A stretch of DNA of 55,930 nt from Rhizaria sp. SCN 62-66. Taxonomy: Eukaryota. Location: the NCBI GenBank assembly GCA_001724265.1, contig MEDY01000248.1:1-55930 (forward strand), written 5' to 3'. The position numbers and the translations under genes are program-made. Below, in pieces: positions 1-55,930 of this stretch (position 1 is its first letter; every line of letters begins with the position of its first letter). Below the pieces are notes generated by a model that had not been told where the DNA came from, did no database searches, and saw nothing but the letters and a program-made list of their open reading frames with translations.

Positions 1-240
1 GCCGCGGCGGCGGCGGAGCGCGCGGCGGCGGCGGCGGCGGCGGGCCCCGCGGCGCTGGCCGCCGCCGCGGCCGAGGCCGCCGCGGCGGTGCAGCGCGCGG
101 AGGCCGCGTTCGCGACCGTGGGCGAGGCCGTCGACGTGCTGACCGCGGCCGAGAAGGGCGCGGTCGTGGGCGCGCGCAGGCGTGAGGAGGTCCAGGCCGT
201 CGTCGAGAACCTCGCGCGCAGGCTCGAGCCGCAGCAGTGA
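1..240 (+). CDS. 3' end of an Ala-rich helical protein that starts upstream of the window; unknown function
   Basis: Frame 1 is open from base 1 with GC-rich coding-like codons (...EAVDVLTAAEKGAVVGARRREEVQAVVENLARRLEPQQ). It ends TGA at 238-240, followed by a sharp drop to AT-rich sequence. Confidence 0.75.
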   Translation, partial: AAAAAERAAAAAAAGPAALAAAAAEAAAAVQRAEAAFATVGEAVDVLTAAEKGAVVGARRREEVQAVVENLARRLEPQQ

Positions 241-1919
241 GCCGGCAGGTTGGACTGTCAAGCAGCTCATTGGTTTACATACAATTACTTTTGTACGTAC
301 ACCTAGGAGGAAGTACAACACGTATGCTGTCCTGCTCCGGGCCAAAACCCCATCTTTATCAATACATAGTGGCAATGTTTCAGTTGAGCGAACAAATTAT
401 TCCTCACGGCAACTATCAGGGATTGTGACTACGAGTTTGTATTTGTATTGTTGGAGTTGAATGCCAAAGCTTGCAAGCAAATGTCTCACAAGAATAAACA
501 GCAAAGCAGAAAGGACCACGCAGCACAACCCAACAAAACAAGCAACACACAACGCAACACACAACAGCTTTATTACAGTACCACGCCTCACCATTATTTT
601 GCGCCACACCACTAAAGCGTCACCGCCGCGGCCCCGACACATCTCAACTGAATGCTTAATAACCAGTCCCGTGGGGAAACCCTCGCCGGGCGCGCCGCGC
701 GAGTCGCTGCGGGGCGCGGCCGGGGACGGGAGCGCCACGGTAGATTATTGAACATTGAGTAGAGAGGGAGTGGGGACGGAAGAGATGAGGCAGGCCGCCG
801 CGCGGCGCGAGTGACACTCTCGAGTGTCAGTCACGCGCGCATGCGTCATATTGTTGCGGGGCAAAACAAAGGGGAAGCGGGGTACAGCAGTGTGAAAGAG
901 ACCGCCACGAAGGGACGCAGCCGCGCTGAGCGAAGCCGCCGAGCCGCCGTGGCCAAAGGCGACGGGGAGCTCGGTAACCTCGCTCAACGCAGGCCAAACC
1001 TTGAGAGGCAGTCACTGGCGTTCAAAGCGTTGGTGGTTGGGTTGGAGTTGGTAGATGTGTTGATTTGGGTTGCGTTGGACTGTGTCCTTGGCAGAGATTC
1101 TGTGAGGTTGCAAAGACGAGTCGAGTATCGTAAGAGAGAAAGTGCGGGAGGTAAGAGAAGATGAAGTCATCGATAAAACGCAAAAGATAATGTCTGAATG
1201 CAGAGTATAGAGTGGTTATAAGAATCTCGCCCCCTCTTGACGCTAGACACCCAAGATGGATGCCTAGAAACATAAAAAGGGCTGGTGAAAGGCGTGTTTG
1301 CGAAAGTCTGGGAAGCAAGTGCGTACCTAGTGAAGGGCAGAAACACGTAGTCGCGTCTTCCCTCGCTTAAATCGTCGTAAGCCGAGAGAAGATAAAAAGA
1401 GGATAGTACTCAGGACATGGCCGACGGATTTTACGTAAAGAAAGTGTTATTCTCCGTGGACATGGCCTGAATAGCTAACCCTGAAAACTGGCCTAAGTCC
1501 GTCCTCACGTTTATGACCCGCCAAAGAAGTCTGGCCGCAACAAACCATTTATTTTTTTCGACCGAGTGCGTCTGTTGCAGACACAGAAGAAAGAAGAGCA
1601 GAGCCAGCTGAGCAAGGACGGGTGAATGATTCGCATGGATCGATTCCTTCGTCAAATATGAACCGTGTCTTTTTATGGAATCTCAGCTTTGAATTGTATT
1701 TGTATGCAGTGGTTTCATATGCATCATGTGCTCTTAACGGCACCTAAGTGCCCATTAGAGTCACACACCAACCTCACAGTCCGGCCTACGAGACCCCACT
1801 CCTGTCTCCTGCGCTGCGCCGCACCATGCCGCTCTGCCTTGCCCATATCACTTGCCAACATACCTCACGCTATATTCTCTTTATTGTTCTTCTCTTTGCG
1901 CCCATATCCGCAGACTCCC

Positions 1920-2717
1920 ATGTCGTCCGAGGACAAGCCCGTCGTCGTCGACAACACGACCGAAACCTCTACCGCCGCCGCCGCCGAGGCCGCCCCCGCG
2001 CCGGCCCCCGCTGCCGCCACTGAGGCTGCCGCCGCGACCGAGGCCAGCGCCAGCAGCGCTGCCCCGGCCCCCGTCCCGGCCCCGGCTGCCGCCGCTGCCC
2101 CCGCTGCCGCCCCTGCCGCGAGCAGCAGCAGCAGCGCTAAGGACGCCAAGCCCGTGATGCCGAACGTGGCCGAGGCGCTCGAGCTGTTCCTCATCGGCGA
2201 CGACGAGCTCTCGCGCCTGTCCGCGTCTGAGCGTACGCAGCTCTACGACAAGCTGCAGCTGATCCTGGACGGCAAGATCTCGCCCGCCGAGTCTGGGCTG
2301 CTGCCGCTGGACCGCTTCAACAACCTCGTCGCCAACCTCGACGCGGGCATGCTCGATGAGCTCGACGGCGACTTCAAGCCCTACGAGGCGCCCTCGTTCC
2401 TCTCCTGGGCCTGGAACAAGTACTTGGCGCCGCTGACGTCGATCAAGCTGCCGCGCACGCTGCCGCTGACGAGCCCGCTGGGCGCGGTGCTGCGCAGCAA
2501 GGCCGTCACCAACACGCTCCAGCTGACCGCGGCCGCCGTCAACAAGGCCTACGCGCTGCGCGACGCGAGCGCGTGGTACCTCTGGGTCGTGGGGTCCGCC
2601 GTCGTCATGGTCTCGCTGCCCATCGGCATCTTCTCCGCGCTCGACACGGGCGTCGTGTCCTACTCCGAGTTCCCCTCGCGTGAGCAGGCCCACTACCCCG
2701 AGGCGCTCGAGATGTAA
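1920..2717 (+). CDS. TOM22: Probable mitochondrial outer-membrane import receptor Tom22-like protein (265 aa)
   Basis: ATG at 1920 where GC-rich codon usage begins. Acidic/Ala-rich N-terminal region, then one TM helix YLWVVGSAVVMVSLPIGIF with the W-x11-P spacing of Tom22 TMs, and a short C-tail. Ends TAA. Family assignment rests on the TM motif only. Confidence 0.55.
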   Translation: MSSEDKPVVVDNTTETSTAAAAEAAPAPAPAAATEAAAATEASASSAAPAPVPAPAAAAAPAAAPAASSSSSAKDAKPVMPNVAEALELFLIGDDELSRLSASERTQLYDKLQLILDGKISPAESGLLPLDRFNNLVANLDAGMLDELDGDFKPYEAPSFLSWAWNKYLAPLTSIKLPRTLPLTSPLGAVLRSKAVTNTLQLTAAAVNKAYALRDASAWYLWVVGSAVVMVSLPIGIFSALDTGVVSYSEFPSREQAHYPEALEM

Positions 2718-3274
2718 GTGCGCGAGATGTCAGTGCGCTCGCTACAGCAGCCTCGCGTCCAAGTACCTCGTCTGTCGAAGATGTCCGTGAAACGTACACG
2801 GCAGTGCGTGTGAAAGTGCATTGTACTACAGTGCATGATCACAAGGAAATGCGACGAGAAGGATGCGCCGACAACGGAAGTAAAAGAAAAGCAAAAGCAA
2901 AACAATATTAGGTTTAAAATAGTTCAAACAAATGTTGTCAACATCATAAGAAACTAGTGCACACACACAAAACAAAACAAAAACAAACGAAACTTTATCT
3001 TCAAACAAACAATAAGGCAAACAATAAGGCATGCACTTTATTATTCGCTTGTGCAAAAGCCTTCTTGTTTTGCTGAGCTGACTTCGAAGTTTCAACTCTA
3101 TATATAAGTGTGCCGATGAGTTTTCTATGTTGTATTATTATTATTATTATCGTCATTATTATTATTGTAAGTAGTATATCGAATACACAGTTCAAATTCA
3201 AACAAACAAACAATAACTCATACCCTGAGTAATGCTTCAACATTGCAACTCTCGCGCTGAGACGGCCGTTAGCG

Positions 3275-4669
3275 TTAGAGCACGAACATCTTGCTGGGGA
3301 CGGTGGGGCGCTCCTCCTGCGCGAAGCTGAGCAGCCGCTTGAGGGCTTGGATGTACTTGCGCTTGGTCTCGTCGTTAAGCACGTGCGCGACCTGGTTGCC
3401 GCCCGCGAGCCTGTCGCGGCCGGCGCGCGCGTGGATGCCGACGGCGCTGACGCCCATGGGCCACGCCGCGTTGCCAATCGAGAGCGTAATGTACTCCTCG
3501 TGGGCCCGCACGTACTCGCGCTCGCTCATCAGCCGCAGCACCTTGTTGACGCCGCGCGCGATCGCGGGCTCGGCCGCGCCGCGCCTCAGCAGCGACAGCA
3601 ACGGCCGCAGCGCCTGCCGCGTCTGCGCGTGCTTGGCGCTCTCCTGGCGGCCCACCACGCCCTCGGCGACCGCGGCGGGCCGCGCGGCGAGCCGCTGCTC
3701 CCAGAGGAACAGCCAGCGCTTGAGGGCGAAGACGCTGTAGAGCGCGTCCGTCGAGAACGCCGACGGGGGCCGGTCTTCCGCGTAGCGGCTCAGGCCCCCG
3801 GCGGAGGCGCCGGCAGAGCCAGAGCCAGAGCCAGGGCCAGCACTGGTCTCTTTGTGGTCTTTGTCGTCGGCGTCGTCGTCGTCGGCGTCGTCGTCGGCGT
3901 CAGCGTCAACGTCGGCGGCGGCGTCGGCAGCGTTGTTGTTGTCGCTCTCAAGCGCAGCCAGTTCGGCCAGCTCGGCCTCAACGTCCCTCGCCGCCTGCTG
4001 CTGCTGCAACTGCTGCGCCTGTTGCTGCGAGCGCAGACCCGCGGCGGCGGCGGCCTCGTTCTGGGCGCCAGTGCCCGAGTCGCGCTCGGCGCGGCGCTGC
4101 TGCGCGGCCTGCAGACGCGCGAAGCAGCCCGCGGCGTCCTCACCGAAGTACCGCACGGGCTCGCCCAGCAGCCGCAGTTCGCGCTGGATGCCGCGCAGGT
4201 CCAGCGACGCCAGAGACAGCACCGAGCCGTCGGCGGCGGCCACCGTCGCAGCCGTCGCCAGCGGTCGCGTCAACGCAAGCGCCGCCGCCGCAGAGGAGGA
4301 GCCGTCAGCAGACGAGGACAAGAATGAGGATGTGTGAAAGCCGTTGCTCTGTGCGTGTGTGCTCGCGCTAGCGCTGTTGGAAGGCAGGGGCAGCTGGACG
4401 GTGGGCTCGACGACGCCGGCGCTCTGCAGCACCTTCTGCGCCTCCCCGCGCCGCAAGTACTTGCTCTTGGCCGCGGGCGGCGGCGCCGCGCCGTCCTCGC
4501 TCGCCGCGGCGGCCGCAGTCGTAGTCGCAGTCGCGGCGCCAGTGCCAGTGCCTGCGGCGGCGGCGGAGTCTGAGGCCGTTGCGGCAGCAGTGCCGTCTGC
4601 GGCGGCCACAGTCGTGGCGGGGAGGTTCGAGACGAGCTTGCGCTTGGTGCGCGCAAGGAGGGCCTCCAT
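3275..4669 (-). CDS. PRP18: Pre-mRNA splicing factor Prp18 (464 aa)
   Basis: PRP4-like motif (LRLLGEPVRYFGED) and Prp18 core (YITLSIGNAAWPMGVSAVGIHARAGRDRL...VAHVLNDETKRKYIQALKRLLSFAQ...PTVPSK). Ends TAA at the family's normal C-terminus. Confidence 0.95.
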   Translation of the reverse strand: MEALLARTKRKLVSNLPATTVAAADGTAAATASDSAAAAGTGTGAATATTTAAAAASEDGAAPPPAAKSKYLRRGEAQKVLQSAGVVEPTVQLPLPSNSASASTHAQSNGFHTSSFLSSSADGSSSAAAALALTRPLATAATVAAADGSVLSLASLDLRGIQRELRLLGEPVRYFGEDAAGCFARLQAAQQRRAERDSGTGAQNEAAAAAGLRSQQQAQQLQQQQAARDVEAELAELAALESDNNNAADAAADVDADADDDADDDDADDKDHKETSAGPGSGSGSAGASAGGLSRYAEDRPPSAFSTDALYSVFALKRWLFLWEQRLAARPAAVAEGVVGRQESAKHAQTRQALRPLLSLLRRGAAEPAIARGVNKVLRLMSEREYVRAHEEYITLSIGNAAWPMGVSAVGIHARAGRDRLAGGNQVAHVLNDETKRKYIQALKRLLSFAQEERPTVPSKMFVL

Positions 4670-5067
4670 GGCGGGAACTCGTTGTATGCGTAAAGGCGCT
4701 GTTGTTGCTGTATGCCCGTGTGTGCGAGTGCTGTGTTGTCTGTGTCGCTGTCGAAAGGTTAGCGCTGAGACGAGTGAACCGTTGCGGTGCGGTGGGGCGA
4801 GAGTTGGGGAGAAAAAATAGAGTGAGATGTCATGGATCAGTCCGTTGTTGCGACTTTTGAAATTGAAACGATATGTAAAAACGAAAATAAAGATTTGTTC
4901 TGAATATTATATCTCACAAATGCTTGTATTCACACATGTCATGCTCTTTTCTTTTCCCAGACTCACGCTCGCGAACTTTGCTAAGCCCCCCACGTGCTGC
5001 AGCATATTCACCCCTTGCGACCGACTGCTCTTGACTGGATATAGCGCTGCCTCCGCGGGTGTGCGCG
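4670..5067. promoter_or_regulatory. Probable bidirectional promoter region between divergent PRP18 and ALKBH6
   Basis: Head-to-head start codons only ~400 bp apart with an AT-rich core at ~4855-4950. No specific motif identified. Confidence 0.45.
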
Positions 5068-7224
5068 ATGAAGTCCCTCAAGGCGATGCTGCGCGAGGCC
5101 AAGACCCGGGCGCAGGCCTCCTCGGAGCCGCAGACCCCGCTGAGTCCACAGACTCCGCTGCCGAGTCAGAGCACAGTTCAGAACCCGGCGCAGGCGCAGG
5201 TGCAGACGCAGGCATTGGGGTCCCAGCTTGCCAGTGCTAACTCTAGCTTGCCTCTGAGCCCCGCTGGCTCTGGCACCGCCGCGCCAATCCTCTCAGCCCC
5301 TGTCCTACCACAACCACAGTCGCCGTCGCCGTCGCAGCTGGCGCTAGCGCGGTCGTTGTCACTGGCCCCGGAGGCCTTGTTCCGGCTCTCTCTGGCCGAG
5401 GCCGTTGCTCTAGTCGCCGCCACAGACGCGCAACACATAGCAATAGCAGCAACAGCAGCAGGTGCGGATGCTGGCCAGGGTGCACCGTGTGCCAAGACGG
5501 CGGGCTGCTCCGAAGACCTGGGCGACCACAGCCGTTGTGAGTGCGACTGCGCCTGCCGCTCGGCCGGCGCTCAGGGCGTGCACGCCGCCGGCGCCGAGGC
5601 TGACGTCACAGTGGGCGACAACTCGACTGGTAATTCCGAAACCGAGACGGCTGATAACATTGATGCCGATGTCAACGCCAACGATGACGACGATGACGAT
5701 GACGACGACTATGCGGGCCCCTTCGACCCCGCCCGCGTCCGCCACCACTACTACACATATCCCGTCTCCACCACTGCCACCGCCACCGCGACTGCGAGCG
5801 CGACTCCTGAGACGGCGACCATTGAGACGGAGACTGCGACTGCAGCAGCACTTGCGACTGCCGCGCCCGCGACAGTCTGCTGCCAGTACTCGCAGCGCGC
5901 CGTCACGGCCCTCGAGGAGCGCGCGCTGCTGGCGCTGTCTGCGGCGGCTCCGCCCGGCCGCTGGACGACTCTCTCGGCGCGCTCGCTGCAGGTCTGGGGA
6001 GGCACCGTCGCCGCCGCGGGGCTCTTGCGGCCAGAGCCGGACCTGCAGTCGGGGCCAGAGCCGGACCTGCAGTCTAACCTGCAGTCTGACCCACAGTCTG
6101 ACCCGCAGTCGGGGCCTGAACCTGGGTCGGGCGCGAGCGCCGGCGACCGTGGGCTGCCGCGGTGGCTGGACGACCTGTGCCGGACGCGGCTGCCGGCGCT
6201 GAGCGTGGCCTTCCCGCCCACGCTCCACGAGGCCGTGGAGGCCAGGACCAAGGCGGAGGCTGACGCTAAGGCGGCTCAGGCTCAGGCTCAGGCTGACGCC
6301 AAGGCTGTAGATGCGAGCGCAGAGCGGGAGCGGCTGCAGACGCTGCACTGTGCTGTTGCCGCTGCGACCGAGGCGCGCGCCTTCGGCCTCCTGCCTGCGC
6401 CCAACAAGAGTGCGCATGATAGCAACGAGCCTGACAACAGCAACAACAACAGCAACAGCAACGGCGACAGCGACGCGGACGCCAGTGCCAGCACCAGCGC
6501 CGAGGCCAGCGCGGCCGAATCCGACACAGACGCCTCGGGCACGGGCATGGGCAGCGGTCGCAGCAGCCGTCGCACTGGTGGCGTCGCCCTGCGGCCCGGG
6601 GCCCTGGTCTCGGCGCTGCGCCCGCTGCCTGCCCCGCGGCCTACCTTCGCGAACCATGTGCTGCTGAACCGGTACGCGCGCGGCCAGGGCATCCTCCCGC
6701 ACTGCGATGGGCCGGCATACGCGCCGCAGGCCGCGATCCTGTCGCTGGGCGCGCCCGTGGTGCTGGCTTTCTGGCGCTCGGCGGCCGAGGCGCGCGCGGG
6801 CGGGGCGGCCGCCGCGGTGATGTCGCTGGTACTGGAGCCGCGCTCGCTGTGCGTCTTTTCGGGCGCGCTCTACTGGGACACGCTGCACGGCATCGCGCCC
6901 GCGCGCTGCGACCGCGTCTGGCCCCACTGCGCCAACGCCGCCGTCGTCGCCGTCCCGGTCCCTCGCGGGGCCCAAGACGACCGCAGCCTCATAGTGGGGA
7001 GGCGGGGGAGGCGGGGGCTCGTGGTGGGGCAGTGCGTGCGGCGCGGCGCCGAGCGGCTCTCGTTGACGCTGCGGCGCGTGGCGCCCGTGTGGGACGCCAG
7101 CGCTGCAGTGGAGCTGCGCGTGCCTGGGGAGCCGCGGGCCAGGACAAGGGAGCAGAAAACAGAGAACGCTCAGTCTGAGGACAAGGATGACGAGAGAAAG
7201 CGGGCCGCTGGTCGCGACGATTGA
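5068..7224 (+). CDS. ALKBH6: Fe(II)/2-oxoglutarate dioxygenase, AlkB homolog 6 family (718 aa, expanded by insertions)
   Basis: WTTLSARSLQVWGG, LPRWL, ANHVLLNRY..GQGILPHCDGPAY (HxD), LSLG, LEPRSL, LHGI (second His), RLSLTLRRV (RxSxTxR). First ATG 5068; ends TGA. Confidence 0.88.
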   Translation: MKSLKAMLREAKTRAQASSEPQTPLSPQTPLPSQSTVQNPAQAQVQTQALGSQLASANSSLPLSPAGSGTAAPILSAPVLPQPQSPSPSQLALARSLSLAPEALFRLSLAEAVALVAATDAQHIAIAATAAGADAGQGAPCAKTAGCSEDLGDHSRCECDCACRSAGAQGVHAAGAEADVTVGDNSTGNSETETADNIDADVNANDDDDDDDDDYAGPFDPARVRHHYYTYPVSTTATATATASATPETATIETETATAAALATAAPATVCCQYSQRAVTALEERALLALSAAAPPGRWTTLSARSLQVWGGTVAAAGLLRPEPDLQSGPEPDLQSNLQSDPQSDPQSGPEPGSGASAGDRGLPRWLDDLCRTRLPALSVAFPPTLHEAVEARTKAEADAKAAQAQAQADAKAVDASAERERLQTLHCAVAAATEARAFGLLPAPNKSAHDSNEPDNSNNNSNSNGDSDADASASTSAEASAAESDTDASGTGMGSGRSSRRTGGVALRPGALVSALRPLPAPRPTFANHVLLNRYARGQGILPHCDGPAYAPQAAILSLGAPVVLAFWRSAAEARAGGAAAAVMSLVLEPRSLCVFSGALYWDTLHGIAPARCDRVWPHCANAAVVAVPVPRGAQDDRSLIVGRRGRRGLVVGQCVRRGAERLSLTLRRVAPVWDASAAVELRVPGEPRARTREQKTENAQSEDKDDERKRAAGRDD

Positions 7225-7447
7225 CTTTTGTTATACCAAACAAAGAAAAATATTGTTTATGCATTTTTCTGTCACAAATTAGGTATTTATCTTAGGATTG
7301 CACCTCTACTCCTGTCGGAGCTTTGATTTCCTCGTATTTAAGTCCGAAGAAGTGACTGTGCGCCACTTGAAACAAACGAGCTCTTGTCTCACTTGCGCGT
7401 ATTTTCTTCAAGTTGAATTGGCCAATAAAATAGATATCTCTCCATTC

Positions 7448-9586
7448 ATGATGAAGATCGGCTGCAAACTAGTGTTTATCTTCCTATTTGCAATTCTGTG
7501 CCTCTGTACGTTCCTATATATACCCCGAAATGCTTGCTTGTTATAACATTGCCCTCCAATCCCTCTTCTTTCCAAGCCTCCTTCTGACTTCTCCGGTTCT
7601 ATCTCTTGTGTTTGCAACACGCAAATAGACTTCGTCGCTGCACACTCGTTTGATCGTGACTACGGCAGCAGTGGCCTGCGCTCTGATCTTGCAGAGGCAG
7701 ACGCGACGGAGCGCGAGCGCGATCGCGAGCTTCAGCCTGAGCCTGAGCTCAAGCCTGCGCCCCCCGCGCTCGACGACGACCGCGACGGCCACCGCGACTT
7801 TGAGCGCGACTACAGCCGCGACCGCAGCCGTGGCCGCGAGCCCGGCCGCGCGCGCCGCTGCAGCGACCGCGCCTGCCGCCGCGCGCGCAGGCGTCTGCGC
7901 AAGCGTCTGCTGGAGCTCGAGCCGGCTGTGACGGTGTCGATGCCGCCGCTGCTGCGGGCGTGGTTCCCGGAGGCTTTCGTGGGCCCAGCGCCAGCGGCGG
8001 AGGACTACTACCGCTACCACCGCGCTGAAGCTGCTGAAAACGCGAGGCGTGACAAGGACGAGGGAAATGACATGAGCAACGATAAGGATGACAAGAACGA
8101 CAACGACGAGGACGATTACGACTAGGACGACGACTATGACAACGAGAGTGATGAGCGTGACAGGAGCCGTGAACTTGAACGTGGGCGCGTCTCCGACACG
8201 CACGACACTGAGCGTGGAGGTGGCCGCGACTACGGTCGTGCCCATGAGCGTGGCCGTGACATTGACAAAGAGAGTGACCGTGAGCGTGACCGCTAGAGTG
8301 ACCGTGAGCGTGGTCGCGAGTATCCCTATGCTCCTACCTACACTACTCAGCCCTACAGCCGTCCTTATGCTCCTAACTCGTACGCGCGTCCGTACCCTTA
8401 CACTCGCGGCCACGGGTACGCAAGACGTTACACCGACTCACCGCGCACGTACAGGTACTCAAGCCCGGACGCGTACGCAAGCCCCCGCGAGTACGGGTAC
8501 GCACAGCCCTACGCGTCCCCGAGTCTCTACGCTCGCGGTCACACGTACCCTTCGTCGCGATCAGACCCGCACTCGCACTCGAGTTTGAACTCGCCGTATC
8601 GCGATCGTGACGGAGACGGACGCCGCGCCCCCGCTGATACCAACACCGCAGAGCCCCTTGCATTCAGCGACGGCTACAGCGACGGCGACGCCATCGGCAT
8701 CGATCCCACTGACCGCGGTAGCAGCAGCGCTTACTACCGCGCACGGCTCGAACACGGTGACCGCGACCGTGAGCGCGCCTTCGACTACGGCTACAGCGAC
8801 GGCTACGGGCCGCGCGGCACCGACGGCTTCGGCAATACGCCCTACAGCGCCGGCCTCGGCAGTAACGCGCGCGACGGCTACTACTTCGACCTGGCAGCGG
8901 ACGACGCGGCCAACGCGGTCCACCGACCCGGCAGCGGCAGCGGCGACGACGCCGCGTTGGACATGGGCGGCCACAGCATCTACGGCGACAGCTTCGGCTT
9001 CTTTCGCCACCGCCGCCGCGAGCGCGACGCGCTGTAGATCGCAAGTGACCGTGAGCGCGCAGAGAGGTAGCGCGAAGCTAAGCCGCCCATGAGGCCTGCG
9101 ATCTGGAGGCCCGTCGAGCCCGATGTTAAGCCGGCCCCCGGTCGCGAGCCTCAGCCTGTCCCCGTGTCTGCCCCCGCGTCTGCCCCTGCGCATCTCCCTA
9201 TGCCTTTCCTGATGCCGATTGCACCAGTCGCCCCCGTGCCAGTCTTCACACCGGCCGAGGGCTTGGTCCCCCCGCCGGCGCCCGCCGCGCCCGCCCCGCC
9301 TCCGCCGGAGCCAGCCCTTCCCGAAAGGCCGACGTCCTCAGGCAGTGCGCACTCAAGCGGTGACGACAGCGACAACAACGACGTCGGCGGTAGTGACAGC
9401 ACCAACTACGCAACTCTGGCGACGACCGCCGCAGCCGCAGCCTCAACCGCGAGTGCAAGTGCAGGCGAGAGGGCGAGTGTAACGGCCGCGAATACGCCTG
9501 TGGTCGTAGTTGTGCGGGGCTCGGTGCCGCCGCGCCTGCGCCGCCCCCCCAGAGTGCCTCCACTCCTGCGTCCGGCGGCGTCGTAA
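7448..9586 (+). CDS. Secreted low-complexity Asp/Arg/Tyr/Pro-rich protein (671 aa), 2 exons, 4 in-frame TAG codons
   Basis: Exon 1 7448-7505, intron 7506-7628 (gtacgt...aatag), exon 2 7629-9586. The join gives a signal peptide MMKIGCKLVFIFLFAILCLYFVAAHS. ORF-track pieces 7928-8125, 8585-9037 and 9089-9586 share one frame, interrupted only by TAG at 8123, 8294, 9035 and 9068. Ends TAA. Confidence 0.75.
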
Positions 9587-10134
9587 AAAGCGAGCTGCGA
9601 CAGCCTCGGTCAAAAAGCGACCGGATGATGCTATGTAACGAAGTTGGAAGAAGACCATCAAGATATGACAGAAGTTGGATTCTGATTTCAAATATGTTTG
9701 ATGCAGAAGAAATAAAAATGACTCGTGTCTGCTCATTTGACGTTTTTATTGCGAAATTGCTTCTGCATGCTGTTGTTACACACAGCAATACTACTATTTT
9801 TGAGCTGTAACTAAGATATTTGTAATAAATAGAAGTATAAACAGACATATAAAACAAATCATCATATTTTAGTCCAAATCTATGTGATTTTGTTTTAATT
9901 TGCTCTCGTGAAGCGCTTTGAAGTGTCGGCCGCTAGGGCTGCCAAGGCAGCCTCGTCAACTTGAAAAATATATCGTGGCACACTTTGACGGCGGTCCTGT
10001 TCGAAATTCTGACTGCCTTTGCAAAAAACGTCCTGACAAGAGCAATTTAAAGTTATTGTGAAGGGTTTTCGGCGCGAAAACAAGTACTCTTCCCTTTTCA
10101 GTGCTGCGTATCTCCTCAGCTTTGCAGCTCCCCA

Positions 10135-13100
10135 ATGGCCTCCCGCAACCCTCCCAGCGGCAACACCCCAATGGGTCCCCCCGCTGTGACCCCGCGCTCG
10201 TTCGCGTCGCAGCAGCCGCGCGGCGCCGCGCGCTACGCTGCGCTGGGCTCCACTTCATGTCCTATTGATCTCAACACCCCGCTGCCGTGGGCCAGTCCCG
10301 GCGCGGGCTTCGCAGGCAGCAACAGCAACTTCAACAACAACGGTTACGGCGGCTACGGCAGTGCCGGTTTCAATGGCAGCGGCGGCAATGACGGTCGCGG
10401 CAGCTACAGCGGCGGGCCCGGTGCGGCGTCAGCCCGCTCGAGCGCCACGCCCCGCGGCTACGGCAGCGGCGGCTACGGCAGCGGCGGCGGCAGCGGTGGC
10501 GCAACGCCTGGCAGCGGGCTCCGCGCGCACTACATCGTACGTTCATTGTCTTGCAAAACAACAAACCTGCCTTTTATTTCCTTAATTTCTTGCGATGTCA
10601 CCGCACCACTTTTTTTTCTTCACATCTATCTTGTCTTTGACTAATTGTTTGCGTTTGCGCTTACGTCCGCACCCGCACCCGCACGCACACGCACACGCAC
10701 ACACACACACACACACGCAGGTGGCACTGGTCGAGTTCCGGAGCCGGCAGACGGTGGGGCTGGCGGCCGTGGACGCACTGAGCCCACAGCTGGTGCTCTC
10801 GCAGTTCAGCGACAACTACATGTACACCAACGCGCTCATGATGCTGAGCCGCTTCGACCCCGTGACCGTGCTCATGAGCGACACCGCCGCCGACTCGACG
10901 CTGCTCAAACTCGTCCAGACTGAGGTACGCACTGCATATAATGGCGCGTATATGTTCTGTAATTATTACAGTTCCTGCTGAAATTTTGTTTTCTTTGGTA
11001 TCCCAATCAATCTGACTCCTAAATCTCACAAAATCCTGCGTAACACATCGCACACTCAACTCTGCATTACCCTGAACTGCTTTATCACACCGCGCCCACC
11101 ACAGTTCCCCGGCGCGCAGGTGCACCAGATCAAGCGCAAGTTCTTCAACGAGTCGGCCGGGCTCGACTACATCGAGCGCCTCTGCGCCAAGGAGGCGCTC
11201 GCACAGTGGCGCTTAGACGCGTCTAAGTATCTCGTACGTCGCGCCTGCGCTCTATAACTTAAACATATCACATTATTTGTTGTTAATATATACTTTTGTC
11301 TTTGACACATGTATTTTTCTGTATCAACAAAAACTACATTCACACATCAAAATGCTCACACGAATCGCACCTATAATAACCGCTCTCCACTGTGCGTTCA
11401 CAGTGCCTCGCGGCGTGCGCGTGCGTGCTCAACTTTGTCGAGTTCCAACGCCACATGTCCTGGGCTCCCGGCGCGCTGCAGGTCTCTTTTGCGGGGCTGG
11501 AGGGCTTTATGCGCGTCGACGCCGCCGCCGCGGCCGCGCTGGAGCTGGTGGCGCCGCTGCAGCCGCGCGCGACGTGGCTCAGCCCGCACCACGCCGCCGA
11601 CGCCGACGGCGGCCACGGCAGCTTCAGCCAGTACGGCAACAGCGGCAACGGCGGCGTCGGCAGCAACAGCAGCGGTCTCAGGGGCAGCAGCGGTAGCGGC
11701 AGCGGCATGGGGTGGCACACTCACAGTCACCACGCCGGCAGCGGCGCCGCGGGCGCCTCGGCCGCGGTGCGGCTGCCCCAGTCGCTGTTCCACGTGCTGA
11801 ACCACACCAAGACGCGCTCCGGTGCCCGGCTGCTGCGCGCGAGCCTGCTGCAACCGTTGTCGGACCCGGCGACAATTGCGCTGCGGCTGGACACGGTCGC
11901 CGCGCTGCTGGCCGACGAGACGCGCTACTTCCGCCTGCGCGCGGCGCTGCCGCGCCTGGGCGCGCTGGAGGCGCTGTGCGGCGCGCTGGGCCAGGTGCCG
12001 CGCGCGCCGTCGCTGCAGACGGCGACGCAGCAGCTCGCGCAGCTGGGGCAGCTCCGCGCCGTGCTCGCCGCGCTCCCAGAGCTGCACGCAGTCTGCAGCA
12101 TGGACAATGCTAATAGCAGCGGCAATCGCAGCAACAACAGCAACAGTGAGGGTAACACTCGTCATGCTGCTCGGGGCAACAATAACCGCGATGACGATGA
12201 TGGTGACGATGGCAACGAAGACATTGCTCGTGGCAACAGCGGCGGCAGCGCATTGCTGTTCGAGACGATCGGCGCGACGCTGAGCGCGCCCCACGCGGCT
12301 TATCTTTTGTCGCGCCTCGACGCCGTGCTCGACCCGGAGATCACGCTCGCACGGCGACAGGTAAGTGCTCCACTGTAGACTGTGTTAAGACACATGTATC
12401 TTAATTCTATGCGTTCTTATGTTTATTGCTTTGATTTTCAGACAAAAATAATTTGATTTGAATGATATATCTTCATTTTATCAAAATCTCACGCTTTTGT
12501 CACTCGCTTTGCTGCTAAACTCTTTACTCTTACCACTGGCAGGCCGAGCAAGCGCGCGCCCAGCTGGTTTTTTCGGTTCGCGCGGGCGCCTCTGCGCTAC
12601 TGGACGTGGCGCGCGAGACGTACTCTGAGGCGGTCGAGGCCCTGCACGCGGAGGCCGCGCGCGCGATTGACGCGTACGCGCTGCACGGCGCGCGGCTCGT
12701 CTACTCGCCCGCGCGCGGGTACCATCTCTCGGTCCCGGCGGCGCTGCTGCCGCCTGCGGCGCACGCGGCGGCGCTCGTGCAGCGCGTGTACCGCGGCGCG
12801 CGCGTGGGCTGCGCGACGCGCGAGCTGCAGTCGCTCGACGCGCGCCAGCAGGAGGCCTTCAAGGACACGTGCTTCTTCGCCGCGCGCACCGTCGCCGAGC
12901 TGCTGGCCGAGGTGCGCGCGCACCTGCCGTGGCTGTGCTCCGTGGCCGAGAGCGTCGCGCTGCTGGACCTGCTGGCCGCCTTTGCGACGCACGTCACGCG
13001 CGCCTCGGCGCCCGGTGCGGGCTTCGTGCGGCCGCGGCTCACGCGCGGCGGCGCCACGGTCATCCGCGCAGGCCGCCACCCCGTGCTCAGCGTCACGCGC

Positions 13101-14429
13101 TCCACTGGGGCCACTAGCGGGGGCAGCACCGCAGCGGGGGGCGTGGTGACGAACGACTTGTTCCTGACAGACGCGTCGAGCGCGCTTATTGTGACGGGCC
13201 CCAACAACGCCGGCAAGAGCACCTACCTGCGCCAGACGGCGCTGCTGGTGCTGCTCGCGCACGTCGGTTGCTTCGTCCCCGCCGCTTTCGCCTCGATCCC
13301 GCTCACCGACCAGCTCCTCACCTGCTTCGGCGCCGCGGGGCTTTCCACCGGCGCCGGCGCCACCGGCGCGGGCGCGGGCGGCGGTGGTGGTGGCGCTGCT
13401 GGCGGCGGCGGCGGGTCCGGAAGCTCGTTCTTCGGGGAAATGCGGGACGCGGGGCGCGTGGTGGCCGCCGCGCGCGCGGGCTCGCTGGTGTTGCTGGACG
13501 AGGTTGGCAAGGCGACGGCCAGCGGCGACGGCGCGGCGCTGGCCTGGGCCCTGGTCGAAGCGCTGCGCGGCCGCTGCAGGGTGCTCTGCGCGACGCACTT
13601 TGCGGAGCTCACGCTGCTGCCCAGGCTCTACAAACAGGTCAAGAACGTCTGTCTCGACGTTACGGCCACGGTCGCTGCGCCCACGCCTGCGCCTGTGACC
13701 GTGAACAGCAGCAGCAACAGCAGCAAGTACGGCCGCCGTAACGATGACGATGATGAAAAACACGATAACGGTCACAACACTCACAGCGACACTGCCAGTC
13801 ACAACGACAACGACGACAAAGACGACGGCGACGACAGGGTCGCGGCAAGCGACCTGGCGGCGCTGTCGTCGCTGCAGTTCAGCTTCAAGGTCTGCATGGG
13901 TGCCAGCGGCGAGCGCGCCGGCCGCGGCAGCCCCCTCGGGGGTCATGGCGGCAGCGGCGGCGGCGGCGGCGGCAGTGGCGGCGGCTACGGGCTGGCAATT
14001 GCGGCGGCGGCTGCGTACCCGCCCGCGCTGCTGCGGGACGCGCGCACGCTCGCGGCGGGGCTGCGCAGCGATGCCGCCGCCTCGGCCGCCGCGCTGCCCG
14101 CGCGCGCGCGCCGCGTGCTGGCGCTGCACGCGCTGCTGGGTCGTCTGCTTGCCGTACACCGGCTTGGCGCGCAGCAGGGGCGAGAGCAGAGGCAGGGCCT
14201 GCTGACGGCTGAGGCGCGTGCGCTCCTGGCAGACGCGTCGCTGGCCTTCGCGGGCGACGTCGGCGCTGACGCTGAGGCTGATGCCGACGCTGAGGCCGAC
14301 GCTAAGGCTGGCGCGGCGAAGGCCAGCGCGGGGGCTGAAAGCAATGCAGAGGCGGCTGCAGGAAACGCAGGCGCAAGTGCGAGTGCGAGCTTAAGTGAGG
14401 CAAGCGCGGCTGCTGCTGGGCAGGTGTGA
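10135..14429 (+). CDS. MSH4: Meiosis-specific MutS homolog 4 (1192 aa), 5 exons
   Basis: Exons 10135-10536, 10721-10924, 11105-11233, 11404-12360, 12543-14429, with four phase-0 GT-AG introns. MSH4-type segments VGLAAVD..PQLVLSQFSDN, KRKFFNESAGLDYIERLC, SKYLCLAA, SLFHVLNHTKTRSGARLLRASLLQP, LLDVARETY, GRHP, Walker A TGPNNAGKSTYL, Walker B LVLLDE, CATHF. No MutS domain I mismatch motif seen. Ends TGA. Confidence 0.92.
10669..10717 (+). repeat. Compound microsatellite (CGCACC/CGCACA then CA repeats) at the 3' end of MSH4 intron 1
   Basis: gcacccgcacccgcacgcacacgcacacgcacacacacacacacacacg directly before the cag acceptor. Confidence 0.8.
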
Positions 14430-15057
14430 AGTGCGATTGTGACATAACAGAGGATTTATGTACAATGTATGGCAATGAAAAATCTACCTTATACTTGAGA
14501 TAACTTAACATAGTAAAATAAAGAACTAATTGTGCATTATACGTTAGATTTGTTGAACGTTGTTAGGTGATCGAGTACGGCGCGCGTGACCGTGTTGGGC
14601 GTGACCATGGCGACGAAAATGGAGATGCGCATGCGAGTTCTATTTTGAAGCGGTCGATATATGCGCTCTCTGATCGTCAACGGACGTATTGATTGACTTA
14701 ATAGTTTCACTCGAGTGTTCAATTCTAAATCTTATTTCATACTTCGAATGGCTTTGTTTGTAAACCTAGGCCGCGTGTGGAAAGTGGAGCATGCTCGACT
14801 CCAAACTATCTACGAGACGTACGCTAGATAAGTCTCTGTGTGATCACCACTTACCTTGCCTATGTGCATTTACTTTTTTGTCGGATTTGTTGCATTATAG
14901 ATATCCTTCTTTGCTGTTTTACTCTTTAGAACACCAATCTCAGCCATCTGGCAACGTCGCGCACTCACGAACCACAACGGTCTCTTTCTCACTTTCTCTC
15001 GTGCAGTATCTGTACAGTATCGTGCGCCTATCGCTGCATTTAATTCAGGCCTGACTT

Positions 15058-17466
15058 ATGCAGCCATTGCCCCAGGACGACGACGACCCGCCTTCGTGGC
15101 CGTCTGTCCCGCAGGCCTCTTGTCCTTATTCAGCCTCTGACAGAACTAACACAGTCGGAGTCTCGCAAGCCCTGAATACCAATGCGACCGGGTCCGGAGA
15201 ATCCAGCGCGGCCAAGCCCATGTCGCCCCTGAAGGCGCTGCTGCTTGTCCCGCTGCAACGCCTGCTGGCGTCGCGGCACTTGCTGATTGTTGCCGTTTTT
15301 GCCGTCGTCTCCGCCTCGATTATCCTCAGCCCCGGCTCCAGCGGCACTGCCACTGCCACCGCGACTGCAACTGTGGCGGATACTGAGAACGGTGGGCAGC
15401 GCGTGTACGTGCGCACCTACGCCGCGATTCCCTTTCCGCTTGCAGCCGCAGCAGACGACAAAGTGGCCGACTCCGGCTCCGGCTCTGGCTCCGACTCTAG
15501 CGCGAACGCTGCTGCCGTCACAGTGCCGCCGCCGCTGCCGCCGCCGCGCTTCGGCCCCTCACCCCGGATGACGGCAACGAAGGCGGCGACAAAAACAGGG
15601 ACAGGTCTCGATACTGCTGAAACCGCTGCGCTAGCCGCCGCGCTTGCCGCCGCGGCCGCGCCAGGGCCCCTCGCTGCTGCACAGCCACAGCCACCTTCGC
15701 AGTCAAAAGCACAGCCACAGCCACCTTCAGCGACTGCGACGGCGACTGAGACTGAGACGGAGACTGCGACTGAGCCCGAGCTTGCACCGGTGACTGTGGC
15801 CGATCTGTCTCTGCCCGGGTGGGCTTGGCGGGCCTCCCCTTGGGACCCCGCAGTCGTGGCCGCCCACAAGCAGTAGCAGCAGAGCGATGGGCGTATGCTC
15901 ATCGTAGTTCCCTTCTACGACACATTGAACGGCAACGTGTTTAACGCAGCCAGCAGCAGCAGCGAGTTCGTCGCGTCGCGGCCGCAGCGGCTATTGCTGC
16001 AGCTGCTGCACTGCCTCGACCGGCACCTGCGCTCTCTGGGCCGCCAGCCAGGCCGCGACTACGCGGTCCTCGTCGTCGAGCAGCACGCGGCTCCAAGTGT
16101 AAGCGCCTCCTCAGACGGCGCCACGCGCGGGGAGACGCTGGCGTTTGCACCCGGCCAGCTACTCAACGCGGGCGCATGGTTGGCGCGGGACTGGGGCTAC
16201 AGCTACATCGTGGCGCACGACCTCGACCTCTGCCCCCTCCCAGTCCCAGTTGCAAGCGCAAGCGCAGTCGGCGCTAGCAGTGGCGGTAACAGCGATAGCT
16301 TTTCTGCCAGTGTCAGCGTCGGTGCGAGTGCGAGCGAGATCAACGACTACCGGCTGCGCGCCGACGGCCTGCCGCTGCTCCTGGCCTCCGCGGTGCGCAA
16401 CAGCAACGGCGACGGCACCGGAGACAGCGATAACCTCGACGACGCTGGCACCTATCGCGAGAGCGGCCACGGGCTCGGCGGCGTGTTTGCGGTGTCTCTC
16501 GCGCACTTCTTCCATATCAACGGGCTCCCCAACTTGCACTACCTGCCCTTCGCCCCAGGAAACACCCTCGCTCTCCGAGACAGTCCTAGCCGCCGCGACA
16601 GCGGCGACTGGGACTGGGCCGGCGGCGGCGTGACGCTGCCGGGCGCCGAGGCCGAGGCCGTGCTGCTACGGTCGCGTTTGCAGCGGGCCGTGGGTGTGCG
16701 CCGACTCGGCTCCCGGGAGGGCCGCTACGCCAGACTCGCTGCGGGGCTCAGCGGCGAGGAGGCGCGGCAGCTGCGGCGCCAGCAGCAGGCACGCTTCGGT
16801 GGCAGCCAAAGCCACAGCGACGGCGACCGCGACAGCGCCGGTGTTGGCAGTGGGAGTGCGAGCGCTGTTCGTGCTGATGGAGGTGTGCTGGCGTTCAACA
16901 GCAGGCGCAGGCTCATTGCGCACCTTTTTGGCTACGAACTCGACGCCAGCAGCGACTATCCCCCACGTAACAAGACGAACGCGAATTCCACGGACACCGA
17001 TACAAAGACCGACACGACTGCGCCGACCGTAGTCCCGTCGTGGTTTGCCGCAGACGGGGCCGCCGAGCTCAACGCGACCGTGCTGGCGTACGCGCCGCTG
17101 CCCGCGCTGGGGCCGGTGCACTGGGTGACGATGGGCGCCGACTCGCTGCGCTACCGGCCGGGCCCCGACGGCGTGGAGCCGCGCTCGCTGCAGCGCGCGC
17201 GGCTGCTAAATGGGCTGCCGCCGCTCGCGGCGCTGGGGCTGGGGCTCGACGCGCTCGGCCGCGCGCGCCTCAGGCCGCCGCCGCACGCGCCGACTGCGGG
17301 CGCCAGTGCACAGGAGAGCGCAGAGAGAACGGAGGGAATGAGCGCTGAGGGCGGGCTAGGCCGCGGCGCGCTGGACGCGATGCGGGCCTTCGTGCGGCAG
17401 GAGCGGGCGCTGCACCGGGCGCGGGGCACGCGCGTGCACCCCCGGGAGCTCGCGCTCTGGGTCTGA
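15058..17466 (+). CDS. GT7 family (beta-1,4-galactosyltransferase-like) type II membrane protein, paralog A (802 aa), one in-frame TAG; acceptor-side motif degenerate
   Basis: ORFs 15058-15876 and 15895-17466 are in the same frame, separated by TAG at 15874-15876. N-terminal TM (HLLIVAVFAVVSASIILS), then IVVPFYD, DYAVLVVEQ, FAPGQLLNAG, AHDLD, GGVF..F.HINGLPN. Colinear with the uninterrupted paralog downstream. Ends TGA. Confidence 0.8.
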
Positions 17467-18479
17467 GGCGGGCCTGAGGCCGCGCGCGGCGCAGGCAGAG
17501 ACTGAGCTGACGAGATTGGAGACGCCTGTGACTCTTTGCCAATGTCCTCAAATTGGTTAATTTTGTTTCAAGATTTGATTTATTTCGTGAATTAAAAAAA
17601 TGTTTTTTTGTTATCTGCGTGTGTTACAAACGCGCGTGTCTTGTTTCTGTGTTCAATGTGCTGTTCCATTTGTTTCGTTTTAGTTACGCTTCCGCTGTAC
17701 CGCGGTAGAAACCGTCGAGGAATGCACCTGCATATGTTTCTCGCACGACTATTGTGTGATATTATTCGTTTAAAGTACCTGAATACATACGACGTGCTAT
17801 TTTTGTTTTTCATAGAGCTAGATACGATTGCAAAGTGCGTGACATTGTGACCTGGTGAGTATTGGCCAGGCCAAGTGTGAAAACGCGAACGAGCACGCGG
17901 TTTAGGGGAGAGTGCTGTAGGAGATGCACAACAGCGCAAAGTCCGTTAATTGAATTGTTCTCCACCGATGATATGTAACTATGCTATGACTATAAGCTCT
18001 GCAAATAATATATCCAGAATATACGCTTCGCGTCTTCTGTGGGCCTTCTTCGTGAAGCTGCCAGCTGAACCCCTTCCTGAAGTTTGCCGCATTTTACTCT
18101 CGGTCATCTGGCACGCTTCATCGCCGCAAGTTGGATCGATAGTTTCAAACTGCATATAATTTGTGTGTTTTTCTTCTATACTTTTCCAATATCATCAGAA
18201 TTCCTGATTTGGCCCTTCGTCCTGACGCATTTCGTGCCGCCAGCTCTAACGGCATTCGAAAGTACAGCAAACTGACCGTACAGTTATCCCCACTGACTCG
18301 CCGAAAACTGCTTCGCTCATCACGCTTCCTGTGTCACTCGCCTATTCGCAGCTTGCTTTTTTCTTATTTTTTCCCCGCACTGCCAATCACTCGGCCGCAC
18401 ACCCTCGAGACCTCCCCCACCTACACACACATCTGAGGTGGCAGCCCGCAACGCCACCCAGCACTCCCGACAGCAGCTG

Positions 18480-20471
18480 ATGTCTCTTAGCCCGCACCCG
18501 CTGGTCGCAGCGCTGCTGGCCCGGCGCCACGTGCTTGCCGTCCTGGCCTGCGCCGCCGTCCTCGCCCTCGCGATGCTGCTCTCCACTACGGGGAGCGCCA
18601 GAGTGGGCTCAGCCGCGGCGGTGAGCACGGGCAGCATCGGCGACGCAGACAGTGCGGCGTCCCCGTTCTCGACCGCAGCGCCCCCTTCCCCGTCGTCGTC
18701 GCTCTCGTCGTCCTCGTCTGCGGGCGCGTCGTCGTCTCCGAGAGGCCGCGTCTCCGCCGCGCGCGCGCGCGCCCAGTACCGCGCGCTGCAGCCGCCCGCG
18801 CGCGCGCCGGCGCTGCCGTCGCCGCGCTTCACGCTGAGCGGCGAGCTGCAGCGGGGCGCGCTGTCGTTCTCGGAGCGCGACGAGGCCGTCGCCGCGCTCT
18901 CGCTCGCCGCCGTTCCGCAGCGCCCGCTCAGGCCCCCGCGCCCCGCGGGCGGACCCGCCACCAAGCCTGCGCTCTCGCAGGCGCAGGCCAGGCTCAAGTC
19001 CAAGACGCAGAAGCAGCAGCGGCAGCAGCAGCAAGCTGAAGTCGACGCGGAGCTGACGCTGGATGACCTGTCGCTGCCCGCGTGGAGCGCGCGCTTTTCC
19101 CCGCTGCGCCCCGACGTGCTGGACGTCCACGCGCGCCTCCAGCCCGAGGGCGGCGGCGGCAGCGGCAAGATGCTGGTAGTGGTCCCGTTCCGCGAAAGCC
19201 TGCTGCCCGCGGAGAGCGCGGACCCCGCGACGGGCCGGCGCATCCGGCGGCGCGGCGCGCGCGGCGAGCAGCTGCTGCAGCTGCTGGCGCGGCTCGACGC
19301 GCACCTGCGCGCGGCGGGCAAGCAGCCGGGCCGCGACTACGCCGTGCTCGTGGTCGAGCAGGGCCGCGACCGCGCCGCCGACCTCAGCGGCCACAGCAGC
19401 GGCCACGGCGGCGGCTACGGCAGCGAGAGCGAAGGTGAGGACGGTGGCGAGAGCGCGGCCGCGTTCAACAAGGCGCAGCTGATCAACGCGGGCGCGCGGC
19501 TGGCGCGCGAGTGGGGCTACGGGTACATCGTGGCGCACGACGTGGACGTGTACCCCACGAGTCCGCAGAACACGTACGACCTGCCGCCCGACGGGCTCCC
19601 GCTCCACATGGCCTCCGCCATCGCGCGCCACCACGACGACGGCGACGACACCGGTGACGGGAACGACGGCGACAGCCACAGCGACGGTAATGAGAGCAGC
19701 AATCGCAAGCGCGCCGCCAAGGCCGCCGCCGCCGCCGACGACGCCGACTACGAGGCCAGCTGGCTGACGGGCGCAGGCGACAGCGACGGCGACGCGGCGC
19801 ACGCCGACGACGGCGTGGCGGCCGACGCGCGCGGCATGGCGCTGGGCGGCGTCTGGGCCGCCTCGCTGCAGCACTTCTTCGCCGTCAACGGGCTACCCAA
19901 CGCACTGTGGGGCCGCGGCGGCGCCGAGGACGCGGCGCGGCTCGCCTTCCACCGCACCACGGGCTTTCGCCGGCTCAACGCCACGGCGGGCAGGTACCGG
20001 CGTCTGCCGCGCGTGCGCGACGAGGCCTCCGCGGGCGCCGCGGGCGCGCTGCTCGCGGCCAACAACCGGCGGCGCTTGGCGGCCGACGCGCTGGACCTGT
20101 CGGTCGACGGCACGGCGGCGCTGCGGCGTGCGCCCGACGGGGCCGCCGAGCTCAACGCGACGGTGACGGCCTACGCGCCGCTGCCAGCGCTGGGACCGGT
20201 GCATTGGGTGACGGTGCGGCTGGAGCCCGCGCGCTACCGGCCGGGGCCCGACGGCGTAGAGCCGCGCTCGCTGCAGCGCGCGCGGCTCGAGGGCGCGCTG
20301 CCGCCGCTTGCGGCGCTAGGCCTGGACGAGCTGGGCCGCGTCAGGCTCGAGCGCCCGCTCACGCGGTCGGACCTCGCCTGGCTCGAGCGGCTGCGCGCCT
20401 TCGAGCTCTGGTTCCACCGCTCGCGCGCCACCACGCTCTACCCTGCCAACTCGCTCTGGAACTCGGCCTGA
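18480..20471 (+). CDS. GT7 family (beta-1,4-galactosyltransferase-like) type II membrane protein, paralog B (663 aa)
   Basis: N-terminal TM (HVLAVLACAAVLALAMLLS), VVVPFR, YAVLVVEQ, FNKAQLINAG, AHDVD (DxD), GGVW..FFAVNGLPNALWGRGGAED. First ATG 18480; ends TGA. Confidence 0.85.
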   Translation: MSLSPHPLVAALLARRHVLAVLACAAVLALAMLLSTTGSARVGSAAAVSTGSIGDADSAASPFSTAAPPSPSSSLSSSSSAGASSSPRGRVSAARARAQYRALQPPARAPALPSPRFTLSGELQRGALSFSERDEAVAALSLAAVPQRPLRPPRPAGGPATKPALSQAQARLKSKTQKQQRQQQQAEVDAELTLDDLSLPAWSARFSPLRPDVLDVHARLQPEGGGGSGKMLVVVPFRESLLPAESADPATGRRIRRRGARGEQLLQLLARLDAHLRAAGKQPGRDYAVLVVEQGRDRAADLSGHSSGHGGGYGSESEGEDGGESAAAFNKAQLINAGARLAREWGYGYIVAHDVDVYPTSPQNTYDLPPDGLPLHMASAIARHHDDGDDTGDGNDGDSHSDGNESSNRKRAAKAAAAADDADYEASWLTGAGDSDGDAAHADDGVAADARGMALGGVWAASLQHFFAVNGLPNALWGRGGAEDAARLAFHRTTGFRRLNATAGRYRRLPRVRDEASAGAAGALLAANNRRRLAADALDLSVDGTAALRRAPDGAAELNATVTAYAPLPALGPVHWVTVRLEPARYRPGPDGVEPRSLQRARLEGALPPLAALGLDELGRVRLERPLTRSDLAWLERLRAFELWFHRSRATTLYPANSLWNSA

Positions 20472-21008
20472 GCGAGTGCGTGCGTGCGTGCGTACGTGCG
20501 TGGCGAGCATGATATGTTACGGCTCGTGAGAGCTGTATGTAGATATTATTTGTTGTGTTTGTTCTGTTCCATTTTGTTTTACTTCGCCTTATCTTTGGAA
20601 GAACCCTGGGTTCTTTTGTTTGTTACCGTTACGTGACTTGACGTCTGCTATTATAAATGCGACGACTTGTATTATGGCTGCGGTTCGTTTCGCTAACAAG
20701 AAATACGTATTTGAACTAACAATTATTGCTGCATTTTCTAACGCAGTTTGTGAATCCCCTTCCCAAACACAAGCATCCATGTGTCACAATTGCTTTTATT
20801 TTACCATCACGAGTCATGGTCATACACAACACACATCTTATCAATGCATAACTACTTCTGATGAATGTCCCTATGTAACATGCCATATGCAACCAAAGAG
20901 TAGCGCGAAAAACACGGCAGGGAACAAATGTGGAGCTGATAGTGCTCATGGACGCGCGCAAAAAGGAAGGCACACCGGACGAGAGGTCCGGAAGCGCCTG
21001 AGGAATGC

Positions 21009-21016
21009 AAAAAAAA
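21009..21016 (-). terminator. RNA polymerase III oligo-T terminator of tRNA-Asn
   Basis: A-run on the plus strand (T8 on minus) 2 nt downstream of the tRNA 3' end. Confidence 0.8.
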
Positions 21017-21018
21017 TA

Positions 21019-21092
21019 CGCTTCTGGCTGGGCTCGAACCAGCGACCTTGCGGTTAACAGCCGCACGCTACTACCAACTGAGCCACAGAAGC
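21019..21092 (-). tRNA. trnN-GUU: tRNA-Asn (anticodon GUU), intronless
   Basis: Minus strand GCTTCTG TGGCTCAGTTGGTAGTAGCG TGCGG CTGTTAA CCGCA AGGTC GCTGG TTCGAGC CCAGC CAGAAGC G. Perfect 7-bp acceptor stem, 5-bp anticodon and T stems, A and B boxes. Confidence 0.96.
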
Positions 21093-21420
21093 TGTGACGA
21101 GTTCATACGCCGCGGCTCGAAAGTCAGGTTACACCTAGACTGTAATGTATGACTGTTCCTGCGACGAGTTACAAGGACATCAAGTCTCAAGACGATTTTC
21201 CTACTCGAGCAATCGTCAACCTGGTGATCGAAAACATGATATAACATATATGCTGTCATACATATATTATATTGAAATTTCCACCCAAAAGAAGGACACT
21301 AACACTTGGAAGCACACTGAGAAGAAGATGTTGGCTTCCGCCTGAGATTGCTTCCTCCTAGCTTCAGTCCCCACCCATGGATTACATAATATGACTCTTG
21401 TGAACGGATGATAGCTGAAA

Positions 21421-22841
21421 ATGAGTTCAAAACCTGCTTCTGAACCCGCTGCAAAGCCTACAAAAGTATCTCGCAAGCGTGCCGCCGAGCCAGACAAGGA
21501 GGGTGGTAATGAAGGCAAAAAGGACAAAGATAAGAACGGCGGCAAAGAGCGGGACAAGTCGACTGCAGGGACGACAGCGCTGCATTTGGGCTTCGTGCGC
21601 TTTCATCGCGCAGCAGTGCAGCTCGCCACGCTTGCCGCAGCGCGCGCACGTCCCCTGCTGCTCTCTGAGCTGCCCCCCGCCCTCCTGCCCCTCCCAGCGA
21701 CGACGATGACGGCTGCGGCAGGCGCTGGCTCGGCGCAACAAGGAGGCCATGTGCTCCCGCCGCAGCCGCTTCCGTGGCTGCAGCACAGCCTGCTGGCGGC
21801 GAATGCGGCGCTGCTGCGGTCGCGGCCGCGGCTGCCGCTGTGCGCGCCGACCGTGGCCGTGCCGGTGTCGGCCTCGCCCGCAGCGCCAGCTGGCAGCTGG
21901 GTCGCCGCCGCGCTCCTCTCGCTCTCTCTCCCGCCCTCGCGCGCCCATGTCCACGCCGACGCGGGAGGGCCGCTGCGCGTGCCGGTGCTGTGGCTGCCGC
22001 ACCGCGCGCTCCGCAGCTCCGGCGGCGGCGGCGGCGGTGGCGGCATGGCGGGGCTGGCGCTGGCCGCGCTGCCCATGCTGCCGCTGCTGCGCGCGCGCGC
22101 GCCGGGGCCCGGGCTGCTGCGCTGCGCCGAGCGCGCCGCCTGCGTGCGCGACTGCGCCGCCGCGGCCGCCGCCGCGCTCGCGGCCGAGCTCGCGCTCGCC
22201 AAAAGCGCAGCCGCGACAGCAACAACGACTGCGGGTGGAGCTGGAGCTGACGCTGATGCAGAAGAGGTGGACGGGGCTGCAAACGTGAACCCGGACGCGA
22301 GTGCAAGTCTCGGCGAGCTCGCCGCCGCGGGCATCCCGCTGGGCCCCCTGGCCGCCGCCGCCGTGCCTGCCGCCGTCATCTCGCTCTGCCGCGACGATGA
22401 CGCAGCAGCCCCTGAGTGTGGCGCAGCCGATGCGGCCACTGCTTCCGAGTCGGCGGCCGCTGTGTCGGCGGAGCTGAGGGAGGCACGGCGGGAGCTGGAG
22501 GAGGCCGTGGCGGCGCTGCGGCACGCGCAGGCCGAGGCAGTGGCCGTCGCGGGCCAGCGCGCGCGCTACGACGCGCACATAACCAGGTACGCAAGCCAGG
22601 TCCATAGATCATGAACTTTGGTAACTCTGCACAAATGTTGTATGTACGCGAAGCTCATCGCATTGACACTGTTTCTGCTATTGTTTGTACTTCTGTGCTG
22701 CTCGCGCCGCGCAGGCTGCACGAGTACAACGAGATCAAGGACGTGGGCCAGGCACTGCTGGGCATGTTGGCGCAGATGGCCGGCGGCGGCACCACAACCA
22801 AAGACCTGTACGAGGTCTATGGGCTCGAGTTCGACGACTAA
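21421..22841 (+). CDS. SWI5: DNA repair/recombination mediator Swi5 (Sae3) homolog with long N-terminal extension (430 aa), 2 exons
   Basis: Exon 21421-22586, intron 22587-22714 (gtacgc...gcag), exon 22715-22841. The join gives YDAHITRLHEYNEIKDVGQALLGMLAQ...TTKDLYEVYGLEFDD, the Swi5 signature. Ends TAA. True start codon uncertain. Confidence 0.88.
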
Positions 22842-23228
22842 ATAGGAAATAATGAGCCATAACAATAATAAAAAATTTCTTGCACTATACTTCAACTCTA
22901 CACTCGCGTAACTCTGTTGTGACGTGCTGTGCAATTGAAGTACTGATTCCACCACAACCACGATCAAATGCCACATCAGCCAAGCTCAGCAACGATACTG
23001 GAGTGTGGAAATTTCATGAAATTGATCGTCTATCGAGATTATATCACAGTATGTATTATAATAATCATGTTTCATTGTTTTTTGAAAATGATTCTTCTTG
23101 AAGAGGTGCATATCATTCACTACGCTGTCTGTGATAAGACGCCCTCACATGTAGATGCTCACCATCTCTTCGTTTGCTCTTTTCACGCGACATTCCGCCC
23201 CCCGTCCTCACATAGGTCTGCAACACTC

Positions 23229-24365
23229 ATGGCTGAGCGTATGCAGGATGATCCGCACTCAGACGGTGCGCCAGACTTTAACGTTGAAGGTGAGACCACT
23301 GTTGAGTACCGTTGCGCAGACACAGGTTCGTGCACCTCCTCATCACCTCATCGAACTCTTCCTGACGCCTCAAATTTCGTCTCATCTTTCCTTTTCTACC
23401 AAGACTGCCAGTAAATCATGTTCATTTATTGTTGGATATTTTGCTTTTTGTTCCTTTTCATCGTCATTCTAGGCGTGTTGCTGCGCGAAGAGGTGCTGAC
23501 GGCGCAACAGGTGCGTGTGGCGCAGCTGCTCTCCTCGGTGCGCGGCGCCGTCGCGGCGGGCGACGCCACGCGCGCGCTGGACCTGGCCATCCAGGCCGTG
23601 CGCGCGCAGCACCCCGAGAGCGGCGAGGCCGCCGTCTTCGGCTACATCAACCGCGCCAAGGAGCAGTACTTTGCCGAAAACCCCGACTCTCCCTTTGCGC
23701 CGCCGCCGGCGCAGCAGTCGCAGGCGCAGGCGCAGGCGCAGCTGCAGTCTCAGCAGCAGCACGCTGTGAGCAAGGCTGCGCTGCCGACTGCCGCTGAGCG
23801 CGCGGAGGCCGTCGCGGCCGAGCTGGCCTCGGACGGCGCGAGCGCGAACGAGCAGCTGGCGGCGCTGCTGGCGATGCAGGGGCAACTGCACGCGCAGAGC
23901 CAGCTGGGCGGCACCGTCCGCCGCCGCACGACCCCCGCGGAGGCGCAACAGGCGGCGCAGCAGGCGGCGCAGTCCAGCAGCAGCAGCGAAGCGGCGCAAC
24001 AGGTGGGGTGGCTGTCGAGCGTGTTTGGCATGCTTTCGCTTTCCTCCTGGCGCGGCAGCAACAGCGACGACAAGAGCAAGAACAACAACGAGACAGATGC
24101 GGGACCCGCTGCTGCGGGCGAACTTGACCTGAGTGGGTATAAAGAGGGAGTGGTTGTCGACGCGCGGCGTGACGAGGACTCGGTGCCGATTCTCGAGCAG
24201 CAGGGGCTGGGTGCGGTGCTCGACAGCCTGGCGCAGAGCGAAGACTCAGTCGTGTGCGTATGGTGCAATGGGCTCATTGCGCGGCGCCGCATGGAGGCGC
24301 ACGCAAAGTATTGGTGCGAGGCTAGTCCGCACGTGCAGGACCTTGAGGAAGACGATGACGATTGA
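23229..24365 (+). CDS. Conserved hypothetical protein with C-terminal C2HC zinc finger (329 aa), 2 exons
   Basis: Exon 23229-23325, intron 23326-23472 (gttcgt...ctag), exon 23473-24365. Helical N-domain (LLSSVRGAVAAGDATRALDLAIQAVR...RAKEQY) and C-terminal CVWCNGLIARRRMEAHAKYWC (C-x2-C-x12-H-x4-C). Ends TGA. Confidence 0.8.
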
Positions 24366-24574
24366 TTCAAGAGCTGTGCAGCTGGTCCGGGCCAATCATA
24401 CTAACTTAATTTGAGTGAATTGTGACATAAATACATAGATTTGAGTTTAATTTGATTTCCTGAAGAGCATATGTGCTATTCTGTTTTCGTCACAGATCTT
24501 TGTCGCTCGGATATCGCGCTCATTTTCATTCCCTGGAAATTAGGTGCGCTGCTTGATCAAAATGGCATTATATA

Positions 24575-25045
24575 GGTTATCAATTAAATAACAAATTTAA
24601 TAATTTATAAATTAAATGTATTTGTTTATTTTAGAAACATTTTAAGAGGAACAAAAGTCTTTTTGATAATATAAAGTAAAATACTATTAAAAATAGTTCA
24701 AAATTTTTTATTAAATAGTAAATGTGTTTATAATTATTTTACTTGCTAAGGTACTAATATTTGGCATTTTGGTTTAAAATATATTGATCTAAGAAAATAG
24801 ACACATAAAGTTCACTCAAACAAAAAAAATGATAAACAGTTAATAATATGATGATAACGTTTTTAATACTGTTTTTATTCGTTTAATTACATATATGTAT
24901 ATATAATTCTCTATAAAGAAGGAAACCATTTAATTAAAATGTAATTGGTATTAGTTATCATTTAAATATTTATAACATTTGTAAACATGAATTATATGCT
25001 TATCTCATTGTATACTCACATCTCTTAGCAATTTCATTTAATAAA
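24575..25045. other. Extremely AT-rich island
   Basis: ~470 bp of A/T-dominated sequence, visibly more AT-rich than any other intergenic gap in the window. Confidence 0.8.
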
Positions 25046-25753
25046 TGGTGATCGTGCAACGTCAGAGCCCGGTGATTCCTTGGCACTGAGAGTCCCTAGT
25101 GAGCGCCGCACTCATCTTCCAGTTGCAATAACTGTGATAAGAGAACTTGCGCGGTCTGCAACGAGAGTAGTGCTCCGTGTGCTCATGGATGAGCACCAGG
25201 CCCTCGGGCATGTGGAAGCCCTCGTGGAGTCAGTAGACGCGCGCTCCTCGCCCATCCAGTTGGAGACGATGTCGCGCATCTTCTCGCTGGTGCCGGGACG
25301 CATCGACATGCCGTTGGGCTCGACGGAAGTCTCCGACTTCATCGGTAGCACGTTGCCGTCGCATCAGAAGTATGAGTACTTATGAGTTGGACATAAGCCG
25401 TTCTGATACATAATGCGCTATCTGGTGGCAAAAAAATTTATTAAGGCAACGCTAACAGAGAAAACAATTGCTATTCTCATCAATGAGTGTTTCGTATTGC
25501 ACTAAATCTGTTTTAGACACTGAACTTCGATCACAGTCATGAGGAAAAGAAGAAGAATACTGTATCGGCTGGAGGCTGGCGTTCAAAGTGGACGGTGGTT
25601 ACTTGATCAACTTGAATTGGCAATGTGAAATCGCAGAGATATCATCTGTCAATAGCAATATTATGAATGGGGCACACATTTAACCTAAGCGAACAACTTA
25701 TATCACTTTATTAAATTTCTTAAATTTGCGTTTGTCAACGTCTGTTCGCAGAA

Positions 25754-28700
25754 ATGGATTGGGGCTCGTTCGAATCCGTCTCCAAGAAGTCCTCCGCCTC
25801 CGGCGCCGGCAAGAAGGGTTCCGGTGGTGGTACTAAGAAGAACGCGCAGCACGACGCGATGCTCAAGGCGTGGGGTATCACTGACCTTGAGGACGCCGGC
25901 ACTACGCGCGCTTCTAATCCCGCGCAGCGCCGTGCAGTCGCGGCCGCCGACGACCTCTCGTTCGCAGCCATTGCTGCCGCCGCCGCTGAGGTCACTTCGC
26001 CCGCGCCCGTTGCGCCCGCGCCCACTGCCGCGCTCGTTCCCGACACGACAGAGATTGACTTTAGCAGCAGCAGCAGCGGCAGCGACAACGAGAGCGACGC
26101 TGACGCCGACGCCGACTCTGACGCCGAGACGGAGGACAAGGGCCAGGGCAAGGGAAACAACTCCTTGTCGTCCGCGCTCGCCACTCTCGGCCTGAACACC
26201 GCCGCCACCACGACCCCCGCGGTCGTTGCAGGCCCCCAGTTACCTTTCTTGTGCTCGTCCTCTCAAGCACTCGCTTCCGCATCAGTCTCGGCCTCCGCCG
26301 CATCCTCTGCCTCGTCTTCTGCTTCGACGGAGCCCGTCGAGACTGCGACCGGGGCCGTGGCGTTCCCCGCGCCGCCCGCGCGCCCGGCGCCACTGACGGC
26401 GCTGCCGCTGCACCTGCCGCGCGCGCTGGCGCTGCTGTCGGCGCGGTCGCGGCCCGTGGCGGCGGCCGCGGCGGCGCACGTGCTGGCGGTGCTCGAGGCC
26501 TCATTGGGCTGGCGCGTCGCCGTCGCCACCGCCTGCGACGCCGTCGTGCCCGAGACCGACCTCATGACCGCCACCGCGCTTGCGCCAGCCCTCGCGCCTG
26601 CGCAGCAGCAGGCGGCGCAGGCGTTTGGCCCCGCTGCCGCCCCCATTGCTGGCGAGGCTGAGGGTGGCGCCAGCCCAAGCGCCGCCGCCGACGCCCCGGT
26701 GTCGGCCAGCTTCGCGGCCGCGGCCGCGCACGGGCTGAGCGCGGCCGAGGCCCTGGCGCTGGCCCGGACCCCCGTGCTGCTGCTCGCGCCCTACGCCCAG
26801 GCCCACTGCGGCGCACAGTCTTCGCAGTCTTTACAGTCTTCACATTTTTCACAGTTTTCACAGTCGCAGCTAACTCTGCCCGCGCCGCTGCCGGTGTGGG
26901 CGCGGTGCGACGACGGCAGCGTCTCGGCAGCGGACTTCGAGCTCAAGACGCGCACGCGCCTTGTCGCGGTACTCTCGCCCGAGCAGCAGCGCCGTCTCGA
27001 GGACGAGGAGGACGGCGACGACGACCACGACGACCGCAGCGGCAGCAGCAGCGACAGGCACGGGGCCGCTGTCAAGATGCTCACCCTCGACAACACGAAC
27101 AACAACAGCTCTAGCAGCGGCAGCAGCGGCAGTGGGAGTGGTGGCGAGAGCGCACTGCAGCTGCCCGCGCGCTTCGCCCCGTTCCCATTCCCGCGGTCTG
27201 GCCCCGCGGCGGGCTACTGCGCCGTGCTCTGGGACGCGCTGCGCCCGCTGCTGCGCGCCGTTGCCGCGCCCGCGCTCGCCGAGGCGACGCGCGAGACGGC
27301 CGCGCGCGCGCTGCTGCTCGTCGTCGCGGCGCTGCCCGCCGCCACAGACGCCACAGTCGCTTCCACTCATCACAATCGCGGTCACGATCTCAGCTCTAGC
27401 TCTAGCTCTAGTGCGATTGGCATGCGCGACCTGACCTGGGAGCGCGGGCTGCGGGCGGCCGCGCGGCGCGCCGGCCTCAGTCTGGCCGAGCTGCTGGCGG
27501 CCGCCACGGACGCGGGGCTGCGCGCGCGCATCCGCCATAGTAAGGAGGCGGGGGACGGCGATGCGCCGAGCGAGCAGATGGCCGCTGTGGAGCAGGCCTG
27601 GCGCGAAATCGCGGCGGCCTCGGCGGCTGCAGCGACCACGGCCACGGCTACAGTCGCAGCGCCATCTGTTAAGCAGCAGAACCTGCAGAAGCAGCGGCAC
27701 CAGTCCCTCTCGATCCTCCAGTCCGCGTCCGTGGGCTCCGCTGCCGAGTCCGACGGCGGCGGCGACGGCGACGGCGCGCAGGCGGGCGCGGCGCTGCTGC
27801 TGCGCAAGCCCTCCTGGGTGACCTTCTCCGAGACCATGAAGGGCTCCTCTCACGCTGGCGCCGACCCCACCGACGGCGACGGCGACGGCGACGGCGACGG
27901 GAGCGGGAGTGTGGGGACGGACGAGGGCGGCGCGGCGCTGCCGGCGGCGTGGGCGGCGCATTCGCTGGCGCGCGCGCTGCCGCTGCTGGTGCCAGTGCTG
28001 GCGCTGCGCCTGATCAGGCCCGGCACGCGTCTGCACGTCGACCGGCCGGGCTACCAGCACCCGAACGCCAGCGCGGCCGCGGCCGAGGCCGACGAGTACG
28101 ACTGCAACCCGGAGGCCGCGGACAGGGTCGGCCGCGGCACCTTCACCAACGCCAGCCCCCACAGCGCTGGCGCCAGCTCGAGTGCGAGCGCGAGCGCGAG
28201 TGCTAAGGGCAAGGAGAAGAGCAGTGCTGAGGAGATGGCCGCCTTCGTGTCGTCTCTCGAGAACAGCGCTAATGACGGCAGCGGCGGCAGCAGCGGCAGC
28301 AGCAGCAGCGCCGAGTTCGGGACTCTGAGCAACCGGTCCGCGGACGCGGGCGAGCTGGGCCAGGAGCCCAGCGAAGACGTGCGCTACCTGCTCACGCTGC
28401 TGCTGGCGCTGTTGCTGCAGCGGTGCTCGCCGCGTGACCTGGAGCCCTACCTGCTCGACGTCGCCTACATCGCGCGGTCGCTGCTGAGCGACTCGCACCC
28501 GGCCGTGCTGGCAGTGGCGCCCGCGCGCGTGGTGACGCCGCTGGCGCGGCTCTTCCCGCACGCGCTGCGCCCGCTCGCGCCCGCGCTCATCTACGGGCTG
28601 CTGCCGCTGCTGCGCCACCGCCACGCGCGCGTGCGGCTGTCCGCGCTCTCGGCGCTGGAGCCGCTGCTGCACGCGGGCGGCTCGGACCTGCTGCGCGACC

Positions 28701-31289
28701 TCGCCGGCTTCCGGGAGGGCAACGTCATCGTCGTCAAGGAGTTCTTCGAAGGCGGCTCGCGGCTTAACTTTTTCGCCGCGCTGGTGGCGGACCCCGCGCT
28801 CAAGGTGCGCGCGCGCTTCTACGCGCTCTGCGCACGCCTGCTCGAGTGCCTTGCGGACCGCCACGACTACGAGACGCTCATCATGCCCTACCTGCTCTCG
28901 GGCGTCGCGGACGAGGCAGGGCCAACTGCTAACTCTAGCTCTGCTGCTGCGGGCAGCGGGCCGAGCGCGGGCGCGCGCGTGTGCGTGGCTGCGGCGCGCG
29001 CGGTGGCGGCGATGGGCGAGGCGCACGAGCGCGACCCGGTGTTCCTGGCGCGCGAGGACGTGACGCTGCAGCGGCTCGCCGACGCCCGCCGCGCGCGCGA
29101 GCTCTGCCTGGACTCGTGCGTGCCTGTGCTGCCGCCGCCCTTCGCCGCGCTGGGCCGCCCCGGGCTGGGCTGCCGCGTGACCGTGCTGCGCTTCGTGCAG
29201 CGGCTGCTGCCGGCCGTGCTGGAGGAGCTGGGCGACTGGCGCGCGGCCACGCAGCGCCGCTCGCTCACGCTGCTGCGCACGCTGCTCGTCTACGCCGAGG
29301 GCTTCGTCAACGCGGCCGCGCCACAGCTCGTGCGCGCCTTCTGCGAGGTCGCCGCGGGCGAGGAGGACGCCGCGCGCAGGCGCAGGCTCGCGTGGGCGCC
29401 CGCCAAGCACATGCTCCTGGCCGAGCTCCTGCTGCAGACTCCGTCGCAGACTCTGCCACAGACTGGCGTCAGCGCTGCCGCCGCCGCTGCTGCTGCTGTT
29501 GCTGCCGTCCTCGCGAGCGGGCCGCAGCCCCCTGAGGCGCGGCTGCTGGCACAGCTGCGCGGCCGCACGCGGGCCGTTGCGCGCGCCTGGCGCAGGCTCG
29601 CCGCCGCGATGGCAGCTGGCAGTCAGAACGGCGACCGTGCGCAGCGCGCGCGCGCCGTGCTGGCCCGCGGCGGCGTCATCACGCCGGAGCTGCTCGCCTC
29701 TCTTGGCGACGACAGTCACGACGGCGGTGACGGCGGCGACGACGCTGATGCCGCGGTGGACGTGTCCGGGGTTGTCGGCGGGCTAATTGAGCTCGGTGAC
29801 AGCCCCCTGTGGCAGCCGCTCAGCCCTCACGGCGGTGGCGCCACGGCGGCTGCGGCTGCGCGCTGCAGCGGCGGCGTGGCGGTGCACGCGCTGTCGGCGC
29901 CGCAGCACTGCCTGCTGCTGGTGGGCCGCAACGCCGCGCCCGCGCCGCTGCTCTCGCTGCTGCTGCCCGCCGCGCTGGGCGACGCGCCCGCCACGCTACT
30001 CTCGTCCGCCTCTGCCGCGGCCGCCGGGGCCGGTGGTTCTGCTGTCTGGGCGGGGGCGTACCGCGCGCGCGCCGTGGCAATCGTGGCGGGGCTGCTGCCT
30101 GCGGTGCCCGCCGCGCTGGCCTGGGCGCCTGCCGCCGCGGTGCTGGCCACCGTCGCCGCGGGGGTCGCGCCGGCCGCTAGGGCAGCGCACTCGGTCACCC
30201 AGCGCAGCCAGCAGCGCCGCGGCGACGACAGCGCCGGCGACAGCGACAGCGAGGACCACGAGGGCGGCGAGGGCGCCAAGGCTGGCGGCAGCCGCGAGCT
30301 GCTGCTATCATGGGACGCAGGGCTGGTGCTGGCGGCGGCGCGCGCGCTGGCGGCGCTGTGCGCGCTGCCCTGGGCGCGGCTCGTGGCCGACGCCGCGGCC
30401 GCCGAGGTCCGCAGCGGCGCCGCGCTGGTGGACGTCTTCGCCTCGGTCTCCGCCAGCAAGCAGAGCGAGAGCCAGAGCCAGAGCAAGAGCAAGAGTCATG
30501 ACGGCGACAGCGACGGCGACGGCGAGCTGAGCGCGCGTGAGGCCGAGGGCGCGGTGTTCCGGCTGTGGGAGTGCGTTGCCGCGCTCAAGGGTTGGGTTCT
30601 GGCGCAGGCCGCGCTGCTGCCCGCCCACGCCGCCGACGCGCTCACCGTCGGGCTCCCGCTCCCGCTCCCGCAGACGCAGACGCAGACGCAGAGCGCGGCG
30701 GTGAAGGGCACCAAGAGGGGCAACGGGGCCGTGATGCTCGCGGTGCCTGCGGACAGCGCAGAGTCTGAGGGCAGCGTCACCGTGCAGGTGCCGCTGCTGC
30801 CTGCGTACGCCGGCTGCCTCCGCGCCGTCGGCCCCAGCACACGCAGCGCTGCCAAGAGCCAGAACAAGAGCGCCGGGGCTAAGACGGTCGTGGACTCGTC
30901 GTCGTTCCTGACGTCGACGACCACCACCGTGACCAGCGTCCCATCTGACTCTGCCGCCGCTGCCACCGACGCTATGGCGGGTCTCAGTGATCCGGCGGCG
31001 CTGCTGCCGAAGGCGGCGCTGTCCGCCGCCGAGGCTGCCGAGGCCGACGCGCTGCTGGCGCTGGCGCTGGCCCGCCTCTGGGTGCGCCGCCTCGAGCTCC
31101 GCGCCCTGCTCGCGCTGTCTGAGTCGTCATCACCGCATGGCAGCGCAGATGTTGCCGCTGTGGTGCAAGCCGAGACCGCGGCGGCCGAGGCGGCTCTGGG
31201 CGCGGCGGGTGCGACGGCGGTGGCCGAGGGCGCCTGGCCCGATTACCTGCTGCTGCGCGCGCGCCTGCTCGCTGACGGCAACAGCAAGA

Positions 31290-31325
<36 letters not shown>

Positions 31326-31735
31326 CCAGCGTGCCACAGAGCGTCGAGGCGGTGGCCCTGGCAGCGCACGAGTGCTTGCTCGCGCGCCTCGCCGCCGCCG
31401 CCGCCGTAGAGGCCGCCGCAACCGCTGCCGTTGCCGAGGCGGGCTACACTGTGCGCGTGCCTCCTATGCAGTCGCAGTCCCACTCGCAGTCGCAGTGTGA
31501 GCGTGACGGCTACAGTCCCCGCGCAGAGTGCCTAGAGAACAGCGTGGGCCGCCTGCCCCGGGGCGCTGTCAACTTCACGCCGGGTGCTGGGGCCGTCCTG
31601 TCGCCCGCTGCGGCCGCGACCGAGGCGACGGCTCACGCGGCGCGCATGAAGGCCACCGTTACCGCGGCCGCGGGCGGCGCCTCTCTGGGGGCAGTCCGCG
31701 CGCTCGCGCAAACCTACCTCGCCCACGTCCTTTAA
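25754..31735 (+). CDS. DNAAF5: Dynein axonemal assembly factor 5 / HEATR2-like HEAT-repeat protein (1993 aa, intronless)
   Basis: EPSEDVRYLL, LLPLLRHRHARVRLSAL, LVADPALKVR, LADRHDYETLIMPYLLSGVADE and RPGLGCRVTVLRFVQRLLPAVLEELGDW...LLRTLLVYAE match recalled HEATR2 blocks. Ends TAA. Confidence 0.82.
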
Positions 31736-31964
31736 GAATTATTGATTTATAGCGGATATGATCCGTCAATAGAGAACTCATTATTACCACATTTTAAAAG
31801 TTTAAGCACAGTTTTTATTCATCATATTATAACTTTCAAATCCCTTTTCATGACTTCTTTCCAAGTAAGAAGAGCTTTGGCGCCTACAACTGCAAAACCA
31901 GGTTTCCACTTTCCTTCTTCCGAACATCTCGCGCTTCACTTTGACGCGTAGAAGCCACTCCACG

Positions 31965-34900
31965 ATGCAGGTCGTGACCGTTGAGGGGCTGGATGTAGAG
32001 TTTCCGTTTGAGCCCTACGCGGAGCAGGTTGCGTACATGGCCGCAGTGATCCGCGCGCTGGACGGCAAGACCAACGCGCTGCTCGAGTCGCCCACCGGCA
32101 CCGGCAAAACGCTCTGTCTGCTCTGCGCCACGCTCGCCTGGACGCGCCGCGAGCGCGCGCGGCTTGAGTTTGAGGCCGGCGTTGTCGGCAGCGCTGAGAA
32201 GCTCCGCCAGCGCGCTGGCGCCACCCTCCGCGCTAAACAACAGCTGCAGCAGCAACAGCAACAGCAAGCGGCCGCCTGCAATATGAGTGCCAACGACAGC
32301 CAGAACCTTGACGCCGCCTTCGACATCCTCACAGGCGCTAGCGCCGCTGCGGGCGCGGGCGCCGGCGCGGGCGCTAGCGCCGCTGCGGGCGCGGGCGCCG
32401 GCGCGGGCGCGACGCTGATCACGCAGACGGCGTACGAGACGAAGCGGTCGGTGGCGGCGGACACGACCGTGACGGAGGCGTCGGCGGACAGCTACCTGCC
32501 GCGCATCATCTACTCGTCGCGCACACACTCGCAGCTGGCGCAGGTGATGAAGGAGCTGCGGCGCTGCCGGTTTGCGCCCGCCGTGAACGTGCGCACCCTG
32601 GCGTCGCGGCAGCAGCTGTGCACCAACCCGGCGGTGCGGCCGCTCGACGGCGCCTCGCAGAACACCGTGTGCCGCTCGCTGGTGCGGAACCGGCAGTGCC
32701 CGCAACACCGCAAGACCGAGGCCGTGCTGCTGGACCGGCCCGACTTTATGTCGCGGCAGCTGCTCGACATCGAGGAGCTGGCCGAGGCCGCCGACACGGA
32801 CCGTCTGTGCGGCTACTTCCTCTCGCGGCACGACGTGGCGGCCGCCGAGGTGGTGCTGGTGCCCTACAACTACCTGATCGACCCCACGGTGCGCCAGTCG
32901 ATGGGGCTGGAGGCACTGCTGGCCAACGCCGTGGTGATTGTGGACGAGGCGCACAACATTGAGTCGGTGTGCGAGGACTCGGCGTCGTTCGAGCTCACCC
33001 CCCACGCCATCGCGCTGGCCGTCAACGACGCCGAGGAGGCGGAGCGTCGGCTGCGCGAGCTCACGGAGCGCGCCAAGATGCTCAACGATCCGGCCGTGTA
33101 CGACACGCCCGCGACGGTGCACGTGCGCAGGCAGGCGCGCAAGCTCGCCGTCGTCGAGGTCCAGCACGTGCTGACGCTGCTGCTCGGCCTCCAGGCCGCG
33201 CTGCAGCAGCAGCCCACGGGCTCAAGCAGCAACTGCGGCGGCGACTTCTCGTGGATGGAGCAGTTTGAGATCAAGCAGACCGAGGCCGGGCGCCAGAGCT
33301 CCAACGGCGGCAGCGGCAACTGCGGCAAGACTTACAGCGCCAAGATGCTCGTCCAGCTTTTCCGACGAGTACGTGACAAGAGCGGTGCGAATTCGCTTGA
33401 TTTCTGTTACCAGCTTCAAAAAAATTATTGGGAAAACAAATTTTATCATTTATCATTTATCATTTATTGATCATATATAATATCTCATGATTCAGATTCA
33501 TATTGTATTTTGTATTTTTTTTTTTTTACATTTTTTGTTCAGGTGGCGAATGTGAACCACAACAACTTCGACTCGACGGTGGTGCTGATCGAGTCGATCG
33601 TGTCCTTCCTGATCGCGGACACGGTCAACGCCATCGGCACGGGCGAGTCCCCGGCCGCGGGCGGCGGCCGCACCACGAGCTACCTGCAGCCGGTGGCGGA
33701 TATCATGACGCTGCTGTACAGCACGCCCGCGCAGGAGATGCGCGAGTACGACGCGCTCTACAAGGTGCATCTGCACGACAGCGCCGGCGCGCGCGGGGGC
33801 GCATCTGCCGCGCCCAGCAACAGTGGCAACAAGCAGATGCAGGTGCGCAGCAACGCGAACTTCTTCGGCGACCAGTCCGGCGGCGGCGGGCCCGCGCCCG
33901 TGGCCGCCAGCGGCCTCACGCTGTCGTACTGGTGCTTCTCGTCCTCGGTCGCGATGGCGGCGCTGCGGCGGACCTTCTACCGCTCCATGTTGCTGACCTC
34001 GGGCACGCTGGCGCCGCTGGACGCCTTCGAGCGCGCGCTGGGCGTGCCGTTCGCGCAGAAACTGTCCAACGCGCACGTGGTGAGCCGCGACCAGGTCTTC
34101 GCGGGCGTGCTCGAGACGGGCCCCGCGGGCGCGCGCCTGGTGTCGTCGTTCGAGACGCGCGACAACGAGGAGGTGCGCTCGGACCTGGGCCGCGCGATCG
34201 CGGGCGCCGTGCGGCTCATCCCCGACGGCGTGCTCGTCTTCTTCCCATCGTACCCCGCCATGGAGGCCGCGCTCGTGGCCTGGGCGCGCGAGCCCGGCGC
34301 GCCGCCGCCCGCGCCGCCCTCCCGCACGCTCTACAACGCCGGCCGCGGCGGCGGCGCCAGCGGCGGGGGCAGCAACAGCGGCGGCGTGGCGTGGCGGCTG
34401 GAGCAGGCGTTGCGCCGCGGGCTGGCCTCGGGCGACGGCTCGGTGCTGGCGACCGCGGTCCACGCCGACTCGATCCTGGCGGGCATCCAGCGGTACAAGC
34501 CCGTGGTGGTGGAACCGCGGCAGTCGGCGCAGTTTGCGGCGACGATGCAGCGCTACAAGGAGAGCGTTGAGTCGCGCCGCGGCGCCGTCTTCTTCGGCGT
34601 CTGCCGCGGCAAGGCTTCGGAGGGCTTCGACTTCGCTGACACGGCTGCGCGCGGCGTCATCGTCACGGGCATGCCCTATGCCAGCGCCATGGACCCGCGC
34701 GTGCAGCTCAAGCGCTACACGCTCAACCAGCAATGCGCCGCCGCCGCCTCCTCGCCCCCGGCGCAGCGCGGCGCCGCGCAGCGCGGTAGCGCGATGGGCC
34801 TAGGGCTGATGAGCGGCAAGGAATGGTACGACCTCTCGGCGGCGCGCGCGGTCAACCAGGCCGTGGGGCGCGTGATCCGGCACCGCCGCGACTTCGGCGC

Positions 34901-37436
34901 CGTGCTCTTCTGCGACGCGCGCTTTGCCGGCGCCGACTGGCGCGCGCGCCTGCCTGCGTGGCTCGCGCCCAGCGTGCGCGTCTTCCGCCAGTTCGGCGAG
35001 CTGGGCGCCGCGCTCGGCGCCTTCATGGCGCACGCGCAGGCTACCTACGCGCCCGACGACGCCGCGGCGGCCGCGGCCGCGGCGGCCGTTGCCGCGGGCG
35101 AGGACGCGCTTGCCGCGCGCGAGGCCTTCGTCGCCGCCGCAGTCGCCGCGTCGGCCGCCGCGGACGGGCAGGGGCAGGTACAGAGGCGGCGCAAGGCGCG
35201 GTTTAACTGGGGCGACGGAGGCGACGACGCGGGTGGCGCGGGCGGCGCGGGCGGCGCCGCGGGTGGGATCGAGATTGACGCCGAAGAGGAGGCCGACTAC
35301 GCGGCCTGGGGCGCGCTGGGCGGCGCCGCGGCGGCTGCGGCGGGCGCGCGCGGGCTGCGCGCCGAGGACGCGCGCGCGCTGCTGAGCGAGGCCGGCGCGG
35401 AGCTGCAGGAGAGCGCCGACGCGGCCGAGGCGCAGACGCGCGCGCGGGCGCAGGCCGAGGCCGAGGCGGGGCGCAAAAAGACAGCGCGCTCCGTGAACAT
35501 ATTTGCGGCCAAGAACAACAACAGTAACAGCAGTGGCAGCAGCAGCGCGGACGGCGTTAGCACTGCTGGGTTGAATCGGGCGCAGTCTCAGCCACAGGCG
35601 CAGCCTCAGGGACCGGGACCGAGCAAGCTGGCGGCCCTGCTGGGAGGCAGCAGGAACAGTAATCCGACCGTGAACCTCAATAGCCACAGCAGCAGCGCTG
35701 TCAGCGCTGTCAGCGCTGCGAGCGCGAGTAGCTCGACCGCGGCGTCTGCGAGGGCGAGTAGCGAGAAGAAAGGCACGTTGGAGTCGTTCTTCAGCTCGGC
35801 ATCGTCCTCGTCTTCAAACAAGAGCAGCAGCAACAGCAATTCCAGCAATGGCACCAGCTCCACTCGTTTCACCACTCATACCGGCAGGAATGACGCGCCT
35901 CCCGTGCCGGAGCTGAGCCTCGACGAGACGCGCGCGGCGCTGTCTGTGCTGGTGTCGAGCGTGCGCAGCCTCTGCCCGCTGCGCGCCGTCGAGGCCTTCA
36001 TGCTCGCCTTCCGCGACGCGCGCAACGCCGCCGCCGCCCCCACTGGGAGCAGCAGCGGCAGTGCAGGCGAGGTGGCCATCGTGTACAATCGGATGGTGGA
36101 CGCGCTCATGACGCTGCCGGAGTTCTTTCCTCGCGACAAGAGCGCCGCGACGTGCGGCAGCGTGGGCGCGGGCGGCCGCGAGAGCAGCGAGGGCGTCACC
36201 ATTGGCGGCTTCGGCCCCGCCTACAGCGACCGCAAAGCGCGCGACGCGAGTGCGTCTTCGAGCGCGCGCGCGTTCGACCTGTTGCAGCCGCTGCGGTGCC
36301 GGTCGCAGCTGCTGCTGCGGCTGCTGGCGGTGCTCCCCGCGGGCCACCATCAGACCTTCCGCGCCGCCGTGCGGCGCGCCTTTGCGGCCCGGGCCCAGGC
36401 CGAGGCCGACGCCGAGGCCGACGTCGAGGCCGACGTCGAGGCCAGGGCCGGCGCTTCCGGGGGGCTGGGCCAGGGGACGCTGGGCCGGGGGCTGGGACCG
36501 GTGCTGGAGCTCGAGGAGACGGCACGGCGCGACCTGGCGGAGGTGAGGCGCCGTGATGCTGAGGCTGCGGCCGCGGAGGCTGCTGATGCTGCTGTGAAGG
36601 CTAAGGTCAAGGCTGAGGCGGATGCTCAGACGGAAACCAAGACTCCTGGTAGTGGTGGTGTGAAGACCGAGGCTGCGGACGGAATAGCGGCGAAGGTTAA
36701 GATTGAGGCAAAGTCGGAGGCGAAACGAGTGCAGCAGCAGGAGAGCAAGCAAGAGCAACAGAATTAGCAGCCCCAGCGGCAGCCCAACAGCGAGCTGCGC
36801 CCGTCAATCAACAGCTCCACCACTCACACAACTCCCAGCATCACCGGTGGCGACCCGCGCGTGCTCTTGGCGGACCTGCGCGCGGCGTGCGGCCCCGCCT
36901 TCGCAGACGTGCTGGGCGCGGTCGCGGCGCTCAACACGGCAGCGCAGGCGCTTGCCGCTGTGCGCAGCGCGCTGACCGCCGCCATGGCCAGCGGCGGCGG
37001 CGATGGCGAGGCAGCGGCCGAGGCCGAGGCTGAGGCTGAGGCTGAGGCGGCGGTGGACGCGGCGGCGGGGGCGCTGGCGCGGGCCGTGCGGGCGGGCGCG
37101 GACGCAGCGCGCGCGGCGGCGCTGCTGCAGCAGCTCGTCGCCAAGAACAACGAGGCGCGCGGGGCGTGGGGGCGCCAGGCCGCCGCGATCGAGCAAGAGA
37201 GCCGCGGTCAGAGCCTCGGCCAGAGCATCAGTCAGGATATCGGTCAGAACCGCTGTCAGGGCGCCGGCCATGGCGCGGGCCAGGGCGCGGGTCACGGCGC
37301 CAGTGTGAGCGCGACTGCGAGCGAGGGCGAGAGGCTGGGACAGGTGAAGCGTGGGCTCGAGGGCGCTTCCGCTGACGGCGCTACTGTTGCTGGTGACAGT
37401 GGCATTGGCGCTGTTGGGAAGAGGGCTGCGCCGTGA
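31965..37436 (+). CDS. RTEL1: Regulator of telomere elongation helicase 1 (XPD-family Fe-S DNA helicase, 1765 aa), 2 exons, one in-frame TAG
   Basis: Exon 31965-33368, phase-0 intron 33369-33542, exon 33543-37436. VEFPFEPY..Q, LLESPTGTGKTLCLLC, IIYSSRTHSQL, four Fe-S Cys (LCTN, VCR, QCP, LCGYF), PYNYL, DEAHN, YWCF, LTSGTL, FFPSY, VCRGKASEG.DF.D, RAVNQAVGRVIRH..DFGA. Harmonin-like region LLLRLLAVLPAGHHQTF and PIP-like KKGTLESFF. TAG at 36765-36767 is followed in frame by 222 more coding-like codons to TGA. Confidence 0.92.
32334..32410 (+). repeat. Perfect 36-nt tandem duplication inside RTEL1 (GASAAAGAGAGA x2)
   Basis: ggcgctagcgccgctgcgggcgcgggcgccggcgcg occurs twice in tandem. Confidence 0.85.
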
Positions 37437-37873
37437 AGGACCAGCATGTACTAACGTGGTTGATGATTGAGGTGAGTGTGCGAAAGCCATGTCGTATTTA
37501 TATTTGTTTATCTAGTTCATTGTGTCGATGAATACACTAATTTATTCACATAGTCGCGGAACTGAGAGTTGAACAGCGGCACATGGTCAAACCAATATCC
37601 AATAAGTCTGAAGTCAAGAGATACTGAAGTAGCAATACGTCCGTATCATCGTATTGAACTTATCGTATTTGTCATTATATAATACAAACATGTCTTGTAG
37701 AGTTGCTCAACTAAATTTGGTTTTGTGTTGGGCATGTGTTCCGAAAAAAGGTAGGTTACCATTGATTAGGCCGCTTGTGCGCCGCGGGGCTGGGTGAAGA
37801 CAGCGACAAATGTTGCAATTTCTGTTGCTTTCAGTTGTCAAGCGCACCTTTGCACAACAAACCCCAAACTTAT

Positions 37874-40481
37874 ATGAGCAGTCAGGTTTAGAAGAAAGCT
37901 CTACTGACGAGTACTAACGGTATGTATCCACGTTGTTTCCCGACTCAAGCCAAAAGCCTTGAGGACCCGAAAAGTACGCTTGGTCAGCGACGCCCAATTT
38001 TACATTTTTAGAACATCAGCGCACATATTTCAAACTCATGAGTCTCATGATATTCTGTCTTCGTACTTTTTCTATTTCTTTTGCGACTCGCCTTTGCTCC
38101 GCAGCTGCAGCTGCCACCGTAACAGCTCCTCCCAAGCGCGTTCCTGGTGCTATCAGGAAAGCCGATGATCGCCCCTCCCTCGATAGCGCACTTAAGCGTG
38201 TACGTCTCACTTACCATGGCCACGTCTTTTTCCCCACAACAGTTAAAACACGTTTCTCGTTCATGATGTTTTTCTCTCGTCCTCGTTTAGGTTTGTTTGT
38301 CTCCCTCCAACTCACATTTTCCCCTCTCATTCTCTTTCCATCGCCTCCCATCTCTCCAATCTTTCCCATCAGGAGGACGACGAGGACGGCACTAGGTCCG
38401 GTCAACTTGCAGATGACGAGACCGTTATCCACAAGAACAAGCGCTTCTGCTACGCATCGTCCGACCCTCAACGTCTCAATAACGACGACAGCAACGTGAA
38501 TGCCGAACTCCAGTCTGCTTTGGACAAGGCTAAGACGAAGCTTAAGAACGCTGAGACTGAGCGCGATGCGACTGCTGCTAAGCTTAAGAAAGCTCTTGAC
38601 AAAGAGGATGCGGCTCAGGCCAAGCACAGCGAGGCCTTGGCAAGCGCAAGACCTCCAATAAGAAGTTTCAAGCAGAGTGTAAAGCCAAAGAAAAAGGAAA
38701 AGAAGTAGCTAAGAGCTATAAGGCTGATGCTGATGACGCCTCGATGGAAGCGTACACGGCCCGCAGGGAACACGAGAAGGCAACGATATGCCGGAAGGAC
38801 GCAGACGAGAAGTTGCGTGTGGCTAACGTGAAGCTCGATGTGGCTCAGGCTGAGCTCAATGTCGCACAAGCTACTATCGCCGTGGCCAACGGTGCCGCGA
38901 CTGGCTCTGACGACTTGACTCTGGCTGATGCGTACTTCAAGGAGGCTGTCTTGAGCTTGCTAAGGAGCATCTCTACGACGCGTCCGTCGTGGTGCTCGAC
39001 GCCCTTAAGAAGATCACGCAGGTTGAGTCTTGCCGTTCGTCCGGACGAAAGGTCAATCAGGCTTAGCTGAGCTCAGCCCAGGCTGTGCATGCGGCAGCTA
39101 AGACTGGGCAAATGAAAGCTAAGATACAGCTTAAGACGGCTGAAGAAGAGTTGAGGGCGGTGCTACATGTTCTTCGTCGTACGCCTTTAAATTTCTCTAA
39201 AGCACAATATTTTCAATATTTTTAAAAAGCAAACGCGTTTGTCATAGCATTAATCATAGTAGCAGCGTGTAGAAATACGTTTCATATGATATATTCCTTT
39301 ATTCTCAGCGTGCAACTGAGATGGAAGTTGTACGGGCATACGATGAGATATTCAACAAAGCTCACGATGCGATGGCATTCGATTCGGCACCCGCGTACTT
39401 CCACACTCTCGACGCGCCTGTCGGTGCATTCTTCCCCTTTGGCGGCACTGGTCCTGATGATGCTTCAATTCAGCGTCTACTGCTGCGCAAGACCCACAAT
39501 GGCCTTCACCGAGGTCTTCTGACTCAATTGCAAGCCCGCAAAGTTGGCGACTAGGGCCTCGGGCGCACGTTTGTTGTGCGCTGCCCGCCCGGCGCTGGCA
39601 AGTCTGCGATGTTAAACTTTGTGTGGTACGTCGCGCGCTTCAAGCTCAACATGGACGTAGTCTGTCACTTCCTTGACGATACACTTCACCTGTATCCGTC
39701 AACAGACAACACGTCAACCGACACGGTTGAGCTGTTGGACAAGAAGGACGTCAAGCCATGGCTAACCAAGAAGAACGCGGTGTACCTCTTTGATTCTGGA
39801 GAGGATAACGGTCGGCCCTTGTATGCCCCGGCGAATGAGGCAACCAGCATGATTGCTACATCTCCGTACCTGAAGCACTACAGCAACGTCTGCCCGACAG
39901 TTAGCTGCACCTTTACTAACGACCCTAACGTTGTTCCCCTATGGTATTATGCGTGGAGCTATGAAGAGATTGTAGATGCATTTCCACTGTTGCGCCAGGT
40001 TTACACACTTGACGCAGCTGAGAGCTTGTCCGCCTATGTCAATGGTAACTTCCGGTATGCGTTGCAGCTGGCAAATGGAGACAAGACCGAAGACATGGCT
40101 CGTGAGCTCAAGAAAAAGGCTTTTAACGCTGTTTCCCCGTTACTAATGGGCAAGCTAGACAATGAACAGGAAGACTTGGCCGAGCCACTGTATGATAACT
40201 GCATTACTCGCTCCAACGCGCCAAACTATTCGCACCACATCATGTCTTTCTTGCTTAGTGACGAAGCCAGTCGCCTCACGTGGTCGCCTCAAGAGCGGCT
40301 TACGGCGTACGAGCAAGACAATCGTGCGCACGACGCTGAGGAGATGAAAGAGGATGGGGATTTCCTCTACTTCCGCGAGTGCCGTCTTACTTGGGTAACC
40401 AGGAGCACTCAACACGAGTTTGTTCTGAAGCAGAATCCCATGACTTTTCTGATGGCAAACTTTGCTGGTTGCTTTAACTAA
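37874..40481 (+). pseudogene. Coiled-coil + Crinkler/RHS-type P-loop NTPase gene, frameshifted (pseudogene or assembly errors), with in-frame TAGs
   Basis: Phase-compatible exons 37874-37919, 38105-38199, 38373-~39178, 39309-40481. The Lys/Ala/Glu coiled coil needs frame changes near 38640 and 38950, and the third intron phase does not match cleanly. NTPase part FVVRCPPGAGKS...AVYLFD...IATSP...HY...AWSYEEI resembles CRN/RHS NTPases. Lower GC than neighbours. TAG in frame at 37889, 39064 and 39552. Confidence 0.6.
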
Positions 40482-41120
40482 CACATGTATCTAGCTCCAA
40501 AACAATTTTTAATATAACTAGCACATAGTAGTGCATTTATGCATGTAATTGCGTGCAGCCAGATCGTGCGAGTAACAACGTTTCATAACGAGATCCGAAA
40601 CTAGTGTCGAGATGACAGAGCATAGAGCGATTGCGAAAGAGAAGCAAATTAAAAACTCCAAGATTCCATTTGCAAACAGCGACTGCTCATGGTGACCGCG
40701 CAAGAATTGATAAAGAAGAGAAGAAGAGAGGAAAATATCAGTTCGTACTAACGTCGTTGTCAGCTTGCACGGTGAAGTGGACTACTGGCAATTGGAGATA
40801 CGTACCGTATGAATATAACTGAGACAACAAATGGCAACAGTTTGGATGAAAGAAAATGATGAGATAATACAAATAATTGAATGAGAACTAACTTTATTGA
40901 AGTTGTTAACGATAATATCACAACATGAGTCCTTCAGGTGTGAGCAGCAAACCAGGCCTAGATTAGTAATTAAGACTTTGTACTTGCACATTAATACCAA
41001 CAGTTCTATAGCTCCGTCCACCATCATCACTACATGTTTTAATTAATTTTCATGGTCATACTAAATTTATCCTAGGACATTCATAAAACTAAATTCTTTA
41101 CCAGTCGAACGTTGCTCGCT

Positions 41121-44100
41121 TCACTGCTGCTGCTGCGCGTTCTCGTCGCCGGCGGCCTGCGCCATGCGCTCTGCGTGCGCGCGCATACGCTGCAGCAGCG
41201 CGACCATGCCTGCGTTCTCAGCCAGCGCTGCCGCCACCGCGGGGTCTTGGTCCATGCCGTACGCAGCGCCGTGAGCAGTGCCATGCGCGGTGCCGTGCGC
41301 ACTCGCGGGGGAGAGCGCGGGCGACTCGGCGCTGCGATTGGCAGCAGCATCCACAGAGCGAGTGTTGGCGGTGGAGTCAAAGCCGCCGGCCGCGGCGAGG
41401 CGCGCAACCTCGGCAGCCACCGCGGCGGCCTCGGCCCGCTCCGCGACGCTCAGAGGCGCAGCGGCCGACGAGGCGGCCGACGCAGACCTGTCAGACTTGT
41501 CGGCTGCGGCCACGCTGGTGGCGTTGGCGTCGGGCGCGACGGATGCGTCGTCGCTGACGATGCTGATGTCGACGCCGCTGTTGGCCGCGGCCTGGTCGCC
41601 GTAGAGGCCGCTGACGATATCAATGTCGTCGTCGCCTTCGTCCTCGTCGCCGTAGCCGCCACCGTCAGCGCCGTCGTCATCGTCGTCGTAGTCCTCGTCG
41701 TCGTAACTTCCGCCGCCGCCGCCGCCGCCGCTGAGGAGGTCGCTGTTGAGCAGGTCGCTGAGGCCGTTGGCACCGCTGAGGCCGAAGCTGCGCATGAACC
41801 GGCTGATCTACCGCGCCACCGCGTCCCCCTCAGCGCCCACGTCAGCGTCCGCGTCAGCATCAGCGTCAGTGGCAGCATCAGCAACCGCATCAGCAGCAGC
41901 AAGAGCAGCGCCCGCGTCGTCATCATCGCGGTCGCCCTCATGGCTCGCGGCGCCCGCGCCGGCCTCGGCCTCGTTGAGCATCTGTTCCAGCAGACCGGTC
42001 TCGACTAGCTCGTGCAGGGTCTCCTGCGGGCGAACGCAGAAAGAAGAAAAGGGGTACAAAAGAAGTGAATTTCGGTGTGCACGGACGAATGCAATTACGA
42101 AACATTATTTTTTATATCACGTGTTAGAACGTACCGGGTCCATGTCGTCCAGCCCCATCTGGGCCAGCAGCGCGCGGATTTGGTCATGGCCTTCATGGCC
42201 CTGGCTCTGGCTGTGGCTGCTGTTGCTGTCGGCGCCGTCCGCGGCGGAAATACGCTGCGCCATCTGCGCTATCTGCGCCATCTGCGCCATCTGCGCCTCC
42301 AGCTGCTCCACCTCGCGCACCATCGCGGCCAGGTGCGCCGCCTGCTCCTCCGCAATTTCCTCCGCGTCTTCGGCGTCGGCATCAGCAGCGTCGGAGGCAA
42401 ACAGAGCAGCGCGCGCTTCGTCAGTGTCGATGTCGGCGTCGGCGTCAACAGTACCGACCTCATCGTTGCCGCTGTCGCCGTTGTCCTCGCCATCGCCGTA
42501 GTAGCCGTCGCCCTCGCCGGCGCCGTCGCCCTCAGCGGCGCCAAACTGCTGCGCAAAGGCGGCGTCCTCGGCCAGCCCCTGCATGTGCTCCATGAGCTGC
42601 TTGAGCTGCGCCAGCTGGCGCTCCTTCTCGGCCAGCTCGCGCACGCGGCCCTGGAAGTCCGCGCGCGCGTCCGCCGGCAGTGTCTCCAGCACGTCCGCGA
42701 TCGTCATGCCTGCGAGAGCGGGATAGTGCAAGTGTGCATGCCAGTGAGTCAGGCGGTGAGAGCATTGTGTGGGTGTGTGAGTCAGTGAGTAAGAGATGAG
42801 TTGTAATATAGACAAACAATTTTGGCGGAAGATTCATGTGATATACAGTTGAAGCAAGGATTTTAGTTAAAATTGAAGTATTCTTTCAGTAGTAATGACG
42901 TACCAGCGGGAAGATTCAGCAGCAGATCGCCGTCGGCGTCCTCCTCGTCATACGCCTCAGTCTTAGCCTCAGCCTCAGCCTCAGCCTCGGCGTCAACAAG
43001 AGCGCCAGCCTTGACGTCGCCAGAGTCGTCGCCAGCGCCGGCGCCGGCCTGGACGATCTCGGCCTCAGTGGCCTGCGCCTGCTCCTCGGCGGCGCGCGCG
43101 GCGGCCTCGACCGAGTCTTTGAGCGCGCCCAGCTCGGCCAATTGGCGCTCCAGTTCGGCCATGTCGCCGCGCTTGCGCTTGAGGTCGGCCAGCTGCGCCA
43201 GCGCCTCCTCGCGCGCGGCCTCAGGCAGCAGCAGCAGCTCCAGCGCGGCCGAGACCGGGATGTCAAACTCGGCCGCAAAGCCAGACAGGAACGCCTCCAT
43301 CTCGCTGTCCGAAGCGTCAGCGTCGACGTCAGCAGCGGTGTCGGTGTTGGCGTCAGGAGCCTCTGCGCTGTCCTGGGCCTGGGCGGCCTTGACGGCATTA
43401 GCGGCGGCGGCAGTGGCGGCAGGGGTCTCGACCTCGATCACAGTCTCAACCTTGTTAGCCTCAGCCTCAGCGTCAGCATCATCGTCAGCCTGGTCCTTGG
43501 CTTCAGCATGAGCCTCAGCCTCAGCCTCAGCGTTGCCAGGGTCCAGCTCGTTCTCCCGCTCCTGCTCGATGGCCTCGAGCGCATCGCGGTGCGCTTGCAG
43601 CTGTGCCTCGCACGCGCGCAGCTCGCCCTGCTTCTGCGCCCAATGCACGCGCACGGCGGCCACGGCCGCGCCCGTCTCGTGCAGCTCGGCCAGCTCAGCG
43701 GGCGACTCGCGCGCCGCCGTGATGATGTCCAGCGCGCTCACGCCCAGCTCGCGCCAGCCCTCCAGCGACAGCGGGCCCAGCAGCCAGGCGGGCAGCTCCA
43801 CCTCCTCCGCAGACGCAGCCTCAGCCTCAGCCTCGGTAGACCGAGCGGTCTCGGCAGACTGAGGCTCGTGATCAGCGGGCTTGGCGCCAGGCTCGGGAGC
43901 AGCGTTTGCGTTGCTGTTGTTGTTATCGGCGGCGGCGGTGGGGGTGTCAGAGTCAAACTGCTCGTTGGAGTAGTCGTACTCGTCACTCTCAGCTCCACCA
44001 GCGCCAGCATTAGCAGCGAATGTCGACTTCGACTTAGACTCCGCGCTGCCATCAACGTCCTGGGCGTCATCCTTGTCGCCGGCGGCGGCAGCCTCGGCGT

Positions 44101-47100
44101 CCATGGCGTCGAGCAGATCCTCGCCGCCCGGCAAACCCAGCAATGCGGCGACCGTGCGCACCTGCTCTGCTAGCATCGCCTGCGGGTCACGCATCGATGC
44201 AATAATGCAGTATGAGAGACAAATGGAGATATGAAAAACAGATGTGAGGTAAACAACCAAGCCATTCAAATTACAATTCAGATCATGTTTGCGATTCATG
44301 TCATTGATATATGCATCCAAATCCAGCGATTATCGGATTCCACGAACCTGGTCGCTCTCGTCGAGCTCCCCCACGTCGAGTCCCGCGGGCAGCGATGCGA
44401 GCACCCGGGCCAGCGCTCGGTTCAGCAGCTCGTCGCTCGGCTTGCCGTCAGACTCAGGAGGCTCCTGTCCGTCATGCTGCTGCTGCTGCGCGTCGGCCGC
44501 GGCAACCGCGGTGGCCGCGGCGGCGGCGATCGAGTCGTGCTCGGCCTTGGCCTGCTCGAGCTGCGCCAGGAGCTGCTCGCGCATCGACAGCAGGGCCATG
44601 AGCTCGGCCTCAGCCTGGGCCACCTCGGCCGCCTCGGCCTCCGCGGCCTCGGTGTCGGTGTCAGCGTCAGCGTTGTCGGCGTCAGCGACAGCGTTGGCAC
44701 CGTTCGCGATCGCGCGCGCAGTGCCCTCGCCTTCGCCGTTGTCGCCTTCGCGGCCGTGGTCGTCATCGAACACGGAGGGCACGACGCGGGATCCGTCCTC
44801 GCGCGTCACGGCCAGCTGCGCCAACAGGCGGTCCAGCGTGATCAGTCCGCTGCCGTTGCCGCGCACCGCGCCGTCACCGTCGCCGCCGTCACCGTCACCA
44901 TCGCCGTGGGCGCGGGCGTCATCCTCGACCGTCTGCATCAGCAGCGCGAGCGAGTCCTCGTCGATCTCGATGCGCTCCTCCTCCTCAGCCTCAGCCTCAG
45001 CCTCAACCTCAGCCTCAACCTCAGCCTCAACCTCAGGCTCAGCGGCCTCGGCCTCGGCCTCGGCCTCGGTGCCAGACCGAGTCTGCGACTGCGGCTGCTC
45101 GTCTGTGAAGTGGTAGTACTCGTCGCCGGCGTCCCCGCCAGCCGCACCGTCGCTCTCGTCGTTCCCGTCGCTGCTGCCCTGACCGTGAGCCGCCGCAGCC
45201 GTGGTCTCTGCGGGCGACGCGGTCTTTGCGGGCGACGCGGGCCCTAGCGGCAGGAAGGAGCGGCCCACGCCCATGCGCTGCAGCACCAGCTCCAGCGCGG
45301 CCGCGTCGTCGGCGGCGGCCGCGGCGGCCATGTCCTTGGCGAAGGCGTCCATGTCCACGTACAGCGCCTCGTCGCGCCCGCCGCCGCCAGACTGCTGCGC
45401 CTGCTGCGCGTGTGAGGATGCGTGCGAGAGCGAGTGCTGTGCGTGGGCGGGCGTGCGGAGCGAGTCGGTGAGCGCGGAGAGGTCGGCGTTGCGGCGGCGG
45501 GCAGCACTCTCGCCGCACTTGGCCACCTCGGCCGCGGCCTCGGGCGACTGCCGCAGCAGCGCCGCGATGCGCCGGGCCTGCGCCTCGCCGTACGCGCTTT
45601 CACCTTCCTCGTCATCAGCCTCAGCCTCGGCCTCCGCCTCGGGCTGCGTTCGCTCTTGGGACTCAGCCTCAGCCTCAGCGTCGGCGTCATCGGCGTCATC
45701 GGCGAAGTCGGCGTCGGTATCGGCCGTGTCGGAGTCGGCGCTGAGGCGCACGAGCCGGTCGACGTGGCCCTGCAGCTCCTTGAGCTGCGCCTCAACGTCC
45801 GCGCGCTCGCCCTCGACGCCGTCGAGCCTGCCCAGCACGGCCTCCTGCAGCGCGACCAGCTGCTCACAGTCGGCCGCCGCCGCCAGTGCGGACGCCTCGT
45901 CGCCGTCCGCCTCGGCTAGCAGCCGCTCAACCTCCCGCACCAGCGCCAGACGGCCGTCATCCTCGCTGTCCTCCCCCGCCTCGTCATTATGGGCGGGGAC
46001 AGAGCCGGAGCGGAGCGCCTCGAGGTGGCCTGCGGCGGCAACGCGCGCAGCCCTGGCGCGGTCAGCAAGCGCGCCCGCGGCGGCTGTGGCGTCCGAGAGG
46101 TCCCCGTTGGCGCGCTCGAGCAGCGAGACGAGCTCGGCGCGCTGCTGCGAGAGCGCGCCCCGGTGCGACAGCAGCAGCGCACTCAGCTCCGACGCCGCGC
46201 GCAGAGACGACGCCAGCGACGCCGCCTGCGACGGTGACGAGTCTGCGCTCTGAGAGTCGTCGTCGGCGTCATCGTCGTCAGCGGTGGTGATGAGGACCGG
46301 GGACAGGGGGCTGTCAAGCTCGGCGTTCTCCACGGCGTACGTCTTGGCCACGATAGTGCCAGCGCCAGCGCCAGAGCCAGAGCCAGCGCCAGCGCCAGCG
46401 CCAGCGCCAGAGCGAGAGGCAGAGCCAGAGTGGGACTGAGAGAGAGAGCTGACGTCGACACGCACGCCGAAGTCGTCGTAATCGTCGCTCTCGTCATCGT
46501 ACTGGCCGTCGTCGTCGTCGTCATCGTCGCGATCGGCGCCCGCGTCCGTACTATGGGCGGGGGCGGGGGTGGGGATGGGCCCGGCGAGCGAGACAGGGAC
46601 GCCAGCGCGCCGGGAGGCGAGGATGCGCTTGCGCAGCGCCAGCGTCGTGGGCGCGTCGTGCACGATCATCGGCACACGAGACAGCGCTGAGGGCGAGGAC
46701 GCTGAGGGCGAGGGGGAGCCACGGGACTGCTGGGGGCGCTGAGACTGGGACTGGGACGGAGACATCTCGTACGGATTCTCATAGTCCTCGTCGTTCTCGT
46801 TCTCGTCGTCCTCATCATCGTCGTGGGTGTCTTCGTAGTCCGGCTGGTCGCTCAGGTAGCCGAAGTCAAGCCGGGCAGCGTCGAAGTTAGGCCGCTTCGC
46901 CGCCGCGTCGACAGACTGGGCGGGATTCGACTGAGCGTAAGCGTTGCCGCTGCTGCTGAGGGGCTGGGCGTGGGCGGCGTCGACCCCGGCAGTGAGGGCG
47001 TACACGGCCTCGGGACTCAGCCCGTACTCGTCCTCCTCGTCCTCAGCAGCAGTGTTGCTGTAGCCACGGCCGTAGTCGCCGTTGTTTTCGTAGCTGTCGT

Positions 47101-50100
47101 ACTCTCCGTTGTCCTCCTCGTCGTCGTAGTCCTCGTCGCTCACGTGCGCAGCGCGCCCGCCGCTGCTGTCACAACCGTTGAGACCGCGGCCAGCGCCAGC
47201 GCCAGCGGAGGTGGCGGTCTCCCCGACGTCCATGGCGGCCATAGCCGCGGCCGCGGCGGCCTTGGCGGGCGCTGAGAGACCCAGCCAGCGCTCGAGCGCG
47301 GGCAGCCCGCCGCGGCGAACCCAGTCGGGCACGCGGCCCTGCGCCACCAGCCCCGCACAGTCGGCCACGCCCGCCGCCGCAACCGACAGCGGAGACGCAG
47401 AGAAATTGAGCCGCGTCGCGTCGCTGCCGCCGGCGGCGGCGGACCGGGGGGGCGTGTTGGTGGCGCTGTTGCCGCTGCCGCAGCGGGGGCGCAGGAGGAA
47501 GTCGTTACCGTCAGCGTCAGCGTCGTTCTCGTAGTCCTCGTCCTCGTAGTCCTCGTCCCTGTTAGCGTCAGAGGAGTAGTAGCTCTGGCCGGGGGCGGGC
47601 GCCACGAACACGTTGCTGTTGTCGCCGCCAGCGCTCGCGTCGGCGTGGCCGTACACGCCCTCGTAGTCCGCGCTCTGCGCCTGAGCCTGAGCCTGAGCCT
47701 GAGACTGAGACTGAGTGCTGGAGCGAGCAGAGCGGGCGACAGGCTGGTACATGGCCTCGCGCCGGCGGGCCTCGGCCACAGCGGCCGCGGAGCCCGGCGC
47801 AGCGCGCTCGGCTGCCAGACGCGCCAGCCGTGCCTCGGCCGCCGCGATCGCGCCCGCGGCAGCGGAGTGCGCACTCGCGTTGTGCGCGCCATCAGCGTCA
47901 GCGTCGGCGTCGGCGCCGTCGCTGCTGCCGTGGACGTAGGTGCCGGCCAAGGAGCGCGCGCGGTGCGGGTCCACGCGCGACATCCAGGCCGTCACGTGCG
48001 CGCGCGCGCGGCCCAGCGCCGCGTCCGCAGCCGCCAGGCCGTCGGCACCGTCTCCGTCCGCGTCAGGGTCAGCGTCAGGGTTAGCTTCGTCGTCCAAGTC
48101 GCGGCCATAGTCGTCGTCATCGTCGGCGTACTTGAGGGCGTACTCGTGGTCGCTCACGTAGCGCCGCTCACGGTCACCGGAGTTACTATGGGCCGAGGCG
48201 GGGGCCGCGGGGCCGGCGTAGTAGGCGCGCATGCGCTCCGAGAGCAGAGCCGCGGCGTCGTCCTCGAACTGCTCACGGTCACTCTGCTCGCGGTCACTCC
48301 GCTGCTGCCCATGGTCGTTGTACTCGTAGTCGAACTCGTTGTCCTCGTCGTCGTCGACCGTCGCGGCGGCGGCGGCGGCGGCGGCGGCCGCGGTGGCGGC
48401 AACCTGCTCGAAGCGCTGGTGAAACGGGTAGTCGCCCCCGTCGTCCCCGTCGTCCTCCTGCTCGTAGTAGCCGCGACCGTTGCCGTTGCTGAGATCGTCG
48501 GGATCGCCGTCGCCGCCCCCGTAGCCGAGGCCGTACTTCGGGCTGGCGCCGCGGGCCGTCACCGGCCGCGGGCTGCCGCTGGCGTTGCCCTGGTATAGCG
48601 ACTGAGACTGCTGCTGCTGCTGCTGCTGCTTGCTGGGGGTGGCGTTGCGGCTACCGTAGCCCTGGCCCTGACTCTGGCCCTTGGTCTGCTTGGTCTGCTC
48701 GAAGGAGGACATGAGCGCGCCCAGCCGCGCCTCGCGCTCCAGCGCCTCGGCCTCGACATGCTTGCGCGCGCCCGTCGACAGTCGCACCTCGCGGAACAAC
48801 CGCGACGACGACGCCGGGCTCAGCGACACCGCGCCGCTGCCGCCGCGATTGCTAGTATAGTCGGCGTCGGCGTCTGCGTCGGCGTCCGCGGCTGCGGCGT
48901 CTGCGGCGGCGGCCTCGGCGGGGCTGTAGTGGAGCGAGTTGTTGCTGCGGTCCAGGCGCAGGTGCGCGGGCAGCGCGGCCGAGGCGCGCTCGAGCGCGTC
49001 GAAGCGCGAGTAGAGGCGGTCGCGGTCCCAAGCGAAGGCCTGCGCCAACAGACCGAGGCGCTCCGTCTCGGCCGCGTCGTCGTTGTCGTCGGCCGCCGTC
49101 GCGTCGCGCTCCGGCCCCCGCTTGCGCTGCTGCTACTGGTACTGCTGCTGCTGCAGCTGGCGCTCGATGGCGCGGGCCTCAGCCTCCATGGCGGCCTCGG
49201 CCTCAGCCTCCGCACGGGCCCGGGCATCAGCTTCAGCCTCAGCAGCCTCCGCCTCAGCTGCCTCGGCGGCGGCGGCCTCTGCAGCGGCGGCGGCGCCGGC
49301 CTGATAGCCCGCAAGGTACTGCTCATAGTAGCCCCCGCCAGCGCCGGCGACCTGCTCCTGGTCGTAGTCGCTCTCGTCGTCGTCGTCGTCGTCAGCGTTG
49401 TTGTTGGCAGCGTAGCCGCTGCCCGAGTTGCCGGCGCTGACGGCTGCGTTGCCGCCGCGGGAGCTGGCGTAGGTGAACTGGACTCTCTGCGGCGACTGCA
49501 GACGCGACTGCAACTGCGGCTGGGAACGGATGATTTGGTCATAGTACGCACGCTCAGCCTCAGCCTCGGCCTCGAGAGTGCCCGCGTCAGCATCGTCGTC
49601 ATCGTAGTCGTTGCCGTTGGTGTTGCTGTAGTTCAGGTGATACGACTCCTCCGCCTCAGCCTCTGCCTCTGCCTCCGCCTCTGCCTCCGCCTCTGCCTCC
49701 GCCTCTGCCTCCTCAGCCTCTGCCTCGGCGGCAGCGTCCTCCGCCGCGGCTGCCGCGCGCGCCGCCGCCTCGGCCGCAGCCTCCGCGGCCTCGGCGAGAG
49801 CCTCGGCGCGCGCGCGCTCGCGGTCCGCCACATCCCGCAGCGGCGACCGCCCGGGCCCGGGGACGGTCCGGCCCCGGCTCGGGCTCAGACCGTGGCCGTG
49901 GCCGTAACCGTAACCGGGGCTCTGGCTCTGAGCGCCAGAGGCGGAGACCTGCTTGAGGGGAGACCGGCCGTGGCCGCGACCGGGGGTGGCAAGGCGGGCC
50001 TGCGACTGCAGGAGGGCCTGGGTCTGCAGCGACTGCAGCGTCTGGATGGGGCGGCCGCCGGCGGGCGTGCTGCCCGCACTGGCGGTGTGACGAGTGGGCG

Positions 50101-51543
50101 TGGCGGCGGCAGCGGCGGCGGTGACCGTGGCCGCCGGCAGCTGCTGCAACTGCTGCTGCTGCTGGGCGTTGAAGTAGGCCGCGGAGGGGGGCGAGCGCGC
50201 CACGAAGGGGCTGCCAGACGGCGCGGGCGCAGGGACAGGCGCAGGCACAGCGGGGGCGGGGGCGTAGACGTCGGAGTAACGGACGAAGCCGCCGTGAGCA
50301 GAGTGGCTGTGAACAGGGGCGACATGAGCGCTACTTAGACCGTCGCCGCTGTCCAAGTAGGCGTACGCGTACGGGTTCGAGTAAGGGTCCTCGACAGCGA
50401 CAGGAGCAGCAGTCGTGTAAGTACCCTAGCTGTAAGTACCCTGGCCGTAAGCCCCACCGCGCGGCTGACCGCCGTAGGCCCCAGCGTAGCTCACGCCGCT
50501 GCCCCCGTTGCCCTCGCTGTCGCCACTGCCCCCGACATGGCCGGGCAGCGCGATCTCGAAGGGCTGGTGCGGGGCGAGGCTGGCGAGGTGGCTCAGGACC
50601 GTGGGCAGCGTGAAGGTCGCGCCGCCGTGGGTGCGCGACCGCAGCAGCAGCAGCCCGCCACCAGCGGCGCTGCGGGAGGCGGGGAGGCCGAAGCGGGCGC
50701 GGATCCTGTGAGACATGAGATGAGATTTGAGCAAAAGAAGTGAAGAAGTGAGATACAAGTTGAGAAAGAGCAATAGAACACGTCATTCAACATATTTCGA
50801 GACTATCGTCGCGATGTCTCGGCATGTGCGACGTACCGCGCGTCGAGCTCGCTGGGCGTGGTGACCGAGGGCGGGGCGAGGAAGTGCTCGGTGACGCCGC
50901 GGTGGGCCACTGCGACGAAGGCCAATGCCGCGCCGGGCGTCGCCGCCGCCAGCCGCGGGTCAGCCAGCGCCGCGGAGGCGCTGCTGGCGGAGGCGTTAGC
51001 AGCAGTCGTCAGGGACTGCAGCTGGGGCTGGGGCGGGGGGACGTTTCCCATGGCTGCGGCGACGGCCGCCTTGGCCGCGGCGCGCGCGGCGGCGCGGGTG
51101 GGCAGCGCAGTCTCGTAGACCGCGGCACTGGCGGCGGGGCCCGTGGGGACGGGGCGGCCGAAGCGCGCGGACAGGCGGCGGCGTGTGGGTGAGATGGGGT
51201 CGGTGACGCCGGGGACGTAGACGGGCGCCGCGAGGCGGGCGGCATGTGGCATCAGCGGGTGCGCGTTCGAGGGTGTGAACGACGGCGAGGGCGGCGCGCG
51301 CGGCTGCGGCGAAAAGCGCGGAGCCGCCGCCGACGCGGGCAGCGATGACAGCGACGGCGACGCGGCGTACCCGGCGTACCCGGCCCCAGCAGCAATCGCG
51401 GCAGCGCCGTTGTAGGCGGCGGCGCGCTGGGGAGAGGACCAGGCGGGGGCACGGGCAGTCGCCGCGTGCAGCAGGTCCGCCGGGGACGGGGGCGCGCGCG
51501 CAGAGGGCGTGCGGGAGACCCAGGGGGAGCTGCGGGACGACAT
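41121..51543 (-). CDS. Giant acidic, Ala/Asp/Glu-rich coiled-coil protein of unknown function (~3272 aa), 5 exons, 3 in-frame TAG codons
   Basis: Exons 51543-50837, 50705-44348, 44179-42904, 42709-42135, 42023-41121. All four GT-AG introns are phase-compatible (2, 0, 1, 0), total 9819 nt. TAG in frame at 50426-50428, 49133-49135 and 41808-41810, each flanked by continuous coding-type sequence. Ends TGA. Confidence 0.8.
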
Positions 51544-52053
51544 CGGGGCCCGGGCGCGAAAGCGAGGGATCCGGGGCGCGGGCGGGTCGGCGGCGGGAAG
51601 CGGCGAAGCGAAGGAAACTCAGAGACGCGAAGTCTGTGTTGTTTTTGAAAGCTAAAATAAAGCAAAAAGAAAACAGAATTTAATTATTGCAATCAGAACA
51701 TTATGTTTTATATCGATATTCATGTATCCACGCGCGTAATTAAGCTGTCATGCGAAAACAAGGTAGATTTAGTTCTCGTCTTTTCGAATTGCTTGTTGCA
51801 TGCCAGCCGCTCGTGGTGGCTGGCGAGGACTGGTGGCTGGCGCCTAAGTGAGCAGTCGGCACTTTACAGTATATCTCGACAAAATCTCACTAGGTCGAAA
51901 CAAATACAGAGTATATGACTTAAGAATAGTATCAAAATAAAATATTGTATTCTTCAAGTTAGTTTCCCCTGGCCTCCTCCAAACAAGGCCATTCCTTCAT
52001 ATGTACACGGCACTGACTCGTCTCAGCACTGCTTTCGTTCTGCGCCTTGAAAC

Positions 52054-53049
52054 TCACCAGTGGAAGAAGTAGAAGTACGCAATGCACGCTATGCCAAAGT
52101 GAACGGCGGCGACGGCGAGCACGAGCAGCAGCCCGGCGCTCTTGTGGCTCTCGGCCTCGTCGTCGTTGCCCTGGGGCACGGGCGCGGCTAGGAAGTACGA
52201 GTAGATGTTGCGCGTCAGGAAGAAGGCCGAGACCAGCCAGGCGATGAACACGCCCAGCAGGTTCAGGTACGGCAGCGGGATGGCGCAGATGGGGCAGATG
52301 GGGATGTAGATGGCGAACGAGTAGCCGTAGAGCGAGATGATGTTGACGAGCGGCCGACCCGCACTGAGCTTGCGCAGAGCCAGGTACACGCCCACGGGGA
52401 AGATGATCAGCGAGAGGTAGAAGACGGTCGCCGCGAGCGAGATCTTCTCAAAGTCGTAGCTCCACACCATGTCGTTGGCGTTGCTGTTGAGGTAGTCGAC
52501 GAGGTTGCCTGTGATGGCGAGCACGAAGATGAGCGTGGTGACGATCCAGAAGGGGCAGTACAGGTCCGGCTCCGGCACCACCGAGTGCGCCAGGCCAAAC
52601 GCCCATGCTGCCGGCTGCTTCTGCCCGGCCGCGGCGGCGTCCGCGGCGGCCTCGGCGGCGTCGGCGGTGGCGGCGTCCGCGGCCACGGCGGCGGCGACCT
52701 CGGCCGCGGAGGGGTAGAAGGGCGGACCGATGGGCACGAGTGCACGCATGATGCGCCGGCCGGCTTCCTCGGAGCTGATGTCGAAGAACGACTGGAAGTA
52801 GCTCATGGAGCACACGCCCGCGTCCGCCGTAGGGGCGCGCGGCGCACCGGTGCTAACAGGAGCAGCAGCATCAGAGGCGGAGTGCGCGCTGGCGTTGTGT
52901 CCCATCGACATCTGACCCATGCTGTGGCTGCTGTAGGGCGGTGGGGCGCCGCCGTCGCTGGGGCCGGCGGCGTTGAGCGAACCCGTGAGGGGCGCAAGGG
53001 CCATGGAGCCCGCAAGGTCGAGGTCGTCGTAGCTGCCAGGGGTGTCCAT
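52054..53049 (-). CDS. YIPF1: Yip1-domain Golgi membrane protein, YIPF1/YIPF2 type
   Basis: YFQSFFDIS...RRIMRALVP, PDLYCPFWIVTTLIFVLAITGNL, YDFEKISLAATVFY, LYGYSFAIYIP, five TM segments. Ends TGA. ATG 53049 used here. A phase-compatible upstream exon (~53383-53417) spliced to an acceptor near 53139 could extend the N-terminus. Confidence 0.88.
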   Translation of the reverse strand: MDTPGSYDDLDLAGSMALAPLTGSLNAAGPSDGGAPPPYSSHSMGQMSMGHNASAHSASDAAAPVSTGAPRAPTADAGVCSMSYFQSFFDISSEEAGRRIMRALVPIGPPFYPSAAEVAAAVAADAATADAAEAAADAAAAGQKQPAAWAFGLAHSVVPEPDLYCPFWIVTTLIFVLAITGNLVDYLNSNANDMVWSYDFEKISLAATVFYLSLIIFPVGVYLALRKLSAGRPLVNIISLYGYSFAIYIPICPICAIPLPYLNLLGVFIAWLVSAFFLTRNIYSYFLAAPVPQGNDDEAESHKSAGLLLVLAVAAVHFGIACIAYFYFFHW

Positions 53050-54349
53050 TGGGGGGCAGGCAGCGGCGGAAGCGCAATGACTGAAAAGGGCGACGGCGAC
53101 GGACTTGGTCTTGCCGCTGGTTGGAGTGTGCGAAGCGCTAGAGAGGGTTGAAAGAGACAAACATGTGTGTTATAAGCGCACAAGAGAAATGCAACCAGTT
53201 AGCAATGACAGGTTTCGTTAAGGATAGTAAAGGGGGCGAGAGACAAGGGCAATGAGGGAAGGTATGCTGAAGCAAACAGAACGATGGCGACTGATGCTCG
53301 AGGACGATAGATCAGGCGCTGTACGGGCTGTGTTGAACATTAAATTAAAACTTAGAGTAAAATCACATTATAAATGCAATACCAGTGCGGTTCCAGGTTC
53401 ATTATCGGAAAGTTCATTGTAATCAAAAGGGAATAACTCGTCCTCGCTGGGTCTGATCACGTCAAGCACGAAGCACAAGCCTTGGCTCGAACTCGGCCAC
53501 GCTTTTCGTTACCGCGCCGCGCAGAACAAAAACGTCACTTTGTTGATATCTCACGTAATCCAACCTATTTCTAACCCGGACACTTTTGACAAGCTATGTG
53601 AATTTAACCCGATGTCAAAATCATGATTTTTATTCTTCTTAGAGATGTATGTATCCCAGAAGAGCATTCATAGTGATTTTCAGAAAGGGCAGCCTATATG
53701 TATAAAATCATGTCGTCCTTAAACACGAACACTGGTGTCGAATATATACGTATGATTCTATGCTATGTTAAGATATAAGCATGAGATAACTTGATTGATG
53801 TCTATTATCGCGTTGTTCTCGTAACCCATTAGAGCTGAAAATGACTTCTTTGTTTTTCGGTCCAGCGACTGCTTCTTGGCTCGCCGCTTTCGATGAACCA
53901 ACAAAAGGGCCAGGTTTCAAAGTCGACAGCGTCGCCCATGATCAGTGAATTGCATCCTGGATCACGTATCCTTGAGCAATTTTAGTCTAATATTTCCCAT
54001 TTTAATTATAGATCTACCTGCGTCAACTACTGCCTATATCTCGCTATGATCGACCGGCTTGACGCCAGTCCTGGCGCGCAAAGCTTGCCAACCTTCGCGA
54101 TGCTCCACCCAGCCAGAATCTTTTGGCTTTCTCGACCATAGGGCAAATTAAGAGACACATTTTAAGTATCTTGTTATTTTCCCCGATCTACCCCGCGCAA
54201 CACTCACTATGTCAACCATTCTCCACTCTTTTCTGTTTTCGTTTCGTGTCCGCCCGCTCCAATTGCCTTCTCACTGCCCCGCGTCTCCCTGCCCCACAAC
54301 GCACTGCATCGCGCTCGCGACCGTGCCTGCCAGGGACCCGAATCCTCCT

Positions 54350-54444
54350 ATGAGCGATTCCCCCGGCTCTTCGCCCCTCAAGCGGGAGCCGCCGCAGTCC
54401 CCGACGGCGCACTCAGCCGCGCCAACTTCTGCCGCTCCAAACAT

Positions 54445-54495
<51 letters not shown>

Positions 54496-55930
54496 TGGCA
54501 GCAGTCGCAGTGCCGGTGCCGGCGCCGGGGACGACGACTCGATCTTTTCTTTCCTGTCCTCCGCCACAGCCACGGGCGCTGACCCCTTCGCGGCCATGCC
54601 CACCGACGCCGAGCTCGCTGCGCTCTCGGCCCACCTCACCGATAACAACAGCAACGCTAGCAATAACACCAACACACCCGCTGTGCCCACCGCAGCGCCC
54701 GCGGCGGCCCCCACGGCGGCGGCGCAGGCGAGCGCGACGCACGCGGCGCTGGTGCGCGCGCAGCGGGATCTTGCCGAGGCCACCGCGCGCGCCGCCGCGC
54801 TCGAGGCGGACCTGGGCTCGGCGCGCCGCGCGCTCGCCGACGCCGCGGCCGAGGCACGCGCGCTCACGCACAAGAACGAGCACCAAGCCGCGCAGCTCGT
54901 CGAGGCCCGCCGCGCCGCCGCCGCCGCGGCCGCGGCTGCGCGCGCGCACGAGGCCACTGTCACCGAGCGCGACCGGCTGGCCGAGACGGCGCGGCGCCAG
55001 CAGGCAGAGCTCGACAGGCTCATTGCCGACGCCTCAGAGCAGGTATGTTGCGTAGTATTGCTCAAAACAAGGAAAAACCTTACCTATAGTATATAGCATA
55101 TTCATGAAATCTTGTTCGTTCATAACCTAAACTTACATTCTCTCGCTTCTTTGTTGTTTCTCTGTTTTTTTTTTCTCCCCCCTAGGGCGAGCGCGCCGCC
55201 GCGGCGGACTCACGCGTGCGCACCCTGGAGCTCTCGGTGCAGCAGACCGAGGCGCGCGCGCTGCCCGTGCAGTTCCAGCTCGCCAAGGCCTCGCAGGAGG
55301 TCGCCGAGCTGACCAAGCAGGTCGCCTACCTCGAGACCGAGGTCGCGGCCAAGCGCGACGCCGCACTGCGCGCGCAGACCGAGGCGGCCGACAAGGTGGC
55401 CGCGGCCTCGGTCAAGGCGCACGCCGCGCACCAGGAGGCCGCGACGCTGCGCCAACAGCTGCTCACGGTCACGGCGCGCGCCGAGGATGCCGCCGCGCGC
55501 GCCGCGGGCGACTCGGCGGACTTGCGGCGGCAGCTCGACGCGCGCACCGAGGCCATCGAGCGCGCGCACGCGCAGCTGGCTACGGAGACGGCGCTCGCCA
55601 CCGCGCACAAGCGCGGCAAGGACGAGGCGCAGGCCAAGCTCGCCGCGGCCGCGCGCGCGCACGACCGCCTGGAACGCGACCTGGCGGCGGCGCGCGCGCA
55701 GGGCCAGCGGCAGGCCGAGCAGGCAGCCGAGGCGGCGGGCCGCGCGCTGGAGCAGGAGCGCCGCGCCGAGGCCGCCGAGCGCGCCGTCGCCGAGGCCGTG
55801 GCCGCCGCGGACGCCGCCGCGGCCAGGGCCAGTGCCGCTGACACGCGCGCCGCCGAGGCCGAGGCCAAGGCCGCCGCCGCGGAGGCCGCCGCGGCCGCTG
55901 CGCGCGCCGCCGCGGCCGCCGAGACCCCGA
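54350..55930 (+). CDS. 5' part of a long coiled-coil protein, possibly nuclear basket TPR/Mlp1; continues beyond the window
   Basis: Exon 54350-55042, phase-0 intron 55043-55185 (gtatgt...cctag), open frame 55186 to window end. The segment PVQFQLAKASQEVAELTKQVAYLETEVAAK resembles the conserved TPR/Mlp1 N-terminal block. CDS confident, family tentative. Confidence 0.6.
54444..54503 (+). repeat. (AGC)n coding microsatellite (poly-Ser); a similar run lies at 31295-31324
   Basis: Long cagcagcag run encoding ~18 Ser. Confidence 0.85.

Follow-up and report, generated by a model that had tools for sequence, protein, structure and literature searches.

The occurrence of TAG codons inside otherwise uninterrupted reading frames of a eukaryotic contig raises the question of whether this triplet still ends translation in the source organism, or whether it has become a sense codon while the two other stops kept their function. 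To our knowledge, a reassignment of one of the codons UAA and UAG almost always includes the other, and few lineages are known to treat the two differently. The evidence considered here comes from one 56-kb window, that is, the whole stretch of DNA analysed (55,930 nucleotides of contig MEDY01000248.1; Table 1). In this window UAG reads as sense and UAA and UGA still terminate, a reading that we hold with good confidence and that makes the case a probable addition to the known class of UAG-only reassignments. The same reading had been proposed in a preliminary description of this DNA, and its core agrees with each test run within the window. The description had also called the organism GC-rich, which is borne out (64% GC overall, GC3 0.87), and the organism is probably flagellated since the window encodes DNAAF5.

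Table 1. Genes, in-frame TAG codons, and TAA stops of the window discussed in the text.
Feature	Position	Strand	Remarks
PRP18 TAA stop, conserved C-terminus	3275..3277	-	Pfam Prp18, yeast Prp18 alignment
Low-complexity R/D/E/Y/P-rich gene	7700..9586	+	TAGs 8123, 8294, 9035, 9068; TAA end at 9584
GT7-A, glycosyltransferase family 7-like	15220..17466	+	hydrophobic N-terminal stretch; ends TGA
In-frame TAG, GT7-A	15874..15876	+	between conserved stem block (DLSLPGW...) and catalytic domain (MLIVVPF...)
GT7-B, tandem paralogue of GT7-A	18297-20471		Pfam Glyco_transf_7C weak (9.5e-05), 7N also weak
SWI5-like gene TAA stop	22839..22841	+	last exon 22715-22838; intron 22587-22714
RTEL1 helicase gene	31965..37436	+	exons 31965-33368, 33543-37436; TGA at 37434
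In-frame TAG, RTEL1 C-terminal tail	36765..36767	+	...KQEQQN-TAG-QPQRQP...
P-loop (STAND-like) NTPase gene	39321..40481	+	lower-GC island; TAA at 40479; true start may be upstream
In-frame TAG, NTPase residue 78	39552..39554	+	8 residues before P-loop strand (FVVRCPPGAGKS)
Giant gene	41121..51543	-	ATG at 51543; CDS 9,819 nt (3,273 codons); TGA at 41121-41123
Giant-gene exons	51543-50837, 50705-44348, 44179-42904, 42709-42135, 42023-41121	-	splice sites read in sequence
In-frame TAG, giant gene codon 328	50426..50428	-	X2/X3 DNA contigs over 50096-51599, 0 differences
In-frame TAG, giant gene codon 759	49133..49135	-	Gln codons flank (...QQQQYQ-TAG-QQRKRG)
In-frame TAG, giant gene codon 3043, last exon	41808..41810	-	downstream score 0.84, GC3 0.88

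All 12 coordinates given in the preliminary description do carry TAG (CTA on the forward strand for the minus-strand gene), and six of them are solidly coding: three in the giant gene and one each in the P-loop NTPase, GT7-A, and RTEL1 genes. The frames described there are open once TAG is read through, i.e., 7547-9586 (four TAG), 15055-17466 (one), 33471-37436 (one), 39201-40481 (two), and, on the minus strand, 44330-50782 (two). Over the 18 annotated CDS segments (12,405 codons) the sense frame is interrupted ten times by TAG and never by TAA or TGA, just as had been claimed for intact genes, and UAG is a rare sense codon (about 0.8 per 1,000 codons). The other five frames of these segments contain 71 to 383 stops each, TGA always among them; the codon-phased antisense frame has 30 TAG, 5 TAA, and 36 TGA. 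Antisense frames of the GC3-rich genes in the window typically show interruption by TAG only as well, with TAG more frequent than TAA in them, and the result therefore rests on the assignment of strand and frame, which is backed by homology, splice orientation, and codon bias. The TAG pattern in the sense frames exceeds chance.

One may argue that the standard code applies and that each TAG is either a real stop or a nonsense mutation, located in pseudogenes, truncated alleles, or misjoined gene models, the open frames behind them being a by-product of high GC. GC-rich DNA does yield long stop-poor frames, and the gene callers behind public databases stopped at these TAGs. Moreover, 73-76% of random nonsense mutations under the codon usage of the window would give TAG, so that the rule "only TAG, never TGA or TAA" is weak evidence by itself; a pseudogene model would yield TAG at ten interruptions out of ten with a probability of about 0.05. 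The NTPase gene lies in an island of lower GC with elevated strain variation and no depth in the RNA library, and the 15 exonic strain differences (4 synonymous vs 11 non-synonymous) give no clear signal of purifying selection. We nevertheless consider a standard code very unlikely, for five of about 17 genes would be broken, the single RTEL1 of the window included, yet without any frameshift, TGA, or TAA. Codon usage points the same way. With a codon log-odds score trained on the Pfam-supported ORFs of the window, stops being scored neutral, the frame carrying TAG is the best of six on both sides at 15874, 36765, 41808, 49133, and 50426, and coding-type codon bias persists after each strong site. 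The unchanged coding composition reported earlier across the TAGs is thereby retained for these five; it applies downstream only at 39552, is weak after 8123 and after 9035, and has to be abandoned at 37889 and 39064.

The giant gene adds an argument from splicing. Its four GT-AG introns (131, 168, 194, and 111 nt) are all phase-consistent, the length of the CDS is divisible by three, and the only in-frame stops are the three TAG codons and the terminal TGA, the other two sense-strand frames having 30 and 151 stops (GC3 0.84). The introns hold phase for 2,944 codons past the first TAG, which is hard to reconcile with nonsense mutations under a standard code. In RTEL1, whose identity is given by Pfam matches to DEAD_2 (2.6e-45), Helicase_C_2 (1.9e-41), and ARCH_RTEL1 (2.8e-08) and whose intron measures 174 nt (GTACGT...CAG), the TAG is followed by 222 more codons up to the TGA (GC3 0.88), the same frame being the best on both sides. 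Neither an AT-rich spacer nor an early ATG was found downstream of this TAG; a stretch rich in AT is reached only after 669 nt, at the end of the GC-rich coding block.

While the continuity of RTEL1 and of the giant gene is based on frame, codon bias, and splicing and not on homology at the site, that of the NTPase and of GT7-A is based on homology. A HMMER search of 1.84 billion representatives returned 12 relatives of the NTPase, and nine metagenomic homologues (P0130-34, P0136, P0142-44) span the TAG ungapped, with conserved blocks on both sides; weak matches to nSTAND_NTPase5 and AAA_16 occur in two of nine members each. At the TAG column itself the nine homologues vary (A, S, V, V, N, N, A, A, N). 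Database gene calls of the NTPase break exactly at the TAG, P0135 covering residues 1-77 and P0129 residues 97-386. As for GT7-A, its alignment with GT7-B (BLASTP 3e-67) crosses the TAG in one frame and places a Leu opposite to it; the public protein database holds only the piece that follows the TAG (P0007), hence gene callers stopped at that codon. No TAG sits in a strongly conserved alignment column, and low-complexity sequence surrounds five of the ten.

The contig derives from an uncultured eukaryote known from bioreactor and wastewater metagenomes, which recurs in several public sequencing runs and metagenomes and also occurs in a polyA metatranscriptome. Contigs of other sequencing runs bridge 39552 (X2/X3 and X4 DNA contigs, 0 differences), 41808 (X2/X3 over 41744-42926, 0 differences), and 50426 with TAG unchanged, which confirms that the TAGs are real rather than errors of assembly. 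The metatranscriptome, obtained in another study from a slightly different strain, provides contigs that bridge 36765 (X5 record 26, 36101-36810) and 49133 (X5 record 30, 48647-49236, with two differences elsewhere, at 48826 and 49097). The TAG is intact at both sites bridged by the RNA-library contigs listed, which show neither strand, ends, nor translation; editing at those two sites is therefore not seen, and none of the contigs listed crosses an intron. That the TAGs persist in a second strain as well as in RNA-library contigs also speaks against broken genes read by the standard code. Scans of public contig collections recovered nothing beyond a partial copy of the window.

If UAG is a sense codon, where do genes end? 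The 14 gene ends of the window, a small sample, comprise six TAA, eight TGA, and no TAG. The absence of TAG had been noted before and stands, but the earlier split of five TAA and nine TGA has been revised because the TGA of the SWI5-like gene (22612-22614) is intronic and the true end is the TAA at 22839. The sole TAG closing a coding-like frame (50803, minus strand) falls inside intron 1 of the giant gene. Introns are AT-rich, with GTACGT or GTTCGT donors, and none of the ten TAGs lies within one, in keeping with the earlier statement that splice signals do not flank them. For all 14 TAA or TGA ends the distance to an AT-rich stretch of 100 nt or more is 0-73 nt, whereas for the ten TAGs it is 343-6,070 nt: real ends border on AT-rich DNA and the TAGs do not, a further point against TAG as an ordinary stop of the standard code.

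This distribution also bears on a code of the NCBI table 6 type, in which both UAR codons would be reassigned and TGA would be the sole terminator, TAA being too rare in a GC3-rich genome to show up inside genes. UAR = Gln codes are found in many ciliates, some ulvophytes, hexamitid diplomonads, Streblomastix, and Amoeboaphelidium, and they share with the window the capture of UAG from stop to sense, probably by a Gln-type tRNA. With CAA and CAG in a ratio of 38:452, about one in-frame TAA is expected per ten TAG, so the absence of in-frame TAA is uninformative on this code. It is the use of TAA as a terminator that sets the window apart from these codes and makes the reassignment of both codons extremely unlikely, as in six of the 14 genes a terminal TAA marks the very point at which coding bias ceases and AT-rich DNA begins. 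Two of these TAAs are genuine terminators at conserved C-termini. In PRP18, the match to positions 4-142 of the 143 of the Pfam Prp18 profile finishes nine residues ahead of the TAA, residue 241 of the 251 of yeast Prp18 aligns with residue 148 of the 161-residue query that ends at this stop, and a second in-frame TAA comes two codons on. In the SWI5-like gene (Pfam Swi5, 1.6e-12), profile positions 43-79 of 80 correspond to residues 1-39 of the 41 that precede the TAA. Further in-frame TAAs follow both ends, and the other four TAA ends coincide with a fall in coding bias or GC.

An ambiguous or leaky code, in which UAG would end some genes and be efficiently read through inside others, appears unlikely to us. 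It could take the form of a context-dependent stop or sense codon, as in Condylostoma, karyorelicts, or Blastocrithidia, or of an unusually strong near-cognate readthrough. That UAG is so rarely a sense codon (10 of 12,405 codons) fits such a code, and so does the C at position +4 in four of the ten sites, a leaky stop context in eukaryotes; in addition, 14 gene ends are too few to speak against occasional termination at TAG. Conversely, none of these ends is TAG, no downstream motif is shared by the ten sites, and with three TAGs in one CDS of 3,273 codons the losses of product would compound unless readthrough were near complete. The low-complexity gene, for which we found no Pfam match, also fits a leaky code in that the coding signal falls after 8123 and 9035. 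Its coding score is good over 7700-8122 and 8642-9034 and near zero over 8126-8640 and 9038-9586; its frame has no TAA or TGA over 7547-9586 and is the only stop-free one in 8297-8640 and 9071-9586. A sense reading of its four TAGs is plausible but weaker, and 9035 could be a true stop because of these drops in coding signal.

Two other TAGs on the plus strand, 37889 and 39064 (37889..39066), which the preliminary description had listed as weaker sites, were not borne out as coding: no coding signal singles out a frame on either side, other stops occur in the flanks, and the comparison of the 38929-39168 frame with P0144 and P0130 gives a BLASTP E of about 1. In this region strain differences are elevated, and the RNA library has almost no depth.

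With UAG read as sense, Gln and Leu both fit as its amino acid, Gln being our first guess and Leu the second. Gln codons adjoin three of the ten TAGs, Leu reads naturally at several sites, and a neighbour-likelihood test gave no clear winner. Such decoding would presumably require a tRNA whose anticodon, CUA, is unable to read UAA, together with an eRF1 that has lost recognition of UAG, the mechanism put forward for Iotanema spirale and for exLh, a rhizarian. The window itself contains a single tRNA, Asn-GTT.

In the account given of the fornicate I. spirale, UAG stands for Gln and UAA and UGA are stops (PMC5304391), and the window resembles it in that UAG is in frame and never at gene ends, UAA is kept as a stop, and UAG is a scarce sense codon; the Gln meaning would also suit the Gln codons beside some of our TAGs. 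Unlike the window, which prefers TGA, Iotanema is reported to have 104 UAA vs 15 UGA ends (PMC5304391), and the present organism differs by its high GC, its AT-rich spliceosomal introns of 111-194 nt, and its origin from wastewater and bioreactors. In exLh (Sainouroidea), described from an insect transcriptome, UAG is Leu and UAA and UGA are stops (PMC5304391). The two UAR codons are split in the same way, and the Leu of GT7-B at the TAG column of GT7-A would agree with its meaning, but the figures reported for exLh are a frequent UAG (384 in 71 genes) and ends that are mostly UAA (56 vs 15) (PMC5304391), in contrast to the scarce UAG and the more numerous TGA ends of the window. The list of split codes in the preliminary description was incomplete, since the surveys also record UAG-only reassignments in Scotinosphaera (Ser), Protocruzia tuzeti (Gln), and phyllopharyngean ciliates (Leu, Gln, others), and, in Oligohymenophorea sp. 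PL0344, UAA as Lys and UAG as Glu (PMC11687900, PMC10553269). All of them share with the window a UAG whose meaning differs from that of UAA. The window is not ciliate-like, however, in its long contig, long genes, high GC, and introns above 100 nt, and in an RTEL1 tree its sequence falls outside the clade of green plants and green algae (SH-aLRT 98), but on a very long branch.

We propose only tentatively that this uncultured wastewater and bioreactor eukaryote, rich in spliceosomal introns, retained UAA and UGA as stops but captured UAG, and did so independently of Iotanema, exLh, Scotinosphaera, and the ciliates. If true, this would be a further non-ciliate origin of a split UAR code, at low UAG usage in a GC-rich genome, and any independent case is a test of the way in which a tRNA(CUA) and eRF1 distinguish UAG from UAA. 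This case would add a GC-rich, TGA-preferring genome, the two founding cases ending mostly with UAA in the counts reported (PMC5304391). The genome, its tRNA set, its eRF1, and a metaproteomic confirmation are within reach because the organism occurs in several public sequencing runs. Finally, public protein databases already contain these genes broken at TAG by standard gene callers, so that the proteins of this organism are mis-annotated; the same may hold for relatives in the NTPase family with calls that begin immediately behind the P-loop.

The DNA of the window is clearly eukaryotic nuclear DNA. Its 55,930 bases (64% GC) carry GC-rich exons (GC3 0.87 in the Pfam-supported ORFs) and AT-rich introns, which measure 111-194 nt, open with a GTACGT or GTTCGT donor and close with a YAG acceptor; the intergenic DNA is AT-rich too. 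The window is present in metagenomes of bioreactors, wastewater and activated sludge, produced by several studies, and in one polyA metatranscriptome. Among its genes (see table), DNAAF5 fits with a flagellated organism, and the tRNA gene is the only RNA gene found in the window, no other tRNA being detected there. As far as one window goes, the proposal that this organism reads UAG as a sense codon while UAA and UGA remain stops is supported by the homology across TAG in the NTPase and GT7-A genes, by the coding sequence of a giant minus-strand gene, by the count of in-frame stop triplets and by the absence of TAG from gene ends.

Named features of the window and their coordinates
Feature	Position	Strand	Remark
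PRP18			Pfam-recognised
2OG-Fe(II) oxygenase
MutS homologue
Two GT7-like glycosyltransferases (GT7-A, GT7-B)	15055-20471		tandem
tRNA-Asn(GTT)	21019-21092	minus	between GT7-B and SWI5-like gene
SWI5-like gene	21412-22841		last exon 22715-22838, Pfam Swi5 1.6e-12
C2HC zinc-finger protein
DNAAF5
RTEL1	31965-33368, 33543-37436		two exons, 174-nt intron
P-loop NTPase
YIF1

TAG is indeed present at all 12 positions named in the preliminary description, and the corresponding frames are stop-free once it is read through. Since GC-rich DNA gives long open frames cheaply, we derived a codon log-odds score from the Pfam-supported ORFs of the window, with stop codons treated as neutral, and compared all six frames on each side of every TAG. 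The TAG frame is the best of six on both sides at 15874 (GT7-A), 36765 (RTEL1) and 41808, 49133 and 50426 (giant gene), and on the downstream side only at 39552, in the NTPase gene, which is lower in GC. In the low-complexity gene at 7547-9586 (TAGs at 8123, 8294, 9035 and 9068) the stretches leading up to 8123 and to 9035 score well and those following them near zero, and across 8297-8640 and 9071-9586 the TAG frame is the only stop-free one. The idea that coding-type composition continues past each TAG was therefore borne out at the first five sites and downstream of 39552; it failed after 8123 and 9035, as well as at the two weaker sites 37889 and 39064, which show no coding signal by this score. 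The exon around 39064 was also considered as the coiled-coil N-terminus of the NTPase homologues and rejected (BLASTP E about 1; an in-phase splice would need a non-consensus donor). In an unbiased scan of both strands, in which 2,632 stop triplets could be scored and both 60-codon flanks had to exceed 0.35, four TAG and neither TAA nor TGA were retained; three of the four are claimed sites and the remaining one lies in an antisense frame. Antisense frames of the window genes are rich in TAG, and one may wonder whether the TAG-bearing frames are themselves antisense artefacts. The evidence argues against it: Pfam domains and homologues set the strand of RTEL1, GT7 and NTPase, and in the giant gene the strand follows from codon bias and from the orientation of the splice sites.

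Within the sense frame of 18 CDS segments (12,405 codons) we counted 10 TAG, and the expectation that intact genes hold no in-frame TAA or TGA was upheld with zero of each. Given a CAA:CAG ratio of 38:452, only about one internal TAA was expected, so that its absence is uninformative alone. None of the 14 definable gene ends is TAG, as first described; the split between the two other stops had been put at five TAA and nine TGA, and we find six and eight. A partial gene at the left edge, additional to the 14, ends with TGA at 238. The distance to an AT-rich stretch (100 nt or longer) is 0-73 nt for each of the 14 ends; for the 10 in-frame TAGs, the next such stretch is 343-6,070 nt away. Homology confirms two of the TAA ends. 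In PRP18, the match to the Pfam Prp18 profile (positions 4-142 of 143) stops 9 residues short of the TAA, and residue 241 of 251 of yeast Prp18 aligns 13 residues before it. The SWI5-like gene had been closed at TGA 22612-22614, which lies in a 128-nt intron (22587-22714); its true end is the TAA at 22839, two residues after the Swi5 profile (43-79 of 80). Because of these terminal TAAs, a joint reassignment of both UAR codons, in which UAA would also be sense, is ruled out. Ambiguous stop/sense decoding or strong readthrough of UAG is less probable than a plain sense reading: in the small sample of 14 ends nothing points to it, not one of them being TAG, and the TAG sites have no common downstream motif.

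Homology speaks across two of the sites. The alignment of GT7-A with its tandem paralogue GT7-B (3e-67; 37% identity) runs straight through the TAG at 15874, which separates a conserved stem block from the catalytic domain; the N-terminus of each paralogue includes a hydrophobic stretch, and both proteins carry long low-complexity inserts. The public database holds only the post-TAG piece of GT7-A, and a word-seeded search of 5.8 billion database proteins for its relatives returned only the window's own two genes. With the NTPase, translated with TAG as Gln, 1.84 billion cluster representatives were searched exhaustively by HMMER; this gave 12 matches, to which a profile search added four family members. 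Residue 78, the TAG, is spanned by nine members, all ungapped there, with a conserved block FPFxGKG...LLLRKSHxxLY upstream and the P-loop FLVRGPPGTGKS 8 residues downstream. The window NTPase is deposited as two proteins, residues 1-77 and 97-386: automatic gene callers broke the gene at the TAG. Its relatives are all unnamed metagenome proteins, and none was found in the prokaryote-genome and viral collections. Several of them bear long N-terminal coiled coils. Three database relatives (P0137, P0138 and P0145) begin at the P-loop or immediately downstream of it (with MLNL..., or with M in place of the V of VRGPP), like P0129, the window's own truncated call. Such a start is incompatible with a functional NTPase; the upstream parts of these three proteins may be interrupted by in-frame TAG or by introns, and their truncated starts hint that the relatives might share the UAG-sense code. 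The NTPase gene of the window lies in a lower-GC island (37603-41135, 0.51-0.55 against 0.64-0.75 around it) with more strain differences than the neighbouring genes, and a 38-nt stretch of this island (39868-39905) is missing from the metagenome contig of run X4. Its product may be a STAND-like NTPase that is mobile or specific to the lineage.

The giant gene can be modelled on the minus strand from the ATG at 51543 as five exons and four GT-AG introns (131, 168, 194 and 111 nt), giving a CDS of 9,819 nt that is divisible by three. Its only in-frame stops are the TAG codons 328, 759 and 3043 and the terminal TGA, and the other two sense-strand frames contain 30 and 151 stops. If the TAG at codon 328 were the terminator, 2,944 more codons (GC3 0.84) and three phase-preserving introns would become an 8.8-kb 3' UTR. 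A TAG at 50803, which seems to close a frame, falls inside intron 1. In RTEL1, 222 codons (GC3 0.88) continue the frame beyond the TAG at 36765; an AT-rich spacer is absent, and an in-frame ATG first comes deep within the coding-like part; a Pfam search of this tail for a harmonin-homology domain gave nothing below E = 9.

The preliminary description had called for TAG to be confirmed in DNA and RNA data, and at the contig level this was obtained for 36765, 39552, 41808, 49133 and 50426. Contigs of four runs were mapped to 31600-51599, a stretch that leaves sites 8123-15874 outside; contigs cannot show strand, ends or translation. DNA contigs of the metagenome runs X2 and X3 span 39552, 41808 and 50426 with zero differences; the statistics of these two runs are almost the same, so that they may represent a single data set, and they stem from the campaign that is the window's likely source or from a related one. 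An X4 contig, from another study and a strain about 0.5% different, spans 39552 unchanged. In the polyA metatranscriptome X5, contigs cover 36765 (36101-36810) and 49133 (48647-49236) with TAG kept and differences elsewhere only. The X5 depth is zero or near zero over 37603-40937 while X4 covers this interval evenly, which speaks for real RNA and not carried-over DNA; none of the listed RNA contigs crosses an intron. Among 21 listed strain differences, six fall in introns or between genes and 15 in exons (4 synonymous, 11 non-synonymous), a classification uninformative as evidence of selection. A rival view takes the TAGs for mutations in pseudogenes or nonsense alleles. Under the codon usage of the window, 73-76% of random nonsense mutations would yield TAG, and with a P of about 0.05 for all ten being TAG, this uniformity alone does not dismiss pseudogenes. 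This view would nevertheless have five of about 17 genes broken, yet with no frameshift, TGA or TAA; intron phases are preserved beyond the first TAG of the giant gene, codon bias persists downstream of each strong site (15874, 36765, 39552, 41808, 49133 and 50426), and TAGs recur in a second strain and in RNA, all of which argues against it.

As to the amino acid inserted at UAG, our first guess is Gln, because UAG is one transition from CAG and Gln is the commonest precedent, and our second guess is Leu. The TAGs at 15874, 36765 and 49133 adjoin Gln codons, and in the window Gln follows any residue at 4% and another Gln at 15%. Internal repeats disagree, suggesting Gln at 50426 and Glu at 8294. 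The GT7-B column opposite the TAG holds Leu, and the variable NTPase column reads A, S, V, V, N, N, A, A and N in the nine members. Neighbour-residue likelihoods place K/S on top over all 10 sites and S/K/Q over the six strong ones, with no clear winner.

The best matches of RTEL1 come from oomycetes, plants, green algae, animals and others at roughly 27-46% identity; a single match reaches 70% but covers just 13% of the query. Among metagenomic RTEL1 proteins, the one that looks closest (P0090) is only 35% identical. In a tree of 32 sequences, the window RTEL1 stands outside the green-plant clade and outside the oomycetes, and as its long branch (3.33) joins another long branch we claim no lineage placement. 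A scan of public metagenome contigs matched only one contig of 4,178 nt, identical to part of the window, and scans of viral and prokaryote-genome collections gave no match. Split UAR codes are known for the rhizarian exLh (UAG = Leu) and Iotanema spirale (UAG = Gln) (PMC5304391), for Scotinosphaera (Ser), Protocruzia and several phyllopharyngean ciliates (PMC11687900), and for a ciliate that reads UAA as Lys and UAG as Glu (PMC10553269). For Iotanema, a substitution in the GTS region of eRF1 has been reported. Identity with exLh or Iotanema spirale is unlikely since in these two founding cases most genes end with UAA and UAG is commoner (PMC5304391), whereas the window organism is GC-rich and TGA-preferring and uses UAG rarely. 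Our literature search, supplements aside, retrieved no description of a wastewater or GC-rich non-ciliate eukaryote with such a code.

It is also of note that a small GC-rich island on the minus strand (25172-25345), within intergenic DNA of 0.29-0.39 GC, contains a short coding-like frame with an ATG near 25343; it has no Rfam match and is possibly a small gene or exon. In the proteins of all window genes, low-complexity runs are extremely common (poly-Ala; AE, DA, SQ and TA repeats; acidic stretches), and the strong GTACGT/GTTCGT donor is common to the introns of the window. Together, these two traits could serve as binning signatures for more contigs of the organism.
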